64,000 nt of DNA. It comes from Haliotis rubra (Eukaryota). The position numbers and the translations under genes are program-made. Positions 1 through 64,000 of the stretch are shown piece after piece. The stretch's first letter is position 1; each line of letters opens with the position of its first letter. Location of the stretch: positions 682,001 through 746,000 of the forward strand of contig NW_025767213.1 in assembly GCF_003918875.1 (NCBI RefSeq). The letters run 5' to 3'. The notes beneath the pieces are model-generated. The model had not been told where the DNA came from and did not search any database. It saw only the letters and a list, made by a program, of their open reading frames with translations.

Positions 1-2425
1 AGAATTGATGGAAGGGGTTTTTCCATATGTACCAAGCCAAACATATATACTGCGTCATGCTGTAGATGGAGATGTTTTTGAAACTACACCCCTTACAGAT
101 AAATCCAATCAAGCTTAAAACCCCGAAGAAAGACGTTCAATACATAGCTGCCATTGAATTTGCACAGGCACATGCAAAATATTTAAGTCATGTGATTGAC
201 CAAGGTTTGGTGTAGTCTAATATTTTAAAACTCCCCTGTCCCCTCACCTTTCTATCTTGTGGTATCCACTATCACCAATTTCTCAGACGAAAAAAGAATT
301 TGCTTGAGGCAGCAAATGTCAGGCTGCTTTTGAGAAGATTACATCCGTTATCTTGAATGCTGCTGTTCTCCATGCGCAAACTTTTGAAAAACCTTTCTAA
401 CTTGCAACAGAGGCTTGTGCCATTTGTGCTGGAACTGGCCCATTGCAAGGAGATGCTTCAGGCTTTGATCACCCTGTTTGTTGTTAATCAAGAACATGTA
501 ACAAACTTCAGAGAAAGTATTGAAAAAGAAACTCTTGCTCTACTGTTAGCTGTAAGACAAACTTTCTTTCTCAGAAAGGGATATTGTTTTTTCGAAGATG
601 CACCACTAGTCCCAATTCCCGGGCTACGTACAAGCTACAAATCTCTCCTCTGTCAACCAAAAGCTCTACAAAAAACTAAGACGCTTTTTTGTAATTTTGT
701 AATTTGTAATTGTATGACCTGCACAGAATGTGATGTAATATTTGGTAGAACTTGTACTGACCATATCCGCTTCTTATAGTTGTTCTAATGATAAAATATC
801 AATACTGAAATGCCTGAGAGACAATTGTCTATATCTAATTGTGTTTTCACATACGTTGACGTCTCATTCGGAATCCCAAATCCCTTCATATTTCATAGGA
901 ATAGGAAAACAAACAGTGGGGTCTTTTTTCAGGTTCATTCTGAAAAAACCCATATATTTCCATAATTTCTATTAGTTTCAATCTTTTATGTTCATCTTTT
1001 CCTTTCGGAAAATATCCATACTGATAATTTACAAACTTGGTAACGTTTATGTTTGGTCTCTAGTCAATATATCAATTATTCCACGGTATTTCGCAAATTA
1101 TCCCATTTTAGGCAACCCTGGGTAAACGTCTCAGTATTTCATAAAAGCGTGTCAGGTAAATATAACATACGTGATTATAACAAACATATGTTGGGTGGTA
1201 GTGTTTTTCATAATAATTATGGAGTAATTACTTAACCGAAATTAGCCACAGGGAGAAGTAAAACCTCAATGAAGTCGCGTCCAGCGTTACCCGCCGATGT
1301 ACTGATCTATGCAAGTGGTAATTACAGTTTCAGGATCTTTTAATCGACAATTTTAATTGTAAACGGTTATTCTTCAACAATCATAATCAGTGTGAATCTG
1401 CTGTTTGAACCCACAATCGCGAATTTCTGCCTTGGCTGAGTGGGTGACCTGTGTCCGACTGAACTAACTCCTGTATTAGAGGTTAACGTGTTGCCCTAAT
1501 GGCGTATACATGGGTTGACAGACTAACCTACTACTCCTTGTTTCACTTGTCGCTTCTCAATCAGCCAATGATAATAACGTGAAATCCAGGTAGGATCTAG
1601 AGTTATCCCAGATGTGTGTCGTGCGTGTCTGTTTCAGTAGTGCACACATAGTTTACCACATCTGTCACAGTTTTATGGTCTTCCATGGACCTGAACTATT
1701 CATTGTATTGTGTTGTATTATGTCAGGCTATAGTGACATGTATGTGTTACACGTGTAGCCCGGATCATCTTTCGGTGTTCCACAGCGTATTCACAACTGA
1801 CGTACTTTTGTAAGTATTGTTTACATGTTTTATCATACGTTTTCTGAATATTCCATAGGTGTATAGACCGACGACGGCTGTCATATTTTCCAGAGGTTTA
1901 AATGCCCACGTATTGATCAGTCGTAGAGACGTGAACACTTGACAGCACGTCAGTAATGTTTGCAGACATTGCAAACTCAGTCATTCGGAAGAGCTTTCTG
2001 TTTACATGTAGGTCAATATCTGAAAGTGACTCACATGACGTGTTTGTCGATAAATAGTGATGCAGGCAAACAGTCGATGTGGTTGTTTTGTTCCCGGCGA
2101 ATTACTGATAACTACTGAGTAAAATATTCGTCAAACTGAAACATTTACAATGTTCAACAAACGTCTATCGCGCCGAACAGTAGTTTGAGGACAGCGTGAA
2201 TACAAGACTAGAAGTTGTCACATTCGCATCCATCATTTCCTAAATAAACATCTATATGTACAACAGCCCGCAGAGATAAATGATAAATCTTCATATGGAA
2301 TACATGCGGAAAGGTACAATCTTTTACCCAAAATGTCAATACAAACTTCCGTTCCATTCCTGAAGCCAAGTGTGTACATTATGACCTGTGCGGGTCACCT
2401 TCTTCTTTTCATTGGCAGCACTGAC

Positions 2426-2469
2426 TATTTATACCAGGGTCCCTTTCTTTCATTACATCTCTGTATGAG
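2426..2469 (+). promoter_or_regulatory. TATA-like box and short non-coding first exon of paralog A
   Basis: TATTTATA at 2426-2433, donor GAG|GTGAGG at 2470, acceptor AAACAG at 2546 just before the ATG at 2556. Same layout as paralogs B and C. Confidence 0.55.
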
Positions 2470-2555
2470 GTGAGGTTTTTTAGGCAGGTTTACCCTACTT
2501 TTCATAAAATACCCATGTTGAAATATGTCTCCTGTATTTTAAACAGACACCATAT

Positions 2556-4728
2556 ATGGCTGTGAGCATCCAGGCAGTGTGCGCGCTCGCCTTGTGTCTC
2601 GCCTATGTCGGCACCCATGTGATCAAGAGAGGTACATGTCAACAACATCTACTTATTCTTATTTCTTTACCGTCAAATGTTCACACCGCAATATTTGGTT
2701 TGAACTATTAAAAACAACATACCAGAGTCATCTATTATCCATCCACCATCCATCTTCACTATCAGTTGTAGTCCATTATCATGGTTGCAGAATACATTGT
2801 GCCTAGATGGTCATGTAATATTACAGTGTCAGATGTATTTAACCTTTCTGTTTGCACAGAGACTACATGTGCAGACAATAACTGTAAGTACATGGGGAAG
2901 TAAATAACTGTAGATACATTTATAAGAATATATAAGAACGAACTTGGTAACGTTCAGAACTCGGTAAAGTTAAGAACACAGCTAAGAACACAGTTAAGAA
3001 CCGTAAGTGAACATATGTACTGAACTAGAGCTACAAGTGAACGTAAGCAAATGCCCAAGGCAGTGAGTAACGGTTAGTGATGCTGCCTGCAGTAGTAAAT
3101 GACATATTGTTAAATGTAACTAATCTAAATGTATTATAGCATTAATAGGTATTTTTCCTCAGTTAGTATTTCGAGGCCGCTGTGGAAGTCTGTTGACAGT
3201 TTTGTACATGTTTGACCACTTTACCCTACAGCCTGCCCTAAACCCGGGGGTGGATGTGTTCCTGTCAACCAAACCTACGAACTAAGCCATTGTTCTAAGC
3301 TGAAATGCACTTTGGAGTCCAATGTATATTGGCTCCGCGGTAACATGGGTACGTTACATAGAACCGTACAGCTAAATTTAATGTCTTTATCTGTAATTTA
3401 TCATGTGTCCAGATAAAACCATTATTCCATGATATACAGCTTCCTGCCTCTTTCCGGGGCGGTGGGGTAGCCTAGTGGTTAAAGAGTCCGCCCCTCACGA
3501 CGAAGCCCGGATTTGATTCCCAACATGGGTACAATGTTTGAAGCCCATTTCTGGTGTCATCCGCCCTGATGTTGCTGGAATATTGCTAAGAAGCGGCGTA
3601 AAACCATACTCACTCACTTGCCTCTTTCCAGTAAGTAAACATCTTAGCACCAATACCTGACATGTTGATTCACTCCACTCACTTGGACTACTTCGTTCAT
3701 AACACAATTTTAATCTCCGTTGAAGGATGTGCCACCTTAGCTGGGAGTTGCGTCAACGTTGGCCAGATATATTCATACAACGCCTGTACAAATGTCACCT
3801 GCACGTCCGTTAACTCGTCTCTCATATTCAAGGGCACTTATAGTAAGTTCTACTTCGTATCTGCACGTTATATCTAACTCGTTTGTAGAGATATTGACAT
3901 TTCCCAATAATTAGATTACTCAAGTTTACTCAATTTACTTTTCTTGTAATAGTCGCAGTGGCTGAGCGGTCTAGGCGGCTGACTTTGTGTGCTGGAGATT
4001 AGGTGCCTGACTCTGAGGGTATGGGTTCGAATCCCGGATGGGGCTCAACTCAAAAAAAGTACTAGAATTTGCACTTTACTAAAAAAGTGTAATCCCAAAT
4101 ATAACACATGTTACCTTCACCACTTTCTAAATGGCATTGTGTAATCATAGATTTTCTTGTAATAAAAACGAAACTATTTTCAGGTTGTGCCCATGGTGAC
4201 CCAATATTTTGCTATGGACAGGGTGCAAATGTAACCATCGACGGCTGTAAACACACATGTGTGTTAAGTGGAAACACCATCGGCTTTATGAAAATCAATT
4301 CTAGTAAGTTCATTTCAAAACTTCATTTCTTTCATTTCTCTCTTTCCTACTTAGTCCTTAGTACTAAACATACCACCGACAAAAAATGTCCTCATTTCTT
4401 GTTTATCTTGAAAATATTTATTTCGATAAATGTCTGTACTACAAACAGCATGTGTTGTAAATGGAGAACTGCACGTTCATCCTCATGTTCTTGCACGACT
4501 TCATGCAAGTGAACTTTCATTGGTTGTCAATTGCAAATGAACTTTAAAAAATGTATAATTAGATACTCGATATCGGTTTCTCTACGTCACTGTCAGTGTT
4601 TTGCATTGTGTACTAAATTATGGTTTTCGTCAGATAATTAAACCTGATACGAGTCACAATTTATATGGACATGTTGGAATGATGTCCAACACAGATGAAA
4701 ATCTTGCTGTGTTCCAGATTGCGGATAA
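2556..4728 (+). CDS. Secreted cysteine-rich modular protein, paralog A (154 aa, 3 modules), multi-exon
   Basis: Coding exons 2556-2631, 2860-2883, 3232-3348, 3726-3842, 4184-4303, 4718-4728. All introns are GT-AG and phase 1. Joined ORF: MAVSIQAVCALALCLAYVGTHVIKRETTCADNNSCPKPGGGCVPVNQTYELSHCSKLKCTLESNVYWLRGNMGCATLAGSCVNVGQIYSYNACTNVTCTSVNSSLIFKGTYSCAHGDPIFCYGQGANVTIDGCKHTCVLSGNTIGFMKINSNCG*. Hydrophobic N-terminus (signal peptide), AATAAA at 4786, and exon sizes and phases match two downstream paralogs. Confidence 0.88.
3456..3618 (+). mobile_element. tRNA-derived SINE, family 1, (CACT)n tail
   Basis: A box TAGCCTAGTGG, B-box-like GATTTGATTCC, tail ACTCACTCACT. 11-bp TSD TGCCTCTTTCC at 3445-3455 and 3619-3629. 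Several copies occur in the window. Confidence 0.88.
3952..4151 (+). mobile_element. tRNA-derived SINE, family 2
   Basis: A box TGGCTGAGCGG and B box GGTTCGAATCC, with a non-tRNA body. 13-bp TSD TTTTCTTGTAATA at 3939-3951 and 4152-4164. Confidence 0.8.
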
Positions 4729-4884
4729 GCTACACTACAGGGGCAGTACCAAACTACCAAAGTCGTTTGTTGGAAGAACAGCAGCAATAAATATATGATT
4801 TAGGACACTCATCATATTCTTGCTTGTTCTTTATGACGTATGGTGTAGCTCTAGCGTGGCCTCGCCGAACAGGTGATTATTTAC

Positions 4885-6496
4885 CTACAGAGGACCTGAT
4901 ATTAGTGCATTACTGTACTACAGAGAACCTAATATTAGTACATCGTTGTACTACGAAGGACCTGATATTAGTGCATTACTGTACTACAGAGGTACCGATA
5001 TTGGTGCATTACTGTACTACAAAGACCCTGATATTAGATCCCTGATATACTCAGGCTTGCCTACAGAGGACCAAACATGAGTGCATTATTGTACTGCGAA
5101 GGACCTGATATCAGTGCATTATTATACAACAGATGACCTGATGTCAGTGCATTATTGTACTACAGAGGAAATGATTTTACTGTATTACTGAACTACAGAG
5201 GTCCCGATATTAGTGCATTACTGTACTACAAAGGACCTCATATTAGTGCATTACTGTATTACAGAGGACCTCATATTAGTGCATTACTGAACTACTAAGG
5301 TCCCGATATTACAGCGTTACTGTACTACAGAGGACATCATATTAGTGTATTACAGAGGTCCCAATATTAGTGCATTACTGTACTACAAGAACTTGATATT
5401 AGTGCATTACTGTACTACAGAGGACCTGATATTAGTGCATTTTTGTACAACAAAGGACCTCATATTAGTGCATTACTGTATTACAGAGATAACGATAGTA
5501 GTGCATTACTGTACTACAAAGGACCTGACATTAATGCATGACTGTTCTACAAAGGACCTGATATTAGTCCATTCCTGTACCACAGAGGACCTGATATTAC
5601 TGCATCATTGTACTACAGAGGACCTCATATTACTGCATCATTGTACTACAGAGGACCTCATATTAGTGCATTATTGTACCACAGAGGACCTCATATTAGT
5701 GCATTATTGTACTACAGAGGACCTCATATTAGTGCATTACTGTACAACAGAGGACATGATATGCATTGCTATACTACGAAGGGCCTGATATTAATGCATT
5801 ACTATACTACAGAGGACCTGATATTACTGCATAGCTGTACTACGAAGGACCTGATATTAGTGCATTACTGTACTACAGGGGACCTGATATTAATGCATTA
5901 CTGTACTACAGAGGACCTGATTTTAGTGCATTATTGTACTATGAAGAACCTGATATTAGTGCATTATCGTACTTCAGAGGACCTGATATTAGTGCATTAT
6001 TGTACTACAGAGGACCTGATATTAGTGCATTATTGTACTACAGAGGACCTGATATTACTTCATCATTGCACTACAGAGGACCTCATATTAGTGCATTATT
6101 GTACTACAGAGGACCTCATATTAGTGCATTATTGTACCACAGAGGACCTCATATTAGTGCATTATTGTACTACAGAGGACCTCATATTAGTGCATTACTG
6201 TACAACAGAGGACATGACATGCATTGCTATACTACGAAGGGCCTGATATTAATGCATTACTATACTACAGAGGACCTGATATTACTGCATAGCTGTACTA
6301 CGAAGGACCTGATATTAGTGCATTACTGTACTACAGGGGACCTGATATTAATGCATTACTATACTACAGAGGACCTGATTTTAGTGCATTATTGTACTAT
6401 GAAGGACCTGATATTAGTGCATTATCGTACTTCAGAGGACCTAATATTAGTGCATTATTGTACTACAGAGGACCTGATATTAGTGCATTATTGTAC
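4885..6496. repeat. 33-bp minisatellite, left part (ACTACAGAGGACCTGATATTAGTGCATTACTGT)
   Basis: Dozens of tandem copies, which produce the spurious TTEDLILVHYC ORFs. Confidence 0.95.
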
Positions 6497-9051
6497 ATAT
6501 TCTACAAACAATTTTTCACCAACTAACCCATATGGAAGCACTAGGCAAATAAATAAGTAGGTAAAATACTTTTGGAGCAAGGATACAAATAACACTTTTC
6601 TAACAAATCTGACAAAAATGTTGCACAATTCCCATGACACGTTATCTAATTGGATAAATGAAAACATGGAAACTTCACTATCATTTCTCATAGACATGAT
6701 TCAAAATGCTGCTGATCACACAAAGGCAACATATGGTGGTACACCTGCACTAAAGATGAATACACAATCCTTATGGTGGGACCATGAACTCGAAGTTTTA
6801 AAACATCAGAAATACTCAGCTCTTAGAGCCCACAGAGACAAGAACACTGACATCAGTATTTACAAGAAATGCAAATATTTATTCAAAAGTACTTTTGCTA
6901 AGAAGAAAGAACAGTATTTGTGTAAGCAAAAAGAAGAATTAGTATCTGCAAGAAATGATCGAAAACTGTTTTGGAAAATAATTAAGCAAAATAGAAAAGC
7001 ATTTATCCCTAAAACTATAACAGATGACCAGTGGGTTAAACATTTTACAAGACTTCCTTGTCTGGACACTCACAATCCTTTACATGTAGCTAGTCTTAAC
7101 ACACATCACACCTCTGACGACACAGATGATGACTTGACAAATATCTTCAACAATATATTGCTCAAGGGCATATTTCCAAAAAGTTGGGGTAACAGTATTA
7201 TTTGTCCTTTAAATAAAACTGGAAGCAAACAAGACACAAACAACTATAGCAGTATTTCCCTTATTGACACAGCATGTAAAATATTTACCTCTATATTGAA
7301 TAAAAGACTACAGAAATGGTGTGAATTAAAACAAATAATAAGTGAATCTCAAGCCGGCTTCAGAGCCAACTACTCAACTACTGATCACATTTTTGCATTA
7401 CAGGCAATTATTCAAAAATATGCATGTAAGAAAAAAGAAAGGTTTTATAGCCTTTTCATAGATTTTTCAAAGGCCTTTGATAAAATAAGACATGATGTAC
7501 TTTTAAGATCTCTTCAAGTATTACAACATTATTGTCACGATGTATTCTCAACTTTCATCCTGTGTAAGAACAAACTGTGGGCTGTCATCATGCTCCACCT
7601 GTAATGTGGGTATCCGTCAGTGGTGCATATTAAGTCCACAAATGTTTATTATTTTTATAAATGAACTGTACAAGAAAATGTTAAATGATGGTGGTAAAGG
7701 TGTTTTTATTACACAAGCCATGGACAACCTATGTGCACTTATGTTTGCTGATGATATCTCAGCACTTGCTGACACATGTCACCTTTTACTAAAGAAGATT
7801 AATGTCTTAGAAACTGTGTGCAATGACACTGGAATGCAAGTCAATCTTAAGAAGACTAAAGTAATGGTATTTAGGAATGGTGGTCCTCTACGATCATATA
7901 AGAAAATGGCCAACAGATTGAATCTGTCTCTTGTTATAGATATCTGGGTATTGTCTTCACACCCAAGCTTGTGTGGAGCAAAGCACAACTATGTTTATCA
8001 TCTCAGGCTAACAAAGCAATTTTATCATTATTCAGTTTTCAAAGAAAAATTGGTAACATAGATGGCTGTGATTTATTTAGAATATTTGACTCAGTGATTG
8101 CACCTATACTCTGCTATGGCGCAGAAATATGGGGCACTGAATATTGTAAAGTTACTGAGGCCGTACAACTTAAGTTCTGTAAACAGTATTTAAGAGTAAA
8201 CAAATCTACGTTTAATGGTATGGTGTTAGGCGAGTGTGACAGACTCCCTCTCTAATGTGTTTATCTCTTGCGTGTTATTGAATACTGGTGTCGTCTCGTA
8301 CAATTACCTGAAAATAGGTTGCCTTGTCAATGTTATATTATGTTAAGATCTTTACATGAAGCTGGACGCACCACATGGGTTTCAAAGGTTAAACAATTAT
8401 TACTCAGGTATGGCTTTGGTTATGCTTGGTTTTATCAAGAAATTGGAAATGTTGGTATGTTCATTTCTCTTTTTAAACAAAGACTAAAGGATAATCTACA
8501 ACAGTCATGGTATTCATCAATACAGGATTCTTCAAAATGCTTATATTAAAAGCCATATAAATCTTTGTTGAATGTTGAAAGATATTTCTGTTCTGATATT
8601 TCAGTGTATCTGAAGATGTCTTTATCAAGATTTAGATGTAGCCAATTTAAGATAGCAGTAGAAACTGGAAGATATGGCAATATTGAACTAAGAGAAAGAC
8701 TTTGTATGTACTGCAAATCAAAAGGTCTGGATCATATTGAAAATGAATGGCATGTCATATTTGTGTATGGTTGTTATAAAGATTTAAGAGTCAAATACAT
8801 TGCTAAATATATACAAGAACCCTACACTGTACACACTATGATAAATCTGTTTCAAAATGAAAGTTATGATCTTATGTACAACATCGGCTTGTTTTTGTAC
8901 CATGTTAACAATATTGTAAATTCTAGAAACAAATGAGTGCTACGTATACCTTCTTAAAACATGCGCACGTGAAAGATATAAAAAAAACTATTATCTGTAT
9001 GTATTATGGGCCAGTGGCCTCCTTACTGAATAAACTGTCTGTCTGTCTGTC
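6497..9051 (+). mobile_element. 5'-truncated, decayed non-LTR retrotransposon (CR1/L2-group LINE, ORF2 reverse transcriptase)
   Basis: RT motifs across frameshifted ORFs: FPKSW..IICPL.K.G, ISESQAGFR, FIDFSKAFD, GIRQ.CILSP, MFADD, LCYGAEIWG, and C-terminal RFRCS..IAVETGRY..RLC..C..IENEWH. The 3' end has AATAAA (9029) and a (CTGT)n tail. 8-bp TSD TATTGTAC at 6489-6496 and 9052-9059. Several stops and frameshifts. Confidence 0.93.
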
Positions 9052-9545
9052 TATTGTACTACAGATGACCTAATATTACTGTATTACAGAGGACCTGATG
9101 TTAGTGCATTACTGTACTACAAAGAACCTGATATTAGTGCATTCTTGTACTACAGAGGACCTGATATTAGTGTATTACTGTATCAAAGAGGACCTGATAT
9201 TAGTGCATTACTGTACTACGAAGGACCTGATATCAGTGCATTACTGTACCATGAATGTGCCGATATTAGTGCATTACTGCACTACAGAGGATCTGATATT
9301 AGTGCATTTCTGCACCACAGAGGACCCGATGTTAGTGCATTACTGTACTACAGAAGACCTGATATTAGTGCATTACTGTACCATGAATGTCCCGATATTA
9401 GTGCATTACTGCACTACAGAGGATCTGATATTAGTGCATTTCTGCACCACAGAGGACCTGATGTTAGTGCAATGCTGTACCGCAGAGAACCTGATATTAG
9501 TGCATTACTGTACTACAAAGGACGTGATATTAGTGCATAATGGTA
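9052..9545. repeat. 33-bp minisatellite, right part, split from the left part by the LINE
   Basis: The same unit resumes immediately after the LINE TSD. Confidence 0.95.
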
Positions 9546-9721
9546 TAACTGTATTGTAGTGTATATTATAGAAGTACATCGCTGTTCTTTAGGTTGGTCT
9601 CATGTTCCTGCAATATTATGGAACACCCGATCTTACAGCATATTATTAAACTATAGGGTGCCTCATATTAGCTTTGTACTATACTGTACCATAGAGCATC
9701 TGATAACATAATGCATATTTG

Positions 9722-10062
9722 CTTCACTGTGACATAGTGTATGACATTTCTGCCTAACTGTGACATAGTGTGAGATATATGTGTCTCACTGTTACATAGT
9801 GAAGGATATTTGTGTCTCACAGTGTCATAGTGTGTGGTATTTGTGTCTCACTCTGACATAGTGTGTGCTATTTGTGTCTCACTGTGTCATAGTGTGTGAT
9901 ATGTGTGTCTCACTGTGACATAGTGTGTGATATGTGTGTCTCATTGTGTCACAGTGCGTGATATTTGTGTCTCATTGTGTCATAGTATGTAATATTTGTG
10001 TCTCACTGTGACATGGTTATGATATGTGTGTCTCACAGTGACAAAGTGTATGATATTTGTGT
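9722..10062. repeat. 31-bp minisatellite (GTGTCTCACTGTGACATAGTGTGTGATATTT)
   Basis: About 11 tandem copies with a 31-bp period. Confidence 0.9.
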
Positions 10063-10999
10063 ACACAAATGATTCTGATCACAAAGTCGGGTACCTAGGT
10101 CTCTCGTTTGCACCACAGGCCCTCGTGGTAGTTTGACATTTAGACATGAAAATCCTGAACTACAAACGAGGCCAAAGTGGCCACGAAATGAATATCAGTA
10201 CTACAACTATCCAGGGTGTATTAAAAAGAGATTCATAGTAAAACAGTGAGCATATCACGAGCATCGACCAAAGCCGTCGTTCAGATTCGATGATTGCAGG
10301 CCATACACTGCACTAAACAAACCACCTTACCACACGGATGTGTTGCTGGACGCCTATACATACGTGGGTGAAACTATGAAACACAGTTTATGAGAAATTG
10401 GCCCATACATGGATGAAAATATAATACATGAACCACAAACCCACAGATGTATAAAAATTACCCCATCACTTTCGACGAGGTTCTTCTATCCATGTCTTTC
10501 CGAAATAAGTTCCATCCAATTGTGCTATTTCGCTTAAACCCCACCTTGCAACTTTCGCCGAGTGGCCATTTGTGATGCATGCAGACAGTACAGTTGAAAT
10601 GTACACATGGAAAAAAGTATCGCAACATCAATATGTTTCATGGTACCAGTATGTTACCATTACCCATAGTAAAGGAACTTACCCAAATCTCAATTTAACG
10701 CATCATGTGGATGGATTTATTCTTAATGGGTGATCAAATGTCAAATCTAAACACAGAAAGAAAACAATATGTAATATTTCCAGGAAACCAAACTTGCAAA
10801 AATTGACTTATTTTGTAGTGCTGATAACTATGGTCGTATGACGCAAACAAGTGCTGCCATTTTCAAGATTCTGGCACACAATACTCATGAAATCACAGAA
10901 GGATCAATAACTTAGCACAATGTGAATATCTGGCTTAATACGAACTACAATAACATCCCCAACTCTCCTCATTGGGTCTCTTTGAATAAAACATTACTA

Positions 11000-11680
11000 T
11001 CGGCACATGCACCAGGTGGCCTAGCATTGTCGTCCATGAAGACTGGCTTACGTTTAGAACTTTAGAGGATGGTCATCGAAATGTGGTACAACAACCCTGT
11101 CTATGATGTCAGTGATTTTCTGCTGTCCATTGAGACTTGGTCTGATCGTCACAGGGTCGGGTGTACAGTCATCTGAGAGCCATTCCCACACCATCAATGA
11201 ATCTCCGGAAAACGGTACATGCTAGAAAGATATTCCCTTGCGCATGTGTATCATATCCCTATGACCTTAAATTCAGGTGACGTCGAGCTTGATTCCAACA
11301 TCGTCTGGGTTTGATACACCACTTTTAAGCCATTTCGAAACCGTTCTGTTGCAAAAACGACGATGTTTTTTTACAAGCCACTTAACATGAAGAGATGAAG
11401 TCTCATTTGCTGTATCCTCCCGAGGATGTGCCATGTGTGGTCTACCTGAACGCTGACGGTCCTTATCGTCAATAGTTTGCTGATGTTGTCTGGCCAATGA
11501 CAACCAACATCTCTGGCAGTGGCCATCAGTGATATGACAGCATTCCGCATACAATACTTTGCATCTTTGGCAGTTGACAGTTGAGAAGGTCCCATATATG
11601 CTTACCAACAACGAAAGCGAATTGATTTTCCCAAATCAGTGAAAACAATTTACTTGAACTTCATATTTGCTTATTGACGG
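11000..11680 (-). mobile_element. Decayed Tc1/mariner remnant
   Basis: Minus-strand DRQRSGRP..T.RED-type HTH-region motif and F.GDSLMVW motif. Confidence 0.6.
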
Positions 11681-11975
11681 GTACACGTGCATATGGTTAA
11701 AACAAGGGTCAAAATAACAATGCAAACAAACATAACTATAATAGGAATATAAATGATTTTACGGGGATTAAAATCAAAGTTTTTGCGATCATATGTTTCC
11801 ACGTGTATAGTAGCGAAATCTGTAATCACGGTTACATACATGTACATGAACTGTTGAGCACTGATAGCACAACATGTGTTACCAGTTGATTGCATTTTGG
11901 GTTCGGACACATGTATGTTTCGGTAATATGAATTTGTGAAATTCGAGAACGTCTCGCCTGCTGTCAGTGTCCTGG

Positions 11976-12036
11976 TATATATTGCCGTGCACCACCTCCT
12001 TGTCATTCCGCTCAGATCCAGCACAGACACACTCAC
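11976..12036 (+). promoter_or_regulatory. TATA box and non-coding first exon of paralog B
   Basis: TATATATT at 11976, Inr-like TCATT about 27 nt downstream, donor CAC|GTAAGT at 12037, acceptor at 12380 before the ATG at 12390. Confidence 0.65.
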
Positions 12037-12389
12037 GTAAGTATTGGACTCCCTTGTGTAAGCTGTCGAAACATTATGTCAAAGAGCGGGAATTCTTCCA
12101 CTGCTTTCAAGTTGAAGAATACACATGGAAATGGAATAGAAATCCATCTTAGATTCGTTGTTCAAGTCAGCATTCGCTGCAAATTACGTGGTAAAAGGTT
12201 TGTAAAGATTCAGCATTTCATGTTAAAGCTGAGGGTTAATTGTAGTAAGTGGATGATCATTGCTTTATGCAGCAAGTTTGGAATTAATTATGTGGCCATG
12301 GATAAACAGAAAACGGAATGAATCAGCTTGTTACCCCTAGGTACAACAGCTAATTACTGTGTTTTTTGTATCTGACACAGAACGTCGTC

Positions 12390-15300
12390 ATGGGTTTGGT
12401 ATTTTATTCAGTCGGCGTCCTCGTCATGTACGTAACATGTATATCTACTCAAGCGGTTCAGAAAGGTGCGTATCTATATTTCCTTCCACGTTCACTTCCC
12501 AATAATGATTAACATAGAACAACTGTAACAGCACATAGTTACTACTTAGGGAAACATCGGGACGGTTTGAAGTCTTTCCCAGTTCATTGCTAACAGACCC
12601 AATTTCAATTTGACAACAACTGCCTAACATTCTTGCTATAAAGATACAGTAAGTACCGCACATATTGTTCAATGTAAGCCTCACAGATACTGGCCTAGTT
12701 TAGATAATCTTGTTTGGATACTGGGCATATTTACAGTGTTACAAGGTTACCATCATGCCATTAGCAGTGCTCCCTCCCCGAAATTCCTTGGACGTCGTGG
12801 ACAGTGTACTGCTTTGAAAATCTGCCAAGACTCTCCAAATTTCCCTAACATGATCTTTTCTGTAACGATAGTAAGCTATACCTGTGTGTTGATCATCACA
12901 CTTCAACAAACTTAACTCTGTAATCTTTTTTATTTTACAGCAGAGGACTGTGCAGCAAGTAGTTGTGAGTACAGAACTAGTGTAGCACTTGATGCTATAC
13001 AACTGAAAGTTTAATGTAACTTCAATGGCTAACTTCTATTTCTAGAACCATGTGATCATACTAATCGCACTTTCACCAAGATATAAAACGATATCCAGCT
13101 TCAAACAGATGAAATAAGGTTGCAAAACGATGGTTTTACTTTCCTAAACTATTAGCTCACTCAGCTGAAGACCAAGTACCCGAGGATGAAGGATGTTTCG
13201 TTTGCACGTCTCTATTGAGTAACACTTTGTTGTACAGATATAAGCTATCAGAAACAGAGCATACAATCTAGGAATTTTTCTATATATTTTTTTTTTAAAG
13301 TACAAACTTGCTAAGACACAAAATTATATAATGCCAACATCATCACTCAAGCAGTTACCCTGCATGATTCAAACAGAATGACATTTAATGATTTGTTTAG
13401 ATAAATCTGGAAACTTAATGGATACCATCGGCAAATTATAAATATAAAATCTACTACCAAGAAATGTTACCGGTGGACTTTCTTGCTGTATAGAGCTCGA
13501 GAAGCAAATATATATATATTTAATTTACAACAACAGCTAAAGTCCGAAATGACTATTAGGAGGATCATACAGACGTTTTTGTGAACATGCCCTGTATTCT
13601 AGAATGCTCTAACATTTGTTGTACACAAACATTGCTAATGTGTGTCTATTTATAACATAATTATGGGAACATCGTTCCTTTATACCTAAAGCTGCATCGA
13701 TGATTGATCTCTATGTGCCATGACTAATGCGAGTATTTGTCCATTTACCCTGCAGCTTGTCCTGCACCGGGTGGAGGCTGTGTTGCCCTTGGTGACCCCT
13801 TCATCCTGAACACCTGCACAACCCTCACCTGCACGGTGGAGAACAACATCTATGGACTTCGCGGGACAATGAGTAAGTTTATCAAGTAGTTTATGCTTAC
13901 GCCTGAATATTTGAGTCCTGTCTGCTCCTCTGTTTTGTAGTTTTGTAATACGCAAATGTGTGTGCAATTCGTTTCTCTGTTTTAAATTACGTGTGACTGG
14001 AAGTGGTCCTGTTTGTTTCGCTGGGTTATAGACGTCTGACAGGAAGTGGCCCTGATTGTCTCTCTGGGTTATAGGACGCCTGACTGGAAGTGGTACTGAT
14101 TGTATCTCTGGGTTATAGTACGTCTGACTGGAAGTGGTTCTGCTTGTTTCTGTAGGTCATAGGACGCCTGACTGGAAGAGGTCCTGGCTGTCTCTCTGGG
14201 TTGTAGGAGGCCTGACTGGAAGTGGTCCTGACTGTCTCTCTGGGTTATAGGACACCTGACTGAAAGTGGTCCTGACTGACTCTCTGGGTTATAGGACACC
14301 TGACTGAAAGTGGTCCTGACTGTCTCTCTGGGTTATAGGAGGCCTGACTGGAAGTGGTCCTGACTGTCTCTCTGGGTTATAGGACGCCTGACTGAAAGTG
14401 GTCCTGACTGTCTCTCTGGGTTATAGGAGGCCTGACTGGAAGTGGTCCTGACTGTCTCTCTGGGTTATAGGACACCTGACTGAAAGAGGTCCTGGCTGTC
14501 TCTCTGGGTTATAGGAGGCCTGACTGGAAGTGGTCCTGACTGTCTCTCTGGGTTGTAGGAGGCCTGACTGGAAGTGGTCCTGACTGTCTCTCTGGGTTAT
14601 AGGACACCTGACTGAAAGAGGTCCTGACTGTCTCTCTGGGTTATAGGAGGCCTGACTGGAAGTGGTCCTGACTGTCTCTCTGGGTTATAGGACACCTGAC
14701 TGAAAGAGGTCCTGGCTGTCTCTCTGGGTTATAGGAGGCCTGACTGGGAGTGGTCCTGACTGTCTCTCTGGGTTATAGGAGGCCTGACTGGAAGAGGTCC
14801 TGGCTGTCTCTCTGGGTTATAGGAGGCCTGACTGGAAGTGGTCCTGACTGTCTCTCTGGGTTATAGGACACCTGACTGAAAGTGGTCCTGACTGACTCTC
14901 TGGGTTATAGGACACCTGACTGAAAGTGGTCCTGACTGTCTCTCTGGGTTATAGGACGCCTGACTGGAAGTGGTCCTGACTGTCTCTCTGGGTTATAGGA
15001 CACCTGACTGAAAGAGGTCCTGGCTGTCTCTCTGGGTTATAGGAGGCCTGACTGGAAGTGGTTCTATCTGTCTCTCTCTGTTGTAGGATGCGTGACAGGA
15101 GCTGGAGACTGTAAAGATGTTGGCGAAACATACGAATTCAATGCATGTACAACTCTGACCTGCACTTTAACAGACAACTACCTCAGGTTTACAGGTGACT
15201 ACAGTAAGTATCACATCACATTTTGCGTCGACTGAATGATGTAACTCCTGGATATCTGGATAACTCGTTTCGTACCATTGCAAATCTGTAACTTGATATT

Positions 15301-16942
15301 ATAAAAATAATATATCAAAGATTGTATTTTAATTGAATGTCGTCAAGGAGAACAGTGCCGTCTGTGTGTTTGATATCGCCTTGTTGATAATGCCTGGTTG
15401 TTACCAACCTGCATATATATGTTTAAAGGTTCTGTACGTGGTCGTTCCTAGATTCCAACCGAACATGCATGGTAATAACATTATCACAAATTTACAGAAT
15501 GTGCACACGGAGTCGACTGCTACGAGGGGGGCTCAAAGAAGAAGTTTGGGAATTGTCAGTATTCATGTTCTGTCAAAGACATGGTCGGCTTCGTCAAGGA
15601 GGACGCAGGTACGTTACCACTTACTTCTGTACGAACCGATACAAACACCGACAGCGTAAACAATGAATGACATATCGGCCATTTCAAAGTCTACCCTCAC
15701 TTTATAACACAGGAATCAGATATTTCAGCTGTATATACCCTTCCTGCAATCTACACTAAATGTATACAATCTAAACCAAGTATTTCCAGTGCAGATATTC
15801 CAGTTTATGCTGTTTACCAATAACTAACAAAAAAATCGTTCTCCGAAAAACCTTATGAACATGCTTAAATGTCCATAATTAGAAAGTGGGTCGAGCCATT
15901 CTTGGGGATCAAAACTTTTTATCATTTCCGCACGATGGAATCCTATAGAAATTTCCGAATGGATGTATGACAGAATGACTATGTATTCTGCCTGCAATGT
16001 GTTCGATATTAGGAACACAGTAATAATTAACGAATCTTGCCTATAATGTAAAGGCAGGGCCAACCACCGTATACGGGGCAGATACGTAAACTTGTATTGA
16101 AATTTAGTACAAATACTTCATTAAACCCACGCACAATATAGTGGCAGTTGGTCGATTTGGGTGAATTATGAGTTTTTGGTTTCAATATTTGTTCTATGCT
16201 CCAAAGATGGCATGGCCAATCACCCTACACCACACGGGTCAGACACGTATACTTGTATTGAAATTTAATACAAATACTTCATTAAACCCACGCAAAATAT
16301 AGTGGCAGTTGCTCGATGTTTGGTTGATAGTCGTATGGGTGAATTAAGAGTTTTTGGTGTTGTTCCATGCTCCAAGAATGATTTTGTATATTCTGTTTCG
16401 ATTCGAAAGCTGCTAGTATTTGAAGGTATCATTTACACATCATATCAGAAACCACATGATAATACATGTATCTTATATAAGTACATATTTAGAAATACAT
16501 GGTATTATCGGGAAGAAGATCACTATTTGTTTTGGTTATTAAAAACCCAAGTTGTCTCCGAATGGAGATGCAGCATCATCGCAGTTATTTTACGCACATT
16601 GCATATTTCAATGCATATTTAATTAGATGCTGTTACTTTTTCATGGCTGATTCAATCAAATAAAGTAATTGGCTCTAACGATGACGTCACTTTGAAGCTG
16701 CAAAACCGCAGTTGTCTTTCAGATAACCAACATGAACGAGAGTCCGTTACGATTTTCAAATATTTGATTTGCCCGTTTACAAGGATCGTTCAGAGTCTTC
16801 AAACTGATCCCAAATAATGAGATGACCATGTCTCTGTACTGACGTACATTCTCTCACTGCCTGTCAACTACATGTATGTGTATCTGACTTTTTGTCGATG
16901 TTTTTACTATTTTGTGCTGTTATCTTTTCAGATTGCGTATAA
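12390..16942 (+). CDS. Secreted cysteine-rich modular protein, paralog B (151 aa, 3 modules), multi-exon
   Basis: Coding exons 12390-12465, 12941-12964, 13756-13872, 15087-15203, 15498-15608, 16932-16942 (GT-AG, phase 1). Protein: MGLVFYSVGVLVMYVTCISTQAVQKAEDCAASSSCPAPGGGCVALGDPFILNTCTTLTCTVENNIYGLRGTMRCVTGAGDCKDVGETYEFNACTTLTCTLTDNYLRFTGDYKCAHGVDCYEGGSKKKFGNCQYSCSVKDMVGFVKEDADCV*. AATAAA at 16988. Confidence 0.88.
13992..15100. repeat. 44-bp minisatellite (CTGACTGGAAGTGGTCCTGACTGTCTCTCTGGGTTATAGGACGC) in an intron of paralog B
   Basis: About 25 copies. The last copy overlaps the real splice acceptor at 15086. Confidence 0.95.
16070..16375. repeat. Local direct duplication (about 160-bp period, 2 copies)
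   Basis: CAGATACGTAAACTTGTATTGAAATTTAGTACAAATACTTCATTAAACCCACGC... occurs at about 16079 and again at about 16240. Confidence 0.8.
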
Positions 16943-18534
16943 TCAACTTGAGACCAGTCTGCTTCAAGTTACATTATATTTGACTGAAATAAACGATCAC
17001 ATGTTTCTGTTAATCATTTTCTTGGGTGTTTTGTTTCTGTTAACCTGTTCTCTGTTCAGTAGTTCTCTTCGACCGAAGTACATACACGTTTGTATTCTCG
17101 CACCACACAACAAAACCCAGACATATTCTACGACTGCTTGCTACAAAACTGAGAGTTTCCCTTCACCATATTTTAATATCCCCAGCTAAATTCCTGTACA
17201 TAAACACGTCGTGGACGCCCATGGTTCTGTTCCCACTGACTATCATTCAAACCACAATCTTGGTCTGTAAACCAACGTTTAAACACGTGTTCATGTGGCA
17301 TGTTTGAAGGCACGTTATGAAATGATGTCGTGGAGGTGCCGCTATACAAACCAACGATAATCTCTGAGCGTTTGTCAGAAATATACTGACAGTATAACTG
17401 CCACATAGCTGTGTTCGAGAATGAGTGAAACGCCTGTTGCAACTGACAATGGACAACACTTATTTCATAACGACACAATCACATACCCGGTTCTTACATA
17501 TGCTTATGCGATTAAGTAAAGCACGAACACGAAAATATGGTTGGATTTAAAAGAGTATAAGGCTTTTCTGTGAAGCTCTACATCATGTGGTAACCTTCAA
17601 CAAGGCACATATATTTCAGTGAAGCACCAAGCTTGTTTTGGCTTTAAAGAGTGCAGATATATATCAGTAAATAATAGCACCACAACACGTCTTGAACTTC
17701 TAGAGTACTGACATATTTGAGTTACCAGACAGGTTTATATTTATATTGTACATGATAATTACATATTACTGATGGTTCACTTGACATTGTCACAGATGTA
17801 AACTGAGCAAGTATTGTAAATATTGTGTCATTGATTGTAAATATTGTGTCATTGATTGTAAATTCCCATGGAGGAACAGTAACTACATTTAACGTTGAAC
17901 ATAAACAATATCGATTGATAGTCAATTAAATATTATATTGCTTGAAATGACTATAACGGAATGGGCACAACGCCATGCTTTTATGAACACGTTAAGGCGA
18001 ATATTCTCAGGAGCTTCGGCAATGTTAAACCAGATGTATAACCATGTGTGTTTCTCATCATCACTAATCCTTCCATTGGACCTCATTGTTCTAGATTAGT
18101 TAAGTGTGTTCCATTTGTAAGGTGTATGTGTCTGGTCAATTTGCGTTTAAATTTCAAACTGCAATTTATCTCACTGAACATAAAAAGATTTAACAATAGA
18201 GCATTTGCACCATTAAATCTCCAAAATATTTTCTCCCAAAGAGGAAAGATGAATTGAACCGATATGTCTATATCATGAATTAAGCACACCATAGCTTCAA
18301 GCGTAGACATGTGGAAGAAATCAACCGACACGACCAACACATGCTATCATCCACACAGAAATCGTCTGTTCATCAATGTCTGTGTTCAAGGTACCAATAA
18401 ACTCACATACAGTCCAACACGCAATCAATTCGGTAGCATTACAGCTGTTACTCCTTGCGAAAGTTGATAAATTTTTATTGTGAATTTGTTTGGTTTCAAA
18501 TTTGAGACTCCTCCTACTTGTTGCTTGTTGTTCC

Positions 18535-18597
18535 TATATAAGCCCTCTCCTACCAGCGCTCGTCACCACTTGGTGTATAGGCTATTAGCTAACTCGC
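18535..18597 (+). promoter_or_regulatory. Additional TATA box plus short exon and donor (alternative promoter or relic of a fourth paralog)
   Basis: TATATAAG at 18535-18542 and donor CGC|GTAAGT at 18598. Spacing is nearly the same as in the paralog B and C promoters, and it shares CTAACTCG with the paralog C first exon. Confidence 0.45.
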
Positions 18598-19472
18598 GTA
18601 AGTATTCCATTTATGTTTCCATATGTACTTGTGTCTAAACTTCAATGACTTAACGATAGGCAGCAATCATTCATTGTATAATCATATTAATGTAAGAATC
18701 AGTCGTCACTTTTTATTCTCACTTTCTTACATATCTATGAGGACGAAAAAGAAATTATCTTGTGTACATCCTGTTTATGTATGAGCTGTGCCGTGTACAT
18801 CAATTTGGAAATGTTGGCTTTAAGAAGAGAGTTTCGTGGCTGTGGCAAGATGACTGGCGAAAGGGGTGAACTTACAGAAAACACAATACACGTGGCCAAA
18901 AATTGTACGAATTTCCTTAAAGTATTTCTTGTATAACAATTTTCACATGTACAGCTTGGCGTTTCACCAGTTATCTCTTTGAGTTTGGTTTGATGTGGGT
19001 TGCCGACAGGTACACTGACATTACCTATGTGGTGGCGCAAGGTTAAGGACTCGGTATCCCCTCTTACTACACTCTGAGCAGGTAGCCTAGAGGTAAAGAT
19101 ATCACCCTGTTAACGGGGACTCAATTAGGGTAGGCGTATCGAGCTGACACGGTACACCCCGGCCGACGTGCGATCATAAACCTCCCGCCATGTCTTTACA
19201 GCATAATGTCACAAATAGAATGTTTGAAAAGGGGTAGGTCCCAAACTGTATACTATATTGCAACACCACCACCATCACAATGTCGGGGTGTGCGTGATGA
19301 GCTGAAGGGAAATGAAAGTGTGGCACTGACAAGACGCGACAGTATTTAAATAACAAGAAGTCATTCATGGATGTGCGGGGTCCAGTGAGGTCCAATCTCT
19401 CAATGAGCTGATACTAAATACACGGCCAAGTTTGGCAACTACTGTAAAGATTTGCTTGTTCATGTGTAGATC

Positions 19473-19611
19473 GGGGCGTTGGGGTAACCTAATGGTTAAA
19501 GCGTTCGCTCGTCACTTTGAAGGCCCGAGTTCGATTCCCCATTTCTGGTGTTCCCCGCCGTGATATTGCTGGAATATTGCTACAAGCGGCGTAAAACCAT
19601 ACTCAGTCAGG
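19473..19611 (+). mobile_element. tRNA-derived SINE, family 1
   Basis: Homologous to 3456-3618 with an internal deletion. 12-bp TSD CATGTGTAGATC at 19461-19472 and 19612-19623. Confidence 0.88.
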
Positions 19612-19842
19612 CATGTGTAGATCATATGTAGGATGGCATGTCCAGATAATTTCTAAATTCTTCTACTTTACTCTAAGTTATGGATTTCTCGGATCATTAA
19701 GGACTCATTACAGCTGTGACATACCGTGACCATGACGCTTCATTAACATCTCACAAAGAGGGGATACACATTTCTGCCAAGCCAAAGTCTTTTAATTCCA
19801 ACATAAGATTTAATGATCACATCACCTGTTACCGAGTACATG

Positions 19843-19903
19843 TATATAAGGTCGGCCTTCTATGTGCCCAGCCACTGTCTAACTCGAACTAAGACGCGCA
19901 TCT
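19843..19903 (+). promoter_or_regulatory. TATA box and non-coding first exon of paralog C
   Basis: TATATAAG at 19843-19850, donor TCT|GTAAGT at 19904, acceptor CTACAG at 20643 before the ATG at 20653. Confidence 0.65.
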
Positions 19904-20652
19904 GTAAGTATGTGTCTTCTATTATACAAACTATGGTGTCTGTTTGACATGGATGAGTGTTTCAGGCAGGACGAGGTATTAAAAGTCCCGTTATGCCCCA
20001 CTTGATCTAAAATAATGTATTTATTGAGCAGTAGAACTCTTAGATAAAAATTAGAAAGTTGTCAGGTAGTTCAATATGCACAAAGTAATTTCACAACTCT
20101 CAAAGTCATTTCACCACACTGTAACAAGTATAGGTAGCTTTGCATTCAACTATGCCAAACAAAGGTTGTTTTAGATGTCGTCCGTTCTGAGTATCAATAC
20201 AATGTTTAAAACCATTTTTAAACTCTGATTTTTTTAGTTAGCTCCATCAATTTGATACTGACCTTGAATAAACTGATGAGCATACATATGTTTTTCTCGT
20301 GCTTTTGGTATGGAAATTTCGACAGTACCGTACAGGTCCTAGCAGTACGAGACATGATGTTCCCGTATACATGCTATCAGTTAGAGCCCCCTACAAGTTT
20401 GTTAAAAACCTAGATTTTTTAACTACTGGAGAAGGATACCCGACAACTTGAAATGATTTAGTTTAAATGTTAAGACCAATTGTTATCTGCTGTTTTAAAA
20501 TGGCAATTATCTAATGTGCCTTTAACATTCAGGTTCATGACTTATTACATGTTTCAGCAATGTTTGGTGTAGTTTGATCTCATGTTCAGTTTCTTGATGT
20601 GAGCAGTCAGGTATACATTTTTGACTTTGTGTTTATGCTACAGAAAGTCGTG

Positions 20653-23600
20653 ATGGCTCGATTCATCCTCGCATCGTGTGTTCTTGCCGTATGTCTGGCA
20701 TACACTCTCGCTGGCGGCGCTATGGGAGGTGAGATTTGATGACCTTTTAACACTACAGATCCCCCTATTTACCATTAATGGACGTAACATTCTTCGCCCG
20801 AGTCAACAGTTTTACCCCAGTCCTCCACACCCGTCATATCAGTGCAGACCCACAACAGCTTGACTTCATGTGTGAACAGGAATGAGCCACAGGTATTACT
20901 GTGGACGGAGGCCCCCGAGTCCATGCATGTCATAGGCAATGCTTTGTGTTGGTTTTGATTGTCGTAACATGCGATATACACCTCGGACGTTCGTGGGAGC
21001 CCTGTAGAGATCGCTACAATCCACCATAATGCCGTCACTATTTGGATGTACTTGAACCGGCTTTTACAATAGTAAAACCCTCCTACACTAGTTAAACTTG
21101 GACAGATCGGTGTGAGGTATGATCTTATATTCAGGAACCAGGACCCAATGATATCAGAATGAATTTATCCCTAGAGGGTGTGTTCTCTTGTCACATTGCC
21201 ATCTTCAGCACTACGCCTATCTACAGTTCTATCAAATCATGCATATTATGTCATTCTTCAATATCACATTTATTCTGTGATGTCGTATACTCGTCACACA
21301 CTCCCCGTCACATCAAGTATTAATCTTTTTGTGATATCATTCTCTGTCAGATTAGGTATGAGTCTACGAATCTGTGATGTCATTCCATGATAGATGAGGT
21401 ATTAGTATGCGAATCTGTGATGTCATTCCATGATAGATGAGGTATTAGTATACGAATCTGTGATATTATCTATCGTCAGCTGAGTGCTTAGTCTACCTAT
21501 CAGTGATATCATTTCACATCAGCTGAATCCCTTGTCTACTCATCAATAATATCATTTCACATGATGCATTAGTCTTCCAGTCACACGATGTGTTAGTCTT
21601 CCAGTCACACGATGCATTAGTCTTCCAGTCACACGATGCATTAGTCTTCCAGTCACACGATGCGTTAGTCTTCCAGTCTCACGATGTGTTAGTCTTCCAG
21701 TCACACGATGCATTAGTCTTCCAGTCACACGATGCGTTAGTCTTCCAGTCACACGATGCATTAGTCTTCCAGTCACATGATGCATTAGTCTTCCAGTCAC
21801 ACGATGTGTTAGTCTTCCAGTCACACGATGTGTTAGTCTTCCAGTCACACGATGTGTTAGTCTTCTAGTCAACTATATATGGGGCTATGGCGACTAGTAA
21901 ACAGTACAACATGTTGTTTTGTCCACAGGTGATACTGGTGGTGCTAGTGGTGGTGGCGATGATGACTGCGCAGCCAAACAGTGTGAGTACAACCTCCATC
22001 GCGATGACGGAAATGTTCGCGGAGATTATTCACAGAGATAAAGTTTACTAGAATAATATTACTTTATTTTGCCCCAAATCAGAGAAATGTCCAACAATAT
22101 CTGTATGTGTGCTTTACCAACGATGATTTTCCTTATCTGAGCCTCGTGAATAGGTCACTCAGTCACAATCAGAAATATATCATGACAAACCGCACTCTCG
22201 TCCAGGAGTATTTCCGATAGTTCTGTGGAATTTCGATTTGTACACAGGCGCCTGAGCTACCTTACAGCCCATGTTCTCCCTGTGGGGTTTCCGTGTCAGA
22301 TTACTTCCCGAGGACCTTCCCGAGTAGTGTACAGTACACAACCCTGTGCACTTAAAAGAACCCACGAATCCGTTGGTATATGACCAGATAGTGGCCACAT
22401 GAATACGTGCAAACACCTAGTTGCGGGTACAGCAACGTGCAGTGAACTTGGACAAAATACTGTGACTATGTGTCCCAGTCCACCCAGCTGTGAATGGGTA
22501 CCTTGTTAGGATGAGAAAGCCACGATAACTCGGTGCGCCTAGTGGCTGCAAGAGTTGTATACTCCCCAGGGAGTTGAGATTGATAATAAGATGTGCCATT
22601 GAGATTGACATCCAATGATCGAGGGAAAAAATACCAGCGCCTTGAGCAAGCACTAGTGCGTGGATGTGTGCGCTATATAAATATCCTATATTAATATTAA
22701 TATCAATACCTTCGCTTGTATCGAGAACCAACTTATATGGATCACACAGTTCGAGTTGAATGTATATAACCGTATCCACATTGCTGCAAACAATTGTCGA
22801 GCTACTGGTTGTTCGTACTATAATACAACTATCATACAATAATACAAACTCATTCAAAGTACAGCTCCAGCACAGTCCAGGCAGACCATGCTCAACTAAA
22901 AGTTAGATTTTGAATTGTAAGTTACAATTATAGTAATCGTGACATTGCCTTCATCTAGTTACGATCGTCGCAGCGGCATGTGAGAGACATATGGTTTATG
23001 TTTGCAGCCTGCCCCAAGCCTGGTGGTGGATGTGTTGATCTTGGGGGCACCTATCAGCTGAACGCCTGCACCCCCCTGACATGCACAGTTGAGGGTAACG
23101 TCTACGGCCTCCGTGGAGACATGAGTAAGTTTATCAGTCCTTGGTTTACTGACAGGTACTAACCCAGTATATACACCTGTTAGAAAACAGTATATTTTGT
23201 GTGTAACACGTCCTGCATTTTAAAATAACTAGTTATATGCTTGGGCGGTCGTCGTCTTGTACAAAACAACCTGGCTGGTTGGTTGGCCGGCTGGCCGGCT
23301 GGCCGGACGGCACGTACATCGTCACGTCATAATGTGTGACGTCAACTGTTTTGTCTCGCCACAATTTGCAAGTGTGAGACACATATCTTCACTTACTAGC
23401 TCTCTGTAACATGTGAAATAAATGACAAAATCGTAAAATGTTCGGCCTCGTAGTGTTCAAGCTACCCTAGCTCGGAAAACCACGAACACCACGCCAGTAA
23501 CACATATAGCGTATAATGTATTCGATCTTTTCATTCACATGTCAAAAATACCATGTAATCTTCGATAAAGATAGATCAATGTCAGTAGATAAAGTATTAT

Positions 23601-26600
23601 TGTAATTTTTTGGTTGTTTGTCATTCAGTTCCCTAAACGTAATGGTTCGTGAATTGAATATAATTCAATATTTCAGAATGTGCCTTTGGTAGTGACTGTT
23701 TTGAAGGAGGTGTCAAGAAAACCTTTGGCAATTGTGAATATACGTGCTCAGTATCTGGCGTCATTGGGTTCATCCAGGATGACCCAGGTAAGTTGCCAGA
23801 GATAGAACGCTAGTCTTCTCACAACGAATGTACTGATGGTCTTCGACGCTCTGTGCCCTTCTCTCCAACAGAGCCCGTGTAACACAGAACGTGTTACGTA
23901 TTTAGGGGAGAACAGCCCCGGTTGGATCTTGTATTATAGGGGTAACGCTGCTTGTCAGGGCATTGTCATTTGCAGAAGCCCTACGTATTCAATTAACTGC
24001 CCGAAGAAGGAGTGAGTTGAAAAGACAGTGGGCTTCTCCAAATGATAATGCCCTTAGAAAGAGCGTTACCCCTATTATAGCTTAAATGGATGGAATGTAC
24101 TTTGGGGTTTACTTAAAACACCTCGCAACGGACTATTGACACAACACTGTAGGTCATGGAACAAGATTATGACGTCATGACGTTATGACGTCGTTATGCT
24201 GTGATGTCATTTGACAACAGAACTGATAATGATTAAGGAGTCAGCGCGGGCCATTATCATTTGCAGAGGGGGGTTCATGATAATTTATTCCATTTCAGCT
24301 ATAAAGACGATCTAACTCTTTCACCAGCCCCGTGACATATAATACCATTCAATGTCCAATACCACGTGTGCCTCTCCCATAATGCCCCGCGACATAAACT
24401 AGCGAACAAAAGAAAGTTATCACCGACTTCACAAGACAAAGGTGTATGTGAGATTTATGATAATTATATTACATGCAGAAATCATTCTCCAATAATGTGA
24501 TTGCTGGTCTTGCAAAAAGTGCATAAAGAGTCACATAATGAGACAGAAGTCAGGGGACACGACATAAATAGCGAGTGTGACCACCCTGGGCACTCACTGA
24601 CGTCAGCAGTCGACGGATGACGTCAGCAGGAATCTTGTTCCTAAGTCCAAGGGAGTCTGCTCAAGTTCCTGTCGGTTCGCTGGAGGTGCTACACGCTGTC
24701 TCAGCTGACGATCAAGATGATCTCAGAGACGTTCAATGGGGTTCATGTCTGGAGAAGGCAATACGCTGACGTTAACGTCGTGCAGGTATTCTCGAACAAT
24801 TCTGGCGGTGTGAGGCTTTGCGTTGTTGTGCTGCAAAATGATTCATCTTGGCTGTTGTCGAATAAAGGTCTCAGCACTTCATCCCTGTATCGCTGGGCAT
24901 TCTGATTTCCTCGGATGATAACCAGCCTTCTTTTCTCTGGCCACAAACGCTGCCCCATACCACCTCTATCGAACGGATGAACTTGAACGCAGTTTGGCTC
25001 CAGTCAGTCTCTACTACGTCGATAAATTCGAATTCTGTCATCGTTTCTTAACAGTCTGAACAGACTTTCATGTGTAAAGAGCACTCTCTCCCAGTCATCT
25101 CGCTACCACCTACGTACAGTTCGTGTCCAGTCTGCGTTGACTGTGTAGACGGGTCAAGGCCATATCACGGAAGGGGCGGTAGGCTCGTATACCAGCCATA
25201 CCAAGTCGTCGCGGGACTGTTGATGGCGTCTCCTTGTCTTGTAACTAATCTATTCCTGAGGTGGATCTGCCGGATGTAGCAGTCTTCGGTCGGTGTCGTG
25301 ACTCTTGGTCTTCCCAATCATTGGCTTGTTTGGTGGTAGCGGTTTGTGATGGTGGCCTGGCTACAGCTGAAGGTTCTTGCCAGCTGACGCTGTAAAGAAC
25401 CCATATTGACCATATCGATGACCCTGTCTCGTTAGGGTTTGCGTAGGTCTTGGCATATTCGTTACTACATGCTTGCTCTGTCCAACATTGCTAAATATGC
25501 CACAATCAAGCACGTGCAATTGGACCAATGTTCCACAATTACGTAATGCCATGTATTCCCCTCCCATACAGCCCCAGAGTGAAAACCTTCAATGTATAAT
25601 ACCATGTATTCCCCTCCCATACAGCCCTAGAGTGAACCTTCAATGTATAATGCCATGTATTCCCCTCCCATACAGCCCTAGAGTGAACCTTCAATGTATA
25701 ATACCACGTGGATCTACTCCAATACAGCCCTAGAGTGAACCTTCAATGTATAATGCCATGTATTCCCCTCCCATACAGCCCTAGAGTGAACCTTCAATGT
25801 ATAATGCCATGTATTCCCCTCCCATACAGCCCTAGAGTGAACCTTCAATGTATAATACCACGTGGATCTACTCCAATACAGCCCTATAAATGAACCTTCA
25901 ATGTATAATACCATGTATTCTCCTCCCATACAGCCCTAGAGTGAACCTTCAATGTATAATACCACGTGGATCTACTCCAATACAGCCCTATAAATGAACC
26001 TTCAATGTATCATGCCATGTATTCCACTCCCATACAGGCCTAGAGTGAACCTTCAATGTATAATACCACGTATTGCCCTCCCATACAGCCCTAGAGTGAA
26101 CCTTCAATGTATAATACCACGTATTGCCCTCCCATACATCCCCAGAGTGAACCTTCAATTTATAATACCGCGTATTCCCCTCCCATACGGCCCTAGAGTG
26201 AACCTTCAATGTATCATGCCATGTATTCCCCTCCCATACAGGCCTAGAGTGAACCTTCAATGTATAATACCACGTATTGCCCTCCCATACATCCCCAGAG
26301 TTAACCTTCAATGTATAATACCGCGTATTCCCCTCCCATACAGCCCTAGAGTGAAACTTCAATGTATCATGCCATGTATTCCCCTCCCATACAGCCCTAG
26401 AGTGAACCTTCAATGTGTAATACTATGTATTCCCCTCCCATACAGCCCTAGAGTGAACCTTCAATGTATAATACCATGTATTCCCTTTCCATACAGCTCT
26501 AGAGTGAACCTTCATTGTATAGAGCATGTATTTCCCTCCCATACAGCCCTAAAGTCAACCTTCAATGTATAGGGCATGTATTCCCCTCCCACACATCCCT

Positions 26601-27818
26601 AGAGTCAACCTTCAATGTATAATACCATGTATTCCTATCCCACACAGATCTGGAGTGAACCTTCAATGTATAATACCATGTATTTCCCTCCCATACAGCC
26701 CTAGATTGAATCTTCAATGTATAATGCCACGTGTTCCTCTCCCATACTGCCCTAGAGTTTACCTTCAATGTATAATACCACGTATTCCCCTCCCATACAG
26801 CCCTAGAGTGAACCTTCAATGTATAATACCACGTATTCCCCTCCCATACTGCCCTAGAGTTTACCTTCAATGTATAATACCACGTATTTCCCTCCCATAC
26901 AGCCCCAGAGTGAACCTCCAATGTATAATACCACGTATTCCTCTCCCATACAGCCCTAGAGTTTACCTTCACTGTATCATGCCATGTATTCCCCTCCCAT
27001 ACAGCCCTAGAGTGAACTCTTCAATGTATAATACCATGTATTCCCTCCCATACAGCCCTAGAGTGAACCTTCAATGTATAATACCATGTATTCCCTTCAC
27101 ATACAGCCCTAGAGTGAACCTTCAATGTATAATACGATGTATTCCCCTCCCATACAGCCCTAGAGTGAACCTTCAATGTATAATACCACGTATTCCCCTC
27201 CCATACAGCCCTAGAGTGAACCTTCAATGTATAATACCACGTATTCCCTCCCATACAGCCCTAGAGTGAACCTTCAATGTATAATACCATGTATTCCCCT
27301 CCCATACAGCCCTAGAGTGAACCTTCAATGTATAATGCCTTATATTCCCCTCCCATACAGCCCTAGAGTGAACCTTCAATGTATAATACCATGTATTCCC
27401 CTCCCATACAGCCCTAGAGTGAACCTTCAATGTATAATACCACGTATTCCCCTCCCATACAGCCCTAGAGTGAACCTTCAATGTATAATACCATGTATTC
27501 CCTTCACATACAGCCCTAGAGTGAACCTTCAGTGTATAATGCCATGTATTCCCCTCCCATACAGCCCTAGAGTGAACCTTCAATGTATATTACCACGTAA
27601 TTCTCCCCTACGCAACTCTAAAATGTACCTTCAATGTACAATACATGTTTTCTAATTCAGTCCTTGAATGTACCCTGGTATGTGTAATATCATGTTTCCT
27701 CGCTCTCCTCTAACTAGTACAGCGCCACGTCCACTTCCTACCAGCAGTATTCTATAGTTACAGATATGAACATACAACTAACAATTTCTTCTTTTTTTCA
27801 GCGTGTTCGAATGAGTAG
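20653..27818 (+). CDS. Secreted cysteine-rich modular protein, paralog C (124 aa, 2 modules), multi-exon
   Basis: Coding exons 20653-20728, 21929-21982, 23008-23124, 23677-23787, 27802-27818 (GT-AG, phase 1). Protein: MARFILASCVLAVCLAYTLAGGAMGGDTGGASGGGDDDCAAKQSCPKPGGGCVDLGGTYQLNACTPLTCTVEGNVYGLRGDMKCAFGSDCFEGGVKKTFGNCEYTCSVSGVIGFIQDDPACSNE*. AATAAA at 27900. Confidence 0.87.
21560..21872. repeat. 24-bp minisatellite (TTAGTCTTCCAGTCACACGATGCA)
   Basis: About 13 near-identical copies, with more diverged related units at 21340-21560. Confidence 0.93.
22415..22702 (+). mobile_element. SINE fragment with CORE/Deu-like central domain and L2-like 3' tail
   Basis: CCACCCAGCTGTGAATGGGTACC core-like segment. 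The 3' end AGCGCCTTGAGC...GTGCGCTATATAAAT plus short AT repeats is typical of L2-mobilised SINEs. Confidence 0.6.
23936..24075. repeat. Inverted repeat (hairpin), probably part of a non-autonomous DNA element
   Basis: ATAGGGGTAACGCT..GGGCATTGTCATTTGCAGAAGCCC pairs with GGGCTTCTCCAAATGATAATGCCC..AGCGTTACCCCTAT. A related half copy lies at about 28641-28720. Confidence 0.65.
24540..25540 (-). mobile_element. Decayed Tc1/mariner transposase remnant
   Basis: Minus-strand fragments LVIIRGNQNAQRYRDEVLRP, LQHNNAKPHTAR and PSPDMNPIERL, interrupted by frameshifts and stops. Confidence 0.85.
25545..27640. repeat. 51-bp minisatellite (ATGTATTCCCCTCCCATACAGCCCTAGAGTGAACCTTCAATGTATAATACC) in the last intron of paralog C
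   Basis: About 40 tandem copies, source of the VNLQCIIPCIPLPYSPR ORFs. Confidence 0.95.
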
Positions 27819-30021
27819 GGCAAATGCAAGTGTCGCACAACTTGGAAGCAGCAAAGTCATTGTAACGTAACGTCACTTTGATGGATCAGGGAACTGTGCA
27901 ATAAATCTTAAAATAACATCTCGTACCCCTTTCTTGTGTGTTTGTTTTCGGGTTTGGGGTATGTCTATATTATTACTTTTTTCAATCGTGGCCACCATTC
28001 AGAAGTTTGAACTTACAGAGTAAAGTTTGAGAAAGGCATAGACTTTTATGATGCAAGTAAAACACGAGTGTTGGATTTGGTTGATCTACCAAGATAAGTC
28101 GAAGGACAACCGTTATGTTTTCTCCTACTGTATGTAATGTTAAGGGCTAAGATCACCTCAGTGGACTGGCGGTACGTACACGTCGTGGCCCAGCTCATGC
28201 AGTCACATTGTCACAAGGGCTCTTCAACGTTCACTTTGTTGTGAAAACGTTATTCTGTGGACTCCCATTTACGTTGTCACAACGTTGTGGCCTGAGATTT
28301 TACGTCGCCACAAGGTTAAATGTATTGATGCTAACGTATTTTACGTTGTCTTAACGTTCTATTTAAAGTCAATAGTTGAAGAGTTTTGTGAACAGTACAT
28401 AAGAAACAAAGCATAAATTCACTTCAATGTTTATTCGTCGATGTGCATGTTGTTTTGGTCGTGTGTTTTCTGAAGCTGTAGCTGAATAGTGAAGACAGAA
28501 TAGCAAAGTGATAAGTTTTACACAAAGCTCTATGGTGACACCAAGTTATAACAAACGTTGTTATAACGTTGTGAGGAGCCCAAAGCATAACGTTTCCTCA
28601 TCGTAAATTTGCAATGTTGTTATTACGTTGTGACATTACGTATACAAGGGGGACGCTATTTTTCAGGGCAGTATCAGATGCAGAAGCCCGAGGCCTTTCT
28701 TTAACTGCCCGACGAAGAAGTCTGTTGTATTTTCCGAAAATACCACACCTCAAATAAAACTAATTTAGCGAGGAATTATATGAATTTAGCAACCTTAATG
28801 AGGACATTAAAGGAATCAATATAAACTGCGAGCACAGATATACAAACCTAGAGATATTCTCGGGGGAAGCGGGATTCGAACCTGCCACGGTTAGTGACGC
28901 AGCTCTGCATTTCCAACTGCGAACTTACGACAAAGAGAACCCCGTGCCAGTATACTACAGAATACATGTAGTTATAACAAAGGTTATGCAGGTCATAACA
29001 CAACTCACAATCAAAACAGAAACGTTTTAGAATGTTCTTACTGTTGTAAAATCGCTCCTCCACAATAACAAATGATGACTTTCCTCATACATTTTCTCAA
29101 ATATATGTTTCCAAATTTAAGGAAATCATACGTCCATCGTCTAAGAAGATATAAATAACAAATTCAAACTCATTTGGAAAAGAATCGGTCAAAATAATTC
29201 TATGAATTAGACCATATTGGGCAGTGTATTCCCAGAAGAGCAGAGCAGGAGCGAGGTAGAGCTCCAAATCTCGTTCTGGATTAAAGATTTTGACCTCTAG
29301 TCGTGAAAACACGTCCATGTCTACTGCAACACAACTGTGATAGAAGTCCCACTACCTGCACCAAAGCTGTTAGCACTTCAAACATTCCAGTTTGAATTAT
29401 TTTAGATACGGGTACTTCAGCTAAACTACGATATAAGTACTTCCTGTTCCCGAAAAAGGATGATACCTGCCCCTCTATGGTATTTGGTACGTTGACGCCA
29501 GTTTGTGCTCTGGACAAGACGTAATGCATGGACTTCTGGATTACCGGAGCAAGTGTCACCTGAACTGCGCTAAACCCTCCTTGGTGCTGGCGGTCTTAAC
29601 TGTTTGGTATGTGAGGGAAGACACTGATTGGAGACACCGAAAGGCTTCACTATCCGCCGACTGAGTACTTTCTGCTTTACAGACAGTGGCATCAGGGCCG
29701 ACACCCGCGCACTAAGCGCAGAATGGTTAAACCAGGGGTTCCTCCGTCACCCCTATCAACATCAGAACTTACCATTGGTAGTATACCTTCCTTCTCTTAG
29801 AATACGGTGCGTCAACTTCTCTGGCTTCTTCTGTCCTTCCCTTGACTCTACTTTAATGAATTACGTGATTTGCACGAACTTCCCAGAATCAAGTATGCCC
29901 GATACGTGGCGCGGTACCTTGTCAATAATAACTTATTTCTGATCTTATTTGTGATCTCACCTACCTTATGGTGTTAGTGTTACATAAAATAGTTTTTCTA
30001 ACATACCGTCGTCAAATATGT

Positions 30022-30200
30022 TATTTGTTTGTTGTTTAACGACACACTCAGCAATATTCAAGTCTGGACCAGGCAACCAAGTGACTGAAATCATGAGCAT
30101 CGATCTACGCGATTGGGATGCGATGACACGCATTGGCAAAGTTAGTCGCCTCTAACGTCAAGCACAGGTTGATGGATCAATGTTTATAACCCGCAGTAGA
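30022..30200 (-). mobile_element. Probable SINE fragment of another family
   Basis: TTGTTTGTTGTTTAACG..CTCAGCAATATT, the reverse of a retroposon-type tail resembling family 1, followed by a different body. Confidence 0.45.
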
Positions 30201-30711
30201 TCTCGAGTTATTGTAGTATTTAATATGACAATTCCATATTTATCACGTATTGAGTGCAGCGATATCCTGCCCATAATAACAGAACTTTGAAACACAAAGG
30301 TCCTTCTCTAACTGAAGTCGTAGCAAGTTTATGAACTTCCCAACCTTTTTAGTTTCCGTGGTCAAGGGGAGCTAACCCGCAATGCTATATGTTCCGTATA
30401 TATCTGATATATATTTTGGATAATCGAGTATGTGATATCAATTATTCATTTATGATATCAAAAATGATCATGAATTTTAGATATCAATAAATTGAATTGT
30501 CAGGAAGGACGAAGGTTTTTCGTATGGTCTATGTGTAGGTTAACGCTGCAATCAGCAACATTGCAGATAAATGACATGATCGAGTGGGGAATACAGAGGC
30601 AAACGTATAACGACAAGAAGTACTCCTTTAGAAAAACACTTGTAAAGTATCCAAACGTGTACAGATCCATGCACTAACGCACACACAAACAAACACACTG
30701 AAATAACTGCA

Positions 30712-30792
30712 ATGTGCCCATGTGGGGAATCGAACCCGGGCTTTCGGCGTGACGAGCGAACGCTTTAACAACTAAGGCTATCCCATCGCCCC
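30712..30792 (-). mobile_element. SINE family 1, 5' tRNA-like head only
   Basis: The reverse complement reads GGGGCGATGGGATAGCCTTAGTTGTTAAAGCGTTCGCTCGTCACGCCGAAAGCCCGGGTTCGATTCCCCACATGGG. Confidence 0.8.
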
Positions 30793-31749
30793 ACGGGTAG
30801 CACTACCATTATTCACCGTGGCGACACAAACTATCCTGTAGATACAAGCCTTTTGTTCTGATCGGCGTGATATACACGCATGTACTTTAAGATATCGGAA
30901 AAAGTACACGTGTTTATTTGAACCGACAAGACCATGGCATGAGGAAATGTTCGTCTTAGGAGTAATGCAATACTGCACGCGTGTAAAATACTGCACGCGT
31001 GTAATTCGGCGGGACAAGAGCATTTACCGCAATGTTTCCATTGTGATAAAGAGATAGATATGCAGGGAACGCATCGTACTTTGATATTTTATGATATTTT
31101 GCTATTTCGAAATTAATCGAAAGTAAGGTGAAACGTGTTTTCTATTTCCTATGAATTTAATGCTTTACAGAAGAAAGAATGGCTTTTAGGAAGTGATGAT
31201 GTTTACCTTTAAATACAGACATGATGTATTTATTGGTAATCTTAGTAATCGTGTCCGTCTATTCCTAAGTCTCTATACATTCATTCACTCACATAAAATA
31301 GTATAACTATTTTTAGAGGCACTATTGCAAAGTTACCATTTGGAGGAAGCTGGAAACATGATTTTGTGTAGGAAGCTCCTCTTTGACGGGATATTAAATA
31401 ATGATCTTGAACTGAAGCCACTTAACACTTATACCTTGGGGGTACGTATTTACCATTAATACGTAGTTTTCCTCTTCTTCATCCCCTTGAAAACATCTTC
31501 CCGTTTGTTATGACTGTTCTTGATCTCTCAAAACGTATTTTGCTACCTTTAATGTGTTCAGCAGCAAAGAGACAGTGATTGAAAGGATAGGTTTCTTCAA
31601 AAACATTTACCTTTTTACATTGTTTCAGCAGGGCATGACATTTTCTATACATTTCTAACTAAATTAATCAATATTCATCTGTTCCATTATCTAACAATAT
31701 ATCATTGATAACATTTGCCCTTACATGACATTTTATATTAAACCGTTGG

Positions 31750-32280
31750 GCAGACAATAAGCCCACAAGGACATAACACCCTCGGGCAAAACACCCCTAG
31801 GCTAAATGCCCCCAGGACAAAAAGCCCTTGCAAATTTCAACCCACAGGATAAAACACCCTCGGTGTATATTTTGAGTTGACATGATAATATAACATGATG
31901 CTTTCTAAGCAATTCCTCCCACTGCTGCCAGTTGTCACAGGCTCCTCAGTGACGATGTTGTTATTTTAACAATGGAATTAAATCTGCTAAATGTTGTTTC
32001 AGAGAACTGGCTGAAATTGGTCACTTCCTCTTATGTTTGATTTTGTTGGGCAGGTACTCATTGTGGCAAGTCAATGAACATGGTGTTTATAAAGATGGTC
32101 TATTAAGATGGTCAGTGCTATTGTTAATTTAATTAAATTCCTGATTTCCTGCTTCCTTCTTTAAAGTTTGGAGTAGCTTATCAATTAATGATGTATTATC
32201 AAATGATCCTTCCCCACCTGTATATAAGAGGTTTAGATTGTCCGAGGGTGTTATGTCCTTGTGGGCCTATTGTCCTACCA
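31750..32280. mobile_element. MITE-like element bounded by inverted repeats
   Basis: GCCCACAAGGACATAACACCCTCGG at about 31761 and its reverse complement CCGAGGGTGTTATGTCCTTGTGGGC at about 32242-32266, with short internal subrepeats. Confidence 0.65.
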
Positions 32281-34559
32281 CCTGGTACAATATTACTAAA
32301 CTTTAGTATCGAATAAAGATTGTGAATCTCATCAAAATTGCCTTTAAATAGCAAATATTTAAAGGTCACATGCAACCAAAAAATCAAACATAATTAATTA
32401 TCACTTATTAATTATCACTTATTCATGACATATAATATACATTGCTGGTTATGAAAAAACATATAAACAAAATTATAAGCGTACAATCGCAAATCAAAAG
32501 TGCAATATTGTGTACATGTACTTGGGTTTACTTTCCAAGAAACGAAGCAGCCGGGATACCGAACCCAGTCAGAGCGGGTGGGTGTGCACTCAAGTGTAAC
32601 GGCTGGTTCATTTGCAGATGCCCTCACGGCTCATTGTGTGTGTATATATAGAGATGTTGGGTTTTGTAAATACATGCTCATTTTTTGTGTATAACATTTT
32701 GCAATCAACAGACATCATAACATGCCATGTGTTCAAGTATCACACCTGCCTGTCTGTGTAATTACATAATGTGACAGAGACCGAACTCGGGCCATAAATC
32801 AATGCATTTTGTTTATGGTGTATAGCCTGATTGGTGTTAAGTTCAAATGTGGTCAGTGATCGCAGTTGTGTATTGAATATTGTCATTAGCAGACAGGCAG
32901 GCAGACACACAGGTGTCAATAAAACAAGACATTGAGTTTTGTCTGTGACAACGACATATCTATATCACAGTTAGAAATTCTGTCAACGCTAAATAATGAC
33001 ATTGCTTTTAAGTATCGAACTGAGAAAGTGACTCGGTAGGAAGAACGTGTGGTGAAATAGACAAATGAAATTATATAAACAGTTAATTTACTGTCATAAC
33101 ATATAAAAAGCTCGCGCCTGTGAGATATCAACAAAACATTAGAAAAATAGCTCACACCAAAGCCTTCACCGAGTATTCACCGGACAACCCGCTTCCAAGT
33201 TGCGCGAACCTATAGGGTATGCAAAGGGGAATAACTCCCATTTGTGTATATTTTTTTTCACCACCCTTGTCCTAAGGGTGAACATATATTGTCATTTTAT
33301 CTTTCTTATAGTTAGTCGTCAATTATCATGTCCCCAAAACACTAGCTTCGTGAGTTTTCTGCTAAACGGTTGTATGATATTTATTTAAACTGTTTTATTT
33401 TAGCAGTATTCACAGATTTGATTTCCCGGGGTAGCAATCGACGTCAAATTATTTTTCAGTTGCTTTAATATGTTTGTATATTCAAACGTCTTGAATACAT
33501 GTCATGATAGTTTACGTTTACCAAGCGTGGTATCCATGGTATATTGGATAAATGATTTATTCTTATCACAAATTTGATCTATATATTTGTTTATGTTTGT
33601 GATATCCCAAATTTCAATTTATGATATTATATATGATTTACCGATATAAATTCAATTTACAGATATGAATTGATTCTTGATATCACAATTTTAGATATCG
33701 CAAACTGAAATATTGATTTTATCAAAGGGATTTATTGACATAACATATTTTATTCCCAGATTGCAGACACGCTTTAGTGGAAATTACACTTATTAAATTA
33801 TCTCATATCAAGCCAAATGAAACAGCAACAAATTCATTTTCAATAATTCTCCGAATCAATATTTTCGAATGTACTTTTCGTGTCATAAAAGTGACAAACA
33901 ATATGTTGTTCACAAGTATGTTTTGCCGCAGTATGACTTTACGAAAGAATAAGTTTTTTTCATATTCCCAGAAGTGAATTATTGATCTCATAATTCAATT
34001 TTGCGATATTAATAATTCATTTCGATTTGTGATATCAAACATTCATTTGGTTATATCAAAAAATCGTATTTGTGATATCAGTAATACATATGTTGATATC
34101 AGTATTTCGATTTGGTGAAATCTAAAGTACATACCATTTATTGATACAAAAATCTGAATTAATGATATCTCAAGATCGATTTATTAGATCAATAAATGAA
34201 TTATTCATATCAAGAATAGAATTGAATATGAAAATGGAGCCACATAGTTCAGAGGAGAAGACAAAATCATGCTTTGAAATTGTTCTGTTCAACATATTTC
34301 CAAGAACTAAAACTGGAATCTATTATGATAGTCACCATGAGACATGTACGAAATACAGGATTATAGTAACATACTTATATGTTAGGTGTATAGGGGAGCA
34401 TAACATATATATGTTGTAACAATGGTCAGAGATGAATGACGACCATCCTATGAAAAACCTTTCATGTCTGTAAAACTTAGTACCAAAACAAACCCTGCAG
34501 GTAGAAGCGCCACAAATGGGCGTTTGGTGTTTTATCCTGATTTGGGCGCTCTAAATTAA

Positions 34560-35110
34560 TTGCAATCGATGCAATTAACTACGGGCTATTGGCATGTTGG
34601 AAACCGTCAGAAGCAAGCGTGTATTCGCCCGTATGCTCAGTAGTTCAGTCTGTGATTAGCAAACTGTGGAACAGATACCAACGAACACAAAAATGTTGAA
34701 GACCGAGCCCATTCAGAACGTCCCAAGTCAAAACGAAAGGGCAGGATCGATTGATTCAAACCATATTCCACGAAACAAACGACAAATCAAATTACTGTAA
34801 ACGTTCCTCAGGCTACTGAAGTTGTGGGTCGGATGATTAGCGATCGTCCATATGCAGCTCGTCGCCACGTGTTGTGCTGCCCCTTACAAATCGTCATATT
34901 GCAAACAGACATCAATGGTGTGCACGACGTCTAAACTGGGGTAACTGTCGCTGTTGATGTGCCATGTTTTCAGATGAGACCCGATTGACTTTGCTCTTCT
35001 TAGATAAGCATGGTCGCGTCTGGCGACGTCGAATTGAAGGTCGAGCCAATGTCAACCAGATTTGAACCATATTGCCATTGGACAATACTGTTAGAGAACA
35101 TAGCCTACTG
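34560..35110 (+). mobile_element. Decayed Tc1/mariner remnant
   Basis: PLTNRH..NRHQWCARRLNW..MFSDETRL...RVWRR, the region of the first catalytic Asp. Confidence 0.7.
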
Positions 35111-37022
35111 ATGTCCCGTTTGCAAGGTGTGTGGGTCGACGTTTTGTCTCTCAAGCTTAAGATTTTCAGTGGCACTGTTCATGTGATTTTTAGAGCTATT
35201 TAGACCCCTTTACAAATGGTGAGTGGGTACTCTTCGGCACTGACGTTTTATATTAACCTGACAGGCCGCCGACTACGTTGGCAGAAAGTTCTCAATGAAT
35301 CTCTCAATGACGATTTGACTTATATCATGCAGAGATGGAGTCAAATCGTCTTTGCTAGATTCATATCTCGTCTCGTTGATTGAATGGACGTTTAACAAAT
35401 TGTGGCGGTATTACGCACTACTGATCCCAAAACGTCAACTTTGTAATTCCCATGCCACTGTTATCGTACTTCAAAATCATAACTTCAACTGTTCTACTTA
35501 ACAACCGCTATTATCTTACCTCGCACATAAATGTCGTTTTCTGATTGGCAAAGCCAGTCAATGTGCCCCGCTTACAAGCGAGTAACATTTTCTATGTTAC
35601 CCGCTGGAAATGCCGAACTGCGGGAATTCGTTTGGTACTTTATGTTACAGTGATTGGGTTGTTGCCCAACTCCGGTACTCCTTATCATGATCCAATACCC
35701 GTGCTTCAAAACAGTTCAAAGTTAACATTGAGATGTTCAGGAAGAAAAATACGTTGTTCAGAACAACAGTTACTTATATTATTACCTACGAGGGCTAAAA
35801 TATCGGGATTCATATTTTTCATACGATGCCCTAGGGCAAATTATCACTTTGTCACGGTGACGTGACGTCATGAATAATGCTATGACGTCACGTTTCTTCT
35901 ATGACGTTGTGTTCTACATGCGACGACAGCGGGTAGCCAGCCTATGTTAGAAAGTGAATTTGGGTTTATTTTCCTCAATTTGACGACTTCGGTAATAAAT
36001 AGAATCGTATATTCGTTCACATATCATACTATGTTTACGACACTCGTGCCTAAATATCGGTATATATCTCGCTCTCGTTCGGGAAATACCAACATCTAGG
36101 CACTCGTGTCGTAAACATAGTATGACATGGGCACTCATATAATATCCTCTATGTAATATTTTTACGGGATTATTACGCTAGTGTAATACTGCTAGACGTA
36201 TGACGTCATACTGGTTCACAGTTATGACGTCATATTGTTAAAACCTCTGTCACAATGGTATTAGACCTTGCTTGACTTGCGGAAAGCTAAGAGTCATCAC
36301 ACTGTAAGCAGTTTCTATCAATTTAGGATGTTGGAGAATAATAAACAGAATACTGAATTCGCTCGTTTGATACCAAATCATTAACTCGTTCAATAAAAAT
36401 GGTATTACACGAAAGGTTGTTTAGTATCATCTATATACATGTATGTGTTTCCAAGTATCATACATATGTATGGTTCTTCGTTATGTCATAGCAGTAATGA
36501 TTTCAACCCAAATCGAAGTTCTTAGCTCAGCCCCCCAAAATGATTTTGTTAATTCAAAAGTAACATTGATAAGATTGGTTGAAATTATAAAAGAATATCC
36601 CGTCCTTTAGAAATAGATTCCATCTATGTAAATCATATGAATGGACCACTGGAGGTCGGTGATGACAGCAGGTGTTTGCTAAAAGGGTAAACATGACCTG
36701 TCCTGTCGTTAGCAGAGTGTCAGTGACAAAATTTTACATAGTTATTGTTTTTAGTTCTAAGATACTTTAATTTCTTCAAAATGTATTTGCAAAGTAAAGT
36801 AACGATACATATTGAGGAGGCTATATACTCCTCTGTTTCACAAAGCTATGGTCGCTTTACTGTTTACTGAATATGCGAACTCGGTGCGAGAATGATATTC
36901 ACAAGCACAACACAACTTTAGCCCCTCTGTTTCAACCAGGCTTGACTGTTTTCTGGAACGAAGCAGGAATAGTTTATTGATATATACGTGAGAGTGTGTG
37001 AACATCCTATATACCAGCTGTG

Positions 37023-40000
37023 TTATATCCTTGTGTTAAACCTGTGACCCATCTGTGGAGGAAGATGCCGGTACTGCGTTGCTGGTGTAGATCTGTAACT
37101 CCCGGCTTGGATATTGTCCAGTTGGTGGCTACTGCTGTCCACCATGGTGGTTCTTGTGGCAAAGGATTGTTCCATCTCCCTCTTTCTGACCCTTGTCCGG
37201 CAGCAACACAATATGGCATGTTTGAAACTCTTCCTGAAGTTCTTGGACATAAAGCCGTACACCACAGGGTTGGTGCAGCTGTTCATATATGACATAAGGA
37301 AGAAGGCCTGTCTCATTGGTTTGAGGTAGCCAATGTGGAGCTCGGGCAATACACCCGTGGATACCAGGAGGTTGTTGATGAGGATAGGCCCCCAGCAGAT
37401 GATGAACAGCACAACCACCACAATCAACATCTGGATCACCTGAAACAGAAACAACTCTAATGTGACGAAGGAAGATTAAATGTTGGACTATAACTCAATA
37501 AAGCAAGGTGTAATCGCCCAATGGCAATGTATGTGTCCTTTTCTAAGTGTATGCAATATCGAGTGAGTGTGTGAGTCTTGTGACGCTGACTGAATTATGT
37601 TGTAATCCAAAATCAAATTTACATCTCTCTTGCTTTCTGTGTGAGTATTCCCCACTTGGGTACAATGTGTGAAGCCCATTTCTGGTGTCCCCCGCCATGA
37701 TATTGCTGGAATCTTGCTAAACGCGGCTTAAAACCTGACTCACTCACTCTCTGTAAATATATTTCGCATATATCGCAATATTCCAATACATCATGGCGAG
37801 TCATCATTAAGGCCCGGAGTGCCACAGGTCTGATGGATTTACCAACTTACGGTAAAACTACGAGTTTGTGTTTTGTGCTAATATACCAAGAATTATAATC
37901 AAGGCAACCCACAATAATTATTATTGGATTCCGGCACGCTTAACCGACGTTAATGTGCACGAATACATGTAATTGCGACGCCTGAAACGTTAAAACACCT
38001 TTTGTGAAGTATTAATTCATGTACAGGTAAATGTGTGGTAATATTTAGGTCATCTTGACATATTGATCCCGTATTGTATTGAAAAACAAAAAGAACTGTT
38101 TCCATGACTGCACACTTCCGAGTAAGATCAGTAAGATAGACAAGAAACCTGAAACATTGGTAGGTCTATATATGAATTTTGTTTTTACAATAATACCGTT
38201 CACTCGGGAGAAAGTACATTAACTCTAAATGTCAAATTGCAACAAAAGAACATTTAATTCTGAAATAGAGACGTCCTTAATTCTGATTTGATAACGAAAA
38301 ATAGGTCAAGGTTATTATCACAAAGCAAGCCCCCCCAGCGGCTGGCCCAAGCGTATGAAAGTTTCGCCCCATGGACGCGCAAGAAACCTACGACCGATGA
38401 GAATCGCTTCACTTCCATATGTAGCAGTCAGACCGTGACAGATTGCGGTCTGAAATGCAATTCAAAGCGGCGTTGTACGCAACTAACTCACTCACTCGTC
38501 TTGCGAACAGTTCCAAATTCTGATTTTATAAACTGATATCACTGTTATATCCGTAAACAAACACTTCAAACAAGCCTCTGTGAAGATTTTCACAATATTT
38601 TAATGCGACATTCGACAGTAATCATTTCAATAATTTTACAACCAGAGTATGGCTACAAAAACGCCCTTGATTTTCATCTGTCCCATTTGGCTAAAAAGAT
38701 GATTCAACCGACTACTGATTTCATTTTAGATATCATAACGCCAGGAATAAAGTTGACATTGCACACACTTTCATTTCTCATGATGCATTAAACCACTTAA
38801 AATACAATGATCAAATCTGATTTTGAACTATTAAACTCACATGATTTCGAAAATAAATCATTATTGACGACAAGGTGATGGTTTAGGGCGTTATATAAAA
38901 TACTTCAAACCCCTTAACGATGATAATGATTCGGTGACGATAACTGGGGGAATTTTTCTAACACAACTACTTGTCCTCCGGGCGATTCCAGAGCACTACT
39001 CCATATAAAGCAGTTTATTTTCTTTGGTTTGGGTGAGTAATGAGGTAGTGATTTTCCAGAAGAAGTCGCGACAAGTCATGCATCTGCATCAACGTCCTTG
39101 AATTGCACCGTGCAATCAATGTAGGATTAACGACCAGACATCTATCAGCTCGCCAATACTGCCTCTAACAATCTGCAGTCTCCGTAATGGTAGACGGGGA
39201 AACCTCCATGTCCTTTACATGACAACTTGATCCGAGAAAAATTAACTCACTCTCACTTCTAAGAAGTCATCAACTTTTTATTTAATACCCAAGTAAGCAT
39301 CTGTCACGTTTTCAATTAAACTGCGTACTGTTTCAGTAGAGGGAATGTTGATCAAGGACGGCAACCAATCCAATTCTCTTGGTAAAATCAAGAGGAAACA
39401 GTCACTGTAGATCTCGCGGACAATTTAACACCCCACCCACCCCCCCACCCCCGTGTTTGTTCCACTAACACATTACGTCCACTTTGACAGCTTAAACTGA
39501 CGGCTTCTGGCACATGAGACATAGTAAGTCAACAGGCTCCTTGAAGTTGATGATTCAAGATTCCTGTAAACTGACACTCAGTTCTTTGCGAAACATCCTC
39601 AAGATGCTCACCCCACTAGCTTAACTCGTTACATCATTCTGAAGTCTGGACGTGGCATCATAATAATAGTTCGATGTTTAACTCGAATTTACATCCCATT
39701 CGAAACAGACACATTTCACGACAAGCTGAACACGTGCTCTTTACTTCCAAAAATATTTCAGGAGGTACTTTTAAGTAGCAGTTACATGTCGACCATTTTT
39801 AAGTCTCTTACAACGCCACGTGTATATGTCTGAGTGTGGACTCTAACACACAAACGTCATTTCATCGAAATCAGTTTTTCATACACTACAGGCCAAGACG
39901 AAACGCTACCCTCCTACCGTTACCACTACTGAATTACATTGAAACTATCAAAGATATGTTAGAAGGTATTAGTTTGCAAGAAAACTTAACAACACAGCTT

Positions 40001-43000
40001 TATGCAAATCACGCAAAAAACAAATTCTCAAATGCATTCATATTTTGGTGAAATGCATCTGTTTCAGAAGTGTTAAATTGTCCTTTATTCGACCATGCCG
40101 AAATAAACCAATAACAGTCATTTAGATGTCCAAAAGAAAGGTTGAAATAAAATTCTGCTTTGAGACAAAGATAAACCATTTAAAGTTACCATTTTTCAAC
40201 TATTAAAACTATACTATTTTCAGCTATTATTCATCGCTACAGACAGATTGGGGTCATCTTAGACAGACCAAGAAGTCGACGTCCATGTATCACAACGCCA
40301 GCTGAAGATGGGTACCTCCGTCATTAAGGAAGAAGGGTAACGTTTCTTTTGGCGTTCAGTGTATTTCTAGCATATGCATGCCTTCAGTGACTATTGTAAA
40401 CACTTCCACACATAAACGAGAAAGACGTCCACAGATAAACGTGCTTTTCTGTACGGTCAGAAAATAGATTACATCTGAGGAAAACTGAATAAGACATTTG
40501 AAATGAGGAACAGGCACTAACTTTACATTTCTCTTCATCCAGTCGTGACTTCTTTTCTCTTGGCTCTTTAAACACCTGGTTGGGGTGTCTGTATATGGGA
40601 GCCACACAGCCACCTGTCTGGCGAACCATTGGTGTTCTTTCATGAGATGCGTAACTCCCGCCCCTGAAACACATTGCACGTTATCTGTAAAGATATTCCC
40701 TTGAACCTAAGACAACGTATGTTGCACGACAAAATAAGGGATTTGTAGTCGTACGTGTAAATGTGTATGTAGAGTGAGTGAGTAAGGGCTTGTATGTTGG
40801 TAAGAGGACTATCGGTGTTTGGTGTAGTTCTCAACATTTCAAGGGAGCATAGGTGCGTTGTCTAAATTGTGTCCCTTTGTGAGGCCGAAACTTGTGATCG
40901 ATGATTCGGGTGTGGATGTACCCTGAGTATATTTCAAGGTTTGTCAGCACCAACGACTCGTCGAAGTGATGAACGTCTATTATGTGCAATACGTAGCTCC
41001 CGCCACTCACAATACTTCAGGCCCGTGTATGTGAGTATTAGTGTACTGTTCACTGTTTAGTCGACATTTAGTAGTTACACTTTTAGATCTTATATGTTTC
41101 TAACTTGAAATGCAAATATCTTCTTCTTTAAAAAAACACCCTCCTATGTGTCATGTAATTGCTGCAGTGACTGGACCAGAGTGCCTATTTGAACGTGATG
41201 GTCCCCTAAAGTCCATTAGTTGCCAGATAAAAACATAAAGGTGCCACATCAAATTCAGGTTCAAAGAAAAAGCACCATCAACACAGCTTAGTATACACTG
41301 ATCAGTGTTATCAAGGTAGAGCAATACACCACACAAAGTGCGGACCACAATGCCCATACTTCCGAGACATCAGTGTTACAACTGTGAAGCATTAGACAGG
41401 TAGTGGCGAGAAAATGGACACCAAACCCCCAGCAACAATGCAAAGTTATTTCTTCGAGAGTTTATGGGAAAACATTTTCAACATTTATGAGCAAGAGATC
41501 CTAAAAATGCAATAATGTCTCTTAAGGACCCATCGTAGGACTAAAAACTGGGCTATATTTTTATGACCAAAGTTATGGAACGAAAGGAGTGTTCGACCGA
41601 AGGGCTCGACCGTTAACATTGATTTATCATCCCCGAGGAATTACGTATTTGCTGTACACTTTAGAATATCTCAGAATGAATTGCGTCAAATCCAAACTGT
41701 CTGGGAAATATCTTAGAAGAGTTGTTTGAACCAGTTTCAGAAATATTACTTACGCCCTACTCAGACAGACATTAACACAGATGGCAGTGTTAGTACATGA
41801 GATGTGGTCAAGTTTCAGCACTAGTATATAGGAATAATGCTTTTCGCCGACACGCGTGACGTCCTGTATGAGTCAGTGCTTGGTACACTTCCTACATCAC
41901 CTAAATACATTAGATATCGGATTCTATACGTGACTCCAGGACAAGAACAGTATATCGCACGTCAAGTCAAGATCTATCTCTCACTTTTCCTCATTATTGT
42001 CACTGTGGTGGCCTGTTTTCTGTGTTTAATACAGTTCGTGTAATACCGCCCGACAATATATATATATTATGCTCATTATTCCATGTCGAAGCTGGTGAGT
42101 ACTGTCACAGAGTGACTATGGGGTACTCTGTTTTGACAAGGTATTATCCTTCAACATTATAGCTTTTCGATTGCTTCACTGTTGTAAAGTGTTGATGTTC
42201 ATCTCGTTGGTGTAAATAAGGCTGCTCCACATTGTGCCACACAAGCTTTATTATGACATTTATATTCATAACTGGTCATCCTCTTGACCGTGTCTGCCAT
42301 GACAACAGTTATCCCAAAGCAATGTTATTGTTTCTTTATCTGTCTATTGTTGTTTCTTTATCTGTCTGTTGTCGTCTATAATGATCTATATGTTCACATC
42401 TATAGTGTCAGGTACTCCGACTGCACTTGTGTGTACGGCCGTGAGTAGGCTATCCGTGCTTCCGTCATAGTAGAGTATTAATCACTACTCGACATATTTC
42501 TTAATGTAATCTGTTCATTGTATTATAACCGACTAAAGAAGTTGGGACTCAACGTATTCGTTCGTCTTCTTGAACGTATAATTCTGAGCTAGTTCCAATG
42601 TCGACATGTATACGCGTTGACAGTATGAACAGGATGTGTGTCTGCATCAAGGAAACCCACTGTGACCAAGCCAAATGGGTCCTCGAGTCTGTCTCCATCA
42701 AGGAAACCCACTGTGACCAAGCCAAATGGGTCCTCGAGTCTGTCTCCATCAAGGACACCCACTGGGACCAAGCCAAATGGGTCCTCGAGTCTGTCTTCAT
42801 CTTATATGTGACAGTGGCTAGTTAACCAGTTGACTAGCAGCTCGGTTTAAACCAAAAGTGTAAAACAGTTCAGTATATATGTGCCATTACCATTAGATAC
42901 CACAGAACGCGCTCTTGTACCATGCAAAATATTATATATACATTACCTATTACATATATTGGCTTGTTTTGAATATCGTTGAACTTGTAACTCTTATAAT

Positions 43001-46000
43001 TAGGGTAAAATGTGAGCGTGTATAGAATCAAGATTCATGTTGGTAATTGACTGATTCATGTAGACTGGCAGGCCGAGCAATCCCCGAGACGGCCAACACG
43101 TCAACACTGACGTATCTTACACCTGTTGTCTTTACATGTCATACTTTAACAGATGATCAAGTGAGTGAGTGAGTGAGTTAATATTTATCGTCACATCGGC
43201 AATATTTCAGCCATATCGTGACGAGAACAACAGATGATCAAGACTGATAACTTAATGGAGTCATGACCCCATTTATTCTGCATCAGCAAGTATTTCAATC
43301 ATTAGTCAAAGAAGACATGGTATTTCCAGCAGTCGTTAAACATAACAAAGAATACATGAAGTGATATCAAAGGCCTGAGCAGCAGATTCTGACATAACAT
43401 ATGAGGCAGATGGACAGCAAAAATTACCAGGGTGAATTACATCACCAGACATGTCTAAGTTAGCCCCTCCTGGCGGGATAAACACATGCTGCAACCCGTG
43501 CTCTTTAATCTAACAGGGGGAAGTAGACGAGGCCGAAAACTCAAGCCTGTGTTACTGTCTTTACAGAATTCATTGTCGGGAATCTATGCGATGGGGCTAG
43601 TGGCAAAGATTACCTCACAGTAGAAAACATTAATCATCGTAGAGCGGATTTGCAATCCATTTTGGCAAACAGTGTATTTTGGGGAGCACGTCTGAGATTG
43701 CTGATGTGGGGCGAAGCCCGGGGGATCAAGTCACATGCAGTGAATGTCCTTCAGGGTAGTCAATCGCTGTGGGAAAATTGTCGGTTTCACGTGTCGTCAT
43801 TTTATTTTAAATATTGCAGCATTTTGAAAGCGATTTAAGGTCACATTATGATTTGGACTTTGTTTACACTTGCATAGCTGTTGACTGGCATTGGCCCGGG
43901 TTATTACCACCGAGTACGGCAACTGAACATTTTACATGATCTAAGTTATGGAGTCTAATCTACATGTTGCCTACCGAGATGTTTCGAGACTTTGGAATGA
44001 TAACCAGTCAGGGGCGTAGCTACTATTATAAAAAAAGCCCGGGCTTACACATGATTGTTGCTAAAAAGGTTGGGCAAGCCCTCGATACTATCTGCATATA
44101 AAGCTTTGCAACCTATCGGGTTTACACGAAAACATTGGCTGCCAGTGCGAGGATATATGTATCTATGCTAACGGAAAAAGGTAACTGTCCTCTACATGTA
44201 GGGTAACGATGATGTATGTAGTAACTATAATCGTTTTTTAAAACAACAATGTATTATTTCATTATTTGTCTGACCATTGCTTTATCAAAACAACTTACTA
44301 TATTGACAACACCGAGACCTGGTACCAGCAAACCTAACAGTGGCACAGTGTAATGCCTGACCGCCATTGGCGGTGATACTGACGAGGCAGCCATGGGGAG
44401 AAGAGGTGTGGGAAAGAACAGGCCATAGCTCGACATCTATTTTATGGTGATCTACAAATCTGTTTATCGTGTGGGCGGACGTTATCCATGGCGTCGCTAT
44501 AACATTCTCCTTTTAGACTCTTGCACGACCCCAAGAGCAGAAGAACGAGCAGTCCAGATGAAACCAGGATTCAACTGTGAACATTGTACTAGCCAGTCTT
44601 GCCTGAAGGAGACCTGTAACCAAATTAGGGCGTTCCATGGACGTCGATATGTCGGTGTTGTACTCCATAAAAGGGTGTGTACGATTCCGCCCCCAATTGG
44701 TCTCGACCTAGAATTGTTAATATGGTATTTGGTATCGACACTGTAGATGCACCAACCGAATATTGTTATCATGTTGACGTGACGTCACACGTCGAGTGTT
44801 ACTTCCCTGTTGTGTTTCTTCTCTTTCCTAAGATATTATATTGTGTTTCTTCCCTTTCCTAAGAGATCATATTGTGTTTCTTCCCTTTCGTAAGAGATCA
44901 TATTGTGTTTCTTCCCTTTCCTGAGAGATCACATTGTGTTTCATATTGTTTTTCTTCCCTTTCCAAAGAGATCATATTGTGTTTTTTCCCTTTCCTGAGA
45001 GATCATATTGTGTTTCTTCCCTTTCCTAAGAGACCACATTTGTTTCTTCCTTTCCTAAGAGATCATATTGTGTTTATTCCTTTTCCTAAGAGATTATGTT
45101 GTGTTTCTTTCCTTTCCTAAGAAATCATATTGTGTTTCATATTGTGTTTCTTCCCTTTCCTAAGAGATCATATTGTGTTTCTTCCTTTTCCTAAGAGATC
45201 ATATTGTGTTTCTTCCCTTTCCTAAGAGATCATATTGTGTTTCATATTGTGTTTCTACCCTTTCCTGAGAGATCATATTGTGTTTCATATTGTTTTTCTT
45301 CCCTTTCCAAAGATCATATTGTGTTTTTTCCCTTTCCTGAGAGATCATATTGTGTTTCTTCCCTTTCCTAAGAGACCACATTTTGTTTCTTCCTTTCCTA
45401 AGAGATCATATTGTGATTCTTCCTTTTCCTAAGAGATCATATTGTGTTTCTTCCCTTTCCTAAGAGATCATATTGCAGGCATATCGTTGCTTTTGGCATG
45501 TCATAGCATTGCGTAAACGACATTTACGGTCTAACAATCTATCACTGAGTACTGCTCGCACATTTAAGGTCATACTCGAAATAAGCTACCAAACATCCGA
45601 ATTGTGCCGTGTACACAAGCGAACACGCTTGAATGGTAAATCACGACCAAATCGAGATATTTTCGGATGCACGGATGCACTGCTGACTTCGGAGTATAAT
45701 ATTAATTACACTTTATATGAATCACGGTTACATTTTTCCTTTAGTACAAGAAGGAGTACGAAACTTCCATCCACCTGTTGTGCAATGACTAGCGTCCTTA
45801 AAGCTGGATCTATTGTGATCACATTTAAGTATCCTTCATAGCAGACCAGACATTAACTTCATCAAGTAGGTATGACTTTACTGAAGTACGTTATATTAAG
45901 TAGTTTGAGTTTTCTTCATTGTACCTTTCCCTTGACTACACTCAGGTTCTCTGAAACTCAGACGCCCTACAAGTACAGTATTTATGTCGGCACGAACCAT

Positions 46001-49000
46001 CCACGACCTGTGTCACTTTGGGTTCAGCTCCAAACTAACCTCACGGAGGGACCAGAGGGTCGGGTTTAATACGAAACATCTCATGGTGACCAATCCGTCA
46101 GATTTGTAGGTCAATGTAAGGTTGCGAAACTGAGGGAAGGGCTAGAGAGGACTATGTAATGTTTGACAGCCGGCCAATGTAACAAATGAACGCTTTAGTC
46201 TGAGACAGAGGAAAATGACATTGTTGAAAGAATATTTTGTAAATTGTAAATCGCCTTAGGCTTATTTTGCAGTATGTACCGTGCAATATGGTTATTGTTT
46301 GAAGACGAAAGAGCACCCACAATGAAGGACAACACAATATGTTAATAATTACCTGACCTAATTCTCTTCTCCTTTCATTTCTCCATACCAATTTAAAATC
46401 AAATGAAAAAAGTTGTCTTAAGTGATTAAGTGGGTATGAATTCAGGCCCCTTATTGCAGTATTCCAGAAATATGACAGCGCGGAGGACACCAGACACGGG
46501 CTTCACACATTGTACAGTTGTGGAAAGTTGAACGCGACGATTGATTGTACCACCAGGCAACCCCACCGAACGTGTTGTAAAGGACATATTCAGAGGCTAG
46601 AACATAGTACTACAATCCTATCATAAGAATAGTTGAGAAAACTCCATGGCGAGGATCACTGACTTGTGTTTTACGTCATGGATTTCTCTGGTCAATACTC
46701 TATAAAATAGAAACGGGCACAATGCAGTTAGAAACTTATTCACCCACACCACGGATGTAGAAACCTAAAAATCGGAATTAGCCGTTAAACATTCTAATAA
46801 AGATATACGTTAGAAGTCAACTTGAGCAGAGAAAGGACTAACGCTAAAGAGCACTTGCTGACCGTGATGACAAGCAGCAATTATTGACTCCTAGCTATGT
46901 ACAGCTGCAGTGTTTGATCCGTCTGACATCGGAAATCAGGAATAACATGGACGTTCCCATAGCTGAGTGGTACTGCCCGAAGAACCCGCATGTCTGTGAT
47001 TAGCCAAACTAGGCAGATTTACTGCAAATACACATACTGGAAAACCCGGGGCTTGGTACTTGATTACACTGTTAAACAATAGTGGCCCAGGGCAACGACC
47101 AAGGATTTGTGCCTCCTAGCATACCCTGAAGTATTCACACTTGCACTAAAAAGGCAGTATCTAGTTTAGATCACAGAACGGCTATGAAATTGAAACTGTG
47201 ATGTGAATCTGTTAAGGAAGTCTTTTCCAGCCTTGAAACGAAAGCTGTTGAGATGGGACTTGTTTGTGAGTGACGAACGATTTCATGTGTTTCTTGATTA
47301 GTGCAATAAAATATTCTATATTGAACGAGAGTCAGATTCGACACTTTTTTTCCAGAGTTTAATCAGGTTTCTGGTCTTAAAGGCAGTGCATAAAGTGTTA
47401 CATTATTCCCAATTGTGTGGCCATGATGTCAAAAGAATATTAATCACAATGAGTGTCAGATCTAAGCAGTGCTGATAGTTTAGTCACAGTATACAAGGGG
47501 ATGCGTGTTGCTAGAAAGAAATACGTCAGTCAATAACCGTTTCGTCTCAGCAATTATATTTATATTCATGGTTGCCAGTTAATGGCAGGAAATACGTTTG
47601 ATTGCTTCAACTGTCATATGTTCAAGTACTTGTATATAAATTGCATTTCAACTTAGTTCCTCTGATGCTACAATTGAGAGAACGTTTCATGTGAGTTCAC
47701 CGAGAAACATTTTTATTTTATTTTGTGCAAGTTAATGTAACTGTAGAAAGATCTAGAAAGCGAAGCTCCATGATGTCTAGAACACTTTGGAAAACTGTTA
47801 TCTGTCGACCGGTGACCACCGCGAATGTTCGACTATCAGACGTCAATCAATGTCTAGAATATTTGGCTTTGAAAGAGGTGATTTTCAGCTTAACCTCTGA
47901 TGAGAAACCATTACATTGGAGGCCCTGTGGGAGTTCTGAAGCAGAAGAAATGCCTTGTAACAAAAGCCGGCAAATGGGGATCAGTTGGTCAGAATGTGTG
48001 ATCGCGCTGACCGTCTGTCAGTCAACTGTCATTGACGATGCCTGTCAACCTCTGATGAGCCATGACCTAATTCGATATCTACAGATCGCCATGATATGGC
48101 GTATTTTGTAAATTCAAACGCATTCATTGAAACTTCAGTTTCACTTCCGTTATAATGTTATCTGTGTTCACATGAAGGTAAGTTGAAGTTATGTAGGGGA
48201 CGCTTGGAGCATGTCCCCTGAAGGAGAATTAGAAGAAAAACATTCCCGAAAAGATAGCGTGAACCACAAAATTCGATCCGAAGGCTTGTTGTAACTGATC
48301 TATACAAGATTACAGAGCATAATTCTGCCCCAGTCGTAATCATCAGTACAGTCCCATCAGCCACCTGACCCGCTCGTATGTCTTACCGCTAATGTCTTTC
48401 TACTTAGATTTCAAATTCAGTACCAGGGTTCCTGGGTGAAATTGGACAGAATACAATTTAGTCATGACCGAAATAGCCAAAACCTCCTTTACCGCGCGGA
48501 AAAGGCAACCCACATATGGCACTGGGGTCCTGCCATCGGTATATTGTCAGCATGTAATACTATCAGTGTGTGCCCGTGCCACACGGGTACACGGGTACAT
48601 GGGTACATGGATGGGGTGCAGATGATCTCTTATGGAATTGTACTCGTGTAATTCTACTATTTCTAATATAGTACTTATATTAGTACTTGATATAATGTAA
48701 CAGCATGTTAATCGAATATGCAAGTTGGACAAGGAAACAAACAGCCCAAGAATCATCCAGCATTATCAGTCGGCCGTACGTTCACATCCAGATGTCTTGG
48801 AGACTGGGTGTGGCAGCCTTGTTTACGATGCCACTGCCACACCCCTTTGTTTACACTACAGTATCTGGACAAATATTTGCCACACAGACTGGGACAAGGG
48901 AACAAGTCTGACAAAGTTAAACTCCTGTAAACTGAAAATTCTACAAACTGGTAATCCGTTGAACACAGAAGACGTTTCCAAAGCCGCCACTCCCTCTGGC

Positions 49001-52000
49001 TGGAGTGTTCCTGTCCATATCAGTAATTGAAGTGTACAGAACGTGACTATCCCTGCGAACATACGTCGAGACCAGATCGAAGTTGAAAGATGAGAAGATT
49101 GAGGAAGACTAGAATGGTAGGTAATCATAACCATCAGACGAGGTTTGATGATTGCTTGATAATTACAAACTCCTTCATATATCCGGACAGTGGAATGTGA
49201 TTACTTTATACACACACTTGACCCTCGTAGCCCAGGCGCATATAGAGAACATTGGGTACGAATATTTGTTACGAACAAGGCGTATAGTTCTATAGATATA
49301 CAACTATTACAAGATATGCGACGTATCGGTGTTTGTTCCAAGTGGTAAACGTAGTAAAAATATGATCAGATCTTACCGCTTCATGGGATGTCTAGATGTT
49401 CCAAGTCAGGATATTCTAAGGTAACTTAGGGTTTGAAACGACATGTAGTTCTTCTGGTCGAGTTCACTAAACTTGACGAGATAATGTGCGTGTATACATG
49501 TTGGAGGCAGCTGTGTGGCTTCTCTGTGGTGACGTAAGTTAACGATAATTTCTGTGAACTGATATAGACGATATGTAACACATATTTGTCAAGAATAATA
49601 TCACTTAACGCTGCATAAGCAAGTACGCAGCTACCCACGTCAAGAAATGTCTTGAGTTTTACCGTATGTTAACAACTCAATAAGAATGATGCAGATCACT
49701 AACATCTCAGTCAGACCTCAGTAAACCTGGCTGTTCAGTTTATTTGTCATGCAGTTTGATACTTTCCCCCAAAAGAAAGTTGTGGGTTGTGAGTTTCTTC
49801 GCAATGGAACATATGACAGTTTAAACTTCAGTGCTGCCGGAAAGTGCTGCCAAATTCATTTATTGACCTGGTAGTGTTAGGTAAGAATTTAAACAATTAT
49901 GTAATAATGGCCTCATGCAGATGACGTAATGAACTTAGTAACTGGACGTAGATTGGACAATATCATTAAAGGGTGTCACACACATATATGTATCTGTCAA
50001 TGTTAAAATGAAGCATCACACACATCAATCGGTATACCATGACGACACTTGCCAACTTAACGCGACTCCATTTGCATGTAAAACTTAGTGGTTAAAGCAT
50101 TCACTCGTCACGCCGAAGACACAAGTTCGATTTCTCCACATTGATACAATGATACCCATTTCTTGTGTTCCCCGCCATGATATTCCTGGAATATTACTAA
50201 AACTGCCTAACACCAAACCCAGACTCTTAACAACCATCTGCCATGTCAGTAACACCATCCTGTATGCATTTGATACGTTTGTAAGTTATTTCACTTTCAC
50301 TTTCAGCGTCAAATACGGAACCTGTCGAAAACTGCTTGTAAAGGTAATTCATAAAACAAATAGCAACTACAATGTGTGGCCCGTCATTTGTACAGTTCAA
50401 CAAAACCAATCTGTTATCAATCCACCAAATGCAGATCACATATTTGTAAATGCCAAGAGTAGATAAGGCATAAACTACACACTCTGTCTGTAACCTATAG
50501 CTGAATCAGTTTACAAGTTGTTGTTTAAGCTGGAGACTGCTGTTCACGACCCCTGGGTTGAGTGTGTGTAACTTACTGTGTAACACCTAGTGCCAATCTG
50601 GCGCCTGACACTCGCGACAGCTCACAGCAGATCCCCGTGTAGGCGACCACCATCACCAGTACTGGCACCACGAAGATAATGATGAACATGTACGACTCAA
50701 ACAAGATGGCCAGACTTGGGTCACCATACTTCTTGATACACCAGTAGGCCTTCCGTACTGTCCCGACTTCATGGTGCGTCTGGAAACATCAAACAGTAAC
50801 AGCATTCAACGGACAACAGGCATGTAAATTGGAATAGCAGGAGGCACTGAGAAAAAAACACTTGCGAGATTTGACCGTCTTTCATATCAGCAGGAATCTA
50901 ATATAACGGAAACTCATTCATAAACAGATCTGTGTATGTGGTCACTGCATCCTATAGAGGTTGGTTTGTTGGCGCAGTTTCTTATTCAGTAGCAGTTATG
51001 AATGTTGTTTTCACGTGTTAATCTATTCAGTAACAGTGATGAATGTTGTTTTCTCGTGTTTATCTATTCTGGAACATTAACATCAGTTTTTGCATACCCC
51101 AAAAGTCATGGACCTTTTTGATGTGAACCAGAGGAAGCATGTATTACAATGTTTTAAGAAACACAGCCAAGCAATTGTTGTTGGAATTGCATGATATTTG
51201 CAAATGGCCAGCAATGTTCACTTTACATGGACAGTCAACCAGCCGCTCATCATGTCCACTCCATGCAGTCTATCAAAGTGCAGGCGTCAAAACAAAACAC
51301 GTCCATTAATCGTTCTGGAACAAGTTCTACATGCCAAGCCTCGGGGGATATAGAGAGCTGCAGACATGCTTCAGTCTGCTACCTCGCAGTGTGACGTCGT
51401 TTGTCCATTCAACGGCCATAGAAACATCATTTGGCACGTATGGCGATACTCCATAACAACATTGCAAGAACTCCGTCAAATCATTCCTCGGATATTGAAT
51501 GATCTTCCCCGGGACTTTCATAGTCGTAAAGTGGTCTCATCGAGGCCAAGGTGCTAGACCTGCATCAATGCACAAGGTGGACACACTCGCTACTGTCTAT
51601 GTGAACTTACTTGTGAACCATTTCCTGTGTTGTAACTCATTTGCATAGGTCAGGGGTGCTGTTCTTATGGCCTGTTGTTTGGAACCATAGTGGAACGCCT
51701 GCCTTTCCATGTAGTATCATTTCATTCGCGGCAGTAAAAACACCGATTCTGTTAGTCTTTGTGTGTAACAATACCTTTTGCCTTTGGGTATGTATATTTA
51801 CCATTGCTCGTATTTAGAAAGAATTGTGTTTGATTTCTTTACTACGACATAACTACTTTCAACGTAACTGTGGACGTAACTGAAGATGCTAGCCCTTTCA
51901 CGTGATGTTATTACGGATCCAATTCATAACTGAAATTGATTAATGCCATTTACGTGTTCTATAACGAGCTTACCTGTATCACTAAAACCGGGGTAGCCAT

Positions 52001-55000
52001 GGAGAAAGACACAACCCATGTGAAGAAGATGACGACGCGTGCATGTGCACTTGTACAGATATATTTGGCTCTGAGGGGCATCAATATTGCAATAAACCTG
52101 CAAGAAGAAATGATTGCAAATCCATATAATTCCATTACGTCTACAAGAAACAACTTCCTCCATCGAAAAGATACCCCAAGGTCTCATTGCTAGTGCGTTG
52201 AACCGAAATCAATAGTGTGAATGAAAGTGTAGGTCTCTATCTAATTTCCGAAATTGCAATATGTTGCTGTTCGGCATATCATATTGCAAAGTTCATACGT
52301 CAAGTAGGATTTGTATGATGTTTCTTGTAATTGTGACTGCTAATCTCATAACAGAAGTCATTTCCGAAATGGATTTTTTTCTGACACGTCATAAAACTTG
52401 CCTCCAAAGGACGTTTACAACCCATTTCGGGACATCTTTGTTTTATGTCGTTCGGGAATGCGCCCCGTACCGGCAAGTACAAGGAAGGTATTTTCTAAAT
52501 CATCAAGCAGACACAGCTTGGCCCTATAAAAATAACAGTGTTTCTATGTGGACATTGTTTTAGTTTGTTGTTCCACGCTGTATTCGAATTGCCACTCATT
52601 GCATAATATCGAAAACCTGTCTGTATGTCACGATAATCCAAGTTATTAATAACTTACGAATTGTTCCTCATTCCACAATATCGAAAATATGTCTACGTCA
52701 CGATACTCCATTGGATTAATAACATACGAATTGTCCCTCATTCCACAATATCGAAAATCTGTCTACGTCACGATAATCCATTGGATTAATAACATACGAA
52801 TTGTCCCTCATTCCACAATATCGAAAATCTGTCTACATCACGAATCCATTGGATTTATAACATACGAATTGTCCCTCATTCCACAATATCCAAAATACGT
52901 CACGATAAATCATTGATTAATAACATACGAATGTCCCTCATTCCACAATATCGAAAATCTGTCTACGTCACGATAATCCATTGGATTAATAACATACGAA
53001 TTGTCCCTCATTCCACAATATCGAAAATCTGTCTACGTCACGATACTCCATTGGATTAATAACAAACGAATTGTCCCTCATTCCACAATATCGAAAATCT
53101 GTCTGTACGTCACACTAATCCAATTGATCAATAACATACTAATTGCCATTCATTCCATACCTTGAATATGTTGTCAGTGCCAGTTTGACTAAACCGTATG
53201 CTTAAAACATAAAAAGCCATATTTTCATTGAATGCACGTTTTATACATGCAGATGCCAACTGTTTCAAACCCGATTGATCATGTCCCATCATGAAACTGG
53301 TGACATGAAGAAGCTGTCTTGCCTCGTTAAGAAATCTCTGGATATGATGTCAATAAACCACCATCGCGGTCACTAATAGCCGGCAAAAAATCCATAGTAA
53401 ACTTTCAATGAACGTATAGCTGACGATCTGCTTCCAAATGAAGAAAACATCAATAGAACTGTCAGTTCGCGTCACTCACATGTAGCCTGATTTGTGTTAC
53501 ATGATCCGTTAAATTTCTTATATGGTTTAAATATCTAGAATGGTAGAATACGTGCACATGACATTCAGGTGAAAGTTGAGGGGCTGCGATTAGCCCGCCG
53601 TTGTCCTCCTGTCTCTTTAAAGTTGACTTTGTAGTTCACTGACACAGGGATGAAACACCACACGAAATATGATACAAATATTATCATGAATAAAAATGAT
53701 CTGGTGGTCTGTCTGCCCTTTGTCGAGTATAAGGGAATACAGTATTAAACTTTGACTCGCAAAATAAAGACATGTCAAATGGTCAGTGTTTGTGAAAGCA
53801 TGACATTGTGTGCTTCGTATTCACGATCAGGGCTATTTTTCCCTCAACATTGCAATGTCAAATGTTAATTTGCTGATTTTTCACTTTTATCTTCACTTTT
53901 AACCTTCTATACGGACACATTGTGTCTCCATGGCTGTTGAGTTAACTGAATATAAACTATGACCTTTGCAGCGATGTACTTATTGGCACGTGGAACATGG
54001 ACGTACATAAAGCAGTGCAGACATTGTTGCCTTCCGCAATAAACAAAGGCAATTATCAGGACGTTACGTACGTGTAATTACGATTTCAAATTGATCTCCT
54101 GTGACGCAAGCTCTGCATCGGCTACTGTGAAAACATTCTGGGATTATTCCATCGATGTCTATGTCACACACACAACACCATGTTAGTCGGGTTTCACCGT
54201 AGCCAGTGTCTTGCAAACAATCGTCTACAGCCATAGCTCAAAGCCTTTAAAAAAGCATTTATGTATGGTCGTGCAAATGTTTATTGAGGAAGGTCCACAA
54301 GAATGTGCCTTCATTTCAGTAACTCAACACTGAAGACTACCATCGTTTACAAACACTCTCAGTACACAGCGGGTGGGGTAATTGGGGAAAAAGCTGGAAT
54401 ATGAAAACTATGTACATCATGCATGGCAGCAATGTGTGGGAAATACAAGTCGACGTCATTACGATGATGATGCAAAGTATCACCAGGCCAACATTCCAGT
54501 GGGTATACCTGTATAGGACAGTTCTTGGTTGTCCGTGAACGGTTAATCAACGTTTATCAAACCATTTATATGAATGCACTACCAAGAAAACCTCAGTCTG
54601 AGAAAGCAGTCAGTGCTGTGTATGTTGTATTACTAAGGCAGAGTAATTATCTCTAACACCATTTAATACAGGAAATACCACTTTCTTTACGGGTACATAA
54701 ACTTACACTTTACACTAGTAGTCAAATACCGTTCTTTACTACAAAGGTTTTCAACACACAGTACGTGTTAAAACAAACCTCCTATGAACCGCCTCAGCCA
54801 ACGCCTGTTTACAAAGACGTTCCAGGGGACGTTTCAAGAGACAATGTAAATGTCAGTGGTGGTGGATGTGGAGGCATCTAGATTCATTGGAATGTGAATC
54901 TTGTAGGGAATTGCCCGGGAGAAACACGGAATGAAACGTCTTTGGGGTAGCATATGATGAGTCCATGACGTGTCACGGATACCACCGGTGCTAAACTTGG

Positions 55001-55195
55001 GATTCCAACACACAGCGTTACACTGCCCCTGTGGACACATCCACAACTCACAATTCATTATTGTTCTGCTTACCTTTCGATGCTCATGACAGTAAGAGTC
55101 ATGACAGAGCAGATCATCGACACCGTCTGCATGTAGTGGACGAACTTGCACAGGAAGGCGCCGAATGACCATGTGAAGGTAAAGAATGCAGCGCA
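37023..55195 (-). CDS. Rhodopsin-like (class A) GPCR, neuropeptide-receptor type; 3' part only (ECL1/TM3 to C-terminus)
   Basis: Exons 55195-55074 (CAAFFTFTWSFGAFLCKFVHYMQTVSMICSVMTLTVMSIER), 52097-51974 (FIAILMPLRAK..TWVVSFSMATP), 50779-50577 (ECL2 Cys, TM5 FVVPVLVMVVAY), 40663-40522 (ICL3, less certain, GTTAGT donor) and 37439-37023 (TM6 FIICWGP, TM7 NSCTNPVVY, helix 8 SKNFR). Phases 0/2/0/2/0 join into one frame, and the ERF, CWxP and NPxxY motifs are present. I did not find the TM1-TM2 exon(s) in the window. Confidence 0.92.
37645..37750 (+). mobile_element. SINE family 1, 3' part
   Basis: TGGGTACAATGTGTGAAGCCCATTTCTGGTGTCCCCCGCCATGATATTGCTGGAAT...ACTCACTCACT. Confidence 0.8.
42640..42800. 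repeat. 51-bp tandem repeat, 3 copies
   Basis: CATCAAGGAAACCCACTGTGACCAAGCCAAATGGGTCCTCGAGTCTGTCTC repeated three times. Confidence 0.9.
43162..43228 (-). mobile_element. 5'-truncated retroposon tail with (CACT)n end
   Basis: The tail resembles the SINE family 1 3' end (GCTGAAATATTGCCGATGTGACG..AACTCACTCACT). 14-bp TSD AACAGATGATCAAG at 43148-43161 and 43229-43242. Confidence 0.75.
44808..45475. repeat. About 31-bp minisatellite (CATATTGTGTTTCTTCCCTTTCCTAAGAGAT)
   Basis: About 20 copies with occasional 12-bp internal duplications. Confidence 0.92.
46425..46568 (-). mobile_element. SINE family 1, diverged copy
   Basis: Reverse-strand similarity (GGACACCAGA..GGGCTTCACACATTGTAC). Confidence 0.6.
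50084..50228 (+). mobile_element. SINE family 1 copy
   Basis: TAGTGGTTAAAGCATTCACTCGTCACGCCGAAGAC..GTTCGATT..CCCCGCCATGATATTCCTGGAATATT. Confidence 0.78.
51190..51600 (+). mobile_element. Highly decayed Tc1-like C-terminal remnant
   Basis: IIWHVWR..TLQELRQII..ILNDLP followed by a GGHT-like end. Weak match. Confidence 0.4.
52605..53155. repeat. 70-bp minisatellite
   Basis: TCGAAAATCTGTCTACGTCACG...TTCCACAATA recurs at 52681, 52751, 52821 and onward, about 8 copies. Confidence 0.92.
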
Positions 55196-58100
55196 CTGAA
55201 AGAAGACATGCACCAAGAATAAAGACTGCTAGCAACCTTTGTGGTGATGCCCTGTACATGTTCACTGCTTTATCCTAGCCTGCTTTATCCTAGCCCTTTA
55301 TTGTCACATCTCACTTGCATCTTAACATTTTCATTCTTTGAATATAGCTAATGACATATCCTAAGGAAAGTGGAGAAACATGATTTAAATAAGTGGTAAG
55401 CTTCCAGGTATCAACAAATTCCGAAACATTACATTTTAAATGTGGCTGCCTACGGGACAGACTCAAGGAAATTGTCAAATACTCAACAAATACTTCACGT
55501 ATGAGTCACAAACACTTCAAATTGATTTCCTAATGGTTAACCAATTACGCGACTTCCACATTTTTTCAATACAACCTTAATAATTGGTTTCAGTGAAAAG
55601 GCTGCCTGTGACAAAACCGTCGCGTTTGAGGGGGGCCACGCAAAGGACGAGTACATGGTTTCCGGAATTTAAAGACATTACTTTTTCTACCATGTTTTCC
55701 CTGACAAAATGATTTTAAATTTAATTACGACTGGCGTGTTGTAGCTTCTGTAACACATTTGACTCTTCGTTCAGAAACTGAAAACCGCATGGTTTTCATA
55801 CATTCTGCTAAATAGAAACAAGACGAGTATGGTAAATAATGTTATTGATTTTAAATCGCGACCTACACGGATGCGTGAAAGTAACAACTGACATGTTTTA
55901 TATGTCATCACTGACTAAATGACTTCATTAAAACTCCCCTTACCATGGTCGTCCAGTATAGGAATTGCATTTCCCTTGGTAGGTTCAGTAATTCCCTGGC
56001 GCACTAGCAACTAGGCTTTTTCCATCAGGAGCTCGTTGACTATGTATATGTTTCAGTGATTTCACGATGCACTTGTCACATTTTAGTTTCCCTCAATTAC
56101 ACAAGTCGTGTTCATGAATGATATTATCATTCCGTGTGCACCATTTAACATACACTACATAAAAAGCAAGTCGACCAACAAGTATCCTTTATGGGGATAT
56201 ATTTTGAAAGGAAATGTCTTTCTTTGATCTCCAGATAAAAACATAAATGTACTTTAAGCGAAATACAACAATGTACACGTTCACTATTCTAGAAAATATA
56301 AAATACACACAATGTCCAGGCGTGTCATTAAACCATGTCTTGGAAAAGGGACTTTGCCAATACATTAGCCTGCTTCGGCGTCTGTGAATAAATCCGCCGT
56401 TTCAGCAATGCGATCCTTGGTAGTGCCAAGCCCAACCAGCCCAAACCAATCAAAGTAATATCGTGGTCTAGTGCCCTGAACCATTCCGCGTTATGGCCTG
56501 TTGTAAACGTACATTAGCGGACAAATGGTTTGATCCGAAGGGTCAGTTGACGGACAAACGGCAAGCAATTTGTTGCCCCTGTCCATATCGGCAACCACAA
56601 CTAACTCCATCACGGGTGAGTCTGTGTTTAACGTTCAGGAAAATATGATTATGTAGCTGCGAATATAGCTAATAATAACTGCTGAATATACCTCTTGAAA
56701 ACAATTGGTGATACTGGAACTTTCGTTGATAGTTTCGTAGACTTATGAACATATGTTATGCAACCATACGTATCCAAAACTAACCGCCTGGAATTCCGTA
56801 TTACATGGCTGGGATCCGAAAATACTGCTAACTGTGTAAATAACATGACTGGAATCCGAAATTACTCCTAAAAGTAACATGGCGAACATCTCATAACTAG
56901 AACAAAGGGACGGTCCATAACTGTTTTAACTGGAAACCTTGCTTGACTTTGAGGTGATTGTCACACTCAACAGTTTAAGTTTAAGTAGCCAGTGTGCTTT
57001 AAAAGCACTAAAATTAGTATATTTGATAAAATTCATAAAGTTCAGTTGTAAATTTATTGAGAAATAATATGTTTTATTCAAGAAGAAATCTTTATCCTAA
57101 CAATTAGCTTGATGTTGCTTCATTTTTCATGTTTGTACAATGCTTGACAAGAGAATGTCTCCGGCAACAGGACCGACAACTTGCTGCCTATGTTCCCTTT
57201 ACTGCCACATCCATCTCGTATCGATTCTATCTTGTACTATCCCTGAGAAGGTCTTAGATAATGATAACATATCAAGAGGTCGACCTGCTACTATTTACAG
57301 CTAGATTACAAAGTATATATAATAGTTCCTGTGTAAACACACACTGACGACACCCTGGCAACAAACGTCTACTTCTACGTTGAACCTGAACCTGCCTTCA
57401 GACCGCACATCTGTTGCAAGCTACAATCCTTTATACTGGACTAACTGATGCTATTCCTTTCTATCGCCGAGTCGTATACTGCCTGCATAAAACCTTGCTA
57501 TGTTATTTCAAGCATAATATATTAGAAAATGCAGAATACGATTTGATATTCTGTATGTTAGTCTAACATGGTGGCATGTGCATGAGACACAAAACACGTT
57601 AACGACTTCACAGACATCTTTCAGTATCATAGATCAGAGCGGTGGACGTGATGCACCACGCTACAACGTTCTCGCCAAGTTAACTCCGCCATTTTCGACT
57701 TCCTTGTTGTAAAACATTCTGACGTCATAATTCTTCGGTTTCCTGACATGACATGATCACAGGGATGTGTATTTCAAACCTGATTATAGCGAAGATCGCA
57801 TTTTTCTCCATGTTGGTCCGTTCAAATATTTTTGCAAATGCCAATTGGGTATTTGCCTCGTATTTTGACGGTATATTATTATTTGAAAATCCGTATGATG
57901 CCATCGAAAGTAATTCATGAATTGGAAGCCACTCATGATATTAGACTAAAACGTAATCATGTGCAGATTATGTGTTTGTCTTTACAGATTGGAATAAAAA
58001 TACTCTGCTTTGTATTCTATTTAAATACGAACCAAATGATTTTAAAAAGCGGGGCTAGTTATTTTTCGGAGAATTTGTTGAATATGTTTTGTCGACATGA

Positions 58101-60319
58101 ACTGATCACGCTCTGAGAGTGTTTCCGCAGATGGCGCCAGGCCCTTGTGACACCCTGAAGCTTCTCGACAACAGCCTGACCCAGTACAGTAGAGATGTCA
58201 CATAACCCAATAAGCATGGCATAGCAACAACTCTATGTCCACCGTCGCCTGTTGTCTGGATGAAGAATCAGAAGGTGTCATTGCGATAGGAGTATGGCCT
58301 ATTCAGTAATTGTTAAGGCACGAAGTACTCTAGTACACGCAGTGACATGTTGCTTTGTCATGTAAGGATTCTGGCTTTGTTGCTGAAAGAACATTTGTAA
58401 AACAAGACAAAAACAAAAATATTATCTAACTTCACACTAATAGTATTTATTTATATATACGTAGAGAAACAAATAAAGGAACACAGGAAAATTCAAGCGT
58501 TCCTTTATTATTTTCCAGTTTACATCACCACAGAGCTATTCAAAGCTTGTAATGAAAACTAGAAAATATTAAAGGAACACTTGAATTTTTCTGTGTTACT
58601 TTATTTGTTTCTCTACGTATATTAGTGGAAAACATTTACTAATATATTTGCTTATCCTCCTAATGAAAAACACAGGATCAACATGTTCGAAGTTTGCTCT
58701 GAGTGGTTGAACCAGTGTTATGCCTCCTGTCTGTATTTGGTTTGCTGTGCTGAAACATGAGAGTGGGCAAGCAGATGTCACACAAACACAATAACACAAA
58801 TCCGTGACACATACGCATGTCTGGACAATGAGTTTCAAGGGTTTGAATGTCAGTTCAATATTATGGTTTGCGATCACGCTTTTCGTGTTTCAGCTAATTG
58901 TATAAGATCCGATGATTATGTGCACATTTGCTGTCTAAGATATAGAAACAGAGTAAGCATTAGCATCCAATAAATGGACATTTAACGCACCCTTGAGTAC
59001 TAAATCAAAACTCAGAAACATACACCAAACTAAATAAAACATTGTCTACAAAATACATGGACATTTAATACACCCTAAATCAAATACGTTATTTTAAAAC
59101 CATATATCGCTATGCAATGTAATCGAAGTTCATACATTTTTATATAATCCATTTATCTCCATTTCTAGTTGTGAAACTTGAAAGCATTGAATTACCATCT
59201 GATTGAGACTGATAGAAGGCGAGTGATTGTGACAGACCATGGAGGTTAATGTCTCTTTCAAAGTTTCACAATGGACCTTAGCCTTGCATTGGTTGTCTTC
59301 AGTTCTTACACATTAATTAGATACGTCTGTATTCGTGAAACAATTACAAGGAGAGATTTTAATATAAATGTCTTCAAAGGAACCTCTGCAACCAGGAAAA
59401 AAAGCATTAAAGTAGTCAATAATGTCTCCCGGATTCGGACGGAGCTGGGATTAGTATGGCTTCACACAGCATGATAGCGAGCTTAGTAGGTCTGTCTAGG
59501 TATCATCCTCTGTCTATAGCCCCAGTTCATTCTGAGGTTTGGAGTTCAGAACACATGTCAGAAACCAAAAGGAAGACCTCACTTGTTGGTTAGAGCTGTT
59601 TGTTTCAAGTGGAATTCGTTGATCCCTACAACACAATCCATGTCTTTCATCACAATCCTCCCCAATCCACTGATTAGTAGTTATTTGTAGTTTTTATTCA
59701 ATTTGCATGATAAAATGAATCCTTCGACTCCGTCCCAGACATAATTACACCTCACAATCACTGGATACCGTTTGGGTCGAAAGAGAAAGTTCCATTTTGT
59801 TCCTCAGTGAAATCCAACAAAAGACCTAAAATATCTGGGAGGTCTGCGAGATGAGCATTGTGTGGCCGGAAGTATGTCTTCCTGCCCTGCTGTGTCATCT
59901 CCCAATTTCGGCTTGTCTTGTGCCAGTGTCTCCGTGAGGCAATCAAACTCCCCCTATTTTCCTGGCGTGGAAGGGGCTGTGGCTGAAAACTGATGCTGTG
60001 CATTGTGCAAATCCACAACCTGATAGTCAGAACAAGTCGTCTAGATATATATGTTTCAATTCAAAAATGCAATATAAATTATCTTGGGTTTTTTTTATAA
60101 GGGTCTCAGGTGTGTCTATGTGAAAGGGAACAATACCCCCGCGGGAGTCATGTGGTGGAAGAGCGTTTGGCTTGACATGTTCAGAGCGACCAATTTAATC
60201 AGGAATCGAGATTGTTTCTGAAGAAACGTATATAGGAAAGACACAGAGGATATTCACAACAGGTGTTTTTGTCTAACAGCTGCATATTGTTTTAACTTTT
60301 AAGCCCCATTTACATGCAC

Positions 60320-60765
60320 CTATGTACGTGTGTATATTTGCATGTCATGTGATCGCGATTATTTACAGGTAAATATACACACGTATGTATACATGTCATG
60401 TGATTGCGTTTACTTACATGTGTCTATTTGCATATTTTGGGTAAATATACACACGTAGGTATGCATGTCATGTGATCGCAATTACTTACATGTGTCTTTT
60501 TGTATATTTGGGGTAAATATACACACGTATGTATACATGTCAGGTGATCGCGATTATTTACATGTGTCAATTTGCATATTTTGGGTAAATGTACACACGT
60601 ATGTGTACATGTCATGTGATCGCGTTTACTTACATGTGTCTATTTGCATATTTTGGGTAAATATACACACGTATGTATACATGTCATGTGATCGCGATTA
60701 TTTACTTGTGTCTATTTGCATATTTTGGGTAAGTGTACACACGTATGTATACATGTCATGTGTCT
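60320..60765. repeat. 72-bp minisatellite
   Basis: CATGTCATGTGATCGCGATTATTTACATGTGTCTATTTGCATATTTTGGGTAAATATACACACGTATGTATA, about 6 copies. Confidence 0.9.
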
Positions 60766-63700
60766 AATTTCAGGAGCAAGTGTGTATGTGGTCTGGATCA
60801 GGTGCAAATGTTAATTTACATATGTTCAAATTTGCACGGTGACTGTATTTATTAATGTTGTGATGTGAACGCTTAGAAAAATATGCACACGTATGTAAAC
60901 GTCGTAACCAAACGTTTAACGTAGAAATGTTATAACACTATTGTTCCATTTAGTAGGAAGTGTATACCTGCATTTCATCCAATCCAACTTGACAGACCAA
61001 TAAGTAAAGATGCTCTCTGTGTATAAGATATTTTTCGTCTCATATGTCTCCGATAGGCAAACCATCGTTCTATGTTAATACCTATTAACGGACTGAGGAA
61101 GTTTCAAGATCTGTGTGTGGGTTCGCTATACAAACTTAAATTAGATACCTTACTAAAGTCCATGTGAAAAAATGTTACATGTACACAATCTATTCACTGT
61201 ATATTCACTGAGCAAATGTTGCACATGTGAATAGGGCTTAAATTATATCTGATAACTCTGACTGTCAAATAAATGTACGACTTTTTAGATATAAGGAATA
61301 CGCTTGCGCACTATGGTTACATTGCCACGATTCAGTGGGACTTCAACCACAAAACCTCCAGGTCTACGCCGTATGGCCTACATCTCGGTATCTTACCCTG
61401 GTGTATCAGAGGCTACTGAATAGAAAAGAAACGTTTTATATACATTATCATCAATATATACACCTGCCCTAATTGAACACAAAGGTTTACACAGGCAAGT
61501 GTTAATCTTGCTATAACAACACGGAATCGACTTCTTACATTGATGCTGCAGCATGTATTACTACGACGTCATGACAGGATTTACGTCATGTTGAGCATGA
61601 CTTTTCAATGGAATTCTACGATTCTGTCAGAATAACACACATGACGTAATGGAATCTATCCGGTGAACCCACATTACTTCAGACATATCTCACTGTCACC
61701 GGCCCCTCGTATAGAAGCACACGCCTTCAGCTGTTTGTCATGAAAAGACGTCATCTATAGAAACTGTGGTCAGACAGTAAACATATAAACAGATAATTGT
61801 CAAGGTTATCTAGTCCAGATAAAAACAGTAATGGATGCAGCTAAAGTATTGTTGTAAGCATCCTGGCCTCTATTACTTTGCTGCTGCTTCTGTTGAACGA
61901 CATGTACAACAACGATGAGTCATTAGAGGTATTTGTTGCCACTCATATCTGTTGTCCAACCGTGGAACACTATACGCCATGACGCCTACTGCCGAGTGTC
62001 TAGCGCTAAACAACACGTATTAGGCTGCAACATGTCAGACTTATTGAGTTACGAAATCAATCCTGAACATAATGTAAGTGCTTATACATACAATAACGTC
62101 AATTCCAAAACAATGTTAAGTAAATCAGATAATATGCAGGATAGGATATCTGGAAATCTAAGGACTCCACAAAGATGTTCAATATTAGATATCGAAATGA
62201 AAATACCTCACTATTCTGGTGTCTTCTGAAAATATTTGTTTGTGGTATTGAAAAGTCATCTGTCAGTTTGTTTTCAATTTAACGTAATGCAACATATGCG
62301 TTCTTAGAGTAACAGGAAGGATATTGACTTTAGGAAATTAACGTCAATATTTTCTTTCCAATACCAATTATTGCATGGAGAAGAATCGTGTTAAGTAAAT
62401 GGACAGAGTTATTTTCATATCAGATTTGCTGGTGAAATAATCTTAATTTATTGGTTGACCAAGTACTTCTATGTAACACGCGACCACATAAGGAGTGAAC
62501 GGACCAACTTTTAATCAATATTCCACCGTGACATTGAAGGAGGATCTATTTTGATTCCTTCATTTAGTTAAATTTGCAGTAGTTAATAAAGGAAAACCAC
62601 TTCTGATTCAAGGTCCGTTTCACAGGAATATGTGATGTTAGAACACCATTCTTACTCTGTTGCCACATATCTCAAATATTAGTCACCGATCCCCATGATC
62701 CCAAGTAAGTTGTCTAGCTTTGGTTGCTAGTGGTCTATAGCCTAGTTTTAATCTATACAAACTGATATGTTAAAACATGATTTGTTTGTAATATTGATAT
62801 AGTTGCATTTATACCTACAACTGTGATGCCTACCTTACTGTTTTATTGTCCTTTGTAGACGTATTGCATAATAGCTAACTTGTTATCATCGCGACATGGC
62901 TGTAATATTGCCGGTGCGATGTCAAATTTGAACTCGCTCACTCACAAAAATCAGCAAAGTTTAGTATCATATAGCTCAAATTCACGTAGCTGACGTAACT
63001 TCAGACTGTGGCCTAACACGCTTCCATGGTGTTCAGACCAACCACCGGAAGGAAGAAAATGAATGGAAGTAAACGTTTTCATTGAGAGGAACACAGCGCT
63101 TCGAATTTGGATTATGCCTTCTCCTTGATCGGGTGAAATGAATGTTGATCAAAATTCGGCCCAAAATATTCGTAGTGCCAGTCCCGTTATGTATTTCCTC
63201 ATCATGCACATTATCAACAACATCAACATACAGCTTTAATGTTTCACTGAGTATCAAGACTGGGATGTCAAATTGTTTCATATTGTTGTTGATGTTGTTG
63301 CTGACCAGATAAACAACTTTAACTTCAGAACATTAGTGATTTGTATGTGGATGGATATTTTGATATACAGGGAGATCATAATGTCTGAAGATATCTATCT
63401 GTCAATCTAAGCACTGCAGCAAAACCGTTGAAATGTAAAAGAGCTAAGAGCTGATAAAATATTAAAGGACGCAACAACTCGCCACGGAAAGTTACGTTAC
63501 TTCTGAAAGAAAAAGAAATAATGGTGTTAGCAAAAACACGGGTTTAAACTTGGCTGTGATGTCAATAAAGTAACGATGAGTCACTTTCTAATGAGGAAGC
63601 CAGGTTAACAGCATGCATCCACAGCGTAAGATTCCAAGTGATATTGTATCATGTACATAACGCACTACAGGTATTCATCAACAGTAATGGAATCTGTGCA

Positions 63701-63834
63701 TCCACCTTGACATAAGATACATTACTGATGCACTCCAATGCTTGGTCTGTACATTGCACAAATTGGGGGCGATGTCAAAGGAGCGTCACACGACTGTTGC
63801 TCTAAAGTTGCTTGATCAGGGTAACAACATTCCA

Positions 63835-63943
63835 GGGCCTAGATTTTCGAAGCTCTCTTAGCGCTAATATAGTCGTAAGGTAATATTAATGTATGGCACT
63901 TACGACTATCTTAGCGCTAAGAGAGCTTCGAAAATCTAGACCT
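63835..63943. mobile_element. Short palindromic MITE-like element
   Basis: Near-perfect arms of about 45 bp (CTAGATTTTCGAAGCTCTCTTAGCGCTAA.ATAGTCGTAAG and CTTACGACTAT.TTAGCGCTAAGAGAGCTTCGAAAATCTAG) around a spacer of about 20 bp. Confidence 0.75.
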
Positions 63944-64000
63944 AGGCCTCATCAAAACTTTCAAAACGTTTCATGGTAAACACATTTTTCAGGCGGAAAA

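Follow-up and report, generated by a model that had tools for sequence, protein, structure and literature searches.

A 64,000-nt window of Haliotis rubra DNA (contig NW_025767213.1, positions 682,001 to 746,000) contains three intact tandem paralogous genes on the + strand, called A, B, and C here (coding spans 2556-4728, 12390-16942, and 20653-27818), which encode small, probably secreted, disulfide-rich modular proteins of 154, 151, and 124 residues, respectively. The genes share a common plan, in which a signal-peptide exon with exactly 76 coding nt is followed by a micro-exon with one Cys, two or three module exons of 111-120 nt, and a terminal exon whose 11-17 coding nt carry one Cys and the stop. 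The coding exons are separated by phase-1 introns with GT-AG borders, and AATAAA lies 46-82 nt past the stop (at 4786, 16988, and 27900). TATA-like boxes were found at 2426, 11976, and 19843, each with a GTRAG donor 44-61 nt downstream. A preliminary description of this DNA had proposed the three-gene architecture, and every checkable detail of it (exon sizes, junctions, AATAAA signals, TATA-like boxes) was upheld. The Cys spacing given there was likewise recovered in the mature proteins, as 5-6-11-4-14(-6-11-4-14)-5/7-11-3-14/15.

2426-2469, +, gene A: TATA-like box (2426) and putative short non-coding exon 1, donor 2469/2470 (sequence only)
2547-2631, +, gene A: exon 2, 9 nt of 5' UTR plus 76 coding nt (2556-2631; ATG at 2556), signal peptide (sequence; X1 contig covers exactly 2547-2631)
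2860-2883, +, gene A: micro-exon, 24 nt, one Cys (required for the exact XP_046585642.1 match)
3232-3348, +, gene A: module exon 1, 117 nt, four Cys (profile; X2 contig begins exactly at 3232; spliced to module exon 2 in an X1 contig)
3726-3842, +, gene A: module exon 2, 117 nt, four Cys (profile; whole in X1 contig, spliced on both sides)
4184-4303, +, gene A: module exon 3, 120 nt, four Cys (profile; X1 contig enters exactly at 4184)
4718-4791, +, gene A: terminal exon, 11 coding nt (4718-4728), one Cys, stop 4726-4728, 3' UTR, AATAAA at 4786 (sequence, RefSeq match)
11976-12036, +, gene B: TATA-like box and putative short non-coding exon 1, donor 12036/12037 (sequence; inside an H. rufescens-conserved block)
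12390-12465, +, gene B: signal-peptide exon, 76 coding nt (sequence, RefSeq match)
12941-12964, +, gene B: micro-exon, 24 nt, one Cys (sequence, RefSeq match)
13756-13872, +, gene B: module exon 1, 117 nt (sequence, profile, RefSeq match)
15087-15203, +, gene B: module exon 2, 117 nt (sequence, profile, RefSeq match)
15498-15608, +, gene B: module exon 3, 111 nt (sequence, profile, RefSeq match)
16932-16993, +, gene B: terminal exon, 11 coding nt (16932-16942), one Cys and stop, AATAAA at 16988 (sequence, RefSeq match)
19843-19904, +, gene C: TATA box (TATATAA) and putative short non-coding exon 1 (sequence; inside an H. rufescens-conserved block)
20653-20728, +, gene C: signal-peptide exon, 76 coding nt (sequence, RefSeq match)
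21929-21982, +, gene C: micro-exon, 54 nt, Gly/Asp-rich, one Cys (sequence, RefSeq match)
23008-23124, +, gene C: module exon 1, 117 nt (sequence, profile, RefSeq match)
23677-23787, +, gene C: module exon 2, 111 nt, C-terminal module type (sequence, profile, RefSeq match)
27802-27905, +, gene C: terminal exon, 17 coding nt (27802-27818), one Cys and stop, AATAAA at 27900 (sequence, RefSeq match)

Annotation, transcription, and conservation of the genes

We joined the exons of each gene to check the reading frame and to compare the products with RefSeq proteins. The translations agree letter for letter with XP_046585642.1 (P0021; LOC124292552) for gene A, XP_046585616.1 (P0001; LOC124292539) for gene B, and XP_046585617.1 (P0037; LOC124292540) for gene C, and RefSeq isoform X2 of gene C has three residues fewer in the micro-exon. 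The cluster had been described as hidden, but all three genes are already RefSeq models, with each H. rubra protein named "uncharacterized". The genes as such are already known, and no long-standing question is opened by them. Literature searches found no papers on the RefSeq and Lottia identifiers, and general abalone searches returned nothing specific to these proteins.

A few Logan contigs from probable RNA runs show low-level transcription of gene A. A 246-nt contig from run X1 joins 3282-3347, 3725-3842, and 4184-4245, giving junctions A4-A5-A6 as predicted within one contig. An X1 contig for gene A also carries 107 nt upstream of 2547, for which no placement was found within 2300-2546. 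Runs X1 and X2 are RNA only by automatic guess, and they supplied few contigs at very low depth. An RNA check of the junctions had been proposed, and the spliced contig supports the A4-A5-A6 part of the models; transcript contigs were found for gene A only and none for genes B or C.

In Haliotis rufescens, the A-B-C order is kept on one strand, and orthologous exons are 75-88% identical to those of H. rubra. Conserved blocks at 11813-12060 (73% identity) and 19692-19926 (72% identity) hold the putative first exons of genes B and C, respectively, and orthologs also occur in H. asinina and H. cracherodii, making four Haliotis species in all. Fast evolution finds no support: each gene has a 1:1 ortholog in H. 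rufescens, and dN/dS values are 0.16-0.25 at dS ~0.5 for genes A and B, which are under purifying selection. The strong divergence among paralogs A, B, and C reflects old duplications. 'Lineage-expanded' was also a generous label, given three genes in H. rubra and five on record in H. rufescens (the three at the locus plus LOC124146176 and LOC124146179); the abalone family is small and has an ordinary evolutionary rate.

It is extremely improbable that the genes are decaying pseudogenes or the models artefacts, and the evidence already contradicts this reading. Every exon is 120 nt or shorter, and the thin transcript support concerns gene A only, as such a reading would have it. Nevertheless, the models coincide with independent RefSeq models, spliced contigs exist for gene A, the frames are intact, and orthologs in the four abalone species and the dN/dS values speak for maintained genes.

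A module family and its relatives

Profile searches were run exon by exon, and full-length comparisons used the database proteins P0001, P0021, and P0037, which had been retrieved by the exon profile. In a search of the 1.38-Gb genome, the eight module exons of genes A, B, and C scored E values of 1.5e-17 to 7.5e-11 against their own profile. The next genome matches had E values of 0.01 or worse, so far below the eight exons that the module set is not a chance one.

No real Pfam match was found for the eight module exons or the full-length Haliotis proteins at E up to 10, in keeping with the earlier judgment that no named family could be recognized, and even at E 10 none of the fn1, Fn1_2, VWC, and PSP94 models matched the Haliotis proteins. 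For fn1 (PF00039; gathering threshold 27 bits), P0001, P0021, P0037, P0005, and the single modules all gave no match, and the only trace was one of 10.4 bits in the C-terminal domain of the Biomphalaria relative P0026. For Fn1_2 (PF23003; threshold 27 bits), no Haliotis protein matched; among the relatives, P0015 passes with 28.9 bits and P0012 and P0017 fall short with 23.9 and 21.7 bits, and all three matches overlap residues matched by the module profile. VWC (PF00093) gave no profile match, and its C-x2-C-x-C and CC-x2-C motifs are absent from the Haliotis sequences; PSP94 (PF05825) also gave no profile match in these proteins. The sole Pfam row, Toxin_6, scored 17.3 bits over 16 residues against a cut-off of 25 and was rejected as chance. 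A profile search of PDB sequences returned only chance matches (E 0.9 or worse), and an ESM Atlas search by sequence features returned no usable match. The module belongs to a family that Pfam does not cover.

Searched against 1.84 billion proteins, a profile built from 12 module exons matched 19 clusters. In this search, the short proteins were seen in Haliotis only, whereas the module itself turned up in larger secreted proteins from further gastropods and one nemertean, with matches that include Lottia, Patella, Gigantopelta, Biomphalaria, Bradybaena, Nucella, and Tubulanus proteins with 2-16 modules. One carrier is a neighbor of the cluster, the 933-residue multi-module protein XP_046585660.1, which is auto-named 'extracellular matrix protein A-like' and whose gene lies 35-40 kb upstream. 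Durusdinium and ENA matches (P0018 and P0019) were taken as chance. A lobster 'kielin/chordin-like' protein (P0008) scored an E value of 1.9e-12 against the module profile, but this score is the sum of 23 stretches of 2-11 bits each, built on one short W-x-x-D-P-C-T-x-F-T-C-T motif. We rejected P0008 as close kin and read the motif, which sits in VWC-like repeats, as a fold-level echo.

Predicted fold and cysteine pattern

Each of the three proteins begins with a hydrophobic stretch of ~20 residues encoded by its own exon. An AlphaFold2 model of the gene B protein P0001, computed from an alignment of nine sequences only, has pLDDT values of 84-94 for residues 31-150 (~90 for the mature part) and below 50 for residues 3-25. 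It comprises three units of five strands each and, as a predicted model only, shows the two-stranded on three-stranded antiparallel sheets of an FN1 finger of ~40-45 residues. The top Foldseek matches to the model were tandem FN1 modules, with probabilities up to 0.98 and E values of 1.5e-3 or worse. In VIA-align, single modules superposed on FN1 structures (2cg6 with Z 4.2, 3mql, 1e8b, and 4bdx) with rmsd values of 1.6-2.5 Å over 37-42 residues. VWC domains were also matched (NELL2, Z 3.7; CCN3, Z 3.0; VWF C6 and C4, Z 2.6; collagen IIA VWC, Z 2.6), with superpositions of 5-9 Å that are worse than those on FN1. The nearest ESM Atlas cluster was MIG-18-like Fn1_2, at a TM score of only 0.41 by query over 105 residues, and VWC families occupied rows 2-4, 6, and 8. 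The absolute structural scores are low (VIA Z ≤4.2), as would be expected for 40-residue domains, and are not decisive. On the predicted model, the nearest solved folds of the module are fibronectin type I modules and then VWC domains. The original guess of an FN1/VWC-like module consequently finds support as a fold, in the model and the structural matches, but not as family membership, since no Pfam model matches.

The module Cys pattern is C-x5-7-C-x11-C-x3-4-C. It lacks a C-x-C, and the fifth strand neither holds a Cys nor is directly followed by one, so that the pattern departs from that of FN1 (C2-x-C3 in strand D, C4 in or after strand E, and disulfides 1-3 and 2-4). Two pairing schemes were considered, a nearest-neighbor chain across modules or two bonds within each module. 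In addition to the module Cys, all nine Haliotis sequences have one invariant Cys at either end of the protein. The N-terminal one falls within residues 21-30 (mean pLDDT 53), the first block after the signal peptide, and the A, B, and C proteins end 0-4 residues past the last Cys.

Possible extracellular roles and known systems

We think it probable that genes A, B, and C are intact tandem genes for secreted FN1-like finger proteins that would act as extracellular binding or adaptor proteins. Each product of 124-154 residues consists of a probable signal peptide, a one-Cys linker, two or three four-Cys modules of 36-39 residues, and a final Cys, with one module corresponding to one phase-1 exon and to one predicted FN1-like finger, a two-stranded sheet packed on a three-stranded one. 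The suggested role comes from likeness to FN1 fingers, VWC domains, and nematode MIG-18; docking on matrix or other secreted partners may occur through exposed β-sheet edges, and the two conserved terminal Cys could, at a guess, pair with each other or link molecules.

The same terminal Cys are the starting point for a small chance that the proteins serve a structural purpose in mucus, adhesive, or shell matrix, where intermolecular disulfides would polymerize or cross-link them. The invariance of these Cys, the position of the N-terminal one in a low-confidence segment just past the signal peptide, and the matrix-named multi-module gene nearby are consistent with such a role. However, the Cys number is even, so that all could pair intramolecularly, read depth in the X1 and X2 runs is very low, and the Lottia relatives do not appear in the main text of the Lottia shell-proteome paper. 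A more specific and somewhat less likely version takes the module as a lophotrochozoan branch of FN1/VWC fingers absent from domain libraries, with the short abalone proteins joined by disulfides, either head to tail into chains or as cross-links, within mucus, adhesive, or matrix; if true, this would be a new kind of small polymerizing finger protein.

If the module were the FN1-like first subdomain of VWC, the proteins might be growth-factor modulators that bind BMP/TGF-β-type ligands, as chordin, CV2, and CCN do. The VWC domains among the VIA-align matches, the VWC families in the ESM Atlas rows, and the 23 weak stretches in VWC-like repeats of the lobster protein point this way, but the Pfam model, both VWC motifs, and the whole second subdomain are missing, FN1 fits better by rmsd, and the lobster stretches amount to one short motif; we regard this reading as rather improbable. 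Still less likely are β-microseminoprotein-like (MSMB/PSP94) serum or mucosal proteins, with CRISP-type proteins or proteases as binding partners or a direct action on microbes. Although these are of similar size, secreted, all-β, and Cys-rich, although chicken MSMB3 superposes on module 3 (VIA-align Z 2.2, rmsd 2.5 Å, 37 residues), and although the lobster protein has 21 Pfam PSP94 stretches, a Z of 2.2 is the reporting floor, PSP94 and the ten-Cys MSMB pattern are absent from the Haliotis proteins, and the lobster repeats resemble VWC and not true MSMB.

Whatever their role, abalone proteins annotated only as "uncharacterized" now have a probable fold, and an FN1-like finger module with its own Cys pattern is spread in gastropods, reaches a nemertean, and lies outside Pfam. 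The module should be of use for annotating mollusc secretomes (mucus, shell, and haemolymph) and for tracing the FN1/VWC fold beyond chordates.

Among known systems, C. elegans has MIG-18, which is secreted and serves the ADAMTS protease MIG-17 as a cofactor in basement membranes (PMC4856095). Like the abalone proteins, MIG-18-like Fn1_2 proteins are small secreted invertebrate proteins built only of FN1-like Cys-rich units, and the abalone-module relatives P0015, P0012, and P0017 touch PF23003 over two consecutive modules; unlike them, the Haliotis proteins have no PF23003 match, and the 70-position model spans two abalone modules. MSMB/PSP94 and snake small serum proteins are also small, secreted, all-β, and disulfide-rich, with one weak structural match for MSMB3 at the reporting floor, but MSMB has ten Cys in a different pattern and PSP94 does not match. 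The first VWC subdomain shares an FN1-like β-hairpin on a motif of the G-x-x-Y/W ... C-x-x-x-x-C-T type and gave several weak structural matches, whereas the abalone proteins lack the second subdomain, C-x2-C-x-C, CC-x2-C, and a Pfam VWC match. To our knowledge, canonical F1 modules have been described from chordates, and the abalone is a mollusc. The abalone module differs from FN1 of fibronectin, tPA, and factor XII in having no PF00039 match, in its C-x3/4-C where FN1 has C-x-C, and in lacking a Cys past the last strand, but it resembles FN1 in its ~40 residues, four Cys, and (predicted) two-on-three-stranded sheets, in its tandem arrays of one module per phase-1 exon in secreted proteins, and in being matched best by FN1 among solved structures.

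Three tandem genes with a shared exon plan

Exons read from the window sequence and assembled by script gave three genes, A, B, and C, all on the + strand; exons are numbered with the putative non-coding exon as 1, so that A4 is exon 4 of gene A.

Coding exons of the three genes
2556-2631, 2860-2883, 3232-3348, 3726-3842, 4184-4303, 4718-4728, + strand: gene A, 154 aa
12390-12465, 12941-12964, 13756-13872, 15087-15203, 15498-15608, 16932-16942, + strand: gene B, 151 aa
20653-20728, 21929-21982, 23008-23124, 23677-23787, 27802-27818, + strand: gene C, 124 aa

All coding junctions were GT-AG, and all introns were in phase 1. In each gene, a signal-peptide exon with exactly 76 coding nt preceded a micro-exon with one Cys (24, 24, and 54 nt in A, B, and C), module exons of 111-120 nt with four Cys each, and a terminal exon with one Cys and the stop within 11-17 coding nt; AATAAA followed 46-82 nt past the stop, at 4786 (A), 16988 (B), and 27900 (C). 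In each product, a separate exon encoded a hydrophobic N-terminal leader, and the remainder had no hydrophobic stretch. Cys totals were even (14, 14, and 10), with the spacing 5-6-11-4-14(-6-11-4-14)-5/7-11-3-14/15 and two invariant extra Cys, one five residues ahead of the first module and one 14-15 residues past the fourth Cys of the last. On re-measurement of exon assembly, splice sites, and Cys spacing, the preliminary description of this architecture was accurate throughout.

The same description had called the cluster hidden, which it is not, because a profile of 12 module exons run against 1.84 billion proteins retrieved RefSeq proteins identical, letter for letter, to the translations of gene A (XP_046585642.1, LOC124292552; P0021 here), gene B (XP_046585616.1, LOC124292539; P0001), and gene C (XP_046585617.1, LOC124292540 isoform X1; P0037). 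All three are titled 'uncharacterized protein [Haliotis rubra]' and are annotated with the same exons, and hence none is new as a gene. Searches took single exons as input, full-length analyses used the database proteins thus retrieved, and scripted joining of exons served to check frames and make comparisons. RefSeq also lists a 121-aa isoform X2 of gene C with three residues fewer in the Gly-rich micro-exon 21929-21982, where no canonical alternative acceptor was obvious at the three-residue spot. Across the whole 1.38-Gb genome, the eight module exons scored E 1.5e-17 to 7.5e-11 against their own profile, and all other matches to it had E 0.01 or worse.

At least low-level transcription was seen for gene A. 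Among the read contigs examined for this gene, a 246-nt contig from run X1 (RNA by the tool's guess) mapped to 3282-3347, 3725-3842, and 4184-4245, crossing the A4-A5-A6 junctions at the predicted sites. A second X1 contig covered exon A2 exactly from acceptor to donor (2547-2631), a contig from run X2 began exactly at 3232, and contig depth over the gene was low (about 3-4). DNA run X3 covered the whole examined stretch evenly except at two SINE-like repeats. These repeats lie in gene A introns (about 3450-3620 and 3950-4150), the first opens with a tRNA-like stretch, and both are very high-copy, since every run showed extreme depth over them (reaching millions in the DNA run).

The non-coding first exons proposed for the genes are putative. 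TATA-like boxes (2426, 11976, and 19843), each with a good donor 44-61 nt downstream, were found as described, and the candidate exons of B and C fall inside blocks conserved with H. rufescens. The exon proposed for gene A, only about 14 nt long, does not match the X1 contig over A2, which has 107 further nt upstream without placement in 2300-2546; the true exon 1 may sit 5' of the TATA box at 2426, unless the contig is chimeric.

Other features of the window are mostly repeats. A 44-bp minisatellite (13994-15100, 25 copies, 90% identity) fills most of gene B intron 4 and reaches the B5 acceptor, whose junction its unit resembles (pyrimidine tract, TAG, then GA...). The last intron of gene C (4 kb) holds a 51-bp satellite (25544-27652, 41 copies, 88% identity) that gives rise to long spurious ORFs in either strand and makes the GC skew strongly negative at 26-28 kb. 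The same intron holds short minus-strand ORFs (24723-24958) that by eye resemble a Tc1/mariner-type transposase in decay; a 71-aa piece of these had no match in Pfam. Between A and B (4885-6496, 6618-8058, and 9075-9538), reverse-transcriptase ORFs (Pfam RVT_1, E 1e-12 and 1e-10) separated by a frameshift are bordered on both sides by one 33-bp satellite, which looks like a retroelement inserted in a satellite array. An open minus-strand frame at 37026-37454 encodes TM6-TM7, the final part of a rhodopsin-family GPCR (Pfam 7tm_1, E 7e-9, NPxxY-type motif); a receptor gene downstream of the cluster probably ends with this exon.

Conservation and the wider module family

The H. rufescens locus reached via the B ortholog contains three genes (154, 151, and 154 aa), all on one strand and in an order matching that of H. 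rubra. Every module exon was recovered there at 82-88% identity and the gene C micro-exon at 75%, flanked by canonical splice sites. Between these species, purifying selection acts on genes A and B: dN and dS were 0.106 and 0.47 for B (dN/dS 0.22 for the whole, 0.16 for the mature part) and 0.124 and 0.50 for A (0.25 and 0.21). Orthologs are present in H. asinina and H. cracherodii, and H. rufescens has two more genes, both two-module (LOC124146176 and LOC124146179). A profile of nine full-length proteins, searched against 5.8 billion clusters within a set length range, retrieved Haliotis proteins only, all unnamed.

Paralogs share 39-54% identity with B, and these large differences reflect age, not rapid evolution. 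Because modules are most similar by position (A4/B4/C4, A5/B5, and A6/B6/C5), the three-module plan predates the duplications, with the middle module absent from C.

The 12-exon profile also retrieved larger secreted proteins with 2-16 modules each, from Lottia gigantea (957 and 266 aa), Patella (694 and 901 aa, the longer one bearing an apextrin domain at its C terminus), Gigantopelta, Biomphalaria, Bradybaena, Nucella, and the nemertean Tubulanus. Weak matches 35-40 kb upstream on the same H. rubra contig (641789-646129; L009 and L010) are phase-1 exons of XP_046585660.1, a secreted 933-aa protein with the automatic name 'extracellular matrix protein A-like', in which at least 13 module copies alternate with a shorter four-Cys unit, C-x5-C-x7/8-C-x2-C. 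The three short genes may derive from its gene or be sisters to it. Single modules also occur in two H. rufescens proteins (347 and 381 aa); the counterparts of these in H. rubra sit on other contigs (L014 and L011). The module family itself, which has no Pfam entry and extends over gastropods and a nemertean, is newly recognised here; the three abalone genes represent a short form of it restricted to their genus.

Predicted fold of the module

As the preliminary description had recognised no named family, so no Pfam model matched the Haliotis proteins or single modules at E up to 10, and the module profile matched no PDB sequence. AlphaFold2, run on P0001 from a shallow nine-sequence alignment, gave a model (mean pLDDT 81, 84-94 for residues 31-150, under 50 for 3-25; pTM 0.62) in which a five-stranded unit, two short strands followed by three longer ones, occurs three times. 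Absolute structural scores were modest, as expected of 40-residue domains. Foldseek against the PDB ranked tandem fibronectin type I (FN1) modules at the top (probability 0.87-0.98, E 1.5e-3 to 0.1). VIA-align over 48,161 chains found only 22 at Z 2 or more: 10 contained FN1 fingers, including 2cg6 on module 1 (Z 4.2, rmsd 2.4 A, 42 residues), 3mql, 1e8b, 1qo6, 3m7p, 4bdx, and 8os5 on module 2 (1.6-2.1 A, 36-40 residues), the tPA finger 1tpn over modules 2-3 (3.0 A, 44 residues), and the list includes the 8-9FnI pair 3ejh; five were VWC domains (NELL2, CCN3, VWF C4 and C6, and collagen IIA), two were mucins, and one was chicken MSMB3 on module 3 (Z 2.2). The nearest ESM Atlas cluster was 'abnormal cell migration protein 18-like fibronectin type I domain' (PF23003 Fn1_2, nematodes; TM 0.41, 105 residues), followed by VWC families.

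PF23003 also scored 28.9, 23.9, and 21.7 bits (cut-off 27) with P0015, P0012, and P0017, more distant relatives from the module-profile search. These matches overlay the module-profile residues, the 70-position model spanning two consecutive modules, and at the level of sequence form a bridge between the module family and Fn1_2. The three independent structure searches agree despite their modest scores, and on the predicted structure we read each module exon as encoding one FN1-like finger. A probable fold can thus be newly assigned to these 'uncharacterized' abalone proteins, each predicted to arrange its two or three fingers as a rod or a bundle.

Possible roles and comparison with known systems

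Our best guess is that the products would serve as extracellular binding or adaptor proteins whose partners would be constituents of matrix or mucus, or else some other secreted protein, because FN1, VWC, and MIG-18 proteins bind partners outside the cell. The two invariant extra Cys may pair with each other or link molecules; in the latter case the products could be polymerising structural proteins, an improbable reading. Growth-factor modulation of the VWC kind, to which the smaller set of VWC chains points, seems slightly less probable still, and an MSMB-like binder or antimicrobial, suggested by the single MSMB3 match, is quite unlikely. We give almost no weight to an artefact or pseudogene, the genes being intact and conserved. 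The binding or adaptor role remains our preferred reading.

The FN1-like/VWC-like resemblance first noted from sequence held for the fold, as a prediction, and failed for family membership: by profile and motif, the module falls outside FN1, Fn1_2, VWC, and MSMB. FN1 fingers are among the closest kinds and alike in predicted fold; the canonical finger has C-x-C, whereas the abalone module has C-x3/4-C and no Cys past the last strand, and it is not a canonical member because these Cys positions differ. MIG-18-like Fn1_2 and the first VWC subdomain are also among the closest kinds, and MSMB is a weaker likeness. Beta-strand addition is the mode by which fibronectin fingers engage fibrin, collagen, and bacterial adhesins; BMPs are ligands of VWC domains. 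MIG-18 is a secreted, basement-membrane cofactor of the ADAMTS protease MIG-17 (PMC4856095). From such cases we infer that proteins made solely of FN1-like, VWC, or Fn1_2 units would work extracellularly via protein binding.
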